Origin: a virus
Length of the DNA stretch: 64,000 bases
Reading direction: 5' to 3' (one strand)
IMG/VR virus record: IMGVR_UViG_3300043411_002995
Coordinates: 1 to 64,000 of that record
This document shows, one piece after another, positions 1-64,000 of the stretch. The position numbers were made by a program, and so were the translations under genes. The notes under the pieces were generated by a model. It was given only the letters and a program-made list of their open reading frames with translations. It did not search any database and was not told the DNA's origin. Position 1 is the first letter of the stretch. The number at the start of each line of letters is the position of its first letter.

Positions 1-15
1 CCCCCCCACCTCGGA

Positions 16-51
16 GGCCCCCCGCTTGCCCCACCGGCAGCGGGGGCTTTC
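16..51 (+). terminator. Hairpin / intrinsic terminator-like element
   Basis: GCCCCCCGCTTGCC-CCACC-GGCAGCGGGGGC followed by TTT. Confidence 0.4.
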
Positions 52-91
52 ACGCGCCCGCGCGCGTCTTACCCCAGGGAGCCACCTCGAC

Positions 92-493
92 TTATCCACA
101 GGCGTCCGAGGGCCGAATTGATAACGGTTTTCACCGCACTTTCGGTGTAGGTGCCGCAGTGCAGAACCTACGTGTATGACGTGTAATCGACGTAATCCAC
201 CATGCTAAACGAGGTTCATTTGCCTACAGTGGGGGGCACGGTGGTGCGCGCTCATTGCGGTGACTACCTATAACTACATGTCAAGAAATCGACCAAAACC
301 AGTAACCCAACCAACAACTGGGAGTGGTTTGGTAGCGGTCAAGTTGGAAAGTGACACCCTCGCGAAAGCCATAGTGGTTGGGGGTCTCTCAAGAAAACTT
401 TTGAAAGACCCCCCCTTCTCGGTCCAGCGTGAGGGTGCCACTTTTTCGAAAACACGCGTCTATTTCTCTCTCTCTACTCATTACTTATCCACA
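92..493 (+). promoter_or_regulatory. Candidate replication origin with two perfect DnaA boxes (TTATCCACA at 92-100 and 485-493)
   Basis: Exact 9-mer DnaA consensus twice in the same orientation; AT-richer non-coding interval; inverted repeat GGGGGTCT...AGACCCCC at 380-413; about 1.2 kb upstream of the primase-helicase. Confidence 0.55.
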
Positions 494-644
494 TCCTCCT
501 CTCCCCTCCTCCTCCCCTCCATTTCACCTCTGGCCTCCACCAAATAACGCACCGTGTCATCCGCAGAATGTTCCGGCTTCGCCGGAGATCTTGAGCTGGG
601 TTTTCGACACCCTGCTCGAGCGCCGTTGGGCACCCCTCCGTTCA

Positions 645-653
645 GGGCACAAG
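645..653 (+). promoter_or_regulatory. GGGCAYAAG upstream motif (putative phage promoter), copy 1
   Basis: GGGCACAAG 12 nt upstream of ATG 666; recurs at five other gene-upstream or intergenic sites. Confidence 0.45.
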
Positions 654-665
654 CCCGACGAAGCC

Positions 666-1076
666 ATGATCATGTCCAAGCCCTTCCCCATCTCACCGCG
701 CTACGCGGAGCGTCTGGGTCTGCTCGACCGGCCGGGGATCCCCGTGTTCAACGGGGACCCGCCCGAGGACGTGTGCGGGGGCTGCCTCAACTGCATCGCG
801 TTCCTCGACATGGAGACCGGGCGGCAGGTCTGCTCGAACCTGGCCTGCGGCGGCGCCGACCCGCGCTACTGCCAGGTCTGCCACCGCTGGCGCTACCGCC
901 AGCTGGACTACGACGTCGTCGCGTACATGGGCGGCTGGCAGGAGGCGTGGCGGCCGATCTGGGAGGTCGACGACGACGACCCGCACCCGGAGCCGGCGTT
1001 CGTGTGGCGGCTCTGCTGGGCCGCCTCGCCGGTGGAGTGCCACCGCTACATGCGGGTCTGGAAGCGGCTCGTATGA
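666..1076 (+). CDS. Hypothetical Cys-rich (zinc-finger-like) protein
   Basis: CxxCxxC and CxxC motifs; start uncertain (frame open from 429); stop overlaps next ATG. Confidence 0.6.
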   Translation: MIMSKPFPISPRYAERLGLLDRPGIPVFNGDPPEDVCGGCLNCIAFLDMETGRQVCSNLACGGADPRYCQVCHRWRYRQLDYDVVAYMGGWQEAWRPIWEVDDDDPHPEPAFVWRLCWAASPVECHRYMRVWKRLV

Positions 1077-1414
1077 GGACGCGGGTGACGAAGCCGCCGC
1101 CGGGGTGGACGCGGATCGACCCGCGGCCCTGGCGCAAGACCACCGCGCGCTGGCGGCACACGAGCGGCTGGCGGCTCGTGCACTGCGGTCACCCGACGGC
1201 GCACCACCCGTGGGCGCTGTACGACCCGCAGGGCTACATGCACACGACCGGGGGCCAGGCGGCGTACGGGCGTAGGCCGTGGAACGGCACGGCGTGGAAC
1301 AGCCTGGTCGAGGCGTGGGACTACGTGGCGTTCATGCTGGCGCACCCGCGGACGTTCCGCTGGCCGGCGTGGACGCGGGGGCGGCACCAGCTGGGAGGGC
1401 CCGATGGCGGATGA
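1073..1414 (+). CDS. Hypothetical Trp-rich protein
   Basis: ATGA overlap with upstream gene; GC-rich third codon positions. Confidence 0.65.
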   Translation: MRTRVTKPPPGWTRIDPRPWRKTTARWRHTSGWRLVHCGHPTAHHPWALYDPQGYMHTTGGQAAYGRRPWNGTAWNSLVEAWDYVAFMLAHPRTFRWPAWTRGRHQLGGPDGG

Positions 1415-1664
1415 CGAACCGAACCCGCGGAGCCGGTTGGTCCCACCGTACGAGACGTGCCCGCACTGCGGCATGGCGACGACGCTGTGCGACTGGTGCA
1501 TCGAGGGGCACGTGCTCTACGGCGACGGCTCGGCGTTCCCCTGCCCGCACTGTGGCGGGCGCGGGTCTGGGTGTCCGGACGAGGCGGGGATCTACTTCGG
1601 CGACACCATCTTCCGTGGTTGCCAGGGGTGGGTCAGGCAGATCGAACAGGAGCTGAAGGTATGA
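1404..1664 (+). CDS. Small zinc-finger protein (CxxC, CxxCxGxG)
   Basis: CPHCG, CDWC and CPHCGGRG motifs; GGAGG RBS. Confidence 0.65.
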   Translation: MADDEPNPRSRLVPPYETCPHCGMATTLCDWCIEGHVLYGDGSAFPCPHCGGRGSGCPDEAGIYFGDTIFRGCQGWVRQIEQELKV

Positions 1665-1689
1665 ACGCTCAACCTGAACGAGGCGCGCG

Positions 1690-4600
1690 ATGACGTTCTG
1701 GAAGGACTACGCGTACGTCGACGCGCAGATGGAGCACCAGGTCACCAAGGCGAAGCTGCCGTGGGTGCGGATGCGGGTGGGGGACGTGCAGCGGCGGGTG
1801 GTCGAGAAGTCCTCGGGGACGAACTGCTACGCGACGGTGCAGCGGTTCAAGGACGCGACGAGCCTGCGCGAGCTGCAGCGGCAGAAGGCGAAGCCGCCGG
1901 TGCCGGTGCCGCCGCCGCCCCCGAGCAAGAAGGGCAAGGGCAAGGGCAAGCCGCAGCCCGAGCTCGAGCTCGACCCGGCGGAGCTGGCGGCCGCAGCCGC
2001 GGCGAAGGAGGTGGCGGCCGCGGAGCGCGAGGCGGACGAGCTGCCCGAGCAGCAGCCGCACTACCACGGGCTGTTCTTCGACTTCGACGCGGACCCGGGC
2101 AAGGAGACCGGGCCCGCGCACGGGATGACCTTCGAGGGGGCGACGGAGCTCGCGCTCAACCAGGTCCGCACGCTGGCGGCGTGGTTCCTGCGGAGCTTCC
2201 CGGGGCTCTCGCCCAAGCACGTCCAGGCCTGGTACTCGGGCTCGAAGGGGTTCCACCTGGTGGTGCGCCCCGAGCCGTTCAACATCCGGCCGCACATGCA
2301 CCTGACGTACATCGTCAAGCGCATCGCGCTCGAGCTGAGCCAGAGCCTGGGGCTGACGACGCTCGACCGCACGGTCTACTCGATCCCGCGGATGTGGCGC
2401 ATCCCGAACACGGTCCACCCCAAGACCCGGCGCTACAAGATCGAGCTCACCCACGACGAGCTGATGACGATGAAGCCGGGGGACATCGTCGAGCTCTCGC
2501 AGCACGCGCGGAACCCCGGGGCGGAGGCCCTGCCGGACAGCCACATCTACCCGGAGAGCGACTACAAGGACATCCCGCCGCTGCCGGAGGCGGTGGCCTG
2601 GTACCTCGAGCACTACCAGGCGTACGACGCGTACCGGGACCTGAAGAAGCTGATGCCGCGGCGGCCGATCCAACGGCCGGACGAGGGCGACGCGTTCCCG
2701 GTGTGCGTCCAGGACATCTTGAAGAACGGGCCGAAGGAGGGCGGCCCGAACCGGAACCGGGTGCTGTTGCCGCTGGCCGGGTTCTTCCACGACGCGGGGC
2801 TGAACGCGAAGGAGGCGCAGCGCCAGCTCGACGACTGGACCCGCGAGCACTACCCGAACGACGGGCACACGGCGGAGCGGATCGCGAACGGGCACTCGGT
2901 CATCGACCAGGCGTACCGGGGGCACGTGAAGTTCAGCTGCCGGTTCATCCGGTCGCTGGCCGGCACCGGGGAGAACGGCCGGGTGGCGTGCGTGGGCGAG
3001 GACAAGTGCCCGTGGATCGCGAACCCGACGGACCAGGAGCCGGCGCAGGTGCCGGAGATCCACCTGAGCGAGGCGAGCAAGGGCTGCTACGTCAACACGA
3101 TGATCAAGACGGCGGTGCACGTCGCGGCGATCGCGAAGGCGCCGTTCGAGCTGCCCGTGAAGGGGCGGATCATGTGCACGCCGAACCCGGAGGCGGCGAT
3201 CTGCGAAAACTGCCCGAACAACCTGGCCGGGGGCAAGGGGAAGCTGCAGTTCACGTTCGACGTGGAGGAGCGAGCAGTGCTCGACCTGGTCGACGTCAAC
3301 GACTCGAACCGCAAGGGGACGATCAAGGCGCGGGTCGGGATCCCGAAGGACTGCCACAAGCACAAGATCGAGATCCTCGAGAGCAGCAACGTGGAGGAGC
3401 TGCAGATCATCCCGATGGTCGACTACGCGCACGCCTACGAGGTGTCGATGGCGGCGGACGACGACGACCTCAACAAGAAGTCGGCGAAGCACGTCGTGCG
3501 GCGGGCGTTCTACCTGGGCCACGGCATCGAGGCGAACAAGAAGTACATGGTCGAGTCGATGGTCTTCGGGCACCCGAAGGACCAGCGGATCTGCTTCCTG
3601 TTCGACAAGGCCGACCCGGCGCAGAACGACATCGACCAGTTTCACATGACCGCGGAGCTCAAGGACAAGCTCCGCATCTTCCAGCCGCGGCCAGGGCAGT
3701 CGGTCTACGACAAGTTCCAGGAGATCCACCGGGACCTGACGGCGAACGTGCACCAGATCGGCGGCCGCTTCGACCTCTCCATCGCGGTCGACCTCTGCTA
3801 CCACGCGGTGATCGGGTTCAAGTTCGCGGGCCAGCCGGTCCACAAGGGGTGGTTCGAGCTGCTGGTGATGGGGGACACGGGCACGGGCAAGACGACGCTG
3901 ATCGAGCGGATGATGCGGCACTACGGGCTCGGGGAGCTCATCGCCGGCGAGGACTCGAAGCGCACGGGCCTGGTCTACGCCAGCATCCAGATGCAGGGGC
4001 AGTGGATCTTGCGGTGGGGGAAGATCCCGCAGAACGACCGGCGGCTGCTGATCATCGACGAGTTCGCGGGCATCCCGGGCGAGGAGGTCGGGAAGATGAC
4101 GCAGCTGCGGTCGAGCGGTCGAGCGGTGGGCGGCGGCGTGAACGCGGACTACGAGACGTGGGCGCGGACGCGGCTCATCCTGATCACGAACCCGCGGAAC
4201 AACCGGGGGCAGATGGCGGGGTTCAACTACGGCATCCAGGCGGTGGAGGACCTGTTCGACGAGGCGCAGGACCTGCGGCGCGTGGACCTGGCGATCATCG
4301 CCGAGAAGGACGAGGTGAAGACGGAGCTGCTCAACAAGCGGTGGGACAAGAGCGATCTGCCGCACGTCTACACGGCGGACCTGTGCCGCAGCATGGTGCT
4401 GTGGGCGTGGAGCCGCGAGCCGCACCACATCGAGTGGCAGGGGGGCGCGGAGGACGCGCTCCTGCGGTGGGCAGACCGGATGGGAGACACGTACGAGTGC
4501 GACGTGCCGCTGGCGGAGCGGGCGGACCTGCGGTTGAAGCTGGCGCGCATCAGCGCGGCGGTGGCGGCGCGGCTGTTCTCGACGGACGCGACGGCCAAGA

Positions 4601-5121
4601 AGGTGATCATCACGACCGACCACGTCGACTTCGCGGCCCAGTTCATGGACCGGAGCTACCGCAAGAAGTCGATGGCGTACTTCGAGTACGCGCGGAAGTA
4701 CAAGCAGGACAACCACTACAGCGAGGAGAAGAAGGTCGACATCAAGAAGACGATGCTCGGGTTCGGGGACGAGAGCGAGTCGATCATCGCGACGATGCTC
4801 GACGTCGACCTCCTCTCGAAGCCGATGTTCGCGGACATGGTGAACCTGGACCAGGACGACCTGCGGCGGCTGTGGAAGTACCTGGTGGGCGAGCGGCTGC
4901 TGCGCAAGACGGCGCGCGGGTACCGCAAGACGCCGGCGTTCACGAAGTTCCTCAAGGGGATGGGCGGGGGCAAGAGCGGGTACTCGGGCGAGCTGCCCGA
5001 CGACTTCGAGACGGGCGGGAACTTCGAGGAGCACGCGGCGCGCCCGCCGGCGGACGCGTTCTTCGCAGACGAGGACCTGGACTACCCCCCGGGTGGCGAC
5101 GACGAGCCCCCGCCGTTCTGA
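1690..5121 (+). CDS. Archaeo-eukaryotic primase (PriS-like + PriL Fe-S-like domain) fused to an MCM-family replicative helicase
   Basis: AEP motifs FFDFDAD, YSGSKGFH and DRTVYSIPRMWRIPNT; four Cys in PriL-CTD spacing (FPVC...FSC...C...CP); Cys cluster CTPN..ICENC; Walker A GDTGTGKT, SKRTGL, Walker B LLIIDE, sensor ITNP, Arg finger LRRVDL. Confidence 0.85.
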   Translation: MTFWKDYAYVDAQMEHQVTKAKLPWVRMRVGDVQRRVVEKSSGTNCYATVQRFKDATSLRELQRQKAKPPVPVPPPPPSKKGKGKGKPQPELELDPAELAAAAAAKEVAAAEREADELPEQQPHYHGLFFDFDADPGKETGPAHGMTFEGATELALNQVRTLAAWFLRSFPGLSPKHVQAWYSGSKGFHLVVRPEPFNIRPHMHLTYIVKRIALELSQSLGLTTLDRTVYSIPRMWRIPNTVHPKTRRYKIELTHDELMTMKPGDIVELSQHARNPGAEALPDSHIYPESDYKDIPPLPEAVAWYLEHYQAYDAYRDLKKLMPRRPIQRPDEGDAFPVCVQDILKNGPKEGGPNRNRVLLPLAGFFHDAGLNAKEAQRQLDDWTREHYPNDGHTAERIANGHSVIDQAYRGHVKFSCRFIRSLAGTGENGRVACVGEDKCPWIANPTDQEPAQVPEIHLSEASKGCYVNTMIKTAVHVAAIAKAPFELPVKGRIMCTPNPEAAICENCPNNLAGGKGKLQFTFDVEERAVLDLVDVNDSNRKGTIKARVGIPKDCHKHKIEILESSNVEELQIIPMVDYAHAYEVSMAADDDDLNKKSAKHVVRRAFYLGHGIEANKKYMVESMVFGHPKDQRICFLFDKADPAQNDIDQFHMTAELKDKLRIFQPRPGQSVYDKFQEIHRDLTANVHQIGGRFDLSIAVDLCYHAVIGFKFAGQPVHKGWFELLVMGDTGTGKTTLIERMMRHYGLGELIAGEDSKRTGLVYASIQMQGQWILRWGKIPQNDRRLLIIDEFAGIPGEEVGKMTQLRSSGRAVGGGVNADYETWARTRLILITNPRNNRGQMAGFNYGIQAVEDLFDEAQDLRRVDLAIIAEKDEVKTELLNKRWDKSDLPHVYTADLCRSMVLWAWSREPHHIEWQGGAEDALLRWADRMGDTYECDVPLAERADLRLKLARISAAVAARLFSTDATAKKVIITTDHVDFAAQFMDRSYRKKSMAYFEYARKYKQDNHYSEEKKVDIKKTMLGFGDESESIIATMLDVDLLSKPMFADMVNLDQDDLRRLWKYLVGERLLRKTARGYRKTPAFTKFLKGMGGGKSGYSGELPDDFETGGNFEEHAARPPADAFFADEDLDYPPGGDDEPPPF

Positions 5122-5132
5122 GGAGGATGATG

Positions 5133-5411
5133 ATGACGAAGTTCCTGTTCGTGGTGCCCGAGCGGTGGCGGACCGAAACGCGCGGCGACGAGGCGATCAT
5201 CACCTCGCCGTCGGGCCTGAGCGTCACCATCGACTGGGCGCGGCGCGAGATCCGGCCGGGCATCTCGAGCTACGGCAAGCCGATCAACCAGACCACGTAC
5301 GCCCGGCGGAACTGGCAGCAGCGGATGGTGGACGACGCGCTCGCGTACCTGAGCGAGCACGAGGCCACCCTGCCCGGCAAGCCGACGACGAAGCCCACGA
5401 AGAAGAGGTGA
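5133..5411 (+). CDS. Hypothetical protein
   Basis: GGAGG RBS; codon bias. Confidence 0.65.
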   Translation: MTKFLFVVPERWRTETRGDEAIITSPSGLSVTIDWARREIRPGISSYGKPINQTTYARRNWQQRMVDDALAYLSEHEATLPGKPTTKPTKKR

Positions 5412-5416
5412 GCACG

Positions 5417-5902
5417 ATGGAAGAGAAGCAGACCAAGGCCCTCCACCTGACCGACGAGGAGCTGAGCGTCGTCTACAACGCGCTCGTGTGGTTCCGGCTC
5501 AACGAGAAGCAGGACGAGCGCTGGGACCTGTCGACCGACATCATGCTGGCGATCAAGCCGCTGTTGCCGGCCGGCGGACTGCCGACGCCGGTGCCGCGGA
5601 GCTACCAGCAGGAACTCTCGACGCTGCTGCGGAGGTGGCAGGCGCGCGGGGGGAGCCAGCTCGAGGCGGCGAGCCTGTTGCTGGTGGCGGGGGTGCTGGG
5701 CCTGCGGGCCGGGGCGCCGGGGGAGGTGTGCCCGCCGGCGCTGCTCGAGCAGGTGCGGCAGGCGTGGGCGATGGGGACGCCGATGGACCGCGCACGGTTC
5801 GAGAAGGCCCCCTGCTACCTGTGCGGGTACAACGGCCCAGAGTACTTCCAGCCGGAGCGGCACCTGTGCGCGGAGCGGTACCACCGCCTCGGGCTGGGCT
5901 GA
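5417..5902 (+). CDS. Hypothetical protein with C-terminal CxxC/HxC motif
   Basis: GAGG RBS; CYLCGY...HLC. Confidence 0.65.
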   Translation: MEEKQTKALHLTDEELSVVYNALVWFRLNEKQDERWDLSTDIMLAIKPLLPAGGLPTPVPRSYQQELSTLLRRWQARGGSQLEAASLLLVAGVLGLRAGAPGEVCPPALLEQVRQAWAMGTPMDRARFEKAPCYLCGYNGPEYFQPERHLCAERYHRLGLG

Positions 5903-5904
5903 CC

Positions 5905-6123
5905 ATGCCCAGGTTCGACGTGCACATGGAGTCGTCGGCCGAGGTGGTGCGGGGCCACGTCATCGTCGAGGCCGCCACGCTCGAGGAGGCGATCGCGCAG
6001 GCGACACGCGCCGAGAGCGTCGACTGGGTGGTAGCGGGGGGCCTGGCGCCGGCGCGCGCCGTCAAGATCTACAACTACGACACCGGTCGAACGGTGTACG
6101 TGAAGGGCAGGCACGGATCATGA
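5905..6123 (+). CDS. Hypothetical protein
   Basis: Coupled ORF; VIVEAATLEEAIAQA is a common phage small-protein pattern. Confidence 0.6.
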   Translation: MPRFDVHMESSAEVVRGHVIVEAATLEEAIAQATRAESVDWVVAGGLAPARAVKIYNYDTGRTVYVKGRHGS

Positions 6124-6491
6124 GCAACCACGGTGTCGAGATCGACCCGGAGATGGCGAAGAAGTTCGCCGAGGTGTTCGAGGAGGTGCTCGGCAAGCAC
6201 AAGGACAAGCTCGAGGAGACGATGCGCGCGGCGGCCGCGGAGCTCGAGCTGGGCTCGACCGGCGAGGTGCCGGACGGCAAGCTGACCGAGCGGGACGGCG
6301 GCGAGATGAAGATCGCGGTCGCCGTGGTCGACGGGCGGGTGGTGATGAACTTCGGCCAGCTGGTGAGCTGGATCGGGTTCCAGCCGGGGCAGGCGCGGCA
6401 GATCGCGGCCGCGCTGGTGACGCAGGCGGAGGCTGCCGAGGCGTGGCTGGCGTCGCTCACCGACTTCAAGGAGACGGCGAGCGATGGCTAG
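6120..6491 (+). CDS. Hypothetical protein
   Basis: ATGA overlap; codon bias. Confidence 0.7.
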   Translation: MSNHGVEIDPEMAKKFAEVFEEVLGKHKDKLEETMRAAAAELELGSTGEVPDGKLTERDGGEMKIAVAVVDGRVVMNFGQLVSWIGFQPGQARQIAAALVTQAEAAEAWLASLTDFKETASDG

Positions 6492-6846
6492 GTTCAACGC
6501 CCGCTACGTCCGCAAGGTCAGCCAGGTCTGCACGTGCGGGCACACGCAGTACGGGCACGCGCTCGACGAGGAGGACGGCAAGCTCACGTGGGGCAAGGGC
6601 CGGTGCCGGTCGTCGGCGACGTGTGCGTGCCCGATGTACCAGCACCCGACCGTGGCGGTCGACGTCGACCTCGACGGGGATGCGCTGGGGGACGAGGGGG
6701 TGGCGGTTGAGCGCCTGGTCGAGGCCGGGCTGCTGTGCCGCGGCGAGAAGCTGCGAGAGCTGCGGCGCGAGGCCGACGGGAAGGTGGTGGTGTTCCCGGA
6801 TCGCAGCGTCTGGCACTCGATCATCCTGACGCCGGTGCCTGGATGA
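6484..6846 (+). CDS. Hypothetical protein with CxCxH zinc motif
   Basis: CTCGH...H...C...CxC. Confidence 0.65.
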   Translation: MARFNARYVRKVSQVCTCGHTQYGHALDEEDGKLTWGKGRCRSSATCACPMYQHPTVAVDVDLDGDALGDEGVAVERLVEAGLLCRGEKLRELRREADGKVVVFPDRSVWHSIILTPVPG

Positions 6847-7061
6847 CCCACCAGCAGCGGGCAGTGCTCTACCTGGGGCGTGAGCTGCTGCGTCGGTATC
6901 GTGAGTGCCAGGCGACGGTCAACGCGCGCCGGGAGCAAGATCTGCACTGGCAGGCTCGGCAGCTCTACCACCTGTACTGCGCGATGGTCCGGATGTTCTG
7001 GGCGCGCGACCCGCGCTACGACCCGTTCTGGCGCGGAGGAGAACGATCTTGCGACATGTGA
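6843..7061 (+). CDS. Hypothetical protein
   Basis: ATGA overlap. Confidence 0.55.
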   Translation: MTHQQRAVLYLGRELLRRYRECQATVNARREQDLHWQARQLYHLYCAMVRMFWARDPRYDPFWRGGERSCDM

Positions 7062-7155
7062 ACAAGGAGGACTGACAGATCCACAAGCTGTACGACGCCT
7101 ACATCCGAGTCCGCCCCGGCGGCATCCTCGGCCAACCCTGAGAGACCAAGCGACC

Positions 7156-8532
7156 ATGAAGAACGAGAAGCTCGAGATCACTGCTGTGGACGTCCGCGGC
7201 TTCAAGCGGATCAAGCACGTCCACATCGAGACCGAGGACCACCGCAACATCCTGCTCATCGCGGGCAAGAACCGGCAGGGCAAGAGCTCGCTGATGGACG
7301 CGCTCGACGCGGCCTTCTGCGGGGGCGAGGCGTTGCCCACGGAGCCGATCCGCAAGGGCGACGAGGCGACGACCATCGACGTCGAGCTCAACGACGGGCT
7401 CTACAAGATCAAGCGCACCTTCAAGGTGGGCAAGGAGGGCAAGAGCGAGGGCAAGCTGCTGACGGGGCTGGTGGTGACGGGGCCGGACGGCAAGCTGAGC
7501 TCGCCGCAGACGTGGCTGGACAACCTGGTGGCGCAGCGGTTCCTGGACCCGCTGGCGTTCCTGGGCCGGACGCCCGCCGAGCAGCGGAAGATCTTGCTCG
7601 GCATCGTGGGCGTGGACATCGACAAGCTGCAGGCCGAGTCGCGGGCGTTCTACGAGAGCCGGACGGAGGCGAACCGGGCCCTCAAGCAGGCGGTGGCGCA
7701 GCGCGAGGGGCTGGTCGATCCGGGGTCGGCGCCGGCGGGGACGCGGTCGGCGTCGGCCATCCAGGACGAGCTCGACCAGGTCGAGGAGGACCTGCGGGCG
7801 GGCGAGCTGGCGGCGGCCAAGGCAGCGAAGTGCACGGAGACCATGAACGCGCTCCGGGTCGAGGCCAAGAACAAGGAGGAGGAGATCGAGGCGATCAAGG
7901 GGAAGCTGGCGCGGGCCCAGGCCGACCTGGTGAAGATCGAGGAGCGCCTGGCGAAGGGCCAGGAGGTGACGCTCGAGGCGCAGGCGGCGGCGCCGACGGC
8001 GGACAAGGTGGAGGCGCTGGCGGTGCGTCGGCGGACGCTCAAGGGCGAGATGCGGGGGGTGGAGGAGTTCGTGCGGTGGGAGAGCCGGGTGCAGGAGCAC
8101 CAGAAGCAGGTGGCGCAGCTCGACGCCAAGGTGGCGTCGCACCAGGCGCGGGTGGCCGAGCTGACCACGCGGATGGGAGAGATCGACGAGCGCAAGGCGC
8201 AGATCCTGACGCAGGCGCGGATGCCGGTGGAGGGGCTCGAGGTGGTGGAGGACGGGCTGCGGCTGGGCGGGGTGCCGCTCGAGCAGGCGAGCCAGGCGGA
8301 GCAGCTGCGGTGTTCGCTGGCGATCGCGATCGCGCAGTCGCCGCGGCTGCGGGACGTGTGGGCCAAGAGCGGGTCGCTGCTCGATGAGGAGGGGCTGGAG
8401 ACGCTGCGCCAGGTGGCGGCGGACCTGGACTGCCGGCTGTGGCTGGAGATGGTGAACGAGCGGCCCGGGGACACGCGGGCGGTGATCATCCGGGACGGGC
8501 AGGCGGTGGGGCAAGAAGCCCCCGGGACGTGA
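7156..8532 (+). CDS. SMC/Rad50(SbcC)-like ABC-family coiled-coil ATPase (phage AAA_23 type)
   Basis: N-terminal VRGFKRIK, Walker A GKNRQGKSS, long coiled coil, signature-like ASQAEQ, D-loop-like GSLLD. Confidence 0.85.
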   Translation: MKNEKLEITAVDVRGFKRIKHVHIETEDHRNILLIAGKNRQGKSSLMDALDAAFCGGEALPTEPIRKGDEATTIDVELNDGLYKIKRTFKVGKEGKSEGKLLTGLVVTGPDGKLSSPQTWLDNLVAQRFLDPLAFLGRTPAEQRKILLGIVGVDIDKLQAESRAFYESRTEANRALKQAVAQREGLVDPGSAPAGTRSASAIQDELDQVEEDLRAGELAAAKAAKCTETMNALRVEAKNKEEEIEAIKGKLARAQADLVKIEERLAKGQEVTLEAQAAAPTADKVEALAVRRRTLKGEMRGVEEFVRWESRVQEHQKQVAQLDAKVASHQARVAELTTRMGEIDERKAQILTQARMPVEGLEVVEDGLRLGGVPLEQASQAEQLRCSLAIAIAQSPRLRDVWAKSGSLLDEEGLETLRQVAADLDCRLWLEMVNERPGDTRAVIIRDGQAVGQEAPGT

Positions 8533-8552
8533 GCCACGGAAGGAGGACGACC

Positions 8553-8876
8553 ATGGGAAGCAAGCACAACCCGCCCCGCTGGTGGAAGGACTACGAGGAG
8601 GAGTGCCGCGTCTACATCTTCCTGTCGAGCGCCTACGCGCGGCAGGTGTGGTCGGGGCAGGTGGTGTTCAACGCGGCCGCCGCGGCGAAGTTGCGGTTCA
8701 TGCCGATCGCCGACCCGCCGCCGGTGCTCACGGAGCAGGAGAAGATCGACCAGGACGTCATCCTTCTGGGTGTGGGGTTCGGCATGTTGCAGGACGACGG
8801 CACCATCAAGCACATGCCCGCCACCAAGATGCGCGTCTACCCCCGGGATCTCATCACGCTCAAGGTGAAGATCTGA
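8553..8876 (+). CDS. Hypothetical protein
   Basis: AGGAGG RBS. Confidence 0.7.
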   Translation: MGSKHNPPRWWKDYEEECRVYIFLSSAYARQVWSGQVVFNAAAAAKLRFMPIADPPPVLTEQEKIDQDVILLGVGFGMLQDDGTIKHMPATKMRVYPRDLITLKVKI

Positions 8877-9688
8877 TGCTGACCAAGACGATCACCTACT
8901 GCGGGCAGCGGGTCACGGTCGCCTGCGACGGTCAGTGCCACAAGGCGTGGGGCATCAACAGGCGGCCGAGCTACCAGCTGACCGACCACGAAGACGACTA
9001 CGCCTACCCGGCGGACTACGAGCTCGGCTTCGCGCCGGCGGACCCGGGCACCACGGAGGGCGACCAGGCCAAGCCCTGCGCGACGGTGGCGACCGACCCG
9101 GCCATCATGAACAAGTGGTGCGTGCGCGAGTGCGAGCGCTGCTCGATGCACGACCAGGGCGAGCCGGTGACGCTGCGCACGTTCGACAAGCGCCGCTACA
9201 ACATCCCGCGTCGGACTGGGCGCAACCCGGTGCTGATCATCTCGGGCGGGCAGACCGGCGTCGACCGGGCCGCGCTCGACGTCGGGCTCGCGCTGCGCAT
9301 CGGCATCGGCGGCTACGTGCCCAAGGGGCGCCGGGCCGAGGATGGGCCGATCGCCCCCAAGTACCCCCTCAAGGAGCTCGAGACGACCAACTACCTCACG
9401 CGGACCGAGAAAAACATCGACCTGGCCGGGGCCACGGTCATCCTGTCGACGCGCTGGCCGCTGACCGGCGGCACGCTCGCGACCCGGCGCTACGCCGAGC
9501 GGCCGATCGCCGAGGGTGGCAAGGGTCTCGACACGGTCTTCGTCTGCAACCCGGCGGCGACCGACCCGATCGAGCTGGCCCGGTTCGTCGAGCGCTACCC
9601 CATCGTCAACATCGCCGGCCCGCGCGAGAGCAAGTGCCCCGGCATCTACCAGGTCACCAAGACCTTCCTCTTGGAGGTGTTCCGATGA
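8876..9688 (+). CDS. Cys-rich N-terminal domain fused to a SLOG-superfamily putative molybdenum carrier domain
   Basis: IISGGQTGVDRAALD, GGYVPKGRRAEDG, RTEKN, GGT and VNIAGPRES are hallmark motifs of the MoCo_carrier family. Confidence 0.8.
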   Translation: MLTKTITYCGQRVTVACDGQCHKAWGINRRPSYQLTDHEDDYAYPADYELGFAPADPGTTEGDQAKPCATVATDPAIMNKWCVRECERCSMHDQGEPVTLRTFDKRRYNIPRRTGRNPVLIISGGQTGVDRAALDVGLALRIGIGGYVPKGRRAEDGPIAPKYPLKELETTNYLTRTEKNIDLAGATVILSTRWPLTGGTLATRRYAERPIAEGGKGLDTVFVCNPAATDPIELARFVERYPIVNIAGPRESKCPGIYQVTKTFLLEVFR

Positions 9689-9996
9689 CGAAGCACGTCT
9701 CGCCCTCGATGTTCCTGGGCATGATCCTCACCCAGCCGATGACCCCCGACAACCAGCTGCTCGTCGCCAAGCTCTGGGTGGCCTGGCTGCAGCTGTGGCT
9801 CAAGGAGAACCACTGCTACGACGTCGAGGTGTCGGCCGACGAGAACGATCCGTTGCTGGTGGTGGCGAAGTTCCGGGTGCAGGGGATGCCGAACACGGAC
9901 TCGATGATCGACGTGCCGGTGCCCGACGACCTGCCCTACCAGCTGACGGTCATCAGCAAGACGCGTACGGGCTGCGGCGAGAAGGAGCCGCGGTAG
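9685..9996 (+). CDS. Hypothetical protein
   Basis: GGAGG RBS, ATGA overlap. Confidence 0.65.
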   Translation: MTKHVSPSMFLGMILTQPMTPDNQLLVAKLWVAWLQLWLKENHCYDVEVSADENDPLLVVAKFRVQGMPNTDSMIDVPVPDDLPYQLTVISKTRTGCGEKEPR

Positions 9997-10380
9997 ATGG
10001 CGCGGCTCAAGAAGAGCCACGGCGTCACCGTCCTCTACCGCACCACCAACAAGTGGAACGTGTTCGACGAGCACATCACGCCCCAGGAGATCGAGAGCGT
10101 GGTGCGCAGCTGCAAGCTGGCGACGATGTCGCCCTGGGTGTGGTGGGGCGCGCCGGCGATCGCCGACTGGCTGGTGGCGAACCCGACCACCAAGGAGGAG
10201 GAGATGCCGGTGCGGGTGCGCCGCGCCGCGCTCAAGCAGGTCCAGGTGGAGGAGGAGCTCCTCAAGCGGGGCATGGACTTCGTGCGGGCGATGGTGATCA
10301 CGTTGGAGCAGTCGATCCGCCCGACCCAGCGCGAGGTGCGCAAGGCGCAGAAGGCCGCGGCGAGCCGGAGGAAGCGCTGA
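9997..10380 (+). CDS. Hypothetical protein
   Basis: Abuts upstream stop; codon bias. Confidence 0.65.
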   Translation: MARLKKSHGVTVLYRTTNKWNVFDEHITPQEIESVVRSCKLATMSPWVWWGAPAIADWLVANPTTKEEEMPVRVRRAALKQVQVEEELLKRGMDFVRAMVITLEQSIRPTQREVRKAQKAAASRRKR

Positions 10381-10652
10381 TGGCCCACAAGCTGACCCGC
10401 CTGGCGTTCCGCCAGCTGATCAACGAGGACATCGCCTGGCTCGAGCAGCAGCCGCGCACGCTCGAGCGCGACCACATCCTCATGGCGCTCAAGGAGAGCG
10501 AGCGCTTCCACTACGACCTGCCCGACCTCCTGCAGCGCATCGTCGCCGAAGACGACGCGCTGACCACGGCGGGGAAGGAGGGGCTGAGCGACGTCCTGGC
10601 CGACGAGGTCTTCGGCTGGGTCGACCAGCTCGAGGGTCCCCATGGCGACTGA
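10380..10652 (+). CDS. Hypothetical protein
   Basis: TGATG overlap. Confidence 0.65.
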   Translation: MAHKLTRLAFRQLINEDIAWLEQQPRTLERDHILMALKESERFHYDLPDLLQRIVAEDDALTTAGKEGLSDVLADEVFGWVDQLEGPHGD

Positions 10653-11787
10653 TCCGCCCCCACCGCCGTCCAAGAAGCCGTCCTGGCAGGATCGCATCAA
10701 CCCGATGCTGAACAGGGTGCAGCCGGTCACCCGGGTCGTCGAGAACGTCGCCCGGCTGGCGGTGCACCTCCAGAAGCCGACGGTCCTCGGCATCGTCGGC
10801 ATGGCGTCGGCGGGGACCAACGCGCTGCGCGACCTGCTGGGCAACAACCCGACGGCGGGCCACGACCTCGACGTCTTCTGCTCGCGGGGCTACCTGCTCG
10901 AGGCCTTCAAGAAGGCCGGCGCCCAGGTGCGCTCGGCCGACCCGCGCGCGCCTGGCTGCCTCGACATCATCATGCACAACCACACCTTCCGCATCCGGGC
11001 GGACGGGAGCCTCTACAGCGACACGGAGTTCGAGCAGCCGTGGATCGAGTGGCTGCGGCAGATGCTGGATCGCGAGCTTCCGCACGCGATCGAGATCCGT
11101 CCGGGGCACGGGCACGAGCAGTACCAGTCGGTGGCGACGTCGCTGACGTCGCTGCGCTCGGCGCAGGGGCAGGAGATCTGGCAGGCGACCCAGCCGCTGC
11201 TCGGGAGCGGCCGGGTGATCTTGCTCACCGGCAAGCCCGGGATGGGCAAGACGACGATGGCGCAGGAGATCGCGCGCCTGGCCGAGCTCGGCCGGGTGGT
11301 GCAGCTGCAGAGCGACATCGTCGGGGCGCCGCGCGATGACGGCGGCGGCCACAAGAACGCGACGCCGCAGTCGACCAGCCGGAGCGGCGGGTTCGAGGAG
11401 GGCCTGGCGATGCTGTCGCCGGGGGTGGTGATCGTCGACGACATCGACAAGATCTACCTGTCGCTGAGCCGCATCGAGCAGATCCGCAAGGCGGCCAAGC
11501 TGGTGATCTTCACCGCGAACAACGGCGACCAGGACGAGGTCCTGGACAACGCGACGATGCGCCCGGCGCGGATCGACGAGGTGTTCGAGGTGAAGGGGGG
11601 CTACACGACGCGGCGCGCGCCGTTCGACCAGCTCACGGACGAGGAGTGGGAGGAGGCGCGCGAGTGGCCCGTGGCCTTCCTCAACGAGCTCGAGGAGCGG
11701 TGCTCCTCGCGTCCGGGCAATCTCCGCTTCGATGACCTGAAGAAGCGGGTGGGGCTGCGCACGCGCAGCGCGCGCGGGATCTACTGA
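10642..11787 (+). CDS. AAA+ ATPase (classical clade, BCS1-like architecture)
   Basis: Walker A GKPGMGKT, Walker B VIVDDID, sensor TAN, second region of homology LDNATMRPARID. Confidence 0.8.
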   Translation: MATDPPPPPSKKPSWQDRINPMLNRVQPVTRVVENVARLAVHLQKPTVLGIVGMASAGTNALRDLLGNNPTAGHDLDVFCSRGYLLEAFKKAGAQVRSADPRAPGCLDIIMHNHTFRIRADGSLYSDTEFEQPWIEWLRQMLDRELPHAIEIRPGHGHEQYQSVATSLTSLRSAQGQEIWQATQPLLGSGRVILLTGKPGMGKTTMAQEIARLAELGRVVQLQSDIVGAPRDDGGGHKNATPQSTSRSGGFEEGLAMLSPGVVIVDDIDKIYLSLSRIEQIRKAAKLVIFTANNGDQDEVLDNATMRPARIDEVFEVKGGYTTRRAPFDQLTDEEWEEAREWPVAFLNELEERCSSRPGNLRFDDLKKRVGLRTRSARGIY

Positions 11788-12062
11788 TGGCGTGCACGCG
11801 GACCCCCATCCCGTTCGGCGTGGTGTGGACCTGCACGCGCGGGTTCGACGACCGGGTCGAGTGCAAGTTCTGCAAGACCCGGGTGCGGGATCACGTGCTG
11901 TGCGACTGGAAGCTCAAGGGGGAGAAGGCCGGGCAGACCTGCGACGCGGTGATGTGCCGGCGCTGCGCCACGAAGGTCGGCGAGGACAAGGACCTGTGCC
12001 CGCCGCATGCGCGGCTGTGGGACAAGGACCCGCGCAACCCCAAGAACAAGGCGCCGCCATGA
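11787..12062 (+). CDS. Zinc-finger protein
   Basis: CKFC, LCD, TCDAVMCRRC, DLCPPH. Confidence 0.7.
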   Translation: MACTRTPIPFGVVWTCTRGFDDRVECKFCKTRVRDHVLCDWKLKGEKAGQTCDAVMCRRCATKVGEDKDLCPPHARLWDKDPRNPKNKAPP

Positions 12063-12223
12063 AGGGCAAGACCAAGAAGCGCGTGACGATCAAGGCGCTG
12101 GCGCAGCAGCGGTGCGACGCCGCGCGCCGGCGCAGCCCGCACCTGATCTTCTTCCTCAAGGCCAACGATCCGCCGTGCAAGTCGTGCATCGACTGGGCGC
12201 GCGCCAAGCTCAAGGGGGCGTGA
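12059..12223 (+). CDS. Small basic Cys/His protein
   Basis: ATGA overlap; C...H...CxxC. Confidence 0.5.
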   Translation: MKGKTKKRVTIKALAQQRCDAARRRSPHLIFFLKANDPPCKSCIDWARAKLKGA

Positions 12224-12552
12224 TGGCCAAGAAGGACAGGGACCTGCCCGAGTTGCCCGCCGGCGCCGAGGTCGTGATGGTGCTGACCGAGGTGAGCGGC
12301 ACCCGATCGAGGTCGGGGGATCGGCGCACGGTGATCGGCGTCGGCCGCGGCCACGTGGTGGCGCGCGTGCCGGCGAAGGACACGCGCGAGGACCTGATCT
12401 ACCGGGTCAAGCTCGAGCGGGCGAACCCGACCCACATGATCGGGAGGGAGGTCGAGCTGCCGCGGGGGTGGCTCTACGCGATCGACCTGCGCGAGGAGCG
12501 GCGCGCGTTCGAGGAGGCCGTGCGGATGTTCTGGCGAAAGGACCGAGGCTGA
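12223..12552 (+). CDS. Hypothetical protein
   Basis: TGATG overlap. Confidence 0.65.
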   Translation: MAKKDRDLPELPAGAEVVMVLTEVSGTRSRSGDRRTVIGVGRGHVVARVPAKDTREDLIYRVKLERANPTHMIGREVELPRGWLYAIDLREERRAFEEAVRMFWRKDRG

Positions 12553-12839
12553 TGGCGCACCTGCATCGATGCGCGTGTGGTCGACAGTTCCGCTGCGAGG
12601 GCGTCGACCACCCGAAGCCGGCCTGGTACTGGTGCGACTTCCAGTGCCCGGATCGGACGCTCCACGGCTTCGGCCTGTACCACACGATGGACGCCGAGTT
12701 CCTGCGGTTCTGCGACGTGATGGCGAACTTCAAGGACCCCGACCAGGTCGTCGAGCCGGCGCCGAGCCGGGCGCAGCGGCGGCGGGAGCTGAGGTGCCGA
12801 TCGCGGGCACAAGGGCAGCGAGAACACGGAGGTAGCTGA
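12552..12839 (+). CDS. Hypothetical Cys-rich protein
   Basis: TGATG overlap; HxHxCxCG motif. Confidence 0.6.
   Translation: MAHLHRCACGRQFRCEGVDHPKPAWYWCDFQCPDRTLHGFGLYHTMDAEFLRFCDVMANFKDPDQVVEPAPSRAQRRRELRCRSRAQGQREHGGS
12805..12813 (+). promoter_or_regulatory. GGGCAYAAG motif, copy 2
   Basis: 25 nt upstream of ATG 12839. Confidence 0.4.
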
Positions 12840-13126
12840 TGCCACTGCTGGAGATGCCGGACCCTCGGGTCCACCTGCGCTGCGGGGCCTGCAAGGCCCC
12901 CTACATCGCGCGCCTGGCCCACGTCCTCAAGGAGGGCGGCTGGGTCTACGAGTGGGTGTTCGTGCCCGACAAGCCGGCGTGCCGTCACAAGACGGGCAGC
13001 GCCGAGCTGGTCGACGAGCGGACGCCGAAGGAGAAGAAGGCGACCAAGATCACCTGGAACGTCGAGCTCGAGGCGCGGAAGCTCGGGGTGGCGGTGGCCA
13101 AGACCGAGAAGCGAGGCGGACGATGA
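12839..13126 (+). CDS. Hypothetical protein (CxxC)
   Basis: GGAGG RBS. Confidence 0.65.
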   Translation: MPLLEMPDPRVHLRCGACKAPYIARLAHVLKEGGWVYEWVFVPDKPACRHKTGSAELVDERTPKEKKATKITWNVELEARKLGVAVAKTEKRGGR

Positions 13127-13419
13127 ACAAGCACGAGCGGGAGGATGACATCCAGCTGATCGGGTGCCTGCGGACGAGCCGCCCGGGGACGGTGGTGGTG
13201 GTGGGGGCGACGCGCGACACCTGTCAGCGGTGCGGGGCCGAGATCTGGGTGTCGGGGTCGTCGCGGGAGATCGCCGCGCGGGGCGCGGTGCTCGCGTGCC
13301 TGGAGTGCTGCGTGCCGGAGATCCACCCGGACTCGCCGGACCGGATGGAGATCGCCCCGATGAACGAGGCGCAGGCCTACGAGATCCTGGCGACGCTGGG
13401 TCCCAAGGAGCAGAACTGA
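13123..13419 (+). CDS. Zinc-ribbon protein
   Basis: CQRCG...CLECC. Confidence 0.65.
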   Translation: MNKHEREDDIQLIGCLRTSRPGTVVVVGATRDTCQRCGAEIWVSGSSREIAARGAVLACLECCVPEIHPDSPDRMEIAPMNEAQAYEILATLGPKEQN

Positions 13420-13745
13420 TGGCGATGGAGCCCCCCTACCTGCCCCTCGAGGTCTCGGACGTGGACATGGCGTTCCCGACGGACGGCTACACGCGGCTGC
13501 CGCCGCCGAACGTGTTCAAGACCGTTGACCGTCGCTACGTCGCCTTCGTCGACGAGTGGTTCTACAGGGGCATCAAGTCGGGGATCGCCCAGCTGGTCCC
13601 CAAGGAGGGCATCGACCCGGTGAAGGCGATCCGCCACCTGAAGTCGGTGATGGGCACCTGGGACACCAAGCACGAGCACAAGATCGCCGGCGTCGCGTTC
13701 CTGATGCAGACGTGGTTCGACTGGAAGGAGGACGGCGATGGCTAG
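13419..13745 (+). CDS. Hypothetical phage protein
   Basis: AAGGAG RBS; globular composition (WFYRG...KHEHKIAGVAFL). Confidence 0.7.
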   Translation: MAMEPPYLPLEVSDVDMAFPTDGYTRLPPPNVFKTVDRRYVAFVDEWFYRGIKSGIAQLVPKEGIDPVKAIRHLKSVMGTWDTKHEHKIAGVAFLMQTWFDWKEDGDG

Positions 13746-14199
13746 CGGCATGCGCACGTGCCGGGTCTGTGGGTGCACGGACGAGGACTGCTCGGTCTGC
13801 ATCCAGCGGACGGGCTTCGCCTGCAGCTGGGTGGAGTACGACCTGTGCTCGGCGTGCCTGACCGCGGCGGAAGACAGGCCCCCGACGTCGCTGTTCGCCG
13901 ACCTGAGCGACCAGGTCTCCGGCAACGACTTCCTGCACGGACTGGCCGACCTGTCGGGCGACCCCAGGCTCAAGAAGCTCGCCGCCGAGGGCGGCGTGGC
14001 CTGGGTGACCGGGCTCCGCATCGAAGGCGAAGGTATCGAACCGGTCGAGTTCAAGAGAGAGATCCTCGGCCGGTTCGTCGATCTGGACGAGTGCCCTCGG
14101 TGCGGCAAGAAGACGTACCACCATCCACCGAGCAACCGGCGCGCGTGCCAGGACCCGGCGTGCAACTGGCAGAGCAAGGGTCGTGATGAAGCCCGCTGA
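13738..14199 (+). CDS. Protein with two zinc-finger-like motifs
   Basis: CRVCGCT..DC...CSW...DLCSAC; CPRCG...C...C. Confidence 0.7.
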   Translation: MASGMRTCRVCGCTDEDCSVCIQRTGFACSWVEYDLCSACLTAAEDRPPTSLFADLSDQVSGNDFLHGLADLSGDPRLKKLAAEGGVAWVTGLRIEGEGIEPVEFKREILGRFVDLDECPRCGKKTYHHPPSNRRACQDPACNWQSKGRDEAR

Positions 14200-14488
14200 G
14201 CCGAAGGTCCCGGAGTGGAACCCGCGCTATGTCGCGTACGCGGCTGCGCACAACAAGACCCCGGAGGCGATGATCGAACACGACAAGGAGGCGTGGCCCG
14301 GCGGCAAGATGACCGGCTACATCCTCTGGAGCAACGCGCACTGGTCGCGGTGGTTCGTGGAGTGCAAGGGGCGCAAGCGCGCCGAGCCGGCCTCGTCGAG
14401 CTACCCCGACTACATCTCGGAGCGCGACCAGAAGCACTTCACGGCCTGGCTGCAGCAGCAGTACCCGGCCCCCCAGGAGACCTCGTGA
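14183..14488 (+). CDS. Hypothetical protein
   Basis: WNPRYVAYA motif; codon bias. Confidence 0.65.
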   Translation: MMKPAEPKVPEWNPRYVAYAAAHNKTPEAMIEHDKEAWPGGKMTGYILWSNAHWSRWFVECKGRKRAEPASSSYPDYISERDQKHFTAWLQQQYPAPQETS

Positions 14489-14820
14489 GCGGCACCAAGG
14501 CTTCGAACCAGCAGCGGACGACCAAGCGCGCGATGGATCTGATCGCGAAGCAGAAGATGGAGGTGCAGGGACACCCGTCGATGTACCAGACGGGGTGGAA
14601 CGCGGCGCTGGCCACGGTGTGGGCGGCGCTGGAGCGGGGCGATCACCTGCACCCGCCGAAGGCAGAGCCGCCGGGGTTGGCGCGGCCCCAGGAGGTGTCC
14701 GCGCAGTGCGGGGCGCGGGACGCGGACGGGCCGCCCTGCATCCACCCGAAGGGGCACGTGGAGGCGGGTCAGCCGCTGCACAACAACGGGAGGCGCACGT
14801 GGCGGACGCCGCGGACGTGA
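14485..14820 (+). CDS. Hypothetical protein
   Basis: GTGA overlap; AGGAG RBS. Confidence 0.6.
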   Translation: MSGTKASNQQRTTKRAMDLIAKQKMEVQGHPSMYQTGWNAALATVWAALERGDHLHPPKAEPPGLARPQEVSAQCGARDADGPPCIHPKGHVEAGQPLHNNGRRTWRTPRT

Positions 14821-15251
14821 GCCTGCATCGCAGGGCGGCCGAGTGGATCGCTCGGTTCATCCAAGAGCACCCGCAGACGCCGGAGGTCGAGGCGGAGGCG
14901 GCCCAGTTGATCGCCGATCTCAAGGGGCGCGACAAGGAGGACGCCGAGCGCCACGCCTACTGGTTCGACGACTACCCGCTCGAGTTGCTCGACGGGGAGA
15001 TCGAGGAGCTCGGAGGGCTTCCCCAGAACCACCCGACCCGGCGGCTGAAGGTGGAGTTCATCACCAGGTACCGCAAGGCCCGCGGGATCTTGCGCGGCCT
15101 CGCGCCCCGCTGTGACTGGTTCGGCTACGATGGCGAGCAGGCGCAGTGCCCGGCGCTGGGAACGAAGACGATCGACGGGCGCCATGTCTGCCCCGAGCAC
15201 TTCGAGGTCGTGGAGGCCCGGGACGCGTGGAAGCGGACCCACACCTACTGA
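14817..15251 (+). CDS. Hypothetical protein with C-terminal Cys/His motif
   Basis: GTGA overlap; C...C...CPEH. Confidence 0.6.
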   Translation: MSLHRRAAEWIARFIQEHPQTPEVEAEAAQLIADLKGRDKEDAERHAYWFDDYPLELLDGEIEELGGLPQNHPTRRLKVEFITRYRKARGILRGLAPRCDWFGYDGEQAQCPALGTKTIDGRHVCPEHFEVVEARDAWKRTHTY

Positions 15252-15262
15252 CGGAGCGCGCG

Positions 15263-15616
15263 ATGCCGGATCGGGAGTGCGACGTGAAGTTCGAGGACCT
15301 CGAGGAGATGGTGCCCAAGGAGCGCCAGCTCGAGCTCGACGACACCAAGGACGCTGGTCCGCTCGCGCTCGACACGACGATGGACGCCGGCGTCGAGGAT
15401 GCCGGCCGGTACGCGGAGGTGGTGCGCGCCCGGCTCGCGACGTTCACGGTGGCGGCGGTGCTGGCCAAGGATCTCTACCTGGCCTACTGCGCGTCGAGCG
15501 ACTGGAAGAACTTCCAGGGCGAGCCCTGCCCGCCCTGGGACGATCTGCCAGAGACCGTGCGCACGCACTGGGGCGCGGTCGCCACCTTCGTGCTGCGCAA
15601 GTTCCGGCGCGTCTGA
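15263..15616 (+). CDS. Hypothetical protein
   Basis: GGAG RBS; PPWDDLPE..RTHW motif. Confidence 0.65.
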   Translation: MPDRECDVKFEDLEEMVPKERQLELDDTKDAGPLALDTTMDAGVEDAGRYAEVVRARLATFTVAAVLAKDLYLAYCASSDWKNFQGEPCPPWDDLPETVRTHWGAVATFVLRKFRRV

Positions 15617-15672
15617 TCGCCCGGCAACGACAAGATCACTCCCGCGGCCTGAGCGGCCGAGGAAGGACAACG

Positions 15673-16041
15673 ATGGCGAAGAAGAAAGCGGTGCGAGAGC
15701 GCTGGTCGGTCTGCATCGACCGCCTGCACAAGGTCGTGGTGGCCGAGGACGGCAAGCTCGCCTACAGCCACGACCGCCAGGAGGCCGAGAAGATCGCGCG
15801 CGGCGTCGGCGGCCGCGTCGTCGACACTGCGGCGTGGGCGAAGCGGCCGCGGTTCCTCAACCAGGCCGAGCTCTACCAGATCTACGGCGGCACGGCGATC
15901 GAGCTCGGGCTGAGCCGGTCCGGGTCGGACCCGATCAAGGAGGTGCGCATCACGAAGATCTCGTTCAAGTCTGGGCTGGGTCGCCGGGGCAAGCGCCTGC
16001 GCCCGGCGACGATCAACCTGGTGATCGAGTACGACACCTGA
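15673..16041 (+). CDS. Hypothetical protein
   Basis: GAAGGA RBS. Confidence 0.7.
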   Translation: MAKKKAVRERWSVCIDRLHKVVVAEDGKLAYSHDRQEAEKIARGVGGRVVDTAAWAKRPRFLNQAELYQIYGGTAIELGLSRSGSDPIKEVRITKISFKSGLGRRGKRLRPATINLVIEYDT

Positions 16042-16050
16042 AGGAGCACG

Positions 16051-16230
16051 ATGGGCTACAAGGTGACGATCACCTACGAGATCGAAGTGACGTCGTTCGG
16101 CAAGGAGCAGGACATGAAGCTGGTGGAGAAGGATCTGCAGGCGCGGGCGGAGACGTCGGTGGGGTACGGGCTGCCCCACTTCTGGCGGGTGCGGGCGGGG
16201 TCGGTGAAGGTGAAGGCGCGCAAGTCGTGA
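16051..16230 (+). CDS. Small hypothetical protein (59 aa, absent from ORF track)
   Basis: AAGGAG RBS; MGYKVTITYEIEV...KARKS. Confidence 0.6.
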   Translation: MGYKVTITYEIEVTSFGKEQDMKLVEKDLQARAETSVGYGLPHFWRVRAGSVKVKARKS

Positions 16231-16247
16231 AGGGGATGGAGGATGTG

Positions 16248-16442
16248 ATGGCGAAGATCGACGAGCCGTACCTGGTGGAGCTGTGGCACCTGTCGCGCTC
16301 GGCGGGCGTCTCGGGGCTGCACGCCCGGCGGGTGTGGTGTGCGGCGACGTACGAGAAGCAGCGGCCCGGGTTCACGTCGACGGGCGTGTACAAGGCGATG
16401 GTGCGGCTGGGCATCGGCGAGCTGCTGGGGGCGCCGCTGTGA
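16248..16442 (+). CDS. Hypothetical protein
   Basis: GGAGG RBS. Confidence 0.6.
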   Translation: MAKIDEPYLVELWHLSRSAGVSGLHARRVWCAATYEKQRPGFTSTGVYKAMVRLGIGELLGAPL

Positions 16443-16825
16443 CGCTGGATCTTGCCTGCGGGGTCCACAACCTGCCGCTCGACCAGTGCCCGTGCCCCAA
16501 GGGCGACGGCGCCTGGCTCGGCTACCGCGCGCTGTGGGTGGCCGAGCGCCGCAAGGCGGCGCAGCTCAGCGCGCCGGCGGTGCTGCCGGAGGAGCCGGTC
16601 GCGCCTCCGGAGGAGCGCCCCCGGGTGGTGCTGGGGGAGGAGTACATCGACCTCTTCGAGCAGCTGGACATCGACGACTTCGACCTGGTGATGCGGGCGC
16701 TCGAGGGGGTGGTGGAGCAGTCGGCGAGCCTGGCGCTCGACGATCCCGACGACCGCGCGGTGCTCATCGCCCGGCTGCGGAAGTCGGTGGGCTGCGTCGT
16801 CGAGCGGGAGGAGCTGCGGCTGTAG
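16439..16825 (+). CDS. Hypothetical protein
   Basis: GTGA overlap; acidic helical C-terminus. Confidence 0.55.
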   Translation: MTLDLACGVHNLPLDQCPCPKGDGAWLGYRALWVAERRKAAQLSAPAVLPEEPVAPPEERPRVVLGEEYIDLFEQLDIDDFDLVMRALEGVVEQSASLALDDPDDRAVLIARLRKSVGCVVEREELRL

Positions 16826-16873
16826 TCGCCGCTGGTCGCGGGCCAGCGAGCGTGTGCTGATTCCGTCGCCCAC

Positions 16874-17302
16874 GTGGGCGACCTCAACAAGGAGACGACG
16901 ATGGGACTGATCAAGGACGAGAGCGGGCGCGACATCGAGGCCGAGGAGAAGCAGCTGGGGGACACCCCGGCGAGCAACGGGCACAACCACGGCATGGAGA
17001 AGCGCGACGTGCGCGGCCTGCCGACGGGGACGATCATCTACAACCTCATCCGGGTGACCGGCGAGGAGGTGGGGCTCGAGAACTTCATCCACCACGCGGA
17101 GGTGCAGAAGGCGATGCAGAAGATGGTCGTCGACCCGCCGCAGCTGGCGGCGGCCAAGCAGGCCTACCAGTCGATGGTGCAGGGCCGCTTCGTGTTCGCC
17201 AACGAGCTCAACGAGCGGTTCAAGGCGATCGACCAGGCGCGCTGCGACGAGCTCGGCATCCAGATGTTCGTGCCGAAGGGCGACGCTCCCGAGGAGGGCT
17301 GA
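16874..17302 (+). CDS. Hypothetical protein
   Basis: Codon bias; alternative ATG at 16901 with AAGGAG RBS. Confidence 0.65.
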   Translation: MGDLNKETTMGLIKDESGRDIEAEEKQLGDTPASNGHNHGMEKRDVRGLPTGTIIYNLIRVTGEEVGLENFIHHAEVQKAMQKMVVDPPQLAAAKQAYQSMVQGRFVFANELNERFKAIDQARCDELGIQMFVPKGDAPEEG

Positions 17303-17303
17303 C

Positions 17304-17789
17304 ATGGTGATGCGTCCGTACCGGCGGGTGATCAAGGCCACGAAGGAGGAGCACGGCCACAAGCCCGACTGCGTGTTCGTGGACAACCACGGTCCGTCGT
17401 GCGTCTGCGACGGGTCGATCGCCGAGGGCGACGTCGGCAACCTGGTGCGCAAGCGGCTCATCGGCTCGATGGAGCTGACGGGCTGGACGCTCGAGAGCCA
17501 GGGGGAGTGGCTGTCGTTCACGCGGAGATTCGGGGAGCACGTCATCACGATCGCGCGCGTCCACAGCGGCTGGTCGTGCGTGTGGATGCGCGGGATGGGG
17601 TGGACGATCTCCGAGTCGCGTGGGTTCGGTTCGCTGGCGGCGTGCGTGACGGACCTATGGGAGCACATCATCAGCTACCAGGACACGGCGGACGAGATGA
17701 TCGCCGAGACGATGCAGCTGCGGATCGCGGCCGCGAAGGCCTCGCCGACGCCGCTGACCTCGGTGCCGCTGCCCGAGGACGAGGAGTAG
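17304..17789 (+). CDS. Hypothetical protein
   Basis: GGAGG RBS; H..DC...CVCDG. Confidence 0.65.
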   Translation: MVMRPYRRVIKATKEEHGHKPDCVFVDNHGPSCVCDGSIAEGDVGNLVRKRLIGSMELTGWTLESQGEWLSFTRRFGEHVITIARVHSGWSCVWMRGMGWTISESRGFGSLAACVTDLWEHIISYQDTADEMIAETMQLRIAAAKASPTPLTSVPLPEDEE

Positions 17790-17792
17790 GTC

Positions 17793-18425
17793 GTGCCGCG
17801 GGCGAAGCCGGTGCGGCCGGCGCTGCGCACGACGCTGGTGAAGGCGGAGGTCTACGAGGTCCGCACGATCAAGCTGCTCTTCGAGCGGGGCTGGGCGGTG
17901 TTCCACGTCGACGAGAATCTGGGGTCGCTGTCCGTCGAGTCCGACTGGGGCAACTACGCCTACCAGTGGGGACACGGCGGTCGCAACGGCCGCACGCTGC
18001 TCGCCTTCCTGGGCACGGCGAGCGAGGGCTACATCGCGCAGAAGCTGCTGTCGGGCCGGCGTGGGGAGATCGTCAACGGGGACGCGACGCGGCGCGCGCT
18101 GCAGAAGGCGGCGCGCGCGATGTTCAAGGCCGGGCGGGTGCGCCTCGTGCTCGACGCGTACCACGGGGAGAGCGCGTTCGATCTGTTCCGCTCCCTGACG
18201 GGCGAGATCCGAGAGTACTGCTCGACCGTGGACGGGATGAGCGCCAACTGCGACCTCTACGTGCACGCCGGCGAGCTGGTGAAGAAGGCGTTCGACCCGC
18301 TGCACGAGCTCCTCGAGTTCGAGCTGCCGGGCTGGCACCAGTTCCTCGGCGACGAACTCATCCCGGCGTTCCAGGCCTACCTGCGAGGAGAGATCGATGG
18401 ACACCTACCTCCGATGGCTGGCTGA
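17793..18425 (+). CDS. Hypothetical phage protein
   Basis: GSLSVESDWGNYAYQW motif; GAGGAG RBS. Confidence 0.7.
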   Translation: MPRAKPVRPALRTTLVKAEVYEVRTIKLLFERGWAVFHVDENLGSLSVESDWGNYAYQWGHGGRNGRTLLAFLGTASEGYIAQKLLSGRRGEIVNGDATRRALQKAARAMFKAGRVRLVLDAYHGESAFDLFRSLTGEIREYCSTVDGMSANCDLYVHAGELVKKAFDPLHELLEFELPGWHQFLGDELIPAFQAYLRGEIDGHLPPMAG

Positions 18426-18687
18426 TCAGGCCGCGCGCCGCTCGTTGCGGAAAGGCGACTCGCCCCACTATCGCTGCGTGATCTGCTGGGCGCGGAACCC
18501 CTGGGGGGAGGGCTGCGCCGACAAGCTCGACCGGTTGTTCTCGTCGTTGGTCGACCAGAGGATCTACGTCGACAAGGGGCGTTACCGCTGGCCGGCGTCA
18601 CCGGTCACGGATGCGGGGCTCTGCAGCACGTGCTGGGACGCGATCGAACCCATCGACCTGGTGGCGGCTGATGCGGAAGCCCTGTAG
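18397..18687 (+). CDS. Hypothetical protein with two CxxC pairs
   Basis: CVICW, LCSTCW; GAGGAG RBS. Confidence 0.6.
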   Translation: MDTYLRWLADQAARRSLRKGDSPHYRCVICWARNPWGEGCADKLDRLFSSLVDQRIYVDKGRYRWPASPVTDAGLCSTCWDAIEPIDLVAADAEAL

Positions 18688-19036
18688 CAACTGTCCGTGG
18701 CGCCGGGACGCGCCGCCGGGCTACTGGGACCCCGATCACTTTCGCTCGATCTGGGTCAACTGCCAGGACGACGGCACGCACCTGATGCTGTGCCACAAGT
18801 CCGGCGCGCGGCCGCCGGCGGCGCCGCAGATCGTCTGCCAGGGATGGATCCGGGTGATGAAGCAGGACGCGATCGGCGTGCGGCTCGCGCTGGTGCGTGA
18901 CCTGGTGACGATCGAGGAGGTCGAGGACACGGACGGGCCGGATCTGTTCACGACCTTCCGCGCGATGCTGGTGGCCAACGGCATCCGGCCGCCGGCGCGC
19001 AACCGCTACATGCCGAAGCACAGACGGAGCAGGTAA
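18671..19036 (+). CDS. DUF6283-like Cys/His protein
   Basis: PCSNCPWRRD..PG.W...CH...CQGW pattern. Confidence 0.6.
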   Translation: MRKPCSNCPWRRDAPPGYWDPDHFRSIWVNCQDDGTHLMLCHKSGARPPAAPQIVCQGWIRVMKQDAIGVRLALVRDLVTIEEVEDTDGPDLFTTFRAMLVANGIRPPARNRYMPKHRRSR

Positions 19037-19037
19037 G

Positions 19038-19511
19038 ATGCCCAGCTTCCACACGAGCTCGCTCGAGCCCAACCCGAGCAGGACCATGACCGACCCCATC
19101 CACCCCGAGGGCATCATCCCGACCGGGCCGTATCGCGACGACCTGGCGTCGGCCATGGCGCGGCTGCAGGCCCAGGAGCGCGAGATCGCCGAGCTGCGCC
19201 TCGCGCTGCAGGAGAAGGAGACCCGACTCGCCGAGGCGGAGGACAAGGAGAACGCCCGCGTCAACTTCTACCTCGAGTTCGGCGACGAGGAGATCAAGCG
19301 CCTCGAGGCCGAGAACCGCAGCCTGCACCAGCAGGTGATCGTGCTGAGCGGCGCCTCGCCCGGCGCGCTGGTGAGCCTCCGCCGCGAGCTGACGCAACTG
19401 CCGCGCCTCGAGGCGGAGTTCCGGTGGATGCGCAAGGATGTGGCCCGCACCCGGCTGCTGTTCGTGGTGGCGGTGCTGGTCTACATGCTCATGGGCTGGG
19501 CGCCGCTGTGA
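19038..19511 (+). CDS. Coiled-coil protein with C-terminal transmembrane anchor
   Basis: Heptad-rich middle; LLFVVAVLVYMLMGW at the C-terminus. Confidence 0.65.
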   Translation: MPSFHTSSLEPNPSRTMTDPIHPEGIIPTGPYRDDLASAMARLQAQEREIAELRLALQEKETRLAEAEDKENARVNFYLEFGDEEIKRLEAENRSLHQQVIVLSGASPGALVSLRRELTQLPRLEAEFRWMRKDVARTRLLFVVAVLVYMLMGWAPL

Positions 19512-19807
19512 TCGACGAGGGCGTCGACCGCCGGTGCTGGCTCTGCAAGCGGCACCGCACGACGGGGTTCGTGCTGGTGCAGACGCTCCCGTGCTGCGGG
19601 GAGGTGCTCTCCGTGTGCGCCGAGAAGTGCGCCGAGATGATCCCGCGGGTGTGCAGGGGGATGACGGTGGAGCGGTACGTGGAGAAGTTCGCGGCGATGC
19701 ACGCCGTGATGTGCAAGAAGGGACGATCTGCTGATGAGCGACGCGGCACACCTGGCGACGAAGATCCCCAACCTGGTGGTGCTGACGGGGGGCAAGGGTC
19801 AGCCTGA
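19508..19807 (+). CDS. Hypothetical Cys-rich protein
   Basis: GTGA overlap; CWLC, CC, CxxxC; overlaps dinG start. Confidence 0.5.
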   Translation: MIDEGVDRRCWLCKRHRTTGFVLVQTLPCCGEVLSVCAEKCAEMIPRVCRGMTVERYVEKFAAMHAVMCKKGRSADERRGTPGDEDPQPGGADGGQGSA

Positions 19808-21833
19808 GCGCGACTACGTCCAGGACGTCTTCGGCAAGGGCGGCTACCTGGACGCGCGGATCGACGGCTACCAGCCACGCGACGGGCAGATCAAGCTCGC
19901 GCGTGCGATCGACCGCGGCATCCGCGAGGGCCGGCACGTCATCGGTGAGGGCCCGACCGGCACGGGCAAGAGCTTCGCCTACTCGGTGCCGGCGGCGTAC
20001 CACGCGGTGCACAGCGGCAAGCGGGTGTGCATCGTCACGGCGAACAAGAACCTGCAGCGGCAGATCTACCAGAAGGACCTGGCGGCGCTGGCGGCCGCGG
20101 TGCCGTGGCCGTTCACCTACGCGATCCGCAAGGGGGTCGCGAGCTACCTGTGCCGCCGCAACTTCGAGGCGCGGACGTACCAGGGGCTGCTGTTCGAGAC
20201 CACCGAGCAGCGGCAGATGATCGAAGCGACGGTGCGGTGGGCGGAGACGACGACGACGGGGGACTACGAGGACAGCCCCGGACCGTCGGCGAAGGTCTGG
20301 GCGGGGTTCTCGACGGGGCGCGAGGAGTGCGATGGGCGGAAGTGCCCGCAGTTCGGCCGATGCTTCGTGAAGAAGGCGAAGGACGCCTCGGAGTCTGCGC
20401 AGATCATCGTCACGAACTACCACCTGTTCTTCCTGCACCTGCGGATGGGGGTGGAGCGGCCGATCTTGCCGGAGTTCGACGTGGTGATCATGGACGAGGC
20501 GCACCGCGCGGCGAACATCGCGCGCGAGTTCTTCGGCCAGGAGATCACCTTCGGCGGGCTCTACCGCTGCGTGACGAACCTGCACATGGTCGAGGTGGCA
20601 CGGTTCAAGGCGCAGGGGCAGCGACTGCGCGAGGCCTTCATGAAGGAGGTGGCGGGGCTGTGGCATGCGCTGGCGGCCCGGGCCCGGGCGCACAACCACG
20701 TCATCACCGAGAAGAACCGGCTGGACACGACGGCGCTCGAGGAGCGGCTCGAGGAGATCCGGCTGTTCTACGGTGAGGTGGCAGACGCGCTCGATCCGCC
20801 CGATGCGATCATCAGCTCGAAGGGGACGGCGCAGGGGGCGCAGGCCAGCGCGTACCGCAAGCTGGCGGTGAAGTGCCTCGAGAAGCAGGAGGAGCTCGCC
20901 GAGTTCCGGTCGCTCGCCGGCGAGGGGATGGTCTACTTCATCGAGGGGTCGGGGCACGAGCCGCAGGGCAAGTACGTGCGGCTCAAGTCGAAGGCGATCG
21001 AGGTCAGCGGCTTCATGCGGCCGATGCTCTTCGAGCGCTACAAGACGGTGGTGCAGACCTCGGCGACGCTGGCGGCGCGCGGCGGCAACGGCGGGGACTT
21101 CGCCTACCTGCGGCGCGAGATGGGGATGAACCCGCGCGCGGGGGCCGAGGACCTGTCGGTCGAGGAGCTGGTGGTCGAGTCGCCGTTCGACTGGCCGCAG
21201 CAGGCGATGCTGGTGATCCCGTCGACCATGCCGGAGTTCGTGCATGGCGACGACCGCTGGGACAAGGCGGTGCTCGACCACACCCAGCAGACGGTCGAGC
21301 TGATGAAGGGGCGGACGCTGTGCCTGTTCACGAGCTTCCGCATGCTCGAGGCGGCGCGCGACCGGCTGCGGAAGGAGACCCGCTACCGCATCCTGGTGCA
21401 GGGCGAGAAGACGAACCGCGAGCTCGCGGCCGAGTTCCAGGACGACGTCCACTCGGTGTTGCTGGGGACCGAGTCCTTCGCCGAGGGGGTCTCGATCGAG
21501 GGTGAGGCCTGCAGCTGCGTGCTGCTGGACAAGATCCCGTTCATCAACAAGAACGACCCGGTGATGATGGGGCTCGAGCGCCGGCTCAAGGAGCGCGGCA
21601 GCCGGGACGACGTCTTCCGGACGTACATGCTGCCGGAGGCGATCATCAGCTTCAAGCAGCGGGTCGGGCGGCTGATCCGCACGGTGGAGGATGTGGGGGT
21701 GGTGGTCGTGCTCGATCGCCGGCTCCTGACGAAGCCGTACCGCAAGCAGTTCATCAAGAGCATCCCGCCGGTCCGTCAGACGACGGACCTCGAGGCGATC
21801 CAGCCCTTCTTGTGGGAGAAGGGCGTCGTGTAG
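19734..21833 (+). CDS. dinG: DinG/YoaA-family Fe-S ATP-dependent DNA helicase
   Basis: Q motif RDGQ, EGPTGTGKS, KG..SYLC and C..RKC....C Fe-S Cys, DEAH, TSATL, LFTS, SFAEGV, KIPF, QRVGRLIR, LDRR. Confidence 0.92.
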   Translation: MSDAAHLATKIPNLVVLTGGKGQPERDYVQDVFGKGGYLDARIDGYQPRDGQIKLARAIDRGIREGRHVIGEGPTGTGKSFAYSVPAAYHAVHSGKRVCIVTANKNLQRQIYQKDLAALAAAVPWPFTYAIRKGVASYLCRRNFEARTYQGLLFETTEQRQMIEATVRWAETTTTGDYEDSPGPSAKVWAGFSTGREECDGRKCPQFGRCFVKKAKDASESAQIIVTNYHLFFLHLRMGVERPILPEFDVVIMDEAHRAANIAREFFGQEITFGGLYRCVTNLHMVEVARFKAQGQRLREAFMKEVAGLWHALAARARAHNHVITEKNRLDTTALEERLEEIRLFYGEVADALDPPDAIISSKGTAQGAQASAYRKLAVKCLEKQEELAEFRSLAGEGMVYFIEGSGHEPQGKYVRLKSKAIEVSGFMRPMLFERYKTVVQTSATLAARGGNGGDFAYLRREMGMNPRAGAEDLSVEELVVESPFDWPQQAMLVIPSTMPEFVHGDDRWDKAVLDHTQQTVELMKGRTLCLFTSFRMLEAARDRLRKETRYRILVQGEKTNRELAAEFQDDVHSVLLGTESFAEGVSIEGEACSCVLLDKIPFINKNDPVMMGLERRLKERGSRDDVFRTYMLPEAIISFKQRVGRLIRTVEDVGVVVVLDRRLLTKPYRKQFIKSIPPVRQTTDLEAIQPFLWEKGVV

Positions 21834-21840
21834 GAGGACC

Positions 21841-22206
21841 ATGAGGATCACGATCCACGGCAGCAGCGACGACAACTTCTGCTTCACCATCGAGAACAAC
21901 CAGGGCAAGCGCACCCGCGACGAGTGGGGGTGCTACCAGGCGGGCGATGACGAGATCCACCTGGTGGCGCGGCTCGCCACGATCGGCCTCACCAAGGGCG
22001 TGTTCATCCGGGCGATCTACGACGGGACGTGGTCGTTCGCGGTGGGCAAGCTGGACGAGGGTCGTTCGCTCCCTGGGTGGAGGTTCGAGCTCGGCAACAA
22101 GCACGAGTACTCGACGGAGCTGGTCATCGAGACCGGGGACGACCTGGTCGAGCTGGTGCGGGTCGAGTACCTGAAGGGAAGGGGGTGGGTCCCGACCCAG
22201 GCATAA
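21841..22206 (+). CDS. Hypothetical protein
   Basis: AGGAGG RBS; I.G.SDD N-terminal motif. Confidence 0.7.
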   Translation: MRITIHGSSDDNFCFTIENNQGKRTRDEWGCYQAGDDEIHLVARLATIGLTKGVFIRAIYDGTWSFAVGKLDEGRSLPGWRFELGNKHEYSTELVIETGDDLVELVRVEYLKGRGWVPTQA

Positions 22207-22207
22207 G
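22199..22207 (+). promoter_or_regulatory. GGGCAYAAG motif variant (AGGCATAAG), copy 3
   Basis: 20 nt upstream of ATG 22228. Confidence 0.4.
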
Positions 22208-22227
22208 GGGCTAGAAGGAGGAGACGC

Positions 22228-22578
22228 ATGCTTCACAAGAAACGGACCTGGCAGATCAAGAACCTCGAGGTGTCGGCGCTGGCGACCGAGCTGCTGCGGT
22301 GCCACTCGTGGACGGAGTGCACGGGGTTCCGCGCCGTCGGGATGCTGTGGCTCAACGACTCGACTGGCGCCGACGGCGCGCAGGAGTACGCGGTCGTCCG
22401 CGAGGAGGACGGGCGACAGGTCGAGAGCATCACGGTGAGCTGGTGCACGCCGGCGCAGCTGGAGAGCAAGGTCGTCGGCATCGCCGCGCGGCTGCCCGAC
22501 ATGGCGCCGATCAGCGACTGGGTGCTGCAGCCGGATGCGCTCGAGCACGGAGAGGGGCCATGCCGGTTCTGCGCGTGA
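22228..22578 (+). CDS. Hypothetical protein
   Basis: AAGGAGG RBS; WLNDST..DGAQEYAV...QVESIT..W. Confidence 0.7.
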   Translation: MLHKKRTWQIKNLEVSALATELLRCHSWTECTGFRAVGMLWLNDSTGADGAQEYAVVREEDGRQVESITVSWCTPAQLESKVVGIAARLPDMAPISDWVLQPDALEHGEGPCRFCA

Positions 22579-22868
22579 CCAGACACGTCGAGCCGAGCAT
22601 GGACCTCCAGGAATACGCGAGCTTCAACACCTGCTACGCGGTGTGGCTGGCGAAGGTCGATGCGCTGTGCGGGCGGCTGCTCAACGTCGAGCTGCTGCAG
22701 CTGCTCGAGTCGGATGGGATCGATCCCTGGGAGGACTGGAACTCCGGCGTCCGCCCGGAGCGGTTCTTCTCGGCGGTGCTGGTGCCCCACATCGAGCTCG
22801 ATCAGGGCGCCGAGTTCATCGACGAGGTCATCGGCCTTGAGGCAATGTGGGGAGCATCATCACCATGA
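22575..22868 (+). CDS. Hypothetical protein
   Basis: GTGA overlap. Confidence 0.6.
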   Translation: MTRHVEPSMDLQEYASFNTCYAVWLAKVDALCGRLLNVELLQLLESDGIDPWEDWNSGVRPERFFSAVLVPHIELDQGAEFIDEVIGLEAMWGASSP

Positions 22869-23380
22869 CCAAAGAGATCCCGTTCGACTACCTCGCGAGC
22901 CGGATGCGAGCCAACGCGTTCAAGGGCGTCTGGCACGGCGGCAGCCGCGGCATCACGGACCAGGCCTACTTCGCGCGGTGCCGGAAGATCCAGCACGGCG
23001 TGACGATGATCTTCACCCGCGATGTGGGGCACCACGCGTGCGGCTGGTTCAAGAACCCCGACTACGAGCGGTGCCTGCACCTGTCGATGTCGGCGGCGCC
23101 GGGCCTCGTCTGGACGCCTGACACCCCCGACTTCGATGAGCGGATGCGGAACGCGTGGCTGCGCGCGTTCTTCAAGGAGGACCTCGCCAAGGTGTGGTTC
23201 GAGCCCCCGGTCAGCCCGGAGGGGCGGGCGCGAGGCGTGCAGCACTGGCGGCTGTTCTGCGACCAGGCGTGGCAGCCGATCGTCCCGCGCGGCGAGGTCT
23301 ACACCACGGCGTTCACCGAGCTGGGCTGGAAGACCGCGTCCGAGATGCGGGCACTGGAACAGGAGATCGTCCCGGGCTGA
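22865..23380 (+). CDS. Hypothetical phage protein
   Basis: FTRDVGHHACGWFKNPDYERCLHLS...HWRLFCD motif. Confidence 0.7.
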   Translation: MTKEIPFDYLASRMRANAFKGVWHGGSRGITDQAYFARCRKIQHGVTMIFTRDVGHHACGWFKNPDYERCLHLSMSAAPGLVWTPDTPDFDERMRNAWLRAFFKEDLAKVWFEPPVSPEGRARGVQHWRLFCDQAWQPIVPRGEVYTTAFTELGWKTASEMRALEQEIVPG

Positions 23381-23438
23381 TCCGGGCCGACATCGACGCG
23401 TGGGCGGATGCGTCCGCGCGTTTTCTTAGCGCAAGGAG

Positions 23439-23648
23439 ATGGCGATGTTCGATGGGATGAAGGTGTTCTCGGCCACGAAGGCCCGCGACCGGGAGTTCCT
23501 GGGCGAGCTGGTGACCGACTGGATCACGCTGAACAAGGACAAGGAGATCGTCGACAAGGTGGTGAGCCAGAGCTCGGACTCCGAGTTCCACTGCCTGTCG
23601 ATCACGCTCTTCTGGAAGGTGCGGGATGGCGGCCGCCGCGCGGGCTGA
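23439..23648 (+). CDS. Small hypothetical protein
   Basis: AAGGAG RBS; VFSATKARDRE.LGE.VT.W...QSSD.EFHCLSIT. Confidence 0.7.
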   Translation: MAMFDGMKVFSATKARDREFLGELVTDWITLNKDKEIVDKVVSQSSDSEFHCLSITLFWKVRDGGRRAG

Positions 23649-24300
23649 GCGCCCGGTGCTGTTCTCGGGCGAGATGGTCCAGGCGATCCGCGCCGGCCGG
23701 AAGACGCAGACGCGGCGGGTGATGAAGCCGCAGCCCAAGGGAGTAGTGGGCAAGACCTGGCCGGACCCCGACAGCTGGGCCTGGCCCAGCTCGCTCGCGC
23801 GGACGATGGTCGACATCAACGAGGCCCGCAGCCTCAGCCCGTACGGGTGCCGCGGCGACCGCCTGTGGGTGCGCGAGACCTTCGCGCTGCTCTGGCCGGG
23901 CGAGGGCCCGCCGGAGAACGCCCAGGAGAACCGGGTGGAGTACCGGGCGGACGGGGACCCGAGCCGGTTCCCGGGGGAGTGGCCCCCGGAGTCGGCCAAG
24001 GATGCGGAGCGGCCGCGGTGGCGCCCCGGCATCTTCATGCCGCGCCGGGCCTCACGGATCGTGCTCGAGGTGACCCGGGTTCGGATCGAGCAGGTCCAGG
24101 AGATCAGCGAGCAGGACGCGGCCGCCGAGGGGGTGCGGCCGCTGCAGATGGACAGGGGGAGCTACTTGCCGAGCTTCGAGGGGCTGTGGGATACGATCAA
24201 CGCGCCGCGCGGGTACGGATGGAGCACGAACCCCTGGGTGTTCGTGATCGAGTACCGAGTGATCCAGGGCCTTGCGCCCGCCGCGTCACACTCCGTATGA
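23626..24300 (+). CDS. ASCH/PUA-like conserved phage protein
   Basis: RPVLFSGEMVQAI.AGRKTQTRR, GDRLWVRETF, WRPGIFMPR.ASRI.LEVT, NPWVFVIE. Confidence 0.75.
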   Translation: MAAAARAERPVLFSGEMVQAIRAGRKTQTRRVMKPQPKGVVGKTWPDPDSWAWPSSLARTMVDINEARSLSPYGCRGDRLWVRETFALLWPGEGPPENAQENRVEYRADGDPSRFPGEWPPESAKDAERPRWRPGIFMPRRASRIVLEVTRVRIEQVQEISEQDAAAEGVRPLQMDRGSYLPSFEGLWDTINAPRGYGWSTNPWVFVIEYRVIQGLAPAASHSV

Positions 24301-24301
24301 T
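24272..24301 (+). promoter_or_regulatory. Sigma70-type promoter
   Basis: TTGCGC-18 nt-TATGAT upstream of ATG 24357. Confidence 0.5.
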
Positions 24302-24356
24302 GCGATCACACCAGGCAAGCCCGGGCGTACCCGCGCCCAAGCTACCGGAGAAAACC

Positions 24357-24803
24357 ATGGACACGGACAGCGAGACCAACACCATCGACACGACCGCCGC
24401 GCCCGCGGTGGTCCCCACCAAGCCGGCCAAGGCGAAGAAGGCCGCGCCGGCGCGCAAGCCGAAGGCGAAGTCCGCGGAGCGGCCGCGCGGCCGCACGGAG
24501 CTCGTCTTCGACGAGATGACGGCGCACGAGCAGGCTCTGCTGCGGGCGCTCTACACGCCGTCGGGCCCGCGCGTGGCGAAGGCCATCCACGAGCTGCAGG
24601 ACCAGCTCTGGCCGAAGAAGAAGAAGGCGACGGGGACGTCGCTGGTCCGCAACACGCTGCGGCGACTGGTCAAGTTCGGCTGGGTCGAGCTGGCGACGCC
24701 GACGAAGGCCGAGGTCGCCGCGCACAAGAAGGCGAAGAGCGGGCGGCTCTACTCGAAGTACCTGGTGACCGAGAAGGGCCGGAAGCGCGGCATCAAGGAC
24801 TAG
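24357..24803 (+). CDS. Basic winged-helix DNA-binding protein with Lys/Ala-rich N-terminus
   Basis: MTAHEQALLRAL...IHELQ...SLVRNTLRRLVKFGWVE...YLVTEKG; GGAG RBS. Confidence 0.7.
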   Translation: MDTDSETNTIDTTAAPAVVPTKPAKAKKAAPARKPKAKSAERPRGRTELVFDEMTAHEQALLRALYTPSGPRVAKAIHELQDQLWPKKKKATGTSLVRNTLRRLVKFGWVELATPTKAEVAAHKKAKSGRLYSKYLVTEKGRKRGIKD

Positions 24804-24806
24804 CCC

Positions 24807-26615
24807 GTGGCCGCCCAGATCTTGCTCGCCGCAGACTTCGGTCTGCCGGCGAGGGCCGTGACCGAGTCCCTGGCGGTCCTCGGCCGCAAGGGCGGGGGCA
24901 AGACCAACACCGGGGGCGTGCTGTTCGAGCAGATGCACATGATCGGCGCGCAGTGCGTGGCGCTGGACCCGGTCGGCAACTGGTGGGGACTTCGGCTCTC
25001 CGCCAGCGGCAAGCGCAAGGGGCTCGACATTCCCGTGTTCGGCGGGGTGCACGGCGACGTGCCGCTCACGCCGACGTCGGGGAAGCTGATCGCCCAGCTG
25101 GTGGTCGACCGGCGGGTGAGCTGCGTCATCGACCTGATGACCTTCAAGCCGGAGCAGCGGCGGCTGTTCGCCGCGGACTTCGCCGAGGAGTTGTTCGAGC
25201 TCAAGAAGACCCACCGCTCGCCGCTCCACCTGTTCGTGGAGGAGGCGCGCAAGTTCATCCCGCAGCTGTCGAAGAGCAAGCTCGACCTGCGGATGGCGGA
25301 CGCGTTCGACGACATCGTGCGGCTGGGCCGGAACTACGGCCTGGGCGTGTCGCTGCTCGACCAGCGGCCGCAGTCCGTCAACAAGGAGGTGCTGTCGCAG
25401 ACCGAGATCCTCATCGTGCACCAGCTGACCGAGACCCACGGCCGGAAGGCCATCGAGGACTGGGTGCGGTCGAAGACGACCAAGGGGGGCGAGCAGCTCG
25501 CGGACCTGGACCAGCTCGAGGTGGGGGAGGCCTTCGTGTGGAGCCCGGGCCTGCTGCGCACCTTCGCCCGGGTGCGCGTGCAGAAGAAGCAGACCTACGA
25601 CGCGTCGGCGACGCCCGAGCTCGGCAGCGGGCAGGAGGACGTCGCTCCGCGGCCGCTGGACGCCACCGACCTGACCCGCCTCGAGGCGGCCATGACGGAG
25701 GTTGTGGCGGAGGCGGCTGCCACGGACCCGACGAAGCTGCGCCAGGAGGTGCAGCGGTTGCGCGCTCAGGTCGCGACCCTCGAGGTCCGCGCGCCGGCGC
25801 CGGCCCCGCCGGCGAAGGAAGTGCGCGTCGCGGTGATGGGGCCCGAGGACTGGGAGCGGCTGGATAAGTACGTGGAACGATTGGACAAGGAGGTGAAACT
25901 GCTCGACCAGCAGCGCGACAAGCTGGCGCAGGCCCAGCAAGTGGTGACGACCGAGCTCGGGAACATCAAGACGCTGATCATGCAGGCCGCGGCCACCGCG
26001 ACCTCAAGCCGGGGAACGTCATCCACCGCGACGTCAAGCCCGACAACCACCGCCTCGAGGCCGACGGGCAGCCTCAAGGTGGTCTACACCGACAAGCCCA
26101 CCCAGCGGGTCCAGGCCGCCGGCGCCGCCGGTGTGGCGCTGACCGGGCCCGAGCAGCGCGTCCTCGAGGCGCTGGCCTGGCAGGCCGCGATCGGCATCCA
26201 CGAGGCCGACTCCACCACCACCGCCTTCCTCGCCGGCTACAAGGTGGGCGGCGCCTACAACAACGTGCGGGGCAAGCTCCGGTCCGCCGGCCTGGTCGAC
26301 TACCCGACGCCGGGGACCCTCAAGCTGACCCTCGCCGGCGCCGCGGCCGCGCCGGCGGTCCTCGCCCCGCTGACCACGGCGGCTCTGCACGAGCACGTGA
26401 TGGCCCGCCTCGAGGGGCCCCACCGCCGACTGCTGGCCCCACTTCTCGAGGCCTACCCCGAGAGCCTGACCACCACCGAGCTCGCGGCCGCGTCGGGCTA
26501 CGAGATCGGCGGCGCCTTCAACAACGCCCGGGGCCGGCTGCGGTCCATGGGACTTGCCGACTACCCCACGACCGGCTCGGTTCGCGCGACCGACCGGCTC
26601 TTCCTGAAGAGGTGA
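24807..26615 (+). CDS. HerA/FtsK-family ATPase (DUF87-like) with coiled coil and duplicated C-terminal winged-helix domains
   Basis: Walker A GRKGGGKT, LDPVG, Walker B LFVEEA, RLGRNYG, DQRPQ.VNK.VLSQ; two GY..GGA.NN.RG.LRS.GL.DYP repeats. Confidence 0.8.
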   Translation: MAAQILLAADFGLPARAVTESLAVLGRKGGGKTNTGGVLFEQMHMIGAQCVALDPVGNWWGLRLSASGKRKGLDIPVFGGVHGDVPLTPTSGKLIAQLVVDRRVSCVIDLMTFKPEQRRLFAADFAEELFELKKTHRSPLHLFVEEARKFIPQLSKSKLDLRMADAFDDIVRLGRNYGLGVSLLDQRPQSVNKEVLSQTEILIVHQLTETHGRKAIEDWVRSKTTKGGEQLADLDQLEVGEAFVWSPGLLRTFARVRVQKKQTYDASATPELGSGQEDVAPRPLDATDLTRLEAAMTEVVAEAAATDPTKLRQEVQRLRAQVATLEVRAPAPAPPAKEVRVAVMGPEDWERLDKYVERLDKEVKLLDQQRDKLAQAQQVVTTELGNIKTLIMQAAATATSSRGTSSTATSSPTTTASRPTGSLKVVYTDKPTQRVQAAGAAGVALTGPEQRVLEALAWQAAIGIHEADSTTTAFLAGYKVGGAYNNVRGKLRSAGLVDYPTPGTLKLTLAGAAAAPAVLAPLTTAALHEHVMARLEGPHRRLLAPLLEAYPESLTTTELAAASGYEIGGAFNNARGRLRSMGLADYPTTGSVRATDRLFLKR

Positions 26616-27262
26616 CGATGCTGTTCAAGGAGATCGACGTGTTCCTGTGGGAGCACGACATGTTCGACGTGCTCAACAGCCTGCTCCAGGCGGTCGAGAA
26701 GGAGACCACCTTCCTCGCGGAGCTGCGGGGCGTGTCCCACGCGCCCAAGATGATGACCGATGAGGCTCAGGACCTCTACGCCGAGGACATCACCCGCGCG
26801 ATGGTCGACGGCGACTACCTCAACCCGCGGAGCGTGCTGTCGCACCGCGATCGCTACATGACGGCGTGGGCGGTCGCCCAGATCATCGTGGCCAAGCAGC
26901 GCGAGCTCGCGCCCGAGGAGGAGGAGACCGACGCGACGACCACCTTCGTGAAGCTGTGCCAGGCCAACGCGGAGCTGGGGGTCAAGACCGTCGAGGTCCT
27001 GCAGAAGATCGACGAGCGGGATCTGATCATCGAGCACCTGCGAGAGGGGCAGCGCGACGCCGCCACGCTGGCGGCGCACATCGTCTGGATGGCGAACACC
27101 GTCCACCAGGCCTACCACCAGACCAATCCCAGCGACCCGTTCGGTGCGCCGTCGTCGCTGACCTGGCAGGAGTGCACGAAGGGCACGTGCGGCTCGATCG
27201 AGCACATCCTGGCCCAGGCCGGGTACGACAAGGCGCTGCAGCCGATCCCGCGGAGGTCGTGA
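26612..27262 (+). CDS. Hypothetical protein
   Basis: GTGA overlap; codon bias. Confidence 0.65.
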   Translation: MTMLFKEIDVFLWEHDMFDVLNSLLQAVEKETTFLAELRGVSHAPKMMTDEAQDLYAEDITRAMVDGDYLNPRSVLSHRDRYMTAWAVAQIIVAKQRELAPEEEETDATTTFVKLCQANAELGVKTVEVLQKIDERDLIIEHLREGQRDAATLAAHIVWMANTVHQAYHQTNPSDPFGAPSSLTWQECTKGTCGSIEHILAQAGYDKALQPIPRRS

Positions 27263-28590
27263 TGGACATCCAAGATCAGATGAAGGCGCGGCTCGCCGCG
27301 TACAGCGAGTTCCTCACCAAGCTCTCGCACAATGGGGTGGTGACCGACCTCGAGGCCGAGCAGCTGCGGCGCCTCGCCACCTTCCTCGCTCCGGTCGAGG
27401 TCGAGGCCGAGCCCGAGAACGAGGACACCCAGGGCCTCAACCGCTGGTCGGTTCGTGACTGGGCCAAACGGCCGCGGCAGACCGGAATGGAGCAGCAGAA
27501 CGAGAAGGTGGTGCTCGAGCTCCTCAACCTGTTCGCCGGGTACGAGATCCCCTTCTACATCCGCGACAAGCACGGCGAGAAGACCGGGCGGGAGTACTCG
27601 ACGCCCGAGCGGCTCGCCATGCTCAGGAAGAAGTTCGACGACCTGGCCGTGGTCGCGAAGGACGCGAACAAGCGCGCCGCCGAGACGCAGGCGCTGATCG
27701 ACCAGCACCGGGTAGCCCACGCGGCCGCGCTGGCCGAGCTCGGCACCCAACTCGGCGCCTCTGACGAGATCAACACAGCAGTCGCGCGGGCGCGCGTCAT
27801 CCTCACGAACGTCGAGCGCGCCGACGATCCGGTGCAGTACGGGGAGCCGGACGACCGCGGGGTGCGCATGGTGACGATCGACGCTCGCGGCGTGGTGCTG
27901 CGGCTGTGCATGCAGCGCATCGTCCACGACCTGACGCCGGACCAGAAGATCTGCGACACGTGCCTGGGTCTCGGGCTGATCAAGTGCGGTTCGAGGTACG
28001 CGCACGGTGAGCGCAAGCCGTACGAGGACGCCTACCCCTACCAGCAGCAGTGGCTCCGGAATTGCCCGGACTGCTACATGGGCGTGGCGTACCTGTGCCC
28101 GCTCTGCCGGGCGGTGATCCCGCGTGGCCGCACGGCGTGCGAGTGCAGGGCGGCCCGGGACGCGCGGGCGCTGGCCGACTACGAGAAGGAGATGAAGCGG
28201 CGGGAGACGCTGCCGCGGATCTTGCTCAACGCCTACGAGCACCCGGTGGTGTGGTGCGACGACACGGACACGTTCGTCAACGTCGATCACATCCACGGTC
28301 ACCTCGAGGAGCACCCCGACGCGACGTTCTTCGCCTGCGAGCCGAGCGCCCAGCTGACGAAGCCCGAGGCCTGGGAGATCATCGAGAGGCTGTGCGATGA
28401 CGCGATGGCGGAGGTCGACCCCGAGGACAGCGATGCCGTCCTCGACGTCGTGAAGGAGGGGGCGGCCGAACTCGACGCGTTCCTCGAGGTGTGGGCCAAG
28501 AAGTACGTCACGGCCCGGGACCTGTACTACCCCAACATGAAGCTGATCGTGGAGGTTGTCCGTGGAGAGTCCGACGACGCACCAGTGTGA
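27262..28590 (+). CDS. Hypothetical protein with DnaJ-like CxxCxGxG zinc motifs
   Basis: CDTCLGLG, CPDCYMG, CPLC, CEC; GGAGG RBS. Confidence 0.7.
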   Translation: MDIQDQMKARLAAYSEFLTKLSHNGVVTDLEAEQLRRLATFLAPVEVEAEPENEDTQGLNRWSVRDWAKRPRQTGMEQQNEKVVLELLNLFAGYEIPFYIRDKHGEKTGREYSTPERLAMLRKKFDDLAVVAKDANKRAAETQALIDQHRVAHAAALAELGTQLGASDEINTAVARARVILTNVERADDPVQYGEPDDRGVRMVTIDARGVVLRLCMQRIVHDLTPDQKICDTCLGLGLIKCGSRYAHGERKPYEDAYPYQQQWLRNCPDCYMGVAYLCPLCRAVIPRGRTACECRAARDARALADYEKEMKRRETLPRILLNAYEHPVVWCDDTDTFVNVDHIHGHLEEHPDATFFACEPSAQLTKPEAWEIIERLCDDAMAEVDPEDSDAVLDVVKEGAAELDAFLEVWAKKYVTARDLYYPNMKLIVEVVRGESDDAPV

Positions 28591-28978
28591 GTACTGCGGG
28601 ATCACCATCCCCGTGGAGCGCTTCCACGCCGAGCCCAAGGCCTGCATCAACGCCCTGCGCAAGGCGCTGCTCCGCCAGCGCCAGATCGCCGAGCACCTGT
28701 CCTACGAGATCTCGGTCCGCTACCTGGCCGTCCTCGAGGAGCTGGCGCAGAACCCTGGCGACCAGGTCGGCTTCTTCACCATCGGGCCGGACGGGACCAA
28801 GGTCCGACACGCGCCGCAGCAGGTCGCCGGCATCTTCGCGGCGATCTTGATGCGCTACCGGGTGTCGTGCGACTGGACGCCGTTGCACGACGCCAAGCGG
28901 CGGATCGAGGAGCTCGAGGCGGAGAACGCCGAACTCAGGCGGCGCGCAGCTCCTCCACCCGATCCTGCTGGTTCGTGA
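28556..28978 (+). CDS. Hypothetical protein
   Basis: CEYCG; coiled-coil C-terminus; start uncertain. Confidence 0.6.
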   Translation: MSVESPTTHQCEYCGITIPVERFHAEPKACINALRKALLRQRQIAEHLSYEISVRYLAVLEELAQNPGDQVGFFTIGPDGTKVRHAPQQVAGIFAAILMRYRVSCDWTPLHDAKRRIEELEAENAELRRRAAPPPDPAGS

Positions 28979-29528
28979 TCTCGCCGGCGTTGATGCGGCG
29001 CTGGGTCTCCATGGCCCAGGCGTAGGCGGCGCGCCGGCGCCACATGAAGATGTAGGCGGCGCCGCCGAAGACCTCCGCCAGCCAGACGGCGTTGCGCTCC
29101 ATCTGGTGGTCGGAGATCTTGCCGTACAGCTCGAACTGGACGAGCAGGGTCTGCGTGTAGCCGGCGCGCTCGAAGCGCGCGCGCAGCGTCCACAGGATGG
29201 GCAGGATGAGCAGGTAGCTCAGCCCGAAGAGGACGTGGTTCACGGGCCACAGCCGGCGGCCGAGGGGCCAGCAGTGCGCCTGGGCGACGTGGACCTTCTC
29301 GTGACGCAGGATGGCGTACTTGCCGTCGTTGCTGTGGTCGTCCCACGCGTCGCTGACGTAGACCGTGGAGCCGACCGTGGTGGTGACGGCGGACGCGTTC
29401 TGGCCGGTCAGCTTGCTGAGCAGCCAGAAGACCGGCCGCAGCCATGAGCTGCGGCGGGGCTTGATCGTGAAGCGCGGGAACTCGGCGCGCATCTGGCGCC
29501 GCAGGATCTCGAACCGGTTGACGGACAT
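28935..29528 (-). CDS. Membrane-associated HExxH zinc metallopeptidase-like protein (DUF4157-like)
   Basis: TTVGSTVY, ILRHEKVHVAQ, hydrophobic segment LFGLSYLLILPILW, RFERAGY; AGGAGG RBS. Confidence 0.7.
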   Translation of the reverse strand: MSVNRFEILRRQMRAEFPRFTIKPRRSSWLRPVFWLLSKLTGQNASAVTTTVGSTVYVSDAWDDHSNDGKYAILRHEKVHVAQAHCWPLGRRLWPVNHVLFGLSYLLILPILWTLRARFERAGYTQTLLVQFELYGKISDHQMERNAVWLAEVFGGAAYIFMWRRRAAYAWAMETQRRINAGEITNQQDRVEELRAA

Positions 29529-29544
29529 CGTGACCTCCTAGATC

Positions 29545-29553
29545 GGGCATAAG
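29545..29553 (+). promoter_or_regulatory. GGGCAYAAG motif, copy 4 (antisense to the island genes)
   Basis: GGGCATAAG in an intergenic gap, followed by hairpin CGGCACCC...GGGTGCCG at 29562-29588. Confidence 0.3.
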
Positions 29554-29614
29554 GGAGGTGACGGCACCCCAGCGATGCCAGGGTGCCGATCTGTGATGGG
29601 CCCGATCGTGGAGA

Positions 29615-30016
29615 TCAGGCGCGGACGCCGCCGTAGCCGGGGCGCAGGTTCCAGTCCGGGCTGACCCAGATGAGCTGGCCGCGCTGGCCGGCGGTGGCGA
29701 GCGTCCAGGTGGTGCCGCTGGCCAGGTTGGCCGGGGTGATGACCACGGTGCCGGCGCCGGTCTTGGTGCGGAAGATGACGTTGAGCGTCTCGCCGTTGAT
29801 CGTGCCGTCGGCCAGGGTCATGGCCATGCCGGGCGTGGCCGAGTCGATGATCGCGAAGCCGTCCGTCGGGCTGATCGCCCCGGCGGCGCTGTAGACCGTG
29901 GTCTTCAGCGCGTCGAGGTAGTCGTCGAGGTCATCGAACTTGGTCTTGAGCGCGGTGGCGCGGGACAGCTTGATGGGGACGCGGACTTGAGCGAGCGTGA
30001 GCTTCGTGCGGGCCAT
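29615..30016 (-). CDS. Putative virion surface/decoration protein, paralog of the adjacent repeat protein
   Basis: Shares RTK.T..QVR, KFDD.DDYLDA, VY.AAGAISP, AMTLADGT, PAN and R..L.W with 30079-32307; AAGGAG RBS. Confidence 0.65.
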   Translation of the reverse strand: MARTKLTLAQVRVPIKLSRATALKTKFDDLDDYLDALKTTVYSAAGAISPTDGFAIIDSATPGMAMTLADGTINGETLNVIFRTKTGAGTVVITPANLASGTTWTLATAGQRGQLIWVSPDWNLRPGYGGVRA

Positions 30017-30078
30017 GTGGGTCTCCTTCGGAGGTCATGGTAGGGACGGCAGGACGCCGCCCTACGCCCAGGGGTTGA

Positions 30079-32307
30079 TCAGACGACGGGGTCGATGGCG
30101 GTGATGGTCTTGTAGGCCAGCTGCAGGACGCGGACGGGCAGGGTCGCCGCCGCGGTGAGCTGGATCTCGGTGTTGGCCGCCGCGTTGGGCTGGCTCGAGG
30201 CCACCTGGAGCTCGTTGACGTCGGCGCCGACGATCGCGTAGTAGGTGGTGGCCGGCAGCAGGCCGGTGGGCAGCGCCCCGCCGTTGTGCGCCTCGACCCG
30301 GACCGTCGCCTCGTCCGGGATGCCGTGGGCGGTGATGGTGAAGTCGTTGCCGAGGTCGTTGACGTCGGTGGCCGGCAGCCCGCCCGGCTCCCAGAGCTCC
30401 ATCGTGCCCGACCCGTCGTCGTCGAAGGCGACGGCGGTGCCGGCGAGCGCGTTGTCCTCGGACGTCGCCACCTTGAAGATGTCGTCGGTGACCCGGATGA
30501 CCCAGTAGAGGGTGCCGGCGACCAGGTTGAGCGGCAGGTCGCCGCCCTTGAGGACGATCGGACCATCGCCGGTGACGAAGCCGTGCGCGACCGAGGTGAG
30601 GCGGTCGGTCGCGTTGGCCGCGGCGGTGATGGTGTGGGAGTTGGTGCCGGTGGTGTAGAGCACCATCGCCCCCGACCCGTCGTCGTCGAACGTGACCTCG
30701 GTGAGCGCGATCGCGTTGGCGTGGGTGGTCGCCAGCTGGAAGGTGTCCGCACCGGTCTCGATGATCCAGTAGTCGGTCGCCTCGAGCAGGTTGAGCGGCA
30801 GGTCGGCGCCCTTGAGTCGCACGGGGCCATCGCCGGTGGCGAAGCCGTGGCCCACGATCGTGAGCTCCTCGGTGCCGTTGGCCGCGGCGGTGATGGCGGC
30901 GACGGGCGAGATCGAGACCACGCCGACGCCGGGGGTGGTCAGGTTGACGAACGTGTTGGCCAGGGCGTTGCCGTTCGAGGTGGCGACCTGGAGGCGGTCG
31001 TCGTCGATGCGGATGGCGTAGTAGTCGGTGAGCGCCGCCAGCCCGGTCGGGATGGTGGTGGTCGCCGCGACGTAGAACGGGCCGTCGCCGGTGGCGAAGC
31101 CGTGGCCGGGGATGGTGAGGTAGTCGTTCCAGTGGTCGATCGACTCGGCCTCGATCAGTCGGGTGAGGGTGATGGTGCCCGCACCGGCGCTGGTCACGGT
31201 GACGGGGATGAGGCCGGCGGCGTTGTCCGCCGAGCTGGCCAGGAGGAACTTGTCGACGGTGAGCCGGATGATCCAGTACGGGGTGAGCGCCGCCAGCCCG
31301 GTCGGGATGGTGACGGTGGCGTCGATGTAGAACGGGCCGTCGCCGGTCACGAGGCCGTGGCCGACGCTGGTCATCTCACCGCCGACGGTGGCGGTGCCGG
31401 TGCCCTTGGCGGCCCAGGCGGTGCCCGACCAGACGAGGCGGGCGCGGTCGCCCTCGTCGTCGAGGTCGAGGTAGGTGCCGCCGGTGAAGTTGGCGGGCGC
31501 GACACGCGCGCTGCCGTTGGCGGCGGCCACGGTCCGGTAGGCGAGCTCCTGCAGGAAGAGGTCGCCGGTGCCGTTGGCGGTCAGGTTGATCTGGGTGCCG
31601 GCCAGGGCGTCGTTCTCGTCGGCGGCGAGCTGGATCGTGTCGTCGTCGATGCGGATGATCCAGTAGTCGGTGCCCTTCGTCAGGGGCTCGGGCACCGCCA
31701 GGGTCGAGCCGATCTGCACGGGGCCGTCGCCGGTCGCGAAGCCGTGCGTCGCGATGGTGATCTCGTCGGTGCCGTGGACGACGGCGTCGATCGGGCTGAC
31801 TCGGGTGAGGGTGATGGTGCCCGCACCGGCGCTGGTGACGTCGACGGCCGTGCCGGCGTTGGCCAGGAGCCGGGAGGTGGCGAGCTTGATCTGGTAGGCC
31901 GACGCGTCGATGATGTAGTAGTCCGCCTCGGCGTGGAGGCCGCCCGGCAGCTGGTTGGTCGACGACGAGATCCAGAACGGGCCGGCGCCGGTGCCGAGCT
32001 CGTGGTTGTCGATGGTGAGGGTGTCCCCGGCGGGGTCGACGGCCGCGACGGTGGAGCGGTCGCGGAGCTTGAGCAGGATCTGCTCGTTGGCGATCGTGCC
32101 ATCGGCCAGGGTCATGGCCTGGCGCGGCACGCTGGCGTCGATGAGGGCGAGGCTGACGTTGGGGCTGATCGCCCCGGCGGCGGTGTAGACCGCGACGCCG
32201 GCGGCGTCGAGGTAGTCATCGAAGTCGTCGAACTTCGCCTTCAGGATCTGGGCGTTGAGGGCGGCGACGGGGCTGCGGACCTGCTTGACGGTGACCTTGG
32301 TGCGCAT
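30079..32307 (-). CDS. Putative virion fibre/appendage protein with about seven beta-rich tandem repeats (HGF.TGDGP; FCCH-like)
   Basis: Repeated HG(F/L)xTGDGP...LP..L...TDYW.I....D..QLATS..NA.AGT units; Thr/Gly/Ala-rich; GAAAGGA RBS. Confidence 0.7.
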   Translation of the reverse strand: MRTKVTVKQVRSPVAALNAQILKAKFDDFDDYLDAAGVAVYTAAGAISPNVSLALIDASVPRQAMTLADGTIANEQILLKLRDRSTVAAVDPAGDTLTIDNHELGTGAGPFWISSSTNQLPGGLHAEADYYIIDASAYQIKLATSRLLANAGTAVDVTSAGAGTITLTRVSPIDAVVHGTDEITIATHGFATGDGPVQIGSTLAVPEPLTKGTDYWIIRIDDDTIQLAADENDALAGTQINLTANGTGDLFLQELAYRTVAAANGSARVAPANFTGGTYLDLDDEGDRARLVWSGTAWAAKGTGTATVGGEMTSVGHGLVTGDGPFYIDATVTIPTGLAALTPYWIIRLTVDKFLLASSADNAAGLIPVTVTSAGAGTITLTRLIEAESIDHWNDYLTIPGHGFATGDGPFYVAATTTIPTGLAALTDYYAIRIDDDRLQVATSNGNALANTFVNLTTPGVGVVSISPVAAITAAANGTEELTIVGHGFATGDGPVRLKGADLPLNLLEATDYWIIETGADTFQLATTHANAIALTEVTFDDDGSGAMVLYTTGTNSHTITAAANATDRLTSVAHGFVTGDGPIVLKGGDLPLNLVAGTLYWVIRVTDDIFKVATSEDNALAGTAVAFDDDGSGTMELWEPGGLPATDVNDLGNDFTITAHGIPDEATVRVEAHNGGALPTGLLPATTYYAIVGADVNELQVASSQPNAAANTEIQLTAAATLPVRVLQLAYKTITAIDPVV
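31027..31836. repeat. Exact intragenic DNA repeats: 31 bp (31027-31057 = 31282-31312) and 36 bp (31159-31194 = 31801-31836)
   Basis: Direct sequence comparison. Confidence 0.8.
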
Positions 32308-32441
32308 GGTGTCCTTTCGAGTGTCCACGCGACGGAAGTGATCCGTCGCACCAATGCCCACAGTATCCGTTGGGCGCTGGCATACGTCAATCGTACCGGG
32401 AGGGTGAGATGTACCTGGATGATCGAGGTGATTCTCGAGTC

Positions 32442-32783
32442 ATGGGGCAACAGAAGCTGCGCGAGGCGCAGGCTTGGTGGGAGTCGTGGGCGAGGGCGAT
32501 CCACAAGTACCGCTGCTGGGCGGTGGTCTTCATCTCGAGGCAGTACGCCCTGCACCGGCTGGATCAAATCTACGGCAAGTCGGAGACAGTAGCGCAGGCC
32601 ACGAATCTGATCAACGCGCGGAACGCGGCCCACGACTTCATGCTCATCGCGGACGAGGCCGCGCGCGCCTCGTCGGCCTGCGCCGTGGCCTGCGAGAACA
32701 TGGCCCGCACCTACTTCGAGGACTACGAGAACCGCGAGGAGCTCGGGGCCTTGGACTACGAGGAGGACGATCTCTATGCGTGA
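32442..32783 (+). CDS. Hypothetical protein
   Basis: Codon bias; start could be 32409. Confidence 0.6.
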   Translation: MGQQKLREAQAWWESWARAIHKYRCWAVVFISRQYALHRLDQIYGKSETVAQATNLINARNAAHDFMLIADEAARASSACAVACENMARTYFEDYENREELGALDYEEDDLYA

Positions 32784-33678
32784 GGGCAACCTCGAGTGCT
32801 GGGACACGGTGTGGAACCCGGTGCGGGGCTGCACGCCCGTCTCGATCGGATGCGAGAACTGCATCGCGGCGCGCCAGGCCGGCTACCTGGAGCGGTACCG
32901 CGCGGGCGGGGCCTACGATGGCCTGGTGCGGTGGGACCTCGGCGCCAGGCCGACATGGACGGGGCGGTCCACGAGCGACCCCGAGAAGCTCATGGAGCCG
33001 CTGATGTGGTCGCGCCCCCGCCGCGTCCTGGTGTGCAACGCCGGCGATCTCTTCGGCCCGCGGGTGCCCGACGGCTTCATCAGCGACGTGTTCATGTCGA
33101 TGGCGATGAACGAGCAGCACACGTTCTACGTGGCGACGAAGTACGCGCTGCAGATGGAGCAGTGGTTCGGCAGCTGGGCGTGCAAGACGGTGATGGACCT
33201 CGCCGCCGCGACCAACCGAGAGTGGCCGCTGCCCAACGTCTGGATGGGGATCAGCGCCGAGAACCAGTCGATGCTGGACACGCGCGCCGCGCACCTGGTC
33301 GCGGTCCCGGCAGCCCACCGCTTCCTGTTGCTCGAGCCGCTGCTCGGCCCCATGGAACTCGAGCGCGTGGAGTGCCCGGTGATGCGCGAGGAGACGTGCG
33401 CGTTGTGCTCCGACGGGCTCATGAGCGGGCCGATCACCTGTTGCGCCAACGGCTACTACAACTTGCTGGAGGAGGGCATCGATTGGGTCGTAGCTGGATG
33501 CGAGACTGGCCCACGGACGCGCATCCGGGGAACGATGGACAAGTGGGTGCGCGAGATCCGAGATCAATGCGAAGCGAACAACATCCCGTTCTTCTACAAG
33601 CAGGCCCTGGGCCGGCAGGGGCAGCGTGTCTCCCTGCCGCTGCTCGACAACCGCCAGTGGATGGAGACCCCCGTATGA
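32776..33678 (+). CDS. DUF5131 / phage Gp37-Gp68 family (radical-SAM-like) protein
   Basis: WNPVRGCTPVSIGCENC, GDLF, HTF...TK, WPLPNVWMGISAENQ, EPLLG, IDWVVAG.E.G, PFFYKQ. Confidence 0.88.
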   Translation: MREGNLECWDTVWNPVRGCTPVSIGCENCIAARQAGYLERYRAGGAYDGLVRWDLGARPTWTGRSTSDPEKLMEPLMWSRPRRVLVCNAGDLFGPRVPDGFISDVFMSMAMNEQHTFYVATKYALQMEQWFGSWACKTVMDLAAATNREWPLPNVWMGISAENQSMLDTRAAHLVAVPAAHRFLLLEPLLGPMELERVECPVMREETCALCSDGLMSGPITCCANGYYNLLEEGIDWVVAGCETGPRTRIRGTMDKWVREIRDQCEANNIPFFYKQALGRQGQRVSLPLLDNRQWMETPV

Positions 33679-33986
33679 GCAACCCCGACCAGCCGGCCGC
33701 GGTCACCCCGCCGCCGGCGACCACCGAGCAACCGCCCCCTGCCGAACCGCCCTTGCCCCCGATGCGGCCGATCGCCCCGGAGGTGCAAGCGCTGCTCGCG
33801 CGGGGCCGGCTGATCCAAGAGAGCCTCAGCAGCATCCGGGCTGTCATCGTCGACAGCGTCAAGGAGTTGGTCGAGGCCTACCCGGGCTACAAGAAGCAGA
33901 TCGCCGAGGTGCTCGAGGGCGAGTGCCAGCGCCTGCTGCGGGAGGTGCACCAAGAGAACCAGGAGGCACGGCGTGGGTCGCGGTAG
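33675..33986 (+). CDS. Hypothetical protein with Pro-rich N-terminus
   Basis: ATGA overlap. Confidence 0.6.
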   Translation: MSNPDQPAAVTPPPATTEQPPPAEPPLPPMRPIAPEVQALLARGRLIQESLSSIRAVIVDSVKELVEAYPGYKKQIAEVLEGECQRLLREVHQENQEARRGSR

Positions 33987-34617
33987 ATACCTCTGCTTCG
34001 AGGGGGTCAACGGCTGCGGCAAGAGCACGGTGACCGCGACCGTCGAAGCGGAGATCATCGCAGCCGGACACCGCGTCTGTCCGATCATGTTCCCCTCGGG
34101 GCGCTCGACGGCCGGCATGCTCGTCCGGTCGTACCTGCGGGGTGATCAGGAGCTGCAGAACCCGAAGGCGATGATCTACCTCTACACCGCGGACGCCCAC
34201 CTGGTGGATCCGTGGCTGCGCGCCAACCTGGCCAGCGGCATGCACGTGGTGGCCGACCGTCACACGAACATCTCGGGGCGGGTCTACCAGCTCGCGCACC
34301 ACACGAAGGAGCACATCGAGCAGCTCTGCGCGACGACGGATCTGATGGTCCCGGACGACCTGTTCATCATCGACGTGCCCGTGGAGGTGGCGCTCGAGCG
34401 GATACAGATGCGAGCGAAGTACGAGTCGAAGCACTACGAGACCAAGGAGGTGGCGCTGTTCGAGGAGTACCGCGCGCGCTACCTGGAGTTGGCGTCGACC
34501 GCGGCGGCCCGCGGTCTGGCGCAGCGCTGCCACGTGCTCAACGGGATGTGGCGGCCGTCGGAACTGGCGGTCAGGGTGTTCGAACTCCTGGGTCTTGGTC
34601 GCGAGGCCCTGGGATGA
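33973..34617 (+). CDS. tmk: Thymidylate (dTMP) kinase
   Basis: FEGVNGCGKST, FP, VVADR..ISG.VYQ, PDDLFIIDVPVEVALERI, YE. Confidence 0.88.
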   Translation: MGRGRYLCFEGVNGCGKSTVTATVEAEIIAAGHRVCPIMFPSGRSTAGMLVRSYLRGDQELQNPKAMIYLYTADAHLVDPWLRANLASGMHVVADRHTNISGRVYQLAHHTKEHIEQLCATTDLMVPDDLFIIDVPVEVALERIQMRAKYESKHYETKEVALFEEYRARYLELASTAAARGLAQRCHVLNGMWRPSELAVRVFELLGLGREALG

Positions 34618-34751
34618 GGAGTGATGCGATGCAGGGATACCGGAAGGAGTGGAAGGGCCCGCGGTGGCCCCTCACCCACACGGGCACGGTGGCGCTGGTG
34701 GTGCTGGTGGTGGTGCTGATCCTGCTGCTGGCTTGGTGGTTGACACCCTGA
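34614..34751 (+). CDS. Small single-pass membrane protein
   Basis: ATGA overlap; VALVVLVVVLILLLAWW. Confidence 0.5.
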   Translation: MRSDAMQGYRKEWKGPRWPLTHTGTVALVVLVVVLILLLAWWLTP

Positions 34752-34775
34752 GGCCTCGGGCGTAACCATCCACGG

Positions 34776-34961
34776 ATGGCAAAGACCGCTGGATCTACGG
34801 ACGCATCTACGGAGGCCGTTCGGAACATCCACGTGGGAGCGCCCGAGAGCTTCCACCGCCGGCTGAAGGTGGCGTGTGCGAAGCGCGGGGTGAAGCTGAA
34901 GGAGTACGTGCTGGCCGCGCTGCAGGAGAAGGTCGAGCGCGACGAGAAGGCCGGCCGGTGA
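34776..34961 (+). CDS. Ribbon-helix-helix DNA-binding protein
   Basis: NIHV..PESFHRRLKVACAKRGVKLKEYVLAAL; TTGACA-17-TAACCA upstream. Confidence 0.7.
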   Translation: MAKTAGSTDASTEAVRNIHVGAPESFHRRLKVACAKRGVKLKEYVLAALQEKVERDEKAGR

Positions 34962-35494
34962 GCTGCGCCCGCTGCGGGTCGCAACGCCTCTTCCAGTTCG
35001 AGGCGAGCAAGAGCGCGGTGGTGCCGGAGACGTTGCCGCTGGTCTGCCGCGACTGCGGGCAGATCTCGATCGGTGGCACCGCCGTCCACTTCCCGCCAGC
35101 GATGGAGCAGCACGCCAAGGATCTGGCGGAGCTCGCCGGTGTGGCGGGCAAGGAGGCCAAGGAGGAACTGCTGGCCGATCCGGACCAGCGCATCGAGATC
35201 TACTTCGCGAACGTCTACCGGCGCGCCTACCTCGAGGGGTTCTGGCGCGCCTTGTTGTTCTGGCGCCACAACGGGAAGGAGGGGCGCCTGCGGCGCGTGC
35301 GCGAGCTGTGGGGTGATCATCGCCCCATGGCGCAGCTCGCCGAGAGCGTGCGCATCGCCATCGACCTGCCGAAGACCGCGTATGATGAGCTCCGGCAGCT
35401 GCTCGAGCTCGGAGACCACCATGCCCCGCGTCCTGCGAACGAGCGTCCGTCCCCACCGCCCCGTCGTCCACGAGTGCCGCGACGAACGCGGTGA
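34958..35494 (+). CDS. Hypothetical protein with N-terminal zinc ribbon
   Basis: CARCG...CRDCG; GTGA overlap. Confidence 0.65.
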   Translation: MSCARCGSQRLFQFEASKSAVVPETLPLVCRDCGQISIGGTAVHFPPAMEQHAKDLAELAGVAGKEAKEELLADPDQRIEIYFANVYRRAYLEGFWRALLFWRHNGKEGRLRRVRELWGDHRPMAQLAESVRIAIDLPKTAYDELRQLLELGDHHAPRPANERPSPPPRRPRVPRRTR

Positions 35495-35618
35495 GCGGAT
35501 CCAACGCGAGGGACGTTCCAACACCCGCTGCACGTTCTGCGGCACCCAACTCGTCTACGTGTTCGACAACACGCCCAAGAAGCTGCCAACCGTTCGGAGA
35601 CGCACATGGCCCAGATAG
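35421..35618 (+). CDS. Small zinc-binding hypothetical protein
   Basis: HEC...CTFCG; GGAG RBS. Confidence 0.45.
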   Translation: MPRVLRTSVRPHRPVVHECRDERGERIQREGRSNTRCTFCGTQLVYVFDNTPKKLPTVRRRTWPR

Positions 35619-36001
35619 TCGTCCGCAAGTTCACCTGCGATCGCTGCAAGAAGCCCTACAACGAGACCGAGACCGACGCTGCTGTCGACGCCCAGTCGCA
35701 CAAGCCGAAGGTGATCCTCAGCCTCGAGTCGCACATCCCGAACGAGAAGGCGCTGACCTCGCCGGAGGTCGTCAAGTTCGAGGACCTGTGCCCCAAGTGC
35801 CAGGGCCGCGTGCTCGACCTGGTCTACCAGATCCGCCTGGAGAAGGTGGAGACCGAGCCCAAGGCGGAGGCTTCGGTCGGCGATCCGGTGCCGGCGGCCG
35901 CGGACCCCACCGTGAAGGTGGACAAGCCGCCCGAGAAGACGGACAACAAGCAGAAGGGCCCTCGCGCCGGCAGTTCGGCGGAGCCCACCACCCCGCACTG
36001 A
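35606..36001 (+). CDS. Zinc-finger hypothetical protein
   Basis: CDRC...DLCPKC; GGAG RBS. Confidence 0.7.
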   Translation: MAQIVVRKFTCDRCKKPYNETETDAAVDAQSHKPKVILSLESHIPNEKALTSPEVVKFEDLCPKCQGRVLDLVYQIRLEKVETEPKAEASVGDPVPAAADPTVKVDKPPEKTDNKQKGPRAGSSAEPTTPH

Positions 36002-36018
36002 ACCGAGGAGAGACCGCG

Positions 36019-36141
<123 letters not shown>

Positions 36142-36168
36142 CCACCCTCACCATCAGCCGCGTACGAC

Positions 36169-36198
36169 GGGGGGCCATGCGCCCCCCTTCGTTTTTTT
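36169..36198 (+). terminator. Intrinsic terminator
   Basis: GGGGGG-CCATGCG-CCCCCC then TTCGTTTTTTT. Confidence 0.6.
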
Positions 36199-36246
36199 AC
36201 CCATCGCTTGACAGTCATACCGGGTGTGACTGAGTATGAGCGGCAG

Positions 36247-36558
36247 ATGGAAGACCAGCTCTTCGGCGTTCCTGTCACTCGCGACCTGCCGTGCACGCTC
36301 ACCGAGCCCGCGTTGCGCGAGGCCACCGCGCAGAAGGCGGAGATCGAGGACTGCGGCCTGACGATCGTGCGCGTCCACATGGTGGCGCCGGACCAGCCGT
36401 TGCGGTTCTTCATCAAGTTCAAGCCCGGGCAGCCGTCCTTCGCCACGCGGGGCAAGCTCGAGGCGCTCGGATACTCCGTGCGCCAGAAGATGAGCGACAA
36501 GGACCTCTGCTTCTACGCCGTGAAGAGCGTGGTCGAGACCAAGGGCTGGGACGTCTAG
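36247..36558 (+). CDS. Hypothetical protein
   Basis: Codon bias; start uncertain (GTG 36226 possible); TTGACA and palindrome CAGTCA...TGACTG at 36208-36232. Confidence 0.6.
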   Translation: MEDQLFGVPVTRDLPCTLTEPALREATAQKAEIEDCGLTIVRVHMVAPDQPLRFFIKFKPGQPSFATRGKLEALGYSVRQKMSDKDLCFYAVKSVVETKGWDV

Positions 36559-36568
36559 GAGCCAACCG

Positions 36569-37450
36569 ATGAACGCAGCGGACTACAACAAGCGCGAGCT
36601 CGAGCAGGGGCGCCTCACCTGGGCGCAACTCGCCGTCCTGTGCGAGTACGCGGACCCGGCGCGGGTGAAGACCAACGTCGCCGGCGGCGCCCTGACCTGG
36701 GCGCGCATCGCCGAGTGCGTCACCACCTTCCAGCGGAAGCGGGGGCTCAACGCCGACGGCATGGCGGGCGAGACCACCCGGGCGCGCATCAAGCTGCCGG
36801 GTGACGCGCTGCCGCCGACCACGGTGGTGCCGGTCCTCTCGATCGAGGACTGCTACAAGCCCTGGGACGGACCGGCGCTGCGCCAGCCGCGCAACCGCAA
36901 GGAGGTCATCGAGATGTTCGGCGACCCCGGGACCGTGGTCGAGAACAAGGCCTGGACCCGCGCCAACCTGGTCGAGTGCCACGAGAAGAACGGCAACCGC
37001 CTGCCGGGCGTGCCGGCGAAGTGGTGGGTCTCGGTGCATCGCGTGGTCGAGCCGTACCTGCGCGAGGCGCTGCGGCGCGTCCAGATCGTGGCCCCCGACT
37101 TCGTCATCGAGGTCCTCGGCTCCCACTGCTGGCGTCCGATCCGGGGCAAGGTCGGCAACCCGCTGTCGCTGCACAGCTGGGCGATCGCCGTCGACCTGAC
37201 CCCGAAGGTCAACCGCGGCATCGACGTGCCCAAGGGCAAGGCGCCGCAGGCGTGGACGCCGGAGTGGGACAAGCTGTTCCCGCCGGACCCGCGCCGCATC
37301 ACCCTGCCGGTGGTGAAGGCCTTCGCGAGCTGCGGCTTCGCGTGGGGCTCGGACTGGGACGAGGACGGCCTCACCACCGACGAGACCTGGCTCGACACCA
37401 TGCACCTCGAGTGGATCGCTCGCGGCAGCAGGATGGCGAACTGGGTATGA
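36569..37450 (+). CDS. Endolysin: peptidoglycan-binding domain plus M15-family zinc peptidase
   Basis: FQRKRGLNADGMAG (PG_binding_1); R.....SLHSWAIAVD and DTMHLE Zn ligands; AGGAG RBS. Confidence 0.88.
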   Translation: MNAADYNKRELEQGRLTWAQLAVLCEYADPARVKTNVAGGALTWARIAECVTTFQRKRGLNADGMAGETTRARIKLPGDALPPTTVVPVLSIEDCYKPWDGPALRQPRNRKEVIEMFGDPGTVVENKAWTRANLVECHEKNGNRLPGVPAKWWVSVHRVVEPYLREALRRVQIVAPDFVIEVLGSHCWRPIRGKVGNPLSLHSWAIAVDLTPKVNRGIDVPKGKAPQAWTPEWDKLFPPDPRRITLPVVKAFASCGFAWGSDWDEDGLTTDETWLDTMHLEWIARGSRMANWV

Positions 37451-37629
37451 GCCGGCCCCGCGGCAAGATCGTGGGTGGCTACGTCCGCCGGACGATCAGC
37501 ATCCCCAAGAAGCTGGACGACGAGCTCGAGGGCCACCTCAAGAGCCGGGACGGGGCGACGCTCTCGGCCGTCATGACCGTCGCCGCACAAGACTTCCTGC
37601 GGGCGCAGAAGCCCAAGAAGGATCGCTGA
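37447..37629 (+). CDS. CopG-like ribbon-helix-helix protein
   Basis: RRTISIPKKLDDELE...TLSAVMTVAAQDFL. Confidence 0.7.
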   Translation: MSRPRGKIVGGYVRRTISIPKKLDDELEGHLKSRDGATLSAVMTVAAQDFLRAQKPKKDR

Positions 37630-38042
37630 TGCCGCTCTACGACTACGAGTGCCCTCACGGCCACCGCTTCGAGCACTTCTCGTCCATCGCCGAGCGCGAG
37701 GCGCCGATCCCGTGCGAGGGGCAGGTCAACCAGCTCGTCATGGACGACCAGGTCGTGGACAAGTACGCCGACGGGACGGAGCCGCTCCCGGACGATCTCG
37801 CCTGGCAGGAGCTGCCGGTGATCGACGAGGCGGCCGGCCAGGAGACCGAGACGGTCAAGATCCTCGTTCGCAAGGTGCCCTGCCAGCTGCAGGCGCGGCT
37901 GATCATCGGGCAGCACAACAACCCCGGCGGCGCGATCTTCCACAACGCCGCCGCCAACCGGGACGCAGCGCGCGAAGGGCGCTACGACCCAGCGAACCCC
38001 AGCCGGCGGTTCGTCACGAAAGGACGCGGATGGCGCAAGTGA
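37629..38042 (+). CDS. FmdB-family zinc-ribbon protein
   Basis: MPLYDYECPHGHRFE N-terminus. Confidence 0.7.
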   Translation: MPLYDYECPHGHRFEHFSSIAEREAPIPCEGQVNQLVMDDQVVDKYADGTEPLPDDLAWQELPVIDEAAGQETETVKILVRKVPCQLQARLIIGQHNNPGGAIFHNAAANRDAAREGRYDPANPSRRFVTKGRGWRK

Positions 38043-38224
38043 ACGGAGTCCCGGAGCTTTCTCTCCCCAAGGTCCAGCCGGTCGTCCGCGAGACGGGCGA
38101 GGCTGTCGTAGAGCTGCGGCAGAATGGCCAGCTCGTGGGCGAGATCAACTTCACCAAGATCCTGACGACCTGGGCGCAGCAGCTCGGGCTGATCAGCCGT
38201 CCCAAGCTCAAGTCGGTGCCCTGA
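38039..38224 (+). CDS. Small hypothetical protein
   Basis: GTGA overlap (alternative ATG 38030). Confidence 0.55.
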   Translation: MNGVPELSLPKVQPVVRETGEAVVELRQNGQLVGEINFTKILTTWAQQLGLISRPKLKSVP

Positions 38225-38403
38225 TGTCGATGGAGAAGTACGGGGTCGCCGACAAGGCGGCCCAGCAGCGCCAGGAGCTCGCCCAGGTGCGGGCGAAGCT
38301 CGGCGCCGCCCGGTCGGGGGAGAAGACCGCCGCCGCCCAGGAGACCATCCTGGCGCTGGAGGCCCGGGAGCGCGAGCTCCGCCAGGCCCTGACCGACCAG
38401 TAG
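38224..38403 (+). CDS. Small coiled-coil protein with EKTA motif (59 aa, absent from ORF track)
   Basis: TGATG overlap; MSMEKYGV...GEKTAAAQE. Confidence 0.6.
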   Translation: MSMEKYGVADKAAQQRQELAQVRAKLGAARSGEKTAAAQETILALEARERELRQALTDQ

Positions 38404-38411
38404 CCTGCCCC

Positions 38412-38420
38412 GGGCACAAG
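38412..38420 (+). promoter_or_regulatory. GGGCAYAAG motif, copy 5
   Basis: Intergenic, upstream of the Sak4-like gene. Confidence 0.45.
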
Positions 38421-38506
38421 CCTTCTGGAACCCACCAACGCTCTGCACAATGCCGAGCCTTGGTCCGTGACCGCCGAGCTGAGCTCGGCAACGGAAAGGA
38501 TGACAC

Positions 38507-39685
38507 GTGGCTAAGACCGAGACCGAGACCGAGAACAACGAGAACGCCCCCCTCGACCTTGGGGGCCTGTCCTTCGCCGACGATGTGCACGTCGCCGGCG
38601 ACGCCCAGATCAGCTGGGTGAAGGCGCTGGGCTACGGCGTGTCCGGCAGCGGCAAGAGCAGCGTCATCGCGACGATGCCCGAGCCCCTGCTGGTCCTGCT
38701 GACCGAGAAGCAGGGGGAGATGTCGATCCGTCGGGTGAACCCGCGGGCGCACATCGTCTACATCGAGGAGACGGCGGTGTGCCGGTGTCACCAGCGCAAG
38801 CCGTCGAAGTGCCCGGACGGGGCACGGAAGGGCACGGAGCGGATCTCGGCGAAGGATGTCCTCTACGGGATCATCGACGAGCTCGCGACGAAGGACCACC
38901 CCTTCGTGTCGGTCGGCCTCGACTCGCTGACCGACCTGCAGAAGATCTTGCTGTCGCACATGAAGGGAGGCAAGGCGGCCGCGAAGATCTCCGTGGGTGA
39001 GTGGGGAACGCTGATCGACGAGACCCGCGACATCATCATCCGGCTGCGCAACCTCAACATGCACGTCGGGGTGGTCTGCCTCTCCGACGAGAAGCAGGAC
39101 CAGAACAACAGGGTGATGCAGCGGCCGTCGCTCGCCGGGAAGAAGCTGCCGGGCGACGTCGTGCAGTACTTCAACGTCTGCTTCTTCCAGCGCAAGGTCC
39201 GCGACGCGAACGCGATCGGCGGTGCGACCTACGAGTCGGTGTTCGACGCCGGCGACGAGTACTTCACCAAGGCCCACCCGGCGCTGGCGCCGGTCGAGCC
39301 CCCGCTCTTCCGGCTCTGGGTCGACAAGATCGCGGCGCACGCGAAGGCGAACGCCGAGGGCGACATGCCGTCGGCAAGCTCGCCCGTGTCGCCGGCCGTC
39401 CAGCCCAAGAAGAAGGAGAACTCGCTCAAGGCCCGCATCGAGCAGCCGAAGATCAAGGCGCTCTTCGACGAGCTCGAGTCCCCCGAGGCCAAGCGACTCG
39501 CCGGTGCGGAGAAGTACCGGTCCGACGAGAAGCTCATCGAGGTCCTCGAGAAGCGGGTCGCCGAGCAGCGGGCCAAGATCGAAGAGGACCGCCGCAAGGC
39601 GGCGCGCGAGGCCGGCGGCGGTGATCTGCCGACCACGGTGACCGAGCCGCCCCAGGCGCAGGCGTCGGCGGAGGTGCCGGCGTGA
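38507..39685 (+). CDS. Sak4-like (AAA_24, RecA-fold) single-strand annealing protein
   Basis: KALGYGVSGSGKSS, VGLDSLTDL, EWG, RP.L.GK, then RK; paired with a PD-(D/E)XK exonuclease. Confidence 0.8.
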   Translation: MAKTETETENNENAPLDLGGLSFADDVHVAGDAQISWVKALGYGVSGSGKSSVIATMPEPLLVLLTEKQGEMSIRRVNPRAHIVYIEETAVCRCHQRKPSKCPDGARKGTERISAKDVLYGIIDELATKDHPFVSVGLDSLTDLQKILLSHMKGGKAAAKISVGEWGTLIDETRDIIIRLRNLNMHVGVVCLSDEKQDQNNRVMQRPSLAGKKLPGDVVQYFNVCFFQRKVRDANAIGGATYESVFDAGDEYFTKAHPALAPVEPPLFRLWVDKIAAHAKANAEGDMPSASSPVSPAVQPKKKENSLKARIEQPKIKALFDELESPEAKRLAGAEKYRSDEKLIEVLEKRVAEQRAKIEEDRRKAAREAGGGDLPTTVTEPPQAQASAEVPA

Positions 39686-40845
39686 GGCGGCTGGTGATCA
39701 ACGGCCAGGAGCTGAAGATCCAGAACTCGCCGACGTTCCTCGCGAACTCGGCCTGCCCGCTCAACCTCAAGCTCCACTACGTGGACAAGATCGACGAGCG
39801 GTACGTCCGGGTGGCGGCTGAGCGCGGCAAGACCGCGCACGGGGCGATCGCCGACCTGACCAAGCACTGCCTCGACGAGAAGATGCTGGTGCAGGACCTC
39901 GAGGACGGGATGCTGACGGACGCGCTGCAGCGGCACATCTCGCCCCGGATCCTGAGCGAGACGACGGCGATCTACAGCTGGCTGCGGCTGTGGCGCGAAC
40001 GCTTCAAGCTCCCGAAGAACATCCACGGCATCGAGGAGCGGGTCGCGCTCGACGACGACTTCGACGAGTGCGACTGGAAGGAGGCGAGCTACCGCGGGAT
40101 CATCGACCTGCAGCAGGTCACCGACACCCACGCGGTCATCACGGACTGGAAGAGCCAGTTCCACATCCTCTCCCAGGCCGAGCTCGACGCGCACGAGCAG
40201 GGGACGATGTACTGCTGGCTGATGTGGAAGCAGTACCCGCACCTGCGGACCTTCACCTTCCGCATCTGGTACCTGCGGTACGGCTTCTACCACGAGACGA
40301 CGCGCACCGAGGAGGACCTCGAGGTCTTCGAGAAGACCCTGATGATCCGGGAGAAGGCGCTCGCGGCGCTCGACAACTGGGACCCGGTGCCGGGGCCCCA
40401 CTGCCAGTACTGCGACTTCATCCACCTCTGCCCGATCGCCCAGGACCTCAGCCCGGGGAACCCGGAGATCATCACCCAGGAGCAGGCGACGCTGGCGGCG
40501 CAGCGCCTGGTGGTGCTCGACGTCGTGACCAAGGGTCTCAAGGAGGGTCTCAAGAACTACGTCGACAAGAACGACAGCATCCGGCTCGGCGACAAGTTCC
40601 AGTACGGCTACCGCCACAGCTCGAGCCTGAAGTGGAAGGCGGCCGATGTGGAGCAGGCCCTGCGCGACTACGACCGCGATCTGTCCGAGGTCGCCAACGT
40701 GGACGTCAAGGCGATGAAGAAGCTGATCAAGACGCTCACGCGCGAGGAGCCCGCGCTGGCTGAGCGCCTCGAGGACCTGGCCGAGACCAAGCACCGCACC
40801 GAGTTCCGGGGGTACAAGCCTGGCGCCGAGGACGACGAGGAGTAG
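39682..40845 (+). CDS. PD-(D/E)XK (RecB/Cas4-like) exonuclease with Fe-S staple Cys
   Basis: CP...G...H, RGIID, ITDWKS, Q...Y, PGPHCQYCDFIHLCP. Confidence 0.85.
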   Translation: MRRLVINGQELKIQNSPTFLANSACPLNLKLHYVDKIDERYVRVAAERGKTAHGAIADLTKHCLDEKMLVQDLEDGMLTDALQRHISPRILSETTAIYSWLRLWRERFKLPKNIHGIEERVALDDDFDECDWKEASYRGIIDLQQVTDTHAVITDWKSQFHILSQAELDAHEQGTMYCWLMWKQYPHLRTFTFRIWYLRYGFYHETTRTEEDLEVFEKTLMIREKALAALDNWDPVPGPHCQYCDFIHLCPIAQDLSPGNPEIITQEQATLAAQRLVVLDVVTKGLKEGLKNYVDKNDSIRLGDKFQYGYRHSSSLKWKAADVEQALRDYDRDLSEVANVDVKAMKKLIKTLTREEPALAERLEDLAETKHRTEFRGYKPGAEDDEE

Positions 40846-40857
40846 TAGACTCGGGGC

Positions 40858-41313
40858 ATGTCCACCCGCAGAGAGCAGCTGTTCAGCGCCAAGAAGCCGC
40901 CGCCGGGGTCCGCCATGATCCCGGCGACGGTGCGGTTCCGCCACAACAAGAAGAAGGGGCTGATCGAGCCCCTGGGAGCCCAGGAGAAGATGCTCTGCGC
41001 CCTGCGCAAGGTCTTCGCCGACATGAGCAACAAGGACGAGCGCTGGTGCATCGTCGGCAACCAGGTGCAGATCCTCGGCGCACCGACGACCACCGAAGGC
41101 AAGCCCAAGGGGCCGCAGAGCTACCGCGCGAGCGGGCGCTGCAAGGTGGCGATCATGCGGAGCGACGGGATGACGTCCAAGCTGATCGAGTTCTCGATCA
41201 GCTACAAGGACGTCGTGGACGACCGCGGCCTGGCCGACGTCATCTACTTCGATCCGACGACGGTCGATGAGGTCCCGCGGAACTCGCCCATCGATCGCTC
41301 GATGTTCGCGTAG
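40858..41313 (+). CDS. Hypothetical protein (probably leaderless)
   Basis: TAGACT -10-like hexamer 6 nt before ATG; codon bias. Confidence 0.7.
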   Translation: MSTRREQLFSAKKPPPGSAMIPATVRFRHNKKKGLIEPLGAQEKMLCALRKVFADMSNKDERWCIVGNQVQILGAPTTTEGKPKGPQSYRASGRCKVAIMRSDGMTSKLIEFSISYKDVVDDRGLADVIYFDPTTVDEVPRNSPIDRSMFA

Positions 41314-41335
41314 CCGCGGCGCCGTCTGCGGTGGT

Positions 41336-41371
41336 GGAGAGCCCCTGGTCTCGGGGGCTCTCCTTTTTTTT
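41336..41371 (+). terminator. Intrinsic terminator
   Basis: GGAGAGCCCC-loop-GGGGCTCTCC followed by a run of T. Confidence 0.85.
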
Positions 41372-41380
41372 GGGCACAAG
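41372..41380 (+). promoter_or_regulatory. GGGCAYAAG motif, copy 6
   Basis: Immediately after the terminator, 20 nt upstream of the dnaN ATG. Confidence 0.5.
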
Positions 41381-41400
41381 GGATGAAGAAGGAGGTGTCC

Positions 41401-42831
41401 ATGGCCCAATCCACTGCGCTCGCGACCATCCCGATCCCCAAGCCGGCCGACCCGGCGGCTGTTGAGATGCCGCGCCCCCAGGCCTGGCTGTCCGTGGAGG
41501 CAACGATCCCGCACCGCGCCGTCGAGGTCGTCACCCCCGAAGAGCTGCGGCACGAAGAGCAGGTCCGCAGCAAGGTCGAGTTGCCCGACGAGTTCTTCAA
41601 GCGCGCGCCGATCATCGAGCCGCCGCTGGCACCGGGCATCACCGTGGACCTCGAGACCCTGCTCGGGTTCCTCGCGGCGATCGAGACGATCCTGCCGCCC
41701 GACACGAGCTACCCCATCCTGTCGAGCGCCAAGGTGTGGACCTCCGCCGGGCCCGACGACGAGCCCGAGCTCTACCTCGAGGCCGGCAGCCACGCGGTGT
41801 GGACGATGGTGGCGATCAGCGCCACCGCGCCGGCGCCGCGCGGGTTCAGCGCCATGATGCCGGTGCGGCGGGCGAAGAACGTCCTGCGCGCGCTGCGCGA
41901 CGACTACCCCAAGGTGACGGTCGGGGTGGACGAGCACGGCGTCTGCCTGGGGCCCAGGTCCGTGCCCTTCGGCGGCGCCCAGGAGGACTTCCCGTCGCGC
42001 CCCGTGGTGAACGAGTGGACCGCGCGCGCAGCCATGCCCGCCGCGTACTTCCGAGAGATCTGCGACCGGGTGCTGCTGGCCCGGGTCGACGACTTCTGCG
42101 AGCCGGCGCTGCAGGGCGTGCTGCTGGACTTCGAGCTCGTGGCCTCGGACGGCAAGGAGCGGGTGCTCTGCACCGCGGTCGCCACCGACGGCAAGCGCAT
42201 CCACGTGATGCGGCTGCCGCAGATGATGATCGAGATGCGGACCACCCGGCTCCGCGCCGTGCCCCCGACCTGCACCGTCTCGGCCGGGTTCTTCTGGTAC
42301 ATGCGGGAGGTGATCCAGCACGAGTGGGCCGCCATCGAGTTCAGCGAGGACCAGCTCGCCGCGCGCGGCCAGGACTTCATGGTGATCGCGCGCGCGCCGG
42401 CGGATGCCAGGACGTCGATGGGCGAGCTCGGCAACTGGCGGCGCTTCAACATCGAGGGTGAGGGGTACTGGCTGGTGGCGAGAGCGCCGCTCGAGCAGCT
42501 GGTCGCCCGCGCCACGATCGGGGGGACCTCGAGCCTCTGCCGGATCGCCATCGATGGCGTGCGGCAGACCCTGACCATCTCGTCGACCAACGACCAGGAG
42601 GCCCAGTACAGCGAGACGATCTCTGCACGCAGCGTGGGGGGCGCACCGAAGGTGAACGCCCTCTTCGACCAACGCTTCCTGCGCGACGCCATCACGGCGT
42701 CGTCCGGCGGGCTTGTGCGCTTGACGTTCGCGTCGACGCTCAAGGCCCAGCAGTCCTACCCGGTGGTGATCCGGGGCGAGGACGAGCAGTTCAAGGCCAT
42801 CATCATGCCCGTGACCGAAGGAGAGCCATGA
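41401..42831 (+). CDS. dnaN: DNA polymerase III beta sliding clamp (divergent, N-terminal extension)
   Basis: YPILS, EDFP, ALQGVLLD, AVATDGKRI, FDQRFLRDAI, PVVI...AIIMPV; AAGGAGG RBS. Confidence 0.82.
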   Translation: MAQSTALATIPIPKPADPAAVEMPRPQAWLSVEATIPHRAVEVVTPEELRHEEQVRSKVELPDEFFKRAPIIEPPLAPGITVDLETLLGFLAAIETILPPDTSYPILSSAKVWTSAGPDDEPELYLEAGSHAVWTMVAISATAPAPRGFSAMMPVRRAKNVLRALRDDYPKVTVGVDEHGVCLGPRSVPFGGAQEDFPSRPVVNEWTARAAMPAAYFREICDRVLLARVDDFCEPALQGVLLDFELVASDGKERVLCTAVATDGKRIHVMRLPQMMIEMRTTRLRAVPPTCTVSAGFFWYMREVIQHEWAAIEFSEDQLAARGQDFMVIARAPADARTSMGELGNWRRFNIEGEGYWLVARAPLEQLVARATIGGTSSLCRIAIDGVRQTLTISSTNDQEAQYSETISARSVGGAPKVNALFDQRFLRDAITASSGGLVRLTFASTLKAQQSYPVVIRGEDEQFKAIIMPVTEGEP

Positions 42832-43313
42832 CCACCGATGCCACGTGTCCCGTCTGCGACAGCCCGACGAACCGGGTCGACGTCCCCCGCCAACACCTGC
42901 GGGTCTGCAGCCTGACCAGCTGCGCCCAGATCATCCAGGTCCTGCCCGATGGGTCGCGCTCGCCCATCTCGAACATGCTCGAGATGAACGCGATCGGCGA
43001 CGACCGGGTCCGCTCGGCGATCACCACCCCCCACATCACGACCGTCCGCAGCTTCCTCGAGGTGTACGAGCAGGCCGAGCGCGCCCGGGCCCTGGCCGTG
43101 GCCCAGGCGGTCGGCGGGCTGCGCGTCGTGCTGGCCCAGCTCGAGAGCCGGATCGACTCGGCGCTCTCCGCCTTCACCGGCTACGACCTGGTCGATGACC
43201 GCGCCGGCGCCGGCCTGGCTGCGCTGCGCGAGGCCCGCGAGTTCGTGTCGGTCCTGTCGAGCCGGTCGCGGGGGCTGCCGCAGGACGAGGGCGGCGGTGC
43301 TGCGTCGGCTTGA
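42828..43313 (+). CDS. Hypothetical protein with N-terminal zinc ribbon
   Basis: CPVC...C....C; AAGGAG RBS. Confidence 0.65.
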   Translation: MTTDATCPVCDSPTNRVDVPRQHLRVCSLTSCAQIIQVLPDGSRSPISNMLEMNAIGDDRVRSAITTPHITTVRSFLEVYEQAERARALAVAQAVGGLRVVLAQLESRIDSALSAFTGYDLVDDRAGAGLAALREAREFVSVLSSRSRGLPQDEGGGAASA

Positions 43314-43947
43314 TCTGGGCCACCCGAGCGACTGCCGGCACTGCGGGCGGATGCGCGCGCTCACCCGCCAGCGTCTGGCGCTGGACAACCCGCGGACGGC
43401 CGCCGTGCAGACGTGGTGCCGGAAGTGCGGGGCGCCCGTGCTCTTGGAGGTGACGCTCGACTACGAGTTCGCCAAGCGGAACTTCTACGCGCTCGACGAT
43501 CAGCCCATGGCCCACAAGCACCTCCATGGGGAGCCGGGCGGATGGGGGGTGCACTGGCGGCTCGACGAGGTGCTGGTGACGCTGTTCCCGCTCGAGCACC
43601 TCGAGGTGTGCTGGCCGAAGCCGATCTGGTACGAGGACCACGAAGCCGAAGACCAGGCCGTCAACGTGGTCGACCCGCGCGACCTCGAGTCGATGGCGCG
43701 GCTCGTCGACGTTGAACTCAAGATGCTGCGGGAGCTGATGGATCGTCATCCGCGGACGCGCGAGGAGCTGCTGGCGATCGCGCAGCCGGTCTACGACCAA
43801 GATCAGCTCCGCGAGCGCTTCGAGATCCTCGGCTTCCGCGCGCCCTTCGTGGTGGTGCGCGAGCGCGGCAGCGGCCGCCAGGGCTCGATGATCTTCCAGA
43901 ACCACCCGCGCTTCTACTTCTCCTTCCAGACGGATCGGGTGATATGA
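43297..43947 (+). CDS. Hypothetical protein
   Basis: CRHC/CRKC; C-terminal FEILGF.APFVVV...GSM.FQ.HPRFYF motif. Confidence 0.65.
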   Translation: MLRRLDLGHPSDCRHCGRMRALTRQRLALDNPRTAAVQTWCRKCGAPVLLEVTLDYEFAKRNFYALDDQPMAHKHLHGEPGGWGVHWRLDEVLVTLFPLEHLEVCWPKPIWYEDHEAEDQAVNVVDPRDLESMARLVDVELKMLRELMDRHPRTREELLAIAQPVYDQDQLRERFEILGFRAPFVVVRERGSGRQGSMIFQNHPRFYFSFQTDRVI

Positions 43948-44141
43948 CCAAGTGCGTGCTGTGCCCCGAGGAGATCCGTCCCGGGACCAAGGCCGTGTCC
44001 ATCGCAGGAGGCATGTTCCCCAGAGAAGAACCCGATCTGTTCATGATCGACGAAGAGGTGTTGCGCGAGTCGCATGCCCACCTCGATTGCCTGCTGCGTG
44101 TGGTGAAGGCCGCCCAGCAACGAGAAAGAGACACCGGATGA
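43944..44141 (+). CDS. Small zinc-finger protein
   Basis: CVLC...HLDC. Confidence 0.6.
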   Translation: MTKCVLCPEEIRPGTKAVSIAGGMFPREEPDLFMIDEEVLRESHAHLDCLLRVVKAAQQRERDTG

Positions 44142-44695
44142 TCCCGTTCCTGATCTTCTCCCGCCTGACGTTGTTCCTGACGGCGTTCCAGCTGAGCGCG
44201 TCCATCGCGCCGCTGAAGGACGCGAAGCACCTCTCCCAGGAGGAGCGCTTCGAGTACTCGGTCTACATCGTCGAGGCCGCGCAGCAGCACAAGCTGGACC
44301 CGTACCTGGTCGCCGCCGTCATCTGGCACGAGTCCAGGTTCCAGAAGGACGTGAAGAGCCGCACGCAGGACTACGGGCTCCTGCAGGTCCACTGGCAGAA
44401 GCTCCACCCGCAGCTCGGGGAGGACTGGCTCGTCGGGCTCACGCGCGAGTCGCTGCTGGACCCGCGGACGAACATCTTCGCGGGCACGCGGGAGCTCGCG
44501 CACAACCGGCACCTCTGCCGGCGCCGGCGCCACGACCCGGGGGATCACCCTTGGTGGGCCCACCACAAGTGGGGTAACGTCGTGGGGAACCCCGCGTACG
44601 GACTGGCGATCCAGAAGCGTCACGCGACGCTGATCCGCAACCGGGGGAGGATCTCGAAACCACATCGCAGTCGGGGACCCAAGCCCACGTCGTGA
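44138..44695 (+). CDS. Lytic transglycosylase (SLT family) with N-terminal signal or anchor
   Basis: LVAAVIWHESRF, DYGLLQV, LLDPRTNIFAG; hydrophobic N-terminus. Confidence 0.85.
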   Translation: MIPFLIFSRLTLFLTAFQLSASIAPLKDAKHLSQEERFEYSVYIVEAAQQHKLDPYLVAAVIWHESRFQKDVKSRTQDYGLLQVHWQKLHPQLGEDWLVGLTRESLLDPRTNIFAGTRELAHNRHLCRRRRHDPGDHPWWAHHKWGNVVGNPAYGLAIQKRHATLIRNRGRISKPHRSRGPKPTS

Positions 44696-45150
44696 AGATC
44701 AAACGGAAGCCTAACGTCGAGGAGGTCGAGCGGATCAAGGGGCGCCCCAGTCGCCTCTTGACCGCTCGGTGCCCCGACCTGCGCTCCGTTTTCCCATCGA
44801 CGCCGTGCAAGAACCTCGTCTGCGAGTACGCCGTCCACAACTCGATCTACCTGAACTGCAGCTTCGTCGCCGCGACGGCCGAGGTCGACACCGGGCTCGC
44901 TCTCGCAGACATCGGCGCGATGATGGATCCGCCGATGACCCGCGAGGGCGTCCGGCTCATCGAGCGCGCCGCGTTGAAGAAGCTGAAGGCCGCAGGGCTC
45001 GATGGGCCGGCAGGACAAGCTGATGACCCCGCCCTACGTCAACCGCGTCCACCTGCAAGGGGTGGTGTCGTCTCACCCGATCCTGAAGGCGCTGACCGCC
45101 ACCACGAACTTCACGACGTTCGAGGTGTCGCTGGTCGAAAGCTGGGCTAA
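44692..45150 (+). CDS. Cys-motif protein with a sigma-70 region 4 HTH
   Basis: LADIGAMM...MTREGVRLIERAALKKLK; N-terminal C...PC....C...C. Confidence 0.7.
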   Translation: MKIKRKPNVEEVERIKGRPSRLLTARCPDLRSVFPSTPCKNLVCEYAVHNSIYLNCSFVAATAEVDTGLALADIGAMMDPPMTREGVRLIERAALKKLKAAGLDGPAGQADDPALRQPRPPARGGVVSPDPEGADRHHELHDVRGVAGRKLG

Positions 45151-45367
45151 CGCCGACGGCGCTCACCGCGCGCGGAAGAACCGCGTGGTGGTGGAGGTCG
45201 TCGGGCGGGACTCGGCGATGGCGCTCGCGCGTGCGCGGGTCGGAGCGTGGGTGACGATCGAGGGCTACATCCGGTCCGAGATCTTCAAGGGCGAGACGCT
45301 CATGAAGGTCAGGACGTTGACGATCGACGTCTGGGAGGAGCCTGTTGGACACCGACCATCAAGCTGA
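45023..45367 (+). CDS. ssb: Single-stranded DNA-binding protein (OB fold, no acidic tail)
   Basis: VNRVHLQG, F.V...ESW, V.V.G, G.WV.IEG.IRS. Confidence 0.75.
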   Translation: MTPPYVNRVHLQGVVSSHPILKALTATTNFTTFEVSLVESWANADGAHRARKNRVVVEVVGRDSAMALARARVGAWVTIEGYIRSEIFKGETLMKVRTLTIDVWEEPVGHRPSS

Positions 45368-45947
45368 GACCCTGGTGACGCGCACCATGAGCGCGATCCG
45401 GGAAACGATCCTCGAGTCCCTGCCGGGCGTCGAGGCCTACCTCTCGCGGGAGATGAAAGCTGGCGCCTGGGTCGCCGAGCAGGAGGCGAAGATGGCGTCG
45501 GCCCTGCGGGACAACGACCGCATCTTGACCGAGCGCGCGTTCAACACCTGGCGGAAGGCCATCGAGCGGGTCAACGAGATCTTGGCCGAGGAGTACCGCC
45601 AGGCCCATCCCGACGCGACGCTGTGGGAACTGCGGTACCTCAAGTGGATGACCAAGGTGCAGTACGTGCGCTTCGAGTCACCGCTCGGGGAGTTCTTCGT
45701 CTTGCCGCGGATGCCCCTGAAGCGGCCGAAGGCCGCGCACTGGTACACCGTCGACGAGATGATCGACATGCTGCACCCCAGCGTGTCCGCGACCATCCTC
45801 GCCTTCAGCGCCTTGCCTGTACGACCGGGGGCGGTCCCCAAGGTCGGGCCCGGTGAGAAGGTCCTGCACATCGACGCCACCGGTCCTCAGGTGGAGATGC
45901 ACTACGAGATACAAGGAGTCACGAATGGCCGAGAAAGAGTTCGTTGA
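45345..45947 (+). CDS. Hypothetical protein
   Basis: GGAGGAG RBS before TTG. Confidence 0.65.
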   Translation: MDTDHQAETLVTRTMSAIRETILESLPGVEAYLSREMKAGAWVAEQEAKMASALRDNDRILTERAFNTWRKAIERVNEILAEEYRQAHPDATLWELRYLKWMTKVQYVRFESPLGEFFVLPRMPLKRPKAAHWYTVDEMIDMLHPSVSATILAFSALPVRPGAVPKVGPGEKVLHIDATGPQVEMHYEIQGVTNGRERVR

Positions 45948-46377
45948 CGGGCTCCTGAACTCGATCAAGAAGATGTGGCCCGAGTCGGTCGCGTTGCGCG
46001 CCGTCGACAAGTTCACCCTCGGGGTCCCCGACGTGCTCGCGTGGATCCCGATGCAGCAGGAGTACCCCTGGGCGGTCGCGATCGAGGCGAAGTCGCTCGA
46101 CCCGTGGATGCCTGATCCTCACCACCGCGGCCGCCGCACGGGGCTGATGCTGAAGCATCCGTTCACGGGGCCCCAGATCTCCAAGCTCCGTGAGCTCAAG
46201 CGCGCCGGCGTCGACGCATTCGGGCTGGTCCGCGTCAACGCCGACACCGCCTTCCGCATCGAGCCGGCCGACATCCCGACGACCAACGGCAACTTCACCC
46301 ACGAGGAGCTGGTCGAGCGATCGACTGTCGTACCCCGACGGCACGATGGCGTCTGGCAATTCTGGAGAAGCTGGTGA
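45925..46377 (+). CDS. PD-(D/E)XK nuclease, putative Holliday junction resolvase (RecU/VRR-NUC-like)
   Basis: E..F, GVPD, AIEAK, Q...L..L..AG; AAGGAG RBS. Confidence 0.7.
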   Translation: MAEKEFVDGLLNSIKKMWPESVALRAVDKFTLGVPDVLAWIPMQQEYPWAVAIEAKSLDPWMPDPHHRGRRTGLMLKHPFTGPQISKLRELKRAGVDAFGLVRVNADTAFRIEPADIPTTNGNFTHEELVERSTVVPRRHDGVWQFWRSW

Positions 46378-47240
46378 GTTCCTATCTGGTGCACGACATC
46401 GAGACGATCCCCGAGACCGAACTGCGGAACGAGTGGGAGGCGGACAAGGCCAAGCAGCAGGCGAAGGGTGTGGCGGATCCGTTCCCCGGCATCCCGTACC
46501 ACAGGGTCATCTGCATCGGCATGCTGACCCTCGATGCGAACCTGCACCCGGTCCGCTCGGGGTGTGCCGAGGGCGGCGTGCGTGGCGGCAAGAGCGAGCA
46601 GGAGATGATCGAGAAGTGGGCACAGGTCGCCGCCGGCGGCGCCACCGATCCGCTCCGCCTGGTCGACTGGCACGGCCGCGGCTTCGACGTGCCCGTGATG
46701 CAGACGCGGGCGTTCCGCTACGGCATCCAGCTGCCCTGGTACTTCGGCAAGCTGCCGGACAACCGCGGCCAGATCTCGAGCTTCTCGAAGGACTACCGCG
46801 ATCGCTACGGCGGGTGGCACGAGGACCTGGCGGAGTTCTGGACGAACCGAGGCGCCTTCCCGCGCCCTCACCTGGCGAGCCTCGCCAAGCTGATGGGGCT
46901 GCCCGGCAAGCTCGACGTCGACGGCAGCAACGTCTACGACCTGTGGAAGGAGTACGCGCACGCGAAGGACACGGCCCGGACTGCGGACGGGACGCTCGAG
47001 CAGCACGAGGCGTGGATCGCGTCGGCCGCGGCGATGGGCCAGAAGATCGACACGTACTGCATGCAGGACGTCTTCCAGACCGGGTTCATCCTGCAGCGCT
47101 GTCGGTACATGGTCGGCGAGCTCAGCCTCGAGGCGTACCGTGCGGCGGCGATGGCGCTGCTCGAGCACGTCAAGCGGCAGCCTGAGCAGGAGGACTTCGT
47201 CAAGGGGGTGGACCTTCCCAGGCTCCTGCTGGAGTCGTAG
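46374..47240 (+). CDS. Stand-alone 3'-5' exonuclease, PolB exonuclease-like (DEDDy)
   Basis: HDIETIP, HRVICIG, WHGRGFDVPV, HEDL, GLPGK..VDG, YCMQDV. Confidence 0.85.
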   Translation: MSSYLVHDIETIPETELRNEWEADKAKQQAKGVADPFPGIPYHRVICIGMLTLDANLHPVRSGCAEGGVRGGKSEQEMIEKWAQVAAGGATDPLRLVDWHGRGFDVPVMQTRAFRYGIQLPWYFGKLPDNRGQISSFSKDYRDRYGGWHEDLAEFWTNRGAFPRPHLASLAKLMGLPGKLDVDGSNVYDLWKEYAHAKDTARTADGTLEQHEAWIASAAAMGQKIDTYCMQDVFQTGFILQRCRYMVGELSLEAYRAAAMALLEHVKRQPEQEDFVKGVDLPRLLLES

Positions 47241-47243
47241 TAT
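47215..47243 (+). promoter_or_regulatory. Sigma70-type promoter, leaderless
   Basis: TTCCCA-17-TAGTAT, 6 nt before ATG 47250. Confidence 0.45.
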
Positions 47244-47249
47244 CAGGCG

Positions 47250-47603
47250 ATGCCCACCCTGACGATCCAAGGCACGATCTCCTTCCCGCTCGGCGCGGAG
47301 GCCACGCCGCCGTCGCGGGCGTTCAAGTTCGAGCTCGTCTACACGGAGAAGGCCGACCACGACTTCGTGTTCACCGGGCCCGAGGTGGGGGTGGATCTGA
47401 TGGGGCACATCGCCGACGCCAAGGCGGTCTACATCGAGGTCCTCTCGGGGGAGATCACCCTCAACATCAACGGCGCCGAGGAGGATCTGCCGATGACCGG
47501 AGATGGTGGGCAGTGGATCTACGGCAACCCGAACGGTGGGTTGACCGCGCTGACGGCGACGTCGACCGACGACGCCCGCCTGCGCGCCTACATCTTCGCC
47601 TGA
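47250..47603 (+). CDS. Beta-rich hypothetical protein (possible virion component)
   Basis: Alternating hydrophobic strands; has its own promoter and terminator. Confidence 0.65.
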   Translation: MPTLTIQGTISFPLGAEATPPSRAFKFELVYTEKADHDFVFTGPEVGVDLMGHIADAKAVYIEVLSGEITLNINGAEEDLPMTGDGGQWIYGNPNGGLTALTATSTDDARLRAYIFA

Positions 47604-47608
47604 CGGCG

Positions 47609-47633
47609 ATGCCGGCACCGGCCGGCATTTTTT
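47609..47633 (+). terminator. Intrinsic terminator
   Basis: ATGCCGGC-ACCG-GCCGGCAT followed by TTTTT. Confidence 0.8.
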
Positions 47634-47640
47634 AGCTGTC

Positions 47641-47669
47641 TTGACGGAAAGATGCGTGATCGGTACGGT
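47641..47669 (+). promoter_or_regulatory. Sigma70-type promoter, leaderless
   Basis: TTGACG-17-TACGGT, 5 nt before ATG 47675. Confidence 0.6.
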
Positions 47670-47674
47670 TGGGC

Positions 47675-48169
47675 ATGAACCGACTGTTCGACGCCAACGC
47701 CAAGGCGCAGAAGGATGCGGGCGCGCGGCGCTCGCGCGAAGAGGTGCGCCAGCGGGCGGAGGCTGTCGACAAGGCGCTCGCCGAGGCCGGCCTCCTCGAC
47801 GATGCCGACAAGCGCCTCCAGGCGAAGCTCTCGCAGTCCGTGCAGCCGATCGTCTACGCGTCGTTCCGCGTGCCCGGCTCGAAGTGGCGGCTCGAGCACG
47901 CGCGCGCCGGCGACGACTACGTCATCCAGCTGTTCCCGCTGAAGCCGCCGCGGCTGGTCTGGCAGGATGTGGTCCTCGCGATCATCGCGACGATGGACAC
48001 GATCTTCCCGCGCAACATCAAGATCACCTACCGCCCACCGCGCGAGGACTACCAGATCAAGTACTACACCATCACGGTGGAGAAGGTGGTCGGGCAACCC
48101 GGATGGGAACGAGCCTGCAAGGAGCGGGCACTACGTGGCCTCGCCGCGATCGACGTCTGGTCGGAGTAG
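47675..48169 (+). CDS. Hypothetical protein
   Basis: Codon bias; leaderless start. Confidence 0.7.
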   Translation: MNRLFDANAKAQKDAGARRSREEVRQRAEAVDKALAEAGLLDDADKRLQAKLSQSVQPIVYASFRVPGSKWRLEHARAGDDYVIQLFPLKPPRLVWQDVVLAIIATMDTIFPRNIKITYRPPREDYQIKYYTITVEKVVGQPGWERACKERALRGLAAIDVWSE

Positions 48170-48416
48170 CCGACCTCGAGGATGGGGGGTCGAGGTCAAG
48201 TCGGGCCGCCGAGCTCGGTGGACCGCGCTGGTGCGCCCCGGGACCGAGACGGTCATGTCCACGTCCTTGGCCTGCGCGCGGGCCTGGGCGGCGGACTACG
48301 CGGCCCGCGGCTGCCTGGTGCGGCTGGTGGAGCTGCAGCAGCCCCGTGGTCATCCCTGCCGCCCGCCGGCGACCGCTGACGCAGCGCCGCTGCCGGGCCA
48401 GCTGGTGCTGTTCTAG
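48135..48416 (+). CDS. Small protein ending in a beta-clamp-binding-like motif (QLVLF)
   Basis: AAGGAG 10 nt before GTG; fills the gap to the convergent gene; C-terminal GQLVLF. Confidence 0.4.
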   Translation: MASPRSTSGRSSRPRGWGVEVKSGRRARWTALVRPGTETVMSTSLACARAWAADYAARGCLVRLVELQQPRGHPCRPPATADAAPLPGQLVLF

Positions 48417-48712
48417 GGCCGACGGCGGTTGGCCATCCGCCCCAGGGCCTTGAGGAGCACGGCGGCCAGGGCGCCGCCGGCCGCCCCCTTGCCCAGGGCC
48501 CCCAGCGCCGTCCCCTCCGGTCCGTCGTAGGGGTTGCCGGTGGCGAGGGCCTTGGCCTTGGAGGCGCCGTGGAGCACGCCCGAACTCAGGGCGCCGGTCG
48601 CCACCAGGCGCTCGACCAGGCGGTCTGGGCGCGGCGCCAGGAAGCCGGCGGTCTTCCGCAGCGGGCTGACCGCGGTCCGAACGAGCTCGTCGCTGAAGGC
48701 CTGGAGCTTCAT
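48413..48712 (-). CDS. Small virion protein with AFSDEL/KTA motif and glycine zipper
   Basis: MKLQAFSDELVRTA..RKTAG; GALGKGAAGGALAAVLL; TGATG overlap. Confidence 0.7.
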   Translation of the reverse strand: MKLQAFSDELVRTAVSPLRKTAGFLAPRPDRLVERLVATGALSSGVLHGASKAKALATGNPYDGPEGTALGALGKGAAGGALAAVLLKALGRMANRRRP

Positions 48713-49503
48713 CACTGGTTCGCGTAGAGCGGCTGGCCGGCGCCGGCGAGCCGCATGCGGATGGGGCGGATCTGGTCGAACTGCAGCGACACGCCCTCCA
48801 TCAGCAGGACCGAGCCCGAGGAGATCGAGAGCTGGTGGCCCTGGATGTAGCACTCCTCGAGGTAGACGGCGCCCACCGTCATGTCGAGCTGGTTGCGGAA
48901 GTAGATCGCCAGCCCGGTCGGCTGGTTGAAGATGTCCGACGCCAGGTTGAGCCACAGGTCGTCGTAGCCCGGGTTGTACTTCACCCGGTGCAGCTGGGAC
49001 TGCAGGAGGGGCAGGTCCAGCATCGAGGCGTTGGGGTCGGGCACCTCGACGCCGCCGACGTTGATCGTCGCGCCCTTGGGCTTGTGGTTGAACTGGAACG
49101 GCGCGTCCGCCGCCGACTGCTTGTAGTGAGCGTAGAGCGCCTTCATCAGCGACGGCCCGTGGTAGAGCACGCGGCCGAGGGTGACCGAGCCGACGGTCCG
49201 GCCCGGGATGAAGTAGCTGCGGTTCGAGCCGATCTCGAAGATGCGCTGCAGCTGCTTCGACTGCGAGAGGCCGACGTTCTCGAGGACGCCGATCGGGAAG
49301 ACCATGTCCCCTTCGTCGGTGGTGTCGAGATCGCCCTCGGCGCCGGGCGGGCCGCCGGTGATGTCCGTGAGGCGCGGCGGCCCGGCGGCGATGAGCGTCG
49401 TCTCGGCGGAGACGAACTCGCCGCCGAGCAGCTCGGCCTGGACGTGGTGGTTGTGGAAGTCCCAGTTGTTGAAGGACGTGGTGGCTGCGGGGCGAAGGGG
49501 CAT
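48712..49503 (-). CDS. Putative tail tube protein
   Basis: PIGVLENVGLSQ..QLQRIFEIGS.RSYFIPG, G.VYLEECYI; directly downstream of the sheath gene. Confidence 0.7.
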   Translation of the reverse strand: MPLRPAATTSFNNWDFHNHHVQAELLGGEFVSAETTLIAAGPPRLTDITGGPPGAEGDLDTTDEGDMVFPIGVLENVGLSQSKQLQRIFEIGSNRSYFIPGRTVGSVTLGRVLYHGPSLMKALYAHYKQSAADAPFQFNHKPKGATINVGGVEVPDPNASMLDLPLLQSQLHRVKYNPGYDDLWLNLASDIFNQPTGLAIYFRNQLDMTVGAVYLEECYIQGHQLSISSGSVLLMEGVSLQFDQIRPIRMRLAGAGQPLYANQ

Positions 49504-49532
49504 CGGCGGGTCTCCTTACCGGAACCGGTCCA

Positions 49533-52358
49533 TCAGACCAGGAGGGTCAGCGTGATGTTGTTGAGGGGCAGCGGCACGCTGATGTCGATGTCGACCTCGA
49601 CGGTGTCCGGCTGCGAGGAGGATTCCTCGATCCGCGACATCTGCCCGCCGCGGAGCGGCGCCCCGACGCGCGGCGCGCGCTGGGACTTGAGGAACTCGAT
49701 GCCGCCCTCGCCGCGGGTCTTCAGGACGTCCATCAGGCCGTCCGTGATGTTGTAGATCCCGAGGAACGGCCGGAACAGCCCGCGGAAGAACCGGGCGATC
49801 AGGTCGACGTTCTTCGTGACCGAGAACTCCTGGAAGTAGATGGTGGAGACGTCGGTGGTGAGCTGGTGGCGGATGCTCAGGGCGGCGTCGACCACCGGCT
49901 GGACGAACACCATGTTGCCGCCGCCGGCGATGGTGTCGAGCTGGGTGTCCGAGAACAGGTCGTCGGAGTGCTCGCGGCCGACGAAGCCGGTCACCGCCAG
50001 GTTGGTCATGCCGGCCTGGCTGGGCAGCCCGGCGGTGAGCCCGGCGATGACCGGCCCAGCGAAGTACCCCGGGACCTTCGTCGCCAGGGCGTTCACCGAG
50101 ATCGCCAGGACGTCGGGCCAGGTGTGGACGCACCGACGCGACGCGAACGACGTCGCGTAGCCGGCGATGAGCTGGGCCTGCTCGGTCAGGCTGAGGTCGC
50201 GGGTGATCCGGTACTCGACGTCCTCGAGCGTGCCGCCGAAGCCGGCCGTCGGGTCGGAGGCCAGGGTGAGCTGGCTCTCCGAGACGATCGCCTCGATCTC
50301 GTGGCGGGTGCCGGTGATGTACGCCTCCTCGTCCGCGGACGGCTCGATCGAGACGATGTCGAGCACGGTCAGCGTGGTGGTGGTGAGGCCGTTGAACTCC
50401 TCGGTCACCGGCACGGTCGTGTTGTCGGTCTTCACCTGGGTGGGCGAGATGACCGTCTCGATCACGTGGTCGTCGTTGTTGGCCCCGTTGGTGGCGCCGG
50501 CGACGCGCAGGACGCGGCCGACGTCGGCCGCCGTGAAGGCCGCGCCGAGGACGGTCCACACCCGCGAGGTGCCGTTGACGCCGTCCGCGTTGACGTCGCG
50601 CCCGGGCTCGCGGTTGATGCCGTAGACGGCCTGGGTGACGCCGCCACCGAAGGTCTCGTTGGCGCCGGGGGCCTCGACCGTCAGCACCGAGGTGGTGCTG
50701 ACGACCGTGCCGATCGTGAACGCGCCGTTGTTGCCGGCGTTGGCGGCGCCGCGCACGAAGAGCAGCTTGCCGACGTCGCCGGCGACGAAGGCCCCGTTGA
50801 CGAACGACCAGGCCTTGGTCGCCGCCACCACCGCGTCCGCGGCGTTGTGGGCGACCTCGCGGTCGAGGTCGCAGATCCACGCTCGCGTGGTCGACAGCAT
50901 GACCTCGGGGGTGTCGGGCTCCGGGTCGACCGTGACGCGCGCGCCGCTGACGATCGTGAGGATCTCGTACTCGACGTCGTTGAGGGCCGTGGTCGCGCCG
51001 TCGACGATGATGAACCGGCCGACGTCGGTGCCGGTGAAGGACGCCGCCGTCATCTGGATCACGTCGGCCGGCGCGTCGTCGAACCAGTCGCGCTCGTTGG
51101 GGGTGACCGAGCGGTGGACGCCCTCGACGGGGAGGTAGTCGGTGATCTCGAGGAAGTACCCGACGCCGACGTCGTCGGTGATGAACTGCCCGTTGGTGGG
51201 GTCCTTGAAGGTCAGGTTGGTCGCACCGCTGGTACCGTTGCCGGTGCCGGCGCTGGTCGCGACGCCGAGGCCGCTGGCCGGCACGACGACCTCGAGCTCG
51301 ACGAGCTTCCGGTTGAAGATGCCGACGCGCTCCTTGCCGACGGTCGACGCCGACATCCCATCGACGTGCGCCTTCACCAGCTGGTGCACCGCGGTGTTGT
51401 GGGTCATCACCGCGATGGCGTAGACGTCCTTGGCCTCGAGGTACTCGAGCGCGTCCTGGAACGCCTGCTCCTCGTCGTCGAGGAAGCCTTCGTCCAGGCC
51501 GACGAAGCTGACCTCGGTGGTCGTGTTCTGGATCGCCAGGTTGACGCCGTAGGCGCCGACGTTGGAGGGGACCACGGCGCCGACGCCGAAGACCGCCTCG
51601 ATCGAGTCGAGGTCGGTGAAGACGGTCAGGGCGTTGGCCAGGTCGGGGCGGATGGCGCGCCACGACAGGACGACGTTGCCCTCGACGACGTCGAGCGGGG
51701 TCGCGTCGGTCACCGACTGGAGGCCCGAGGCGATCTGGACGCCGGTCGCGGTCGGGGTGATGCTGCGGTCGCCGAACGAGGTGACGGGGTAGACCTCCTC
51801 CTCGCGGAACTCGAGCACGCGGTAGACGATGTTCGAGAGGGGCAGGCCTCCGCTCTGCCACTCGGCGGCGACGATCAGCTCGTTGTCGCTGTTCTTGCCG
51901 ATGACGAGCTTCCGCCCGAGGTCCGCGGCGGTGACGCCGCCGCCGGAGATGATGTCGACGTAGAACGTCGGGGCGCCGGCGGCATCGGGGTCGAACGCGG
52001 CGAACGCGTCGGTGGTCACGTCCTGGAAGAGGTTGGGCGTCGCCAGCTTCCCGGTGATGGCCTGCGCCTTCTTCACCAGGTAGGCGTCGGTCAGGGTCAC
52101 GCCGACCGGCTTGTGGGCGTTCGCCTCGGCCTCGGCCTCCGGCACGTCGGAGAGGTCGACGACGGCGCCGGTGGTCAGCCCCGTGTACGGGAAGATGCTG
52201 GTGCCGAGCTCGTCCTCGGAGTAGATCCCCGCCACCACCTCATCGGCGATCTGGAAGCCCGGGGCCACGACGCACACGGGGAGGCTGGGAAGGGACAGCG
52301 AGACGGCGGCATCCTGGAACTCCTGGATGACTTCGATTGCGGGGCGGCGGTAGGCCAT
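49533..52358 (-). CDS. Contractile tail sheath protein with inserted repeat domains
   Basis: MAY.RP.IEV.QEF N-terminus; C-terminal sheath domain (VPGYF...AG...P.Q..TN, IRHQLTT, EFS.TK..D, PLNNI.LTL). Confidence 0.85.
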   Translation of the reverse strand: MAYRRPAIEVIQEFQDAAVSLSLPSLPVCVVAPGFQIADEVVAGIYSEDELGTSIFPYTGLTTGAVVDLSDVPEAEAEANAHKPVGVTLTDAYLVKKAQAITGKLATPNLFQDVTTDAFAAFDPDAAGAPTFYVDIISGGGVTAADLGRKLVIGKNSDNELIVAAEWQSGGLPLSNIVYRVLEFREEEVYPVTSFGDRSITPTATGVQIASGLQSVTDATPLDVVEGNVVLSWRAIRPDLANALTVFTDLDSIEAVFGVGAVVPSNVGAYGVNLAIQNTTTEVSFVGLDEGFLDDEEQAFQDALEYLEAKDVYAIAVMTHNTAVHQLVKAHVDGMSASTVGKERVGIFNRKLVELEVVVPASGLGVATSAGTGNGTSGATNLTFKDPTNGQFITDDVGVGYFLEITDYLPVEGVHRSVTPNERDWFDDAPADVIQMTAASFTGTDVGRFIIVDGATTALNDVEYEILTIVSGARVTVDPEPDTPEVMLSTTRAWICDLDREVAHNAADAVVAATKAWSFVNGAFVAGDVGKLLFVRGAANAGNNGAFTIGTVVSTTSVLTVEAPGANETFGGGVTQAVYGINREPGRDVNADGVNGTSRVWTVLGAAFTAADVGRVLRVAGATNGANNDDHVIETVISPTQVKTDNTTVPVTEEFNGLTTTTLTVLDIVSIEPSADEEAYITGTRHEIEAIVSESQLTLASDPTAGFGGTLEDVEYRITRDLSLTEQAQLIAGYATSFASRRCVHTWPDVLAISVNALATKVPGYFAGPVIAGLTAGLPSQAGMTNLAVTGFVGREHSDDLFSDTQLDTIAGGGNMVFVQPVVDAALSIRHQLTTDVSTIYFQEFSVTKNVDLIARFFRGLFRPFLGIYNITDGLMDVLKTRGEGGIEFLKSQRAPRVGAPLRGGQMSRIEESSSQPDTVEVDIDISVPLPLNNITLTLLV

Positions 52359-52382
52359 CGTCGGTTCTCCTGGTCGCGGCGG

Positions 52383-53045
52383 CTACGGGGTGCTTATCCG
52401 GGTGACGACGGTGCGCAGCTTCTGATCGCCTTGCGGCTCGACGCTCCAGCGTCGTTGAACTCTCGCCTGGAAGGCGACGGGAACTACAGAGATCTCGGGT
52501 CGAGCGCCCCCCTTGACGAGGGCCTCTTCGCCCATCTGGGTGGCTTCGATCTTGAAGAAGCCCAGGTGGGAGGCCTGCATGATACCGCGACTGGCCAATT
52601 TCCGCAGGACGTCGCGGAGCGCCTGGAAGGATTCGAACAGGTACCCGGCGATGAGCTCGGCCTCCGCGCCCGACCGCGAGAAGCAGCTCAGGACCATGCT
52701 GCCTGCCACCAGATCCGTGTAGGTTCGCCGATCCGTTCGCAGGTCCAGCGACTGCATCTGGCGGAAGCCGCTCGTCCTCGACCACTGCATCGGCCCGCGG
52801 TTGGCGACGATCGCCGGCGTCGTCCCGACCCGGGCCAGGTTGAAGGCGTACTTGTCGCAGATCGTGATCTGGGTCTTCTCCTCCTCGGGGGACCAGACCA
52901 GGTTCCCGAGCGGGTTGCCCTCGTAGAACAGGAGCTGGGCCACCTCGAGGGCGAACCCCTTGATGACCTCGTGGGGCCAGACGTACCGACGGTCCTCGTC
53001 GTGGAGGCTGCGGGCGTTCTCCTGCTGCACGACCGGCTCGCTCAC
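52383..53045 (-). CDS. Putative tail terminator / neck protein
   Basis: Directly upstream of the sheath; PAIVANRG, SC.S..G.EAE.IA pattern. Confidence 0.55.
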   Translation of the reverse strand: MSEPVVQQENARSLHDEDRRYVWPHEVIKGFALEVAQLLFYEGNPLGNLVWSPEEEKTQITICDKYAFNLARVGTTPAIVANRGPMQWSRTSGFRQMQSLDLRTDRRTYTDLVAGSMVLSCFSRSGAEAELIAGYLFESFQALRDVLRKLASRGIMQASHLGFFKIEATQMGEEALVKGGARPEISVVPVAFQARVQRRWSVEPQGDQKLRTVVTRISTP

Positions 53046-53566
53046 GGGGCACCCGGGTGGCGGCGGTTGACGGTGGCCGTGGCCTGGTCGTAGGCGTCGA
53101 CCACGCCGTTCCGCAGGACGTCCGTCGTGGTCTGCTCCACGACCCGATCCTGCTCCTGCTGCTTCTGCTCACCAAACAGGGCGGCGAGCGAGATCGTGCG
53201 GAAGGTCAGCTTGGTCTCGCCGTCGGCCCCCTGGGCTGCGCTGGGCACCCCGGAGCCGGGCGCGAACAACTCCTCGACCGACCCGGCCTCGTCGCCGAGC
53301 TCGCCGGCGACCATCTCCGAGCTCGCGGCCAGGACCGCGCCCTGGTCCTCGGAGTCGATCACCATCCGGTCACCCTCGCTGGTCACGCGCACCGCCTGGG
53401 CCCGCAGGGCGGCCGCGACGTCGATGCCCGGGTCGATGCGACCACGCAAGCGGGTCTGGAGGTTGCCCGCCAGGATCGTCCGCGCCTCGGCGTCGACCTC
53501 ATCCAGCCGGGCGACGCCGGCGGTGTCCTTCGGGCCGAAGAAGATCCAGTCGTTGAACCCGCTCAC
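53042..53566 (-). CDS. Hypothetical virion morphogenesis protein
   Basis: Within the structural operon; GTGA overlap. Confidence 0.6.
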   Translation of the reverse strand: MSGFNDWIFFGPKDTAGVARLDEVDAEARTILAGNLQTRLRGRIDPGIDVAAALRAQAVRVTSEGDRMVIDSEDQGAVLAASSEMVAGELGDEAGSVEELFAPGSGVPSAAQGADGETKLTFRTISLAALFGEQKQQEQDRVVEQTTTDVLRNGVVDAYDQATATVNRRHPGAP

Positions 53567-53820
53567 TCACCGCCCCCGCTCTTCGAGGCGTAGTCCACCA
53601 TCTGGTTCGGCGAGGTCAGGGGCGTGGGCGCGCGCTTCGCGGACGCGGGCTTGGGCTGCAGCGGCGCACCGGACTTCAGCCCTGTCTTGGCGTTGGGGCC
53701 CTGGGTCTGGTCCATGACGTCAGCGACGCCGGCGTCGTACGGCGCCGGCGCCTCGTGCTGCTGGGGGAACGCCCCCAGCTTCACGAGCTCGTCCACGAAT
53801 CCACGGAGGTAGGGTCCCAT
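53563..53820 (-). CDS. Small virion protein with GFVDELVK motif
   Basis: MGPYLRGFVDELVKLG; TGATG overlap. Confidence 0.65.
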   Translation of the reverse strand: MGPYLRGFVDELVKLGAFPQQHEAPAPYDAGVADVMDQTQGPNAKTGLKSGAPLQPKPASAKRAPTPLTSPNQMVDYASKSGGGE

Positions 53821-54698
53821 CAGAACATCCGCTCTTCCTTGAGCCGTTCCCATTCTTGCACGACGGCCCGGAGGGTTTCGGCCGGAATGCGCTGGACCAG
53901 CACCTGGTACTCGACCTCGTCACGGCCGACCGCCGAGATCCGGCAGACGTGTTGGATCGTGGTCCCCTGCGGCTGGATCGTGTGGACCTTCGAGACCGCC
54001 CAGAGCGTGCCGGGCATGACCTCGTAGATGATGTCCCCCGGCTTCATCTGGGGGTAGGCCGAGAACCAGCAGTCCTTCTCCTTCTGCTGCATCTCGCCGA
54101 AGCTGGTGATCGACGTCAGCTTCTCGTCGGGGTTGTAGTCGACGTAGAAGGGGATCGGCTCGAAGAACGGGTGCTGCCGACCGGTGTTGAGGCAGAGCGT
54201 GCACCTCGAGGTGGTCTGCCGCTGCATGGTGACGTCCCAGCAGGGGCAACGCGCCGAGTCGGCGGTGCGCTCGATGAAGGCGAAGCTCGGCGTGCCCTGC
54301 AGGTAGCGCAGCACGAAGTCGTGCTGCTCGATGATGCAGAGCTCGTGAGGACGCGGCGAGGTCTCCCAGGTCCGCGTCTCGGAGACGACCTCGCCCTCCG
54401 GCGTCGTCGCCACCACCCGGTAGTAGTACTTCCGCCACCAGCTGATCAGGTTGGGCGTGACGTCGTCGAACTCGTAGACCAGCTGGCGCGCTACGCCTGC
54501 GACCTCGGCCACGAGCTCGACGAACTCGCCGGCGGTGAACTGCGGCGAGAGCGAGCGCTCGACGCGGAAGGTCACCTCCGACAGCCCGCTGTGCTGGGTC
54601 ACCAGCTCCCAGCAGACCATCACGGTCGCGTTCCCATCCGGTGGCGACCCCGGTTGGGCAACGATGATGTCGAGCCGTCGGAAGGCCAGCATGGTCAC
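53820..54698 (-). CDS. Putative head-closure/neck protein (FN3-like N-terminus, Cys cluster)
   Basis: FRVERS...F.D...YYYRV; RCPCWD...CTLCLNTG; PGDIIYE. Confidence 0.6.
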   Translation of the reverse strand: MTMLAFRRLDIIVAQPGSPPDGNATVMVCWELVTQHSGLSEVTFRVERSLSPQFTAGEFVELVAEVAGVARQLVYEFDDVTPNLISWWRKYYYRVVATTPEGEVVSETRTWETSPRPHELCIIEQHDFVLRYLQGTPSFAFIERTADSARCPCWDVTMQRQTTSRCTLCLNTGRQHPFFEPIPFYVDYNPDEKLTSITSFGEMQQKEKDCWFSAYPQMKPGDIIYEVMPGTLWAVSKVHTIQPQGTTIQHVCRISAVGRDEVEYQVLVQRIPAETLRAVVQEWERLKEERMF

Positions 54699-55171
54699 CA
54701 GAAGTAGTTCAGCAGGGCGTACTCCGACGCCACCCCGCCGGCGAGCGCGTTCATCACGTTGAGGGAGATCTTGTAGTTCGACTTCTTCCGCTCGTACTCG
54801 GCGACGAACTGGGCGATCCAGGCCTGGTAGTTCTGGGTCTTGTCGAAGATCCTCACGGAGACGCCGCCCGAGCTGTACGTGAGCTCGTTGCGCGACTGCA
54901 GGATGCCGGCGCTACGCAGGACCTGGATGGTCGCGCCGTAGATCAGCATGTACAACGACGGGAAGGTCTCGACCCGGTAGGTCGAGATCAACGGCGAGGT
55001 GATGTTGAAGTCGTCCAGGGCCAGCGCGATGGCCAGGTCGAGCTTCGGGTCGTCCGACTCCTGGCGGCGGATGAGCCGGTTGAGCTCGGGCGTGTCGTTC
55101 AGGAACATGCGCAGCAGGCGCCGAGCCTGTTGCTGCGCCCTGTCTGCCGCCGTTCCGGTAGTCGTTGCCAC
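54695..55171 (-). CDS. Putative head-tail adaptor protein
   Basis: LR.FL.D.PELN.L, D.N...P, RN.L.YS.GGVSV.I.DK; downstream of the capsid gene. Confidence 0.6.
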   Translation of the reverse strand: MATTTGTAADRAQQQARRLLRMFLNDTPELNRLIRRQESDDPKLDLAIALALDDFNITSPLISTYRVETFPSLYMLIYGATIQVLRSAGILQSRNELTYSSGGVSVRIFDKTQNYQAWIAQFVAEYERKKSNYKISLNVMNALAGGVASEYALLNYFW

Positions 55172-55199
55172 GGGCTACTCCCGGCGTCGCCGGGGACGC

Positions 55200-55730
55200 C
55201 TAGTTCTTCTTGCCGACGCGGAGGTTGTCATGGAACCCGGCGACCGCGGCGATCGGCGTCGGCCGCGGGTCCACGAGATCCTCGAGCTTGCCCTTGGCCA
55301 CGTCGGCCTTGGTGACCGACGGGATGTCCAGGTCGTCCTCGTCGTCCGAGGACGCCGCCAGGACCTCGGCCTCGCTGGCGTCCTCGTCGTCGGCCCCCGC
55401 GGCGCGCAGCGGCACGACCTTCGACGACTTCCGCTTGTCGACCGTGACCAGCGTCGCGCGCTCCGTCGACGGCGCCGCCTTGGGGCGCGGCGCGTCGTCG
55501 TCGTCCTTGTCGACGACCTTCGCCTTCTTCGGCGGGACGTAGGGCGGGAACGCCCCCTCCTCGACCTTCAGGTCGAGGCAGTCGACGAGCTCGGAGGTTC
55601 CCTTGTCGAGCCGGTTGATCGGCGCGGCATCTCCTGGCTGGAGCAACCGACCCGCCTCCGTGAGGAAGATCGGCCGCGCGTGGGCGGGCCCACGATCAGC
55701 GGAGGTGTTGGTGACCCTGTACTTGTACAT
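55200..55730 (-). CDS. Hypothetical protein with disordered acidic C-terminus
   Basis: Follows the capsid gene; leaderless promoter upstream. Confidence 0.65.
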   Translation of the reverse strand: MYKYRVTNTSADRGPAHARPIFLTEAGRLLQPGDAAPINRLDKGTSELVDCLDLKVEEGAFPPYVPPKKAKVVDKDDDDAPRPKAAPSTERATLVTVDKRKSSKVVPLRAAGADDEDASEAEVLAASSDDEDDLDIPSVTKADVAKGKLEDLVDPRPTPIAAVAGFHDNLRVGKKN

Positions 55731-55737
55731 GCCTGAA

Positions 55738-55767
55738 ACGGTAAGCCCGCGCAGGCGCCCTGGTCAA
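55738..55767 (-). promoter_or_regulatory. Sigma70-type promoter, leaderless
   Basis: TTGACC-18-TACCGT on the - strand, 7 nt before ATG 55730. Confidence 0.45.
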
Positions 55768-55814
55768 GGCGCGAGCGCGGGCCCCTCAGCCAGCGTCGGA
55801 TCAGCTCGAGCCGA

Positions 55815-56711
55815 TCAGGTCAGCGTCATCTTGGCCGCGGCGCGCAGGTTGCCGTAGCCCATGCCGACGTACTCCCAGGTCTGCCACGACACCATGTCAC
55901 CGCGCTTCTCGATGTAGAACTTGGTGTCGTTCAGGATGTAGAAGTTGCCGAGGTACTTCGGGTCCGTGAAGATGTACAGGGTGCCGGGCACCACGATCGA
56001 CGACTTGATCGTCACCACCAGCTTGTGGCCGAGGATGGTGTTGTACTTGTAGCCGTTGACCAGGATCTCGCTGGCCAGCGGGGAGCCGATCACGGCGCCC
56101 TCCTGGGTCATGAAGTCGTCCCAGTCGGCCTTGTGCATCAGGATGGTGCCGACGGCGAGCTCGTCGGTGTCCAGCGCCTTGAAGAGCTTGACCAGGTTCT
56201 CGCTGGTCGCCGGGCCGGCGGCCGCGGGGGCGATGGTCTTGCCGTTCGCCGCGATCACCGCGTCGGTGAACTCGATGAACTTGCCGTCCTCGATCTTCTG
56301 GATGTCCTTGACCGAGTTCTCCTCGATGACCTTGGTCACCGGGTAGTCGTAGGCCAGGAGCTCCGCCTCGTTCTTCTTGAACTTGTCGGACTCGATCTTG
56401 AAGAACGGGATCTCGTAGCGGTCGCTCTCGATGTACCGCTCGTGGGTCTTGCCCCGGAAGTTGACCGCGGCCGCCGAGCTCTGCGGCTCGATGTCGACGA
56501 TCTTGACCAGGGTGTCGTGGTTGACCGACCGCTGGCAGTCGGCCTTGGTGAGGTACTCCGGCGGCAGGATGCTGCGCACGAAGCTGACCTCGCGGAGGCG
56601 CTCGCGCACGAAGGCACCGCCGGCCTGGGCGGCCTTCTCGAGGCCGTCCGCCGTGTCCAGGCGCGAGACGAAGAGGTTGTTGAAGGTGGCCGCGTCGATC
56701 TGGGGGTCCAT
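55815..56711 (-). CDS. Major capsid protein (HK97 fold predicted)
   Basis: 298 aa; RLRE.SF.R.I.PP, YEIPFF.I, EL..YD, KDI..IED..F, LG.F..L.D, E.VGM..GN; strong codon bias; AGGAG RBS. Confidence 0.78.
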   Translation of the reverse strand: MDPQIDAATFNNLFVSRLDTADGLEKAAQAGGAFVRERLREVSFVRSILPPEYLTKADCQRSVNHDTLVKIVDIEPQSSAAAVNFRGKTHERYIESDRYEIPFFKIESDKFKKNEAELLAYDYPVTKVIEENSVKDIQKIEDGKFIEFTDAVIAANGKTIAPAAAGPATSENLVKLFKALDTDELAVGTILMHKADWDDFMTQEGAVIGSPLASEILVNGYKYNTILGHKLVVTIKSSIVVPGTLYIFTDPKYLGNFYILNDTKFYIEKRGDMVSWQTWEYVGMGYGNLRAAAKMTLT

Positions 56712-56764
56712 CTGGTCGTTCTCCTGGCGCTGAGGTGGTTGGTGGGGGTGGGCCTACCGTGGCC

Positions 56765-57271
56765 TCAGAGACCCGGCGACTCGTAGTGGAGGACGCCGCT
56801 GGCGACCTCGATGACGCGCCCGACGACGCCCTGCAGCTGGCGCGCGTCCATGGTCGCCGGGTTGGGGGCGTCGAGGTAGCCGCGGTCCTCGGCGGCGTCG
56901 AACACGACGACCAGGAGGTAGCCGGGGGCGAAGGTGCCGCCGGTGTTGTAGAACGTGGTCTTGGCCTGGTACGTCCCGCTCAGGACGGTGATCGCGCCGG
57001 TGGCCAGGGTGTCGGACTGGCCATCGCCGCCCGGCACGCGGAGGGTCCAGCAGACCTTGGCGCCGAGGGCGGGCGAGTTGATGTCGTCGGCGACGACGAC
57101 CTTGGCGGCCTTGGTGACGCCACCGCTGGTGGCGGGCTTGACCCACTCGCCCGGATCGAACCGGAGGGTGGTGTCGACGACGAGCAGGTCCTGGCGGAGC
57201 ATCTCGTCGCCGCCACGGACGATCTCGAAGTCGCGGGCGGCGCGGACATCCTTGGGAACGGGGAAGGTCAT
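56765..57271 (-). CDS. Putative head decoration (cement) protein
   Basis: Immediately upstream of MCP; GEWV, TG.ITVL.G.Y.A.T, G..L.V, VG.V. Confidence 0.6.
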   Translation of the reverse strand: MTFPVPKDVRAARDFEIVRGGDEMLRQDLLVVDTTLRFDPGEWVKPATSGGVTKAAKVVVADDINSPALGAKVCWTLRVPGGDGQSDTLATGAITVLSGTYQAKTTFYNTGGTFAPGYLLVVVFDAAEDRGYLDAPNPATMDARQLQGVVGRVIEVASGVLHYESPGL

Positions 57272-57293
57272 CTGTCTCTCCTGGGGTCTGGGG

Positions 57294-57620
57294 TCAGTCG
57301 GCCAGCGTGTGGAAGAACGCCGTCACCGCAGAATCGCCGCCGGCAACCGTGCCGCCAGCGCTGGCGACCTTGCCGAGATCCGGCATGTCGACGTCGAGCT
57401 CGAGCGCCTGCTCGAGCACCTCGAGGTTCTTCTCGAGGAGCGAGGCCACCTTGATCTGGAAGGCCTCGTAGGACTCGAAGGGCGGGATCTTCCCCCGCTC
57501 CACCATCGAGAACGCGAGCTTCGTCGCGTCCTCGCGCTTCTGCGCCCGGTCCAGCGCGTCAGCCGCCTCCTTCAGGAGGTCGTTCTTGTCGTCGATCTTG
57601 ATCACGTCGTTGGTCGCCAT
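57294..57620 (-). CDS. Putative scaffold-like/internal head protein
   Basis: Helical; KEAA, KLA, two KVAS; C-terminal FF..L; GAGGAG RBS. Confidence 0.6.
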   Translation of the reverse strand: MATNDVIKIDDKNDLLKEAADALDRAQKREDATKLAFSMVERGKIPPFESYEAFQIKVASLLEKNLEVLEQALELDVDMPDLGKVASAGGTVAGGDSAVTAFFHTLAD

Positions 57621-57710
57621 GTTCTCCTCGGGGTCGTGTCGATGATCGGCTGACCGTCCGGGAGTCGCAGCTTGAGATCCCATCCTCTCACGGGATCTCA
57701 ATACGTCAAC

Positions 57711-58568
57711 TCAGCCGTTGACGATGACCACGCCGGACTTCTTCTTCTCGGGCTCGGACTTCCCGCCGTTGATCGCGCGGTACGCGAGCGCGCCGCCGCC
57801 GAGGTACAGCGCCGGCTTCTTCATCTTCTTGAGCTGGTCGTTGGTCACGCCGAGCTGCGTGCCGCCGATGTTGACGCCGAGCGCCTTGCCACCGGCCGCC
57901 CCGCCGCTCGCCGCCGAGGCGGCGGGCGTGACCGCCTGCCGGAGCTCCTTCATGGCGGGCAGGTGGGCGAAGCCCTTGTTGTCGCCCAGGATCGCGTGGA
58001 CGGTGGCGTCGGGGTACTTCTTCCGGAGCTTCTCGACGAACTTCATCTTCTCGATGTCGCCGAGGCCATCGTAGGCCCGCGCCGAGCTCTTCCAGCTGCG
58101 GAGCGCGCTCTCCGCATGCTGCTTCGCCTTGTCGACGGTGGACCCGGCGCGACTGGAGCGCAGGCTCGAGCCGATCTCGCCGAAGAACCGGCGGATGCCG
58201 CCGGGTGCCGCGGCCTTCTCGAGGAACTCGGCGATCGCCTCGGGCGAATGGCCGGCCTCGAGCGCCACCTTGATGAAGGCGGCGGTGTCCACGGTGGGCG
58301 CCGCCGGCGCCGCCGTCTTGGTCTGGCCGCCGTCGATGGCGGCGATCTCCGCCATCGTCCGACGGATGATCTCGACGGACGCGACCTTCTCGGCCAGGGT
58401 CGCGTTCCCCGCCGCGACCTGGTCGGCCGGCGAGGCCTCGGCTGCACGGCGACACCGCGCGGCGAGCTTGGAGAAGTCGGGCTTCGCCGGCGCCGCCGTC
58501 TTGGTGTGCCGAGCGCCGAGGTTGTTCACCCCGGTCTCGTTGAGCAGCTCGTCGAGTGTGAAGCCCAT
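57711..58568 (-). CDS. Putative internal head protein (K-x-A repeats, C-terminal hydrophobic helix)
   Basis: Two TKTAA, EKVAS, EKAAA; ALYLGGGALAY. Confidence 0.65.
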   Translation of the reverse strand: MGFTLDELLNETGVNNLGARHTKTAAPAKPDFSKLAARCRRAAEASPADQVAAGNATLAEKVASVEIIRRTMAEIAAIDGGQTKTAAPAAPTVDTAAFIKVALEAGHSPEAIAEFLEKAAAPGGIRRFFGEIGSSLRSSRAGSTVDKAKQHAESALRSWKSSARAYDGLGDIEKMKFVEKLRKKYPDATVHAILGDNKGFAHLPAMKELRQAVTPAASAASGGAAGGKALGVNIGGTQLGVTNDQLKKMKKPALYLGGGALAYRAINGGKSEPEKKKSGVVIVNG

Positions 58569-58606
58569 GTGAGTTCCCCCGGATCGAAGATCGGAAGCGA
58601 CGGGGC

Positions 58607-59092
58607 TCAGCGGCCCATGTGCTTGGCGAGCAGCCGCGACACGTACTGCGGATCCGCCGCCATCTTGGCGAGGATCTTCTTCTTCCGCGCCCGGACCTTG
58701 GCGGCCGAGGTCTTCTCCTCGCCGCTGTCCTCCTTGGACTCGCGCGGCTCGGTCTTCTCCTCGTACTCGGAGTCGTCCTCCTCGTCGCCCTCCTTCTTCT
58801 CCTTCTTCTTGCCGCCCATGGCCGCGGCCATGGCCTCCTCGAAGGCGGACTTCTTGTCCGCCTCGCCGGCGCCCGGCATCGCCTCGTCGACGGCGATCTT
58901 CACCATGTCGGCGAAGACGTGGTGGGCGAGGGTACGACCGATCGCGTCGTAGTCCTGCGCCTGCTTGAGGAGGCCGGGGTCGACCTGGCTGAGGTCGCGG
59001 GCGGGCGGGAGCCCCTGCGCGGCGCGCACCTGCGCGACCTTCTCGTGATCGCGCGACTGCATCGCGCCGAAGACTGCCTTGAGCGAGTTCAT
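58607..59092 (-). CDS. Putative internal head/scaffold protein
   Basis: KQAQDYDAIGRTLAH..F.D..KIA; acidic and basic low-complexity tracts. Confidence 0.65.
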   Translation of the reverse strand: MNSLKAVFGAMQSRDHEKVAQVRAAQGLPPARDLSQVDPGLLKQAQDYDAIGRTLAHHVFADMVKIAVDEAMPGAGEADKKSAFEEAMAAAMGGKKKEKKEGDEEDDSEYEEKTEPRESKEDSGEEKTSAAKVRARKKKILAKMAADPQYVSRLLAKHMGR

Positions 59093-59138
59093 GGTGTGCT
59101 CCGCGTTCGTGGGGGGAGGTGGGTCGGCTACGCCAGGC

Positions 59139-59852
59139 TCAGGCCTGGAGGTCGCGGACCGTGGCGAAGCCGAGCGGCGAGCCGCCACCCAGGCCGATCG
59201 CGGCCGCCTCGGGGTCGGTGCCGGTGCCCTGGCCGGCCGAGATGGTCTTGGTCGGGGCGAGGGTGTCCGAGTAGGTCTGCTTCGGGCCGGGGCCCGAGGT
59301 GACCATCTTCTCGTCGTGGTTCGCCGACCCGGCGAAGTTGGTCTCGAGCGTGGGCAGGCCGCGCTCGCCGAGCGCCGGGGTCTTCGCCCCCGACTCCGAC
59401 TCGGTCATCTGGTTGTCGGGGGCGGTCGTCGCCAGGCCCTCGGCCAGCTTGTGGAACTCGGAGAAGAAGCCGCGCGCCATGATGCGGCCGGCGGCGTCGT
59501 ACTCCTGCGCGACCTTCATGATCTGGCCGTCGTCCTCGTCGGCGACCTGCTCCTCGGCCTCGGCGGCCGCGAGCTTCTCCGCCATGGCGGCGAAGTCGAC
59601 GTCGTCCTGCTCGACCTCGGGCGCCGGCGCGTGAGCGGCGGCCGCGGCCTGCTTGACGTGATCCTGATCGGTGAGCGCGAGGTAGAGGCTGGCGAGCGAG
59701 TTCATCTGGTCTCCTCCGGAGGCGAGCTTGGTGTGGTCGCCGCCGGTGGCGGCAGGCTTGCGCGCCGGCGGCGCGCCGGTCGCGGAATCGTGGGTCGTGG
59801 TCTCGGTGCTGGCGGACGCGAACTTGTTCATCAGGTCGCTGAGGGTGGGCAT
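59139..59852 (-). CDS. Putative internal head/scaffold protein
   Basis: KVAQEYDAAGRIMARGFFSEFHKLA; AAGGAG RBS. Confidence 0.7.
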   Translation of the reverse strand: MPTLSDLMNKFASASTETTTHDSATGAPPARKPAATGGDHTKLASGGDQMNSLASLYLALTDQDHVKQAAAAAHAPAPEVEQDDVDFAAMAEKLAAAEAEEQVADEDDGQIMKVAQEYDAAGRIMARGFFSEFHKLAEGLATTAPDNQMTESESGAKTPALGERGLPTLETNFAGSANHDEKMVTSGPGPKQTYSDTLAPTKTISAGQGTGTDPEAAAIGLGGGSPLGFATVRDLQA

Positions 59853-59854
59853 GG

Positions 59855-61672
59855 TCAGATCTCCTTCATGCGCCGCGCGAGCCGCTGGACCGACTCGAGG
59901 ATCGAGGCGTCGAGAGCCGGATCGCTCATCAGCCCGCCGAACTTGGTGAGGTGGTGAGTCGCGCGATCGTGCGGTGCTGCAACAGACGCGAGTCGCTCGA
60001 AGCCTCCACGGCTCCCGGCTTGCGATCGTTGCTGTTGAACACCTGCATGGATGTACGCGAGTGGGATCAATCCTGTGATCCCGGCCGTCTTGCGCTGATG
60101 GTAGGCTGGGCCGTTTTTTGCGTCAAGTCCGGCACCTGTGCCGTGGGGCTCCAGATCCCGCGGCGCCCCCAGCTGTTGCGCTGCCACGGTCGCCCCGACA
60201 CCTGCGCTGATCAGGAGCGGGAGCATCCAAGGGTGCTTCGCGATCGCGCGCACCGGCGACGGCGCCTTCTCGACCAGCTGGGGGAACGCCCGACGGAAGA
60301 CCATGAACCCGGCGGCGAGTGCGAGGCTGGCGGGCACCACGCCGGGCATACCCGACGAGAGCCGTCGCTGCTCGTTCGTCATGGGATACCACTGGCTGTC
60401 GCGGTTGTACCCCTCGATCTCCCCGCGCTTCTCCATCCGCTCGAGGCGGGCGGCGAGGATCTCGGGATAGCAGCTCCGGTCGGCGATGTAGGGGCGCAGC
60501 TGCAGCGCGACCTTCTCGCTGACGTCGTGCTCGCTCAGGTGCTCGAGCTCGCGTGCCCACTTCGGCATCGGGCCAGGCCGGTGCTCGTCGAACACCAGGC
60601 GGTGGGCCGCCAGCTTGTCCGCGAGGGCACGGGCGCCCTGCTTGACCAGGATGATCCGCTGGAACTCCTGCGGGCGCAGGTCGATCCCCAACGCGGCGAG
60701 CGTGGCGAAGATCTCGCGCAGCGGGAAGCCCGTGAGCTGGTTGAGCAGCGCCGGCGGCAACGCCGGCTCGGTCGACTTGACCGCACCGGCGTCCTCCATG
60801 AAGGCGTCGACCTTCGCCTGGTCGGACGGCGTCACGCCCTCGATCTTCGTCTCGCCCGCCGGGACCTCCTTGGTCAGGTCGGCGGTCTTGCGCGCCGAGC
60901 TCGCCTTCTCGGCGGCCGCGTACTTGGCGTAGAAGCTCTCGCCGAGCTCGGCCGAGCTCGGCCGGATCTCGTAGATGCACCCATCGTGCGCGACCTTCTT
61001 CAAGACGTGGCTCGCCTTCTCGGCACCGATCGTCACGAAGGAAATGTCGAAGAACTTCGGCTTGTCGTTGAACGCGAAGACCCGCCGTCCGTCCGGCAGG
61101 ATCTTGTTCATCTGGTAGCGGAGGTGCGGGCAGTACTCGGCCCGGTTCTTCGCGCGGTTGCCGCAGACGGAGCAGCGGTCCCACGGGACCCGGCACCCCA
61201 TCGAGACGTCCCAGTACCGGTTCGCGGCGAGGTCGCCGAGGATGTCCTGGCACTTCGCGTCGTCGACGCGGACGATCAGCAGGACGCGGTGCATGCCCGG
61301 GTCGTAGGCCGAGAGCGTGACCTTCTCGCCGTACGCCCGCGCCGGGTCCTTGTTGACGTGGTGCTTGAACGGGTAGGCGTAGTGCTGGAACGTCTCGTAG
61401 CCGTACTCGGGACCGGGGTGGCGCAGCGCCTCCTCGGGGAAGTAGTCGCCGTTGACGTTCGACCCGTAGTACTCGCCCGACCCCATCGCGTCGATGAGCA
61501 GCTGGGTCTTGCCCGGGATCGGCGCCGCCGATCGCAGGTACTGCTCGATGGACGCGGGGAGCTCGCGCGCCATCTTGATGTGGCCGATCGACCGCTCGAG
61601 GTTGGCCTCGATCGGGAAGATGTGCGGGCCGGTCCGCGCGTCGTACCCAGCGTAGTTGATCAGCTTGTACAA
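59855..61672 (-). CDS. Putative prohead (capsid maturation) protease with C-terminal extension
   Basis: N.NGDYF..E.L, F.HH.NKD...G.V, VSMGC.V..D.CS.CG...C.H, FFDIS.V..GA consistent with the His/Ser HK97/assemblin-type pattern; TTG start. Confidence 0.7.
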   Translation of the reverse strand: MYKLINYAGYDARTGPHIFPIEANLERSIGHIKMARELPASIEQYLRSAAPIPGKTQLLIDAMGSGEYYGSNVNGDYFPEEALRHPGPEYGYETFQHYAYPFKHHVNKDPARAYGEKVTLSAYDPGMHRVLLIVRVDDAKCQDILGDLAANRYWDVSMGCRVPWDRCSVCGNRAKNRAEYCPHLRYQMNKILPDGRRVFAFNDKPKFFDISFVTIGAEKASHVLKKVAHDGCIYEIRPSSAELGESFYAKYAAAEKASSARKTADLTKEVPAGETKIEGVTPSDQAKVDAFMEDAGAVKSTEPALPPALLNQLTGFPLREIFATLAALGIDLRPQEFQRIILVKQGARALADKLAAHRLVFDEHRPGPMPKWARELEHLSEHDVSEKVALQLRPYIADRSCYPEILAARLERMEKRGEIEGYNRDSQWYPMTNEQRRLSSGMPGVVPASLALAAGFMVFRRAFPQLVEKAPSPVRAIAKHPWMLPLLISAGVGATVAAQQLGAPRDLEPHGTGAGLDAKNGPAYHQRKTAGITGLIPLAYIHAGVQQQRSQAGSRGGFERLASVAAPHDRATHHLTKFGGLMSDPALDASILESVQRLARRMKEI

Positions 61673-61676
61673 GCGA

Positions 61677-62516
61677 TCACTTCCACCGGGCGTTCCCGCC
61701 CGCGACGGACGCTGACGGCCTGACCCGCGGCGTCTGCGGCGCCTGCTCGCTCCGAGCTTCGGCCGCCTGCATCCGCTGCACCTTCTCCTCGATGGTGACC
61801 GGCCCACGCTTCGGCGCCGTCGGCCGGACTGCGCCGCCCATCCGCCCCTCGCGGATCTCGCCCACGTTGCGGTTGGCATCGGACCAGCGCTGAGCCTTGT
61901 TCGAGGGGGCGTTGTAGGCGGCCTCGGCGCGCGCCTTGGTCGCGGTGTAGTCCGTCCTCCGCGCCTGCATCCGCGCCTTGCGCGCGTCGGCCTCGGCCTG
62001 CGTGAGCTGCTTCCCAGAACCTGACGCGCGCGCCTGGGCGTTGACCAGCTCGCCGCCGACCATCACCTTGCGGCCCGGCGCGTTGTTGGCGTCGAACTTC
62101 TTGTTGTAGGCCTGCTCGCTGATGACGCGCTGCGCGCGCTGCGGGGCTGTCTCCCACGGCACGCCGGGGTCACCGCGACCGCCACCGCCCCCCTGCTTCT
62201 TCGGGGTGGCGGGCGGTGGAGTCGGATCTCCGGCCTTGCTCGGGCGGTAGCCGGGCGACGGACGCCATCCCTGGGGTGCGTTCTTCGCCGGCGACTCCAT
62301 CTTCTGGGTCGGGATGGCGCCGAGCAGGTTGCCGCCGGGCGCGCCCATCTGGTTGGGCGGCTTGGGCGCCGGCGCGCCGGGGACGCCGGTCGAAGGAGGG
62401 CGAACGATGCCGCCGGGCGGCGGCGGACGTGGAACCGACGGCACGCCAGCCGGCGCACCCCAAGGCCCTGCGACCTTGAGGAGCTCGTCGGCGAAGCCTG
62501 CGAGGTATCGGTTCAC
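61677..62516 (-). CDS. Pro/Gly-rich putative internal head protein
   Basis: MNRYLAGFADELLKVAG; low complexity. Confidence 0.65.
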   Translation of the reverse strand: MNRYLAGFADELLKVAGPWGAPAGVPSVPRPPPPGGIVRPPSTGVPGAPAPKPPNQMGAPGGNLLGAIPTQKMESPAKNAPQGWRPSPGYRPSKAGDPTPPPATPKKQGGGGGRGDPGVPWETAPQRAQRVISEQAYNKKFDANNAPGRKVMVGGELVNAQARASGSGKQLTQAEADARKARMQARRTDYTATKARAEAAYNAPSNKAQRWSDANRNVGEIREGRMGGAVRPTAPKRGPVTIEEKVQRMQAAEARSEQAPQTPRVRPSASVAGGNARWK

Positions 62517-62528
62517 GTCGATGGCCGA

Positions 62529-62933
62529 TCAGCCGCCCTGCGGGCGCGGCGGGAGCGGACCGTTGCCCAGGGTGACCTTGGCCTTCGGCGCGGCCTTCGG
62601 CGCGGGCATGCCCGGGTTCTTGTGCTGGCCGGTGACCGGGTTCATCTTGGTCTTGCTGCCGAACGCCTGGCCGGGGGCGTTGGTGTCGGTGGGCGCCGGG
62701 ACCTTGGGCACGCCGCCGCCCGGGCCCTTGCGGCCGGCGCGGCCACCCGCGAACGGGTCGTAGCCCGAACCGGTGGCGTCGGCGAGCTTGCTCAGCTCGT
62801 CGGCGAACGCGCGCGCGGTGATCCGGCCCGCGGCGTCCTCCTCCTCCGCCTGCTTGATGATCTCGGCAGCCTGCTTCTCGAGCTCGGCATCCTTCGACGC
62901 CATGGTGTCGTACACGTCCGTGAGGGTTCGCAT
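62529..62933 (-). CDS. Putative internal head protein
   Basis: EKQAA..KQAEEEDAAGRITARAFADELSKLA; AAGGAG RBS. Confidence 0.7.
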   Translation of the reverse strand: MRTLTDVYDTMASKDAELEKQAAEIIKQAEEEDAAGRITARAFADELSKLADATGSGYDPFAGGRAGRKGPGGGVPKVPAPTDTNAPGQAFGSKTKMNPVTGQHKNPGMPAPKAAPKAKVTLGNGPLPPRPQGG

Positions 62934-62951
62934 CTCCGTGTCTCCTTCGGG

Positions 62952-63941
62952 CTAGCGCCCCGTGATCAGTTTTCGCACGCCGCCCAGAACAGTACCAGCG
63001 GCGTTGACAGGCGGCTTGCGCCCGAACATCCGCCCCACCCGGCGCGTCGCGCCGCCGGCGAGGCCCAGGCCCATCTTGCCGAGGACCAGGGCGGCGATGG
63101 CCGACCCCTGTGGGCTGCTGGTGATGGCCTTCACGGCCTCGTCGGCCTTGCCGGCCGCGCCGCGCGCGGCGATGCCGACGTTCTTCTTGAACTCGCTGCC
63201 GCGATCGCCGATGTAGTTCGAGGCGCGGTTCGCGTACTCCTCGGCGGAGGCGGCGCTCTTCTCGATCCCGAAGGACGTGCCGAGGAACCGGGGCGAGGCG
63301 TGCTTGCCCATCTGCGAGCTCGAGGTTGCGCGGAGCGACATCGAGCCGCCCTCCACGAGCCCGTGCTTCGCGCCGGGGGCGCCGTGGCTGGGCGCGCGCG
63401 CCTCGCTGCTGTGGAAGCGCTCGCCACCGGCCTCGAGCGGCGCCGGCTGCTCCTTGGCCGGACGGTGGAACCCGGTCGGCAGGCCGCTGTCGGCGTCCCA
63501 GTCGCTGGGCGCCGCGCCCGCGCACTTCACCGCGCCCTTCTTCTTGGGCTGGCCGGTGCCGTACATGCCGCCGCCGGCCTCCTCGCCACCGGAGTCCATC
63601 CCGCCAGGGGTCACGGCGGGGCTGGCGCCGGCCGGCTCGCTCGGCTTGGCCGGCTTGGTCGACGGGTCGTCCTTCGCGGCCTCCGCCATCTTCTGGTGGA
63701 AGGTCGCGTCGTCACGCCCGGGGAGGTCGCGGAAGAACCGCCCGCCGCGCGGCTGCGCGGCCTTCTGGAAGAACATCCCATCGCCAGCGACCTTCCCGAG
63801 CGGCTGGCGCTCGGGGTTGGTCTGCGGGTGCTTCTTCTCGGGGAGGTCGCTCATGTTCGGGGTCTCCTTCGCCCACTCTCGCGCCTTCTTGGGGTTCGTG
63901 GCGAAGAAGAGGCGCTGCTGGGCCTTGGACTCGAAGGGCAC
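62952..63941 (-). CDS. Putative internal head protein (MPF.SKAQ.R N-terminal motif, K-x-A repeats, glycine zipper)
   Basis: MPFESKAQQRLFFA..P..A.EW..ETP...LPEK; GKVA, QKAA, QKMA, GKHA, EKSA; IAALVLGKMGLGLAGG. Confidence 0.7.
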   Translation of the reverse strand: MPFESKAQQRLFFATNPKKAREWAKETPNMSDLPEKKHPQTNPERQPLGKVAGDGMFFQKAAQPRGGRFFRDLPGRDDATFHQKMAEAAKDDPSTKPAKPSEPAGASPAVTPGGMDSGGEEAGGGMYGTGQPKKKGAVKCAGAAPSDWDADSGLPTGFHRPAKEQPAPLEAGGERFHSSEARAPSHGAPGAKHGLVEGGSMSLRATSSSQMGKHASPRFLGTSFGIEKSAASAEEYANRASNYIGDRGSEFKKNVGIAARGAAGKADEAVKAITSSPQGSAIAALVLGKMGLGLAGGATRRVGRMFGRKPPVNAAGTVLGGVRKLITGR

Positions 63942-63945
63942 GCGA

Positions 63946-64000
63946 TCAGCCTTCGCTGGCGCCGCCGCGGAGGCGCTCCTGCAGGGCGGTGTGGTAGGCC
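63946..64000 (-). CDS. C-terminal fragment of an upstream structural-region gene (truncated by window edge)
   Basis: Open frame AYHTALQERLRGGASEG-stop. Confidence 0.45.
   Translation of the reverse strand, partial: AYHTALQERLRGGASEG

Follow-up and report, generated by a model that had tools for sequence, protein, structure and literature searches.

The gene analysed here very probably encodes a BcMCM-type primase-helicase, giving the phage its own primosome in a single polypeptide. Its 1143-aa product joins a PriS-type AEP domain, a PriL-like four-Cys domain and an MCM module; the catalytic and metal-ligand residues of these domains are conserved, and the protein is homologous to BcMCM. Single-chain phage primosomes of the AEP/PriL/MCM type have been known since 2005 and are biochemically characterised, and this protein is a new high-GC relative. 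The initial annotation of the window (the whole stretch analysed, 64,000 nucleotides, positions 1 to 64,000 of IMG/VR record IMGVR_UViG_3300043411_002995) had proposed the same single-chain layout, with an MCM Zn/OB region and AAA+ core, and our analysis supports it. The novelty that it implied fails, however, because BcMCM, whose layout is in print (PMC2715239, PMC3273815), is homologous to the protein over its full length.

The gene is an uninterrupted frame on the plus strand (Table 1). GC3 is 0.99 and GC2 is 0.40 in surrounding DNA of 68% GC, which is the pattern expected of a real gene, and a match to phrog_18685 spans the full length of the protein (E 8e-145). The motifs listed in the initial annotation (DFD, SGSKGFH, four Cys, GDTGTGKT, IDE, ITNP and RVDL) were all present. 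Across 50 homologues (30-87% identity), D131, D133, G184, G187, H189, K734, D790, E791, N834 and R864 are invariant, as are two sets of four Cys (339/417/434/440 and 496/505/508/555), and the same catalytic and Cys residues stay invariant in an alignment containing BcMCM. Such invariance shows that these motifs are not chance matches. The ATG at 1690 is preceded, at a distance of 7-8 nt, by a GAGG. Two long overlapping frames were rejected: a 1216-aa ORF on the plus strand, a high-GC artefact whose translation is Ala/Gly/Arg-rich and of low complexity, and a 1121-aa ORF on the minus strand, presumably an artefact of the same kind.

Table 1. Features of the primase-helicase gene, in positions of the window.
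Feature	Residues	Positions	Strand	Basis
Complete AEP/PriL-CTD/MCM primase-helicase gene (P0001)	1-1143	1690..5121	+	ATG 1690, TGA 5119-5121
PriS-type AEP catalytic domain	1-325	1690..2664	+	Relatives' Pfam and PDB profile matches
Variable low-complexity insert within AEP	~60-125	1867..2064	+	Gapped/variable in alignment
AEP motif I DxD (D131/D133), in FFDFD	129-133	2074-2088	+	Sequence motif
AEP motif II SGSKGFH	183-189	2236-2256	+	Sequence motif
PriL C-terminal (Fe-S) domain-like helical domain	~326-452	2665..3045	+	Relatives and profile
MCM N-terminal-type OB fold with Zn-binding insert	~453-645	3046..3624	+	Predicted structure
MCM AAA+ ATPase core with lid	~646-1004	3625..4701	+	Pfam, profile, structure
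Walker A GDTGTGKT	728-735	3871-3894	+	
Walker B IIDEF	788-792	4051-4065	+	
Sensor 1 LITNP	831-835	4180-4194	+	
Arg finger in LRRVDL	862-867	4273-4290	+	
Probable C-terminal winged-helix domain	~1026-1092	4765..4965	+	Secondary-structure pattern
Disordered acidic tail	1093-1143	4966..5118	+	pLDDT <50, composition
DAFFADED motif in tail		5053-5076	+	
C-terminal tip DDEPPPF		5098-5118	+	

The prototype, BcMCM (BC1863, 1028 aa), is a protein of the Bacillus cereus prophage phBC6A51 (PMC2715239, PMC3273815). Its layout was given as AEP, PriL-like and MCM by Samuels 2009, citing Iyer et al. (PMC2715239), and was drawn by Sanchez-Berrondo 2012 as 'AEP including the small and large subunits' plus MCM (PMC3273815); the accounts of McGeoch & Bell 2005 and Iyer 2005 are drawn on here as cited in PMC2715239, PMC3273815 and PMC5862659. 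The first study detected no primase activity for BcMCM, which after purification was a monomer unless nucleotide and DNA were added (PMC2715239). The activities described across the two papers are those of a 3'-5' helicase, an ssDNA-stimulated ATPase, a dNTP-preferring primase and a DNA polymerase (PMC2715239, PMC3273815), and the hexamer forms only with nucleotide and ssDNA (PMC3273815).

A tblastn comparison with BcMCM gave 32% identity over residues 181-1088 (E 6e-117), and the alignment is collinear end to end, N-terminal strands included, at about 30% identity. BcMCM itself yields the Pfam trio DNA_primase_S, DNA_primase_lrg and MCM. Both proteins follow the order AEP, PriL-like four-Cys, second four-Cys/OB, MCM AAA+, C-terminal helical/WH and acidic tail, the last ending in an aromatic residue, and both conserve DxD, SGxKGFH, the two Cys quartets (C339/C417/C434/C440 being C261/C342/C364/C369 of BcMCM), Walker A/B, sensor 1 and the Arg finger. 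Five of six residues mutated in BcMCM are kept: Walker A K653, Walker B D711 and the Arg finger R782, mutated in the 2012 study (PMC3273815), correspond to the conserved K734, D790 and R864, C261 corresponds to the conserved C339, and the EXT residue R638 is conservatively replaced by K719. However, PS1 R737, in the basic pre-sensor-1 hairpin, aligns to Gly (G816) in this protein's clade, so the grip on DNA may not be the same, or this stretch may be misaligned. The present protein also differs in having 60-70 low-complexity residues inserted into the AEP domain, in its acidic tail, which is longer and has DDEPPPF as its last residues (DEYY in BcMCM), and in its setting, a large high-GC phage contig with no PolA gene downstream rather than a 61-kb Bacillus prophage.

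The AEP segment of this protein alone falls below the Pfam threshold for PF01896, and its assignment was made through relatives and profiles. PF01896 was matched by 28 of 31 relatives (best E 7e-19), the AEP profile matched archaeal PriS in the PDB (1zt2_A, E 1.7e-7, with 1g71 and 1v33 too), and a match to phrog_16345 'primase' was found (E 3e-29). D226 is invariant and is the probable motif III Asp. Pro, Lys-Gly and Ala abound in the insert that BcMCM lacks; in the AlphaFold model pLDDT is about 50-65 at residues 71-100, and a helix is predicted at 96-117. The domain would make primers, probably preferring dNTPs and being able to extend them, as BcMCM does. The suggestion that it might also act as a primase-polymerase holds for the prototype, in which the activity has been shown (PMC3273815), and is carried over here by homology only. 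Activities of BcMCM are transferred in this way across only about 30% identity.

The PriL-like segment alone likewise does not reach Pfam. Among the 31 relatives, 25 matched PF04104 (best E 1.8e-7) and 17 matched PriCT_1, whilst Atlas leads for the domain were PF04104, PriX and PriCT-1. The best 11 matches of the profile in the PDB were all to the yeast PriL CTD (E 0.004-0.04), with alignment at the P-x-C first ligand. Judged by its sequence, the region containing the four invariant Cys C339, C417, C434 and C440 is a PriL-CTD-like domain, in agreement with the initial reading of the Cys region. No PDB match extends outside the PriL CTD, and AEP and MCM-N are only about 130 residues apart; therefore, the N-terminal helical domain of PriL, which binds PriS in cellular primases, is probably absent. 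The proposal that both primase subunits are tethered is thus overstated: PriS and a PriL Fe-S-type CTD are present, but the whole large subunit is not.

The domain might bind a structural zinc rather than [4Fe-4S], which would make it a PriCT/PriX-type helical accessory without a redox-active cluster, a reading that we consider somewhat unlikely. The PriCT_1 matches fit it, as does the spacing to the last Cys, which at 6 residues is much shorter here than the 40 of eukaryotic PriL. Zinc was detected in BcMCM by ICP-MS and was reduced in the C261A mutant, the equivalent of C339 (PMC2715239); Iyer et al., as cited in that paper, predicted the PriL-like site to be a zinc site, and the PriCT-2 profile has counterparts for only two of the four PriL Cys (PMC5862659). 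However, the zinc content of BcMCM fell well short of stoichiometric, at 0.11 per mole raw (PMC2715239), and could be explained by the invariant MCM-N site (C496/C505/C508/C555 here). All four PriL-like Cys are invariant in more than 50 sequences, and the first falls at the P-x-C ligand region in the alignment to yeast PriL. Moreover, aerobic purification from E. coli commonly loses Fe-S clusters or swaps zinc in. Analogy with PriL, PriX and PriCT domains suggests that this PriL-CTD-like part of the protein would aid the AEP by holding the initiating nucleotide and template.

The region that follows contains the second invariant Cys set and was modelled (AF2, residues 296-700, pLDDT 80.7). Compared by VIA-align with MthMCM-N (1ltl_A), it gave Z 12.8 and rmsd 3.6 over 140 residues, and it also aligned with 4me3, 7dp3, 6wnz, 7dpd and 4pof; these MCM-N structures aligned over 131-150 residues, against 80-100 for generic OB folds. 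Foldseek returned 243 matches at E<=1e-3, headed by MCM chains. On the predicted structure this is a genuine MCM-N OB/Zn domain with its own four-Cys site, at which zinc binding is predicted, although the 2009 paper called MCM-N missing from BcMCM (PMC2715239). The helical subdomain A of MCM-N was left unmatched in the alignments to whole archaeal MCM chains, which begin at about residue 55-65 of those chains.

For the AAA+ core, single-sequence matches were weak (PF00493, 25.3 bits against a cut-off of 23.3; phmmer against the PDB, E 2e-4), which would suit an SF3/D5- or MoxR-type ATPase with only superficial resemblance to MCM. The family profile and the structural matches effectively refute that identity. 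The best 60 PDB matches listed for the profile were MCM2-9 and archaeal MCM (E 2e-10 to 1e-6) together with one PriS chain, and the full-length AF2 model (pLDDT 85.3) had MCM as its top Foldseek match (5e-21). By VIA, residues 449-1004 matched entire MCM chains together with their N-terminal OB/Zn part, at Z 28-31.6 with 445-470 residues aligned. The C-terminal part therefore groups with MCM, as first annotated, and D5, SF3 and MoxR are absent from all matches listed. By homology, the C-terminal two thirds of the protein most likely form a hexameric ring that would move 3'-5' along single-stranded DNA, opening the phage fork.

Beyond the lid, residues ~1026-1092 of the full-length model run helix-helix-helix-strand-strand-helix (pLDDT ~85) and probably form a winged helix. 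This element raises the prospect that the protein acts mainly as a self-loading replication initiator, like the alpha protein of satellite phage P4 and ORF904 of plasmid pRN1, rather than as a travelling fork primosome responsible for priming each Okazaki fragment: the WH would recognise the phage origin, where the protein would open the duplex and load itself before priming. To our knowledge, the C-terminal WH carried by cellular MCMs is not an origin binder, which speaks against such a role. For the AEP-helicase fusions of mobile elements, on the other hand, origin recognition by a C-terminal WH has been proposed (PMC5862659), and the ligand-dependent hexamerisation of BcMCM (PMC3273815) is also in keeping with self-loading. 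No initiator or helicase-loader gene was recognised among the ten neighbouring ORFs scanned. We find initiation rather doubtful as the main role; it is, moreover, compatible with a fork primosome and not exclusive of it.

The phage context is in favour of the preferred reading, that of a fork primosome. The IMG/VR contig is 111.7 kb long and about 71% complete, the genome being estimated at 150 kb or more. It carries terminase, portal, tail sheath and baseplate genes, indicating a contractile tail, and a multisubunit-type RNA polymerase gene. A DNA-metabolism cluster adjoins the primase-helicase gene and comprises an SbcC-like ATPase, an AAA ATPase, an XPD/DinG-like helicase and SSBs. Neither a family A, B or C DNA polymerase nor a beta clamp was found in this contig, a result that counts against the preferred reading, and no family A/C polymerase was found in the fragments of the two closest relatives (G001 and G002, ~55% complete). 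Given that BcMCM is a DNA-dependent DNA polymerase (PMC3273815), the AEP domain could in principle be the phage's main DNA polymerase and the protein a complete helicase-primase-polymerase replicase that needs no separate enzyme. We think this very unlikely, since the contig and both fragments are incomplete and more distant family members adjoin PolA (the BcMCM prophage and G004) or a DnaE-type polymerase (G005). A clampless, proofreading-free AEP replicating a genome of 150-kb-plus would also be unusual.

The acidic tail contains 14 D/E and 2 K/R. An ending [DE][DE]xP[FY] was found in most close homologues and in several DnaG-fused relatives, one relative having the tip DDDDIPF, and Bacillus-type relatives show an acidic run followed by Y or F at the C-terminal end. 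The tip thus appears conserved and SSB-like in sequence. Ending in Pro-Phe, the tail is probably a tether for another protein, for example a DNA polymerase or a protein that binds SSB.

The protein was also compared with other known systems. With archaeal and eukaryotic MCM (SsoMCM 6mii, MthMCM-N 1ltl, MCM2-7, MCM8/9) it shares an OB/Zn N-domain, an AAA+ core and the motifs GDxGxxKS/T, IDEF, NP and R-x-DL. However, identity is only 12-16%, a primase module occupies the place of the unmatched subdomain A, and the protein is a predicted homohexamer encoded by a bacterial virus. T7 gp4 (DnaG-type primase and DnaB-type helicase) similarly places a primase and a hexameric helicase in one chain, and its acidic C-terminal tail also ends in an aromatic residue; the expected polarity differs from that of gp4. 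The same combination is seen in pRN1 ORF904 (AEP-PriCT-SF3) and the PrimPol-PV1 supergroup (PMC5862659), but the helicase here is of SF6 (MCM), as opposed to SF3 in the ORF904 type and SF4 in gp4. A PriS-like catalytic domain and a PriL-related domain share one chain in the pTN2 plasmid protein PolpTN2 (PMC3973330) and in the primase of Nanoarchaeum equitans (PMC10250227), and the accounts drawn on here describe no helicase domain in either; in the present protein an entire MCM module follows a short PriL part of ~130 aa.

Lastly, in IMG/VR the family comprises 339 contigs and about 80 full-length clusters, and it reaches high-GC, large, uncultivated phages. An MCM module fused to a DnaG-type zinc-ribbon/Toprim primase was found in Microbacterium phages and many metagenomic relatives. 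[quoted passage not shown] A more speculative and, in our estimation, unlikely reading is that of an 'MCM chassis' (MCM-N, AAA+ and WH) carrying a swappable primase, either AEP plus PriL or DnaG-type, in which the tip may mimic the bacterial SSB C-terminal peptide and dock the helicase on host SSB clients, for example the replicative polymerase. If that were true, a large phage in which no polymerase gene was found could run its fork with host enzymes. The DnaG-fused MCM and the SSB-like tip offer handles on how an archaeal-type helicase wires into a bacterial replisome.

A tblastn search of cultured phages with P0001, the 1143-aa primase-helicase, had as its best match a protein of Bacillus prophage phBC6A51 annotated 'MCM domain family protein' (E 6e-117), with which P0001 shares 32% identity across residues 181-1088. 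The prophage protein is BC1863 (1028 aa), named BcMCM, and a 20-sequence alignment that includes it shows P0001 and BcMCM to be collinear throughout, the first beta-strands and the C-terminal tail included. P0001 keeps all of the residues in Walker A, Walker B and the Arg finger that were mutated in the BcMCM study. PHROG 18685, annotated as function unknown, covers the full length of P0001 (E 8e-145), residues 159-423 are matched by a 'primase' PHROG, and the best single-sequence matches in the PDB were MCM9 and MCM2. The published regions of BcMCM are an archaeo-eukaryotic primase (AEP) at 73-182, primase large subunit at 187-417 and MCM at 560-900 (Samuels et al. 2009, PMC2715239), and phage MCMs are counted as previously described by Kazlauskas et al. 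(2018, PMC5862659). The single-chain PriS-PriL-MCM proposed in the initial annotation agrees with this layout and was right in substance, with all of its quoted motifs found in the translated ORF. P0001 is a divergent, high-GC protein of the BcMCM kind and its AEP/PriL/MCM architecture is not new.

Megablast of the P0001 gene against 50,697 phage records, which seeks near-identical DNA, gave no match. Proteins 53-80% identical to P0001 are encoded on contigs of 150-178 kb. The phage terminase is only ~25% identical to its best matches, and this is a phage without a close cultured relative.

The P0001 ORF (frame +1) has a GC3 of 0.99 and a GC2 of 0.40, as a true gene would in DNA of 68% GC. GAGG lies 7-8 nt upstream of the ATG, and the gene sits within a tight array whose neighbours are on the same strand. 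Two long ORFs overlapping it were rejected. One, of 1216 aa, was taken as a GC artefact, its translation being Ala/Gly/Arg-rich and of low complexity; the other, of 1121 aa, failed the same codon-position test and was also taken as a GC artefact. Only the final ~94 codons of the former look like a real small gene 3′ of P0001, directly after GGAGG. On the 5′ side, a small gene encodes a Cys-rich protein of 86 aa that weakly matches a zinc ribbon.

Coordinates of the primase-helicase gene, its neighbours and other features discussed in the text (window positions unless a contig or locus is named)
Feature	Coordinates	Strand	Basis or remark
Small gene, 86-aa protein	1404-1664	+	5′ of P0001
1121-aa ORF	1669-5034	-	rejected
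P0001 ORF, 1143 aa	1690-5121 (ATG 1690, TGA 5119-5121)	+	ORF call
1216-aa ORF	1761-5411	+	rejected
AEP insert (residues ~60-125)	1867-2064	+	low complexity
G816	~4135-4137	+	aligned to BcMCM R737
End of the acidic tail (residues 1122-1143)	5053-5118	+	tip DDEPPPF
~94-aa ORF	5127-5411	+	tail of the 1216-aa ORF
SbcC/AAA_23-like ATPase	6880-8532	+	DNA metabolism, 3′ of P0001
AAA ATPase	10642-11787	+	DNA metabolism, 3′ of P0001
XPD/DinG-like SF2 helicase	19734-21833	+	Helicase_C_2, E 5e-38; 3′ of P0001
HerA-like ATPase	24807-26615	+	DNA metabolism, 3′ of P0001
SSB-like gene in the window	45002-45367		protein ends HRPSS
Canonical phage SSB	contig 76915-77370 (L084:1492-1947)		ends ADDDIPF
1453-aa ORF	contig 79574-83935 (L086:15574-19935)	-	several phage 'RNA polymerase beta subunit' PHROGs
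Hiddenleaf gp48	L003:1945-4830		DnaG-type primase fusion

The AEP domain occupies residues 1-325. P0001's own segment alone falls below the Pfam threshold; the corresponding segments of 28 out of 31 relatives match DNA_primase_S (best E 7e-19), and the family profile finds archaeal PriS in the PDB (1zt2_A, E 1.7e-7; also 1g71 and 1v33). D131 and D133 of the DxD motif, S183-H189 (SGxKGFH) and D226 are invariant among the homologues. BcMCM forms nucleotide-dependent hexamers and has a primase activity preferring dNTP and Mn as well as DNA polymerase activity (Sanchez-Berrondo et al. 2012, PMC3273815), activities with which the earlier guess that the AEP might be a primase-polymerase agrees. A low-complexity insert (Pro-rich, KGKGKGK, poly-Ala) separates the DxD strand from the N-terminal strands; its length differs from one high-GC relative to another, and the Bacillus-type proteins, BcMCM included, have none.

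The PriL-like domain follows (residues ~326-452), with C339, C417, C434 and C440 invariant in 50 sequences. Its region matches Pfam DNA_primase_lrg in 25 of 31 relatives (best E 1.8e-7) and PriCT_1 in 17. When its profile was searched against the PDB, the 11 best matches were all the C-terminal domain of yeast PriL (E 0.004-0.04), the next match having E >1, and the alignment to yeast PriL spans the P-x-C first ligand. The four cysteines align exactly with C261, C342, C364 and C369 of BcMCM, a predicted metal site that is credited to Iyer et al. in PMC2715239; zinc was measured in BcMCM and was lower in the C261A mutant (PMC2715239). Structure searches with the model of residues 296-700 were dominated by the OB domain in both lists of matches (Foldseek and VIA-align), and PriL was assigned from profile matches in sequence. 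Look-alikes of the domain in the ESM Atlas came from PF04104, PriX, PriCT-1 and NrS-1 helix-bundle clusters, all sub-threshold (0.75-0.85), and are leads only. Kazlauskas et al. (2018, PMC5862659) argued for homology between PriCT-1, PriCT-2, PriX and the Fe-S domain of PriL. Of PriL, only the Fe-S-type domain is present in P0001; a complete large subunit would not fit into its ~130 residues. The PriL-type four-Cys segment of the initial annotation stands; to have both primase subunits in the chain was an overstatement, and so would be to take an Fe-S cluster at these cysteines as given.

The MCM-like N-terminal domain, MCM-N, spans residues ~453-645. Residues 296-700, modelled with AlphaFold2 (pLDDT 80.7), gave 243 PDB matches at E<=1e-3 with Foldseek, MCM chains first, including an isolated MCM8 N-terminal domain. 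VIA-align, as an independent search, ranked MthMCM-N (1ltl_A) first (Z 12.8, rmsd 3.6, 140 residues aligned); six other MCM-N entries aligned over 131-150 residues, and generic OB folds over only ~80-100. A second cysteine quartet, C496/C505/C508/C555, is invariant, lies at the expected place of the MCM zinc module and corresponds to C424/C430/C435/C480 of BcMCM in the alignment. It was stated for BcMCM that 'the typical MCM amino-terminus is missing' (PMC2715239). Going beyond that published account, the BcMCM-type family has a true MCM-N OB/Zn-type domain with its own invariant cysteine quartet, and therefore the 2009 zinc result for BcMCM may need re-reading.

The ATPase is likewise of MCM type. 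Residues 719-793 match the Pfam MCM P-loop (25.3 bits vs a gathering cut-off of 23.3), and the 50-sequence profile finds MCM2-9 and archaeal MCM in the PDB (E 2e-10 to 1e-6), with one PriS chain the sole non-MCM entry among the 60 matches listed. The full-length model (pLDDT 85.3) has MCM chains as its best Foldseek matches (E down to 5e-21), and its residues 449-1004 superpose on whole MCM chains in VIA-align (Z 28-31.6, 445-470 residues aligned), for example on residues 64-607 of SsoMCM 6mii_E. An SF3/D5 or MoxR identity for the C-terminal part had been the alternative to MCM; none appeared among the matches listed from Pfam, PDB sequence and profile searches, Foldseek or VIA-align, and the MCM assignment was borne out by each of them. 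Residues 1026-1092 are probably winged-helix-like, judging from the secondary-structure pattern of the model, and residues 1093-1143 form an acidic tail that is disordered in it. As a caveat to the kept catalytic residues, the pre-sensor-1 hairpin arginine that was mutated in BcMCM, R737, aligns with glycine in P0001 (G816) and in most of its clade, within the Gly-rich loop GRAVGGGVN.

The MCM-N/AAA+/winged-helix module also occurs without AEP-PriL, joined instead to a primase of DnaG type (CHC2 zinc ribbon and Toprim). Examples are gp48 of Microbacterium phage Hiddenleaf and many metagenomic proteins (within P0083-P0112); their helicase module is 33-37% identical to P0001 over residues ~445-1090, and the phage genes carry only the annotation 'DNA primase/helicase'. 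This looks like a swap of the primase module on an MCM-like helicase. Two proteins, P0099 and P0102 (712-742 aa), have the helicase half only and look like stand-alone MCM-like helicases. Among the longer relatives, P0078 (1474 aa) has intein/LAGLIDADG Pfam matches, and P0038 and P0058 are ~1400 aa.

The tip of the P0001 tail resembles the C-terminal peptide of bacterial SSB. The last residues are [DE][DE]xP[FY] in most of the close homologues and in several of the DnaG-fused ones (DDDDIPF in one protein), and an acidic run followed by Tyr or Phe in proteins of Bacillus type. A similar acidic tail with a terminal Phe is found in T7 gp4. The canonical SSB of the phage lies outside the window, and the SSB-like protein encoded within it is without an SSB-type tip. 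From sequence, the tail of the helicase may be a mimic of this SSB peptide.

The window makes up the first 64 kb of an IMG/VR viral contig of 111,705 bp, a record estimated to be ~71% complete, which carries terminase, portal, tail sheath and baseplate/tail fibre genes. The 1453-aa ORF points to a phage RNA polymerase of the multisubunit type that large or jumbo phages have. PolA, PolB, DnaE (families A, B and C) and a beta clamp were not found in this ~71%-complete contig, so that their absence is not established, and PHROG scans of ten further large contig ORFs yielded no polymerase. Fragments of relatives comprise one with PolA (G004), one with a DnaE-type polymerase (G005) and three with neither of these two. 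In G004 and G005, both from distant relatives, the polymerase gene adjoins that of the primase-helicase, as PolA adjoins BcMCM. This mixed pattern supports no conclusion on the partner polymerase of P0001.

By homology, six copies of P0001 would form an MCM ring moving 3′-5′ and unwinding the fork of the phage. Primers on the displaced strand would come from the AEP and PriL-like module, which would be flexibly attached and may also extend them, whilst the winged helix and MCM-N would serve in DNA binding and possibly in origin loading.

What the first reader, a model, noticed from the sequence alone, without database searches (positions are those of the whole stretch)
48413..63941. Pervasive K-x-A motif across head proteins plus a cognate protease: a possible undescribed capsid-maturation cleavage code
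Seen: nearly every gene from 55.8 to 63.9 kb, plus 53563, 48413 and 38224, carries one or several K-x-A/G motifs, usually followed by A/S/G. Examples are EKAAQ near the MCP N-terminus, TKTAA, EKVAS, GKVAS, TKLAS, KQAAA, RKTAG, EKSAA and LKKVAH, the last lying right after the protease catalytic domain. Established: T4 gp21 and phiKZ gp175 process many head proteins at short motifs ending in Glu, and the related herpesvirus assemblins cut after Ala. Inference: the 59855-61672 protease cleaves itself, the capsid protein and about ten internal proteins after K-x-A, an Ala-specific, assemblin-like multi-substrate maturation system in a phage.
Basis: partly seen in the sequence, partly recalled or inferred. 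Interest (0 to 1): 0.8.

Follow-up and report, generated by a model that had tools for sequence, protein, structure and literature searches.

The report
Lys-x-Ala head-protease cleavage code
The head-building proteins of this uncultured phage and its distant relatives carry far more Lys-x-Ala motifs than chance allows, most likely marking where the phage's T4/herpesvirus-type capsid protease cuts (after Ala, not after Glu as in studied phages), but no cut has been measured.

Summary
In the ten minus-strand genes at 55.8-63.9 kb, K-x-A occurs 49 times against 26.5 expected. It ranks first of 1,355 gapped dipeptides. Other spacings, the reverse order, K-x-G, R-x-A and all x-Glu motifs are not enriched, nor are tail and plus-strand genes.

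The signal replicates independently. It ranks first in about half of 37 related viral contigs (35-68% GC) and in the head genes of cultured phages Arash and D69. The same scan on T4 recovers its known I/L-x-E motif.

The 59855-61672 gene product models as a T4 gp21 / herpes assemblin fold (Z 9.8 and 9.6). Its invariant His104 and Ser157 align with T4 His85 and Ser140. A K-x-A sits at a fixed distance after the catalytic domain in nearly all sampled family members, and at residues 26-28 of the capsid protein in 18 of 20 orthologs.

Best reading (about 0.72): K-x-A is this protease's P3-P1 cleavage code. That is a new predicted specificity for a known enzyme kind, in a family of thousands of clusters. 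No cut has been measured and the scissile bond is inferred. I found no paper describing the motif. Earlier reports of this scan noted the same motif in at least six other genomes.

The parts
59855..61672 (-). Prohead protease, 605 aa (TTG start, MYKLINYAG...). Catalytic domain is aa 1-228; a 377-aa C-terminal extension carries further K-x-A sites and one hydrophobic segment.
   Evidence: Weak phrog_18299 'head maturation protease' match. Homologs in Arash gp222, D69 0270 and phage G gp19. AF2 model pLDDT 83. VIA matches: T4 gp21 Z 9.8 and VZV protease Z 9.6. Eight K-x-A sites. Close homologs start at the same MYKL, which supports the 61672 start.
60989..61672 (-). Catalytic domain. Invariant residues: His104/His105 (codons 61358-61363), Ser157 (61202-61204), Asp209 and Ser211 in FFDIS, and a Cys167-x2-Cys170...Cys181-x-His183 zinc-ribbon-like insert that T4 gp21 lacks.
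   Evidence: Invariant columns of alignment A1. hhalign pairs H104 with T4 H85 and S157 with T4 S140, at a weak score. T4 gp21 has no Cys.
60989..60997 (-). K226-V-A228, the conserved site at the end of the catalytic domain; predicted self-release site.
   Evidence: K-x-A lies 19 residues after FFDIS in the window, the aligned relatives and phage G gp19. 140 of 142 family representatives have K-x-A within 45 aa after FFDIS; in about 131 of them the K-x-A counted first sits at offset +19 or at the in-fold offset +12.
61568..61576 (-). K33-M-A35, a near-invariant N-terminal site in a low-confidence loop; predicted N-terminal propeptide boundary.
   Evidence: K33 and A35 are conserved in at least 90% of A1. 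Residues 28-34 have pLDDT below 50.
55815..56711 (-). Major capsid protein (HK97 fold), 298 aa, with a single K-x-A at residues 26-28 (nt 56628-56636).
   Evidence: phrog_2522 E 1.2e-15. AF2 model pLDDT 80.5. Foldseek matches D3 and HK97 capsids at E 1e-10 to 1e-9. The site is conserved in 18 of 20 orthologs down to 30% identity.
59139..59852 (-). 237-aa head protein with 7 K-x-A sites, all in the first 135 residues; candidate scaffold or internal protein. Carries the DAAGR...F-x-x-E-x-x-K-L-A module.
   Evidence: 7 sites against 2.0 expected, p 0.004; sequence.
58607..59092 (-). 161-aa head protein with 5 K-x-A sites, the DAIGR...KIA module and an acidic/basic tail.
57711..58568 (-). 285-aa head protein with 7 K-x-A sites, six of them in the first 120 residues.
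57294..57620 (-). 108-aa head protein with 4 K-x-A sites spaced about 17-27 residues apart.
   Evidence: 4 sites against 1.3 expected.
56765..57271 (-). 168-aa protein next to the MCP (possible decoration protein) with 2 K-x-A sites at residues 45 and 54.
61677..62444 (-). 255-aa Pro/Gly-rich protein with one K-x-A and three K-x-G; weak member of the set.
62529..62933 (-). 134-aa protein with 5 K-x-A sites and the DAAGR...FADELSKLA module.
   Evidence: 5 sites against 1.9 expected.
62952..63941 (-). 329-aa protein with 9 K-x-A sites.
   Evidence: 9 sites against 4.0 expected, p 0.02.
63946..64000 (-). 3' end of a 283-aa gene that runs to 64797 outside the window. It is an HExxH protein (weak Peptidase_Mx1 match) with FQDELVKVAS and 3 K-x-A sites.
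53563..53820 (-). 85-aa protein that begins with the tag MGPYLRGFVDELVKLGA and has 2 further K-x-A sites.
48413..48715 (-). 100-aa protein that begins MMKLQAFSDELVRTA and has K-T-A at residue 21.

Best explanation
K-x-A is the substrate recognition and cleavage motif of the phage's own prohead protease, encoded at 59855-61672. This enzyme has the T4 gp21 / herpesvirus assemblin fold.

Proposed course of events inside the assembled prohead:
- The enzyme frees its catalytic domain by cutting at K33-M-A35 and K226-V-A228.
- It trims about 28 residues from the major capsid protein.
- It chops the scaffold-like and internal head proteins, which carry 4-9 sites each, into fragments that can leave or rearrange.
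- It removes F-x-D-E-L-x-K-x-A leader tags from small cargo proteins.

Shown here: the motif excess, its restriction to head genes, its conservation, and the protease fold with conserved His and Ser.

Inferred: that proteolysis occurs at all. The cut position is also inferred. Lys is taken as P3 and Ala as P1, so the cut falls after Ala. The argument is by analogy: the determinants of T4 (I/L-x-E), phiKZ/SPN3US ([SAG]/A-x-E) and herpesviruses (V/L-x-A) all sit at P3 and P1. My confidence in the after-Ala position specifically is about 0.55.
For: 1. Excess and specificity of K.A in the window's head genes:
- 49 against 26.5, rank 1 of 1,355.
- Other spacings and orders are flat.
- Block shuffles give z 4.6-5.0.

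2. Method check. The identical scan on T4 head genes ranks the experimentally known gp21 motif first and second (I.E, then L.E).

3. Independent replication:
- K.A ranks first in the head modules of about 19 of 37 related contigs with 35-68% GC, with z up to 8.7.
- Arash: 46 against 21.1, rank 1 of 1,174. D69: 51 against 22.4, rank 1 of 1,124. Flanking control genes are flat.

4. Most accessory head proteins have no detectable homologs beyond the close relatives, yet the motif excess persists in the distant relatives.

5. Site conservation:
- 33% of the window's K.A sites are kept in ortholog pairs of 75% identity or less, against 1-16% for most control dipeptides.
- The MCP site is kept in 18 of 20 orthologs while the residue before Lys varies (E, Q, P, D, T, V).

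6. Link to this enzyme:
- K-x-A follows the catalytic domain in 140 of 142 family representatives.
- Another K-x-A sits in a disordered N-terminal loop.
- SPN3US gp245 self-cleaves C-terminally at its own motif, and propeptides there carry several motif copies (PMC5694885).

7. Fold and active site:
- T4 gp21 5jbl Z 9.8 and VZV protease Z 9.6; the next unrelated fold scores 5.8 or less.
- H104 aligns with T4 H85 and S157 with T4 S140.

8. Herpes assemblins cut after Ala: PrV YLQA-T and VQA-S (PMC4498786).
Against: - There is no experimental N-terminus for any member. The Arash paper gives only coverage percentages, and its supplement holds no peptide lists.
- The profile alignment to T4 gp21 is statistically weak (E 0.18). 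The catalytic geometry could not be measured because model coordinates are not exposed.
- The MCP site lies inside a predicted helix, residues 21-42, in the monomer model. A protease needs an extended substrate.
- The pooled logo ([LFM]-E-K-[TLVI]-A-[ASE]) also fits an amphipathic helix.
- Two orthologs (L014, L027) lack the MCP site.
- Large proteins, including the RNA polymerase, show no avoidance of K-x-A.
- K.E was conserved as often as K.A in the ortholog test.
Confidence: 0.72

Rival explanations
1. K-x-A is a non-cleaved short linear motif. It could be a docking or targeting signal for incorporation into the prohead core, or a recurrent feature of amphipathic scaffold helices. The head proteins would then stay intact at these positions.
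For: The pooled context shows hydrophobic residues at -2 and +1 and acidic residues at -4, -3 and -1, which fits a helix. The MCP site is inside a predicted helix. The motif ends a shared F-x-D-E-L-x-K-x-A tag and a DAAGR...KLA module that look like targeting elements.
Against: - Many sites are followed by Pro/Gly/Ser-rich, non-helical stretches, such as TKTAAPAKP, RKPAATGG, GKVASAGG and EKAAAPGG.
- Helical proteins elsewhere in the genome show no excess.
- The near-universal site in the linker just after the protease domain matches the self-cleavage position of related proteases (PMC5694885).
- The same kind of signal in T4 is a proven cleavage motif.
- Targeting and cleavage are not exclusive: the T4 capsid-targeting sequence is both (my own knowledge).
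Confidence: 0.14
2. The motif is cut by a different protease: one of the HExxH proteins encoded just upstream (63946-64797, 64794-66281), or a host enzyme.
For: Two HExxH proteins lie in the module. One has a weak Peptidase_Mx1 match at E 1.7e-4, below the Pfam cut-off.
Against: BLAST finds homologs of the HExxH proteins only in the seven closest contigs. The sampled Arash and D69 head genes contain no HExxH. The K-x-A excess spans the whole clade, which was defined by the gp21-like protease. The protease itself carries the conserved sites at its domain boundaries.
Confidence: 0.05
3. Same enzyme and same motif, but the scissile bond is elsewhere, for example after Lys (K|x-A), with Ala at P2'.
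For: Nothing here fixes the bond. Lys and Ala are equally conserved.
Against: In all characterised enzymes of this fold, the two determinants two residues apart are P3 and P1: T4 I/L-x-E (recovered), SPN3US A-x-E (PMC5694885), PrV V-Q-A|S (PMC4498786). The residue after Ala is biased to small residues, A and S, as at herpes P1'. Arg does not substitute for Lys (R.A 13 against 21.1), which is unusual for a basic S1 pocket.
Confidence: 0.1
4. The excess is an artefact of composition, paralogous repeats or post-hoc motif choice.
For: The genome is Ala-rich (14% Ala, 7% Lys in the head set). Three proteins share one module that ends in K-L/I-A.
Against: The excess survives whole-protein and block shuffles. 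The motif is the top result of an unbiased scan. It is absent at other spacings. It replicates in genomes of 35-53% GC and in non-homologous proteins.
Confidence: 0.02

Closest known systems
Bacteriophage T4 prohead protease gp21 (MEROPS S77 by my memory; PDB 5jbl) with substrates gp22, gp67, gp68, gp23, gp24, IPI-III
   Same: Best structural match (Z 9.8, 130 residues, rmsd 2.9). His and Ser fall at aligned positions. The gene sits in the head module. Many head proteins carry a two-determinant i/i+2 motif in several copies. The enzyme's own termini carry the motif. Short N-terminal tags end in the motif, like the T4 capsid-targeting sequence.
   Different: The motif is K-x-A, not (I/L)-x-E, and Glu-ending motifs are not enriched here. 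About 14% identity. A Cys/His zinc-ribbon-like insert is absent from the Cys-free gp21. A 377-aa C-terminal extension is present.
phiKZ gp175 / SPN3US gp245 prohead proteases (PMC5694885, PMC10052503)
   Same: A large phage with a virion-type RNA polymerase. The protease processes many head and ejection proteins. Propeptides carry several motif copies. The protease auto-cleaves C-terminally.
   Different: Those enzymes cut after Glu (A-x-E, or S/A/G-x-E). No sequence match to them was seen here.
Herpesvirus assemblins (MEROPS S21; PrV pUL26N, VZV, HCMV)
   Same: Same fold (VZV Z 9.6, HCMV Z 7.0). Predicted Ala at P1 with small residues at P1'. The protease is fused to a long C-terminal part and released at a site just after the catalytic domain, like the R-site (PMC4498786).
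   Different: P3 is Lys here, not Val/Leu; V.A and L.A are not enriched. There are many substrates rather than a scaffold only. The third catalytic residue is unresolved. This is a bacterial virus.
Head proteases of cultured relatives: Salmonella phage Arash gp222, Vibrio phage D69 VPHD69_0270, Bacillus phage G gp19
   Same: True homologs (31-41% identity) with the same FFDIS...K-V-A-S/N linker site. Arash and D69 show the same K-x-A excess in head genes, at rank 1.
   Different: In the records read here, Arash gp222 is annotated as 'structural protein', D69 0270 as hypothetical and phage G gp19 carries no product name. A 2025 paper calls phage G gp19 a head maturation protease (PMC12484599). 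None of the papers read reports a cleavage motif.

Membership tests
gp21/assemblin-fold capsid maturation serine proteases (T4 gp21 type) | Characteristic protease fold | tested here: met
   AF2 model pLDDT 83, pTM 0.75. VIA wide search: 5jbl Z 9.8 with 130 residues aligned, 1vzv Z 9.6, 8j3s Z 7.0; unrelated MCE domains score 5.8 or less. Foldseek alone was weak, E 0.15-0.75.
gp21/assemblin-fold capsid maturation serine proteases (T4 gp21 type) | Catalytic His and Ser at the family positions | tested here: met
   H104 and S157 are invariant in 20 sequences. They pair with T4 H85 and S140 in hhalign, but that alignment is weak (E 0.18). That H85 and S140 are the T4 catalytic residues is my own knowledge.
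gp21/assemblin-fold capsid maturation serine proteases (T4 gp21 type) | Triad geometry and identity of the third residue | not testable with these tools
   Model coordinates are not returned. Asp209 in FFDIS (compare GVDAV in T4) is a guess.
gp21/assemblin-fold capsid maturation serine proteases (T4 gp21 type) | Encoded in the head module between the packaging genes and the MCP | tested here: met
   Large terminase at 70531-72306, protease at 59855-61672, MCP at 55815-56711, tail sheath at 49533-52358. Gene order matches Arash and D69.
MEROPS S77/S80-type specificity (T4 gp21, phiKZ gp175) | Cleavage after Glu in (I/L)-x-E or (S/A/G)-x-E | tested here: not met
   L.E 14 against 11.3, I.E 7 against 6.1, A.E 25 against 23.6, S.E 12 against 9.0, G.E 14 against 15.1. 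The same scan finds I.E and L.E in T4. This is sequence evidence only.
Herpesvirus assemblin (S21) | (V/L)-x-A|S consensus | tested here: not met
   V.A 21 against 19.5 and L.A 25 against 24.4, while K.A is 49 against 26.5. Only the inferred P1 Ala and the small P1' residue resemble it.
Herpesvirus assemblin (S21) | Ser-His-His triad | tested here: inconclusive
   His104 and His105 are both invariant, and so is His183, but His183 lies in the Cys cluster. There is no geometry to decide.
Self-processing prohead protease | Autocleavage at its own consensus, C-terminal to the catalytic domain | not testable with these tools
   The K-x-A site is conserved at that position. Cleavage itself needs an experiment.

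The most novel reading that the evidence does not exclude
A very large, mostly uncultured phage lineage has re-tuned the T4/herpes-type capsid protease to cut after Ala in Lys-x-Ala. The protease family holds 3,491 50%-identity clusters at E 1e-10 or better. The lineage combines this code with a portable F-x-D-E-L-x-K-x-A leader to load and then release some twenty head and cargo proteins, possibly including the virion RNA polymerase machinery. This would show that P1-Ala specificity, so far a herpesvirus hallmark, also exists in bacterial viruses of the same enzyme fold.
Probability: 0.45. Interest if true: 0.78.

Novelty: new variant of a known kind. Interest (0 to 1): 0.68.

Why it matters
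Capsid maturation proteases of tailed phages and herpesviruses share one fold. Every phage enzyme of the T4 gp21 and phiKZ type studied so far cuts after Glu, while the herpes enzymes cut after Ala.

A phage clade with a Lys-x-Ala code would do three things:
- It would give a third, predictable specificity for this fold. That would let mature virion proteins, propeptides and cargo tags be annotated by sequence in thousands of uncultured large phages.
- It would narrow the specificity gap between phage and herpesvirus proteases.
- It can be tested directly, because three cultured relatives exist: Arash, Vibrio phage D69 and phage G.

The portable tag plus cleavage site could also serve as a capsid-loading handle in phage engineering.

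Tried and rejected
- Megablast of the module against cultured phages found nothing.
- Pfam gave only a sub-threshold Phage_capsid match for the MCP and nothing for the protease.
- A profile search of PDB sequences gave nothing relevant.
- Foldseek alone was not significant for the protease. The VIA wide search resolved it.
- K-x-G as part of the motif is rejected: 13 against 17.5.
- Glu-ending motifs are rejected.
- V/L-x-A and R-x-A are rejected.
- I looked for avoidance of K-x-A in large, possibly packaged proteins and found none.
- The HExxH proteins as the responsible enzyme are rejected, because they are confined to close relatives.
- The Arash supplement holds annotation only, with no peptide data.
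- The phage G capsid paper (J Mol Biol 2020) is not held, so I could not check whether it reports processed N-termini.
- Literature searches for a K-x-A prohead motif found nothing. That covers the held library only.
- ORF 38224-38403 is rejected as a member: two sites in 59 aa is within chance.
Full report
**Setting.**
- The window is the first 64 kb of a 111.7-kb IMG/VR virus record, estimated about 71% complete, with 68% GC.
- I built a gene map from third-position GC.
- It gives a minus-strand block that runs from the large terminase (70531-72306, outside the window) to the tail genes. In order it holds:
  - several small proteins;
  - the protease gene (59855-61672);
  - five small proteins;
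  - the HK97-fold major capsid protein (55815-56711; phrog_2522 E 1.2e-15; AF2 model matched to D3 and HK97 capsids);
  - neck and tail genes, including the sheath (49533-52358).
- The only cultured relatives of the protease are Salmonella phage Arash gp222, Vibrio phages D69, D181 and D148, and Bacillus phage G gp19. Arash and D69 have the same gene order.

**The observation.**
- In the ten genes from 55815 to 63941, K-x-A occurs 49 times against 26.7 expected from per-protein shuffles (z 4.9).
- Shuffling only within blocks of 10-25 residues, which keeps local Lys/Ala richness, gives z 4.6-5.0. None of 1,000 such shuffles reaches 49.
- In an unbiased scan of all residue pairs at gaps 0-4, K.A ranks first of 1,355.
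- KA, AK, A.K, K..A and K...A are at expectation. So are V.A and L.A. R.A is depleted and K.G is not enriched.
- The motif is therefore Lys-x-Ala specifically, not a low-complexity effect, and Gly is not part of it.
- Plus-strand genes (75 against 73.4) and the neck/tail genes (11 against 8.3) show nothing.
- The context is [L/F/M] at -2, often Glu at -1, V/L/T/Q between Lys and Ala, and A/S/Q after Ala.

**Does the scan find real cleavage motifs?**
- The same script run on T4 gp20, 67, 68, 21, 22, 23 and 24 ranks I.E first and L.E sixth.
- On the core proteins gp67, 68, 21 and 22 it ranks I.E first and L.E second.
- That is the experimentally established gp21 motif.
- In the window no Glu-ending motif is enriched.

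**Independent replication.**
- A pattern search with the catalytic domain returned 37 viral contigs with 37-88% identity and 35-68% GC.
- K.A is the top gapped dipeptide of the head module in about half of them, with z up to 8.7. It is usually flat outside the module.
- In Arash (53% GC) the head genes gp218-226 have 46 K.A against 21.1 expected (rank 1 of 1,174, p 1.8e-6).
- In D69 the figure is 51 against 22.4 (rank 1 of 1,124, p 1.5e-7).
- The flanking RNA polymerase, helicase and tail genes are at expectation.
- Phage G shows a weaker excess (28 against 16.8). Eight of those sites are in gp19 itself.
- Most accessory head proteins of the window have detectable homologs only in the seven closest contigs. 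The excess in distant relatives therefore sits in proteins with no recognisable similarity, which is the behaviour of a short linear motif under selection.
- In ortholog pairs of 75% identity or less, 33% of the window's K.A sites are retained exactly, against 1-16% for most control dipeptides. K.E, at 32%, is an exception that I attribute to a few conserved MCP positions.

**Two anchor sites.**
- The MCP carries a single K-x-A at residues 26-28. It is kept in 18 of 20 orthologs down to 30% identity, while the residue before Lys varies (E, Q, P, D, T, V). Glu is therefore not required.
- The protease carries K226-V-A228 nineteen residues after the FFDIS strand.
  - The same site is present in all aligned relatives but one, and in phage G gp19.
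  - A profile search of 1.84 billion representative proteins found 4,557 clusters, 3,491 of them at E 1e-10 or better.
  - Of the 142 best representatives that have FFDIS, 140 have K-x-A within 45 residues after it. In about 131 the K-x-A counted first lies at offset +19 or at the in-fold offset +12.
- A further near-invariant K33-x-A35 lies in a loop of pLDDT below 50, ahead of the folded core.

**The enzyme.**
- The N-terminal 238 residues model with pLDDT 83.
- Foldseek gave only weak herpes-protease and T4 gp21 rows.
- An exhaustive structural alignment puts T4 gp21 (5jbl, Z 9.8, 130 residues, rmsd 2.9) and VZV protease (Z 9.6) clearly above unrelated folds, which score 5.8 or less.
- A profile alignment to T4 gp21 is statistically weak (E 0.18). 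It nevertheless pairs the invariant His104 with T4 His85 and Ser157 with T4 Ser140. Their catalytic role in T4 is from my own knowledge.
- The family differs from the Cys-free gp21 by an invariant Cys167-x2-Cys170...Cys181-x-His183 insert right after the catalytic Ser.
- It also differs by a 377-residue C-terminal extension with more K-x-A sites.
- I could not measure triad geometry because coordinates are not returned.

**Mechanism.**
- In T4, SPN3US/phiKZ and herpesviruses, the two specificity determinants are two residues apart and correspond to P3 and P1. In those systems the protease frees itself by cutting its own consensus just after the catalytic domain, and propeptides carry several copies of the motif so that small fragments can leave the shell (PMC5694885, PMC10052503, PMC4498786).
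- The pattern here matches on every point, with Lys at P3 and Ala at P1.
- I therefore read K-x-A as the cleavage code of this protease. The cut after Ala is the likelier bond but remains inferred.

**Caveats.**
- No N-terminus has been measured. The Arash paper gives coverage only (MCP 86.6%), with no peptide lists.
- The MCP site falls in a predicted helix.
- The logo is compatible with an amphipathic helix.
- Two orthologs lack the MCP site.
- There is no avoidance of the motif in large proteins.

**Rivals.**
- A non-cleaved docking or helix motif remains possible (about 0.14). It does not explain the sites followed by Pro/Gly-rich linkers, nor the protease-linker site.
- The two HExxH proteins upstream cannot account for a clade-wide signal, because they exist only in close relatives.
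- Composition or paralogy artefacts are excluded by the controls.

**Novelty.**
- I found no paper describing a Lys-x-Ala prohead-protease motif in the held library. The phage G capsid paper could not be read.
- Earlier follow-up notes of this scan reached the same reading on at least six other genomes. Those are AI notes, not independent evidence. Everything stated here rests on my own tests.
- I class the finding as a new variant (a new predicted specificity) of a known kind of enzyme.

Noticed in passing
L030:9917-12994, L024:8660-11797; many representatives: Several protease homologs are 930-1,450 aa because inteins (Intein_splicing, Hint and LAGLIDADG hits) interrupt the catalytic domain. 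The split often falls at profile position 158, immediately after the catalytic Ser-Met-Gly and before a Cys. Others split near positions 66 and about 100.
   Followed up: partly
window 63946-64000, continuing to 64797 of the contig; also contig 64794-66281: Two adjacent head-module proteins carry HExxH motifs (FHELAHT, LHELGHA). The first has a sub-threshold Peptidase_Mx1 match. Both are found only in the seven closest relatives.
   Followed up: partly
window 62529-62933, 59139-59852, 58607-59092; tags at 53563-53820 and 48413-48715; contig 70037-70534 and 105500-105790: Three head proteins share a module, DA[AI]GR-x-x-A-x-x-F-x-x-E-x-x-K-[LI]-A. Four small proteins start with (M)...F-x-D-E-L-V-K-[LV]-G-A. 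These may be capsid-targeting leaders that end in the cleavage motif. In the small-protein tags the motif is K-x-G-A.
   Followed up: partly
contig 67336-68271, 93055-94200, 90485-91813, 73209-75389 (outside the window): More K-x-A-rich proteins lie beyond the window: 9 sites against 2.4 expected, 14 against 3.5, an N-terminal cluster, and a C-terminal cluster in a 726-aa portal-sized protein. The 311-aa protein is the homolog of Arash gp220 and D69 0268, which have 10-11 sites each.
   Followed up: partly
contig 79574-85867, residues 201-225 of the 2,097-aa RNA polymerase: Five K-x-A sites fall within 25 residues of a Lys/Ala-rich stretch (NKAASKKKANESVKKAAEYFAADKAAD). This could be a propeptide boundary or just a low-complexity linker.
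   Followed up: no
window 60989-61672 (protease residues 165-183): An invariant D-x-C-x2-C...Y-C-x-H cluster is inserted after the catalytic Ser. Some relatives carry an extra insert of about 40 residues inside it. It is probably a structural zinc site, and T4 gp21 lacks it.
   Followed up: partly
L014:13644-14669 and L027:15289-16305: The MCPs of the 35%-GC subclade have Q-A-E-L-Q-E or Q-Q-E-L-T-E where all other orthologs have K-x-A, although K-x-A is still the top motif in L027's head module.
   Followed up: no
window 59855-60988 (protease residues 441-459): One strongly hydrophobic 19-residue segment lies in the protease's C-terminal extension. Similar segments occur near the C-termini of Arash gp222 and D69 0270. 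It may be a core or membrane-like anchor.
   Followed up: no
Two sites at this composition are within chance, and the gene lies among plus-strand non-structural genes.
   Followed up: yes
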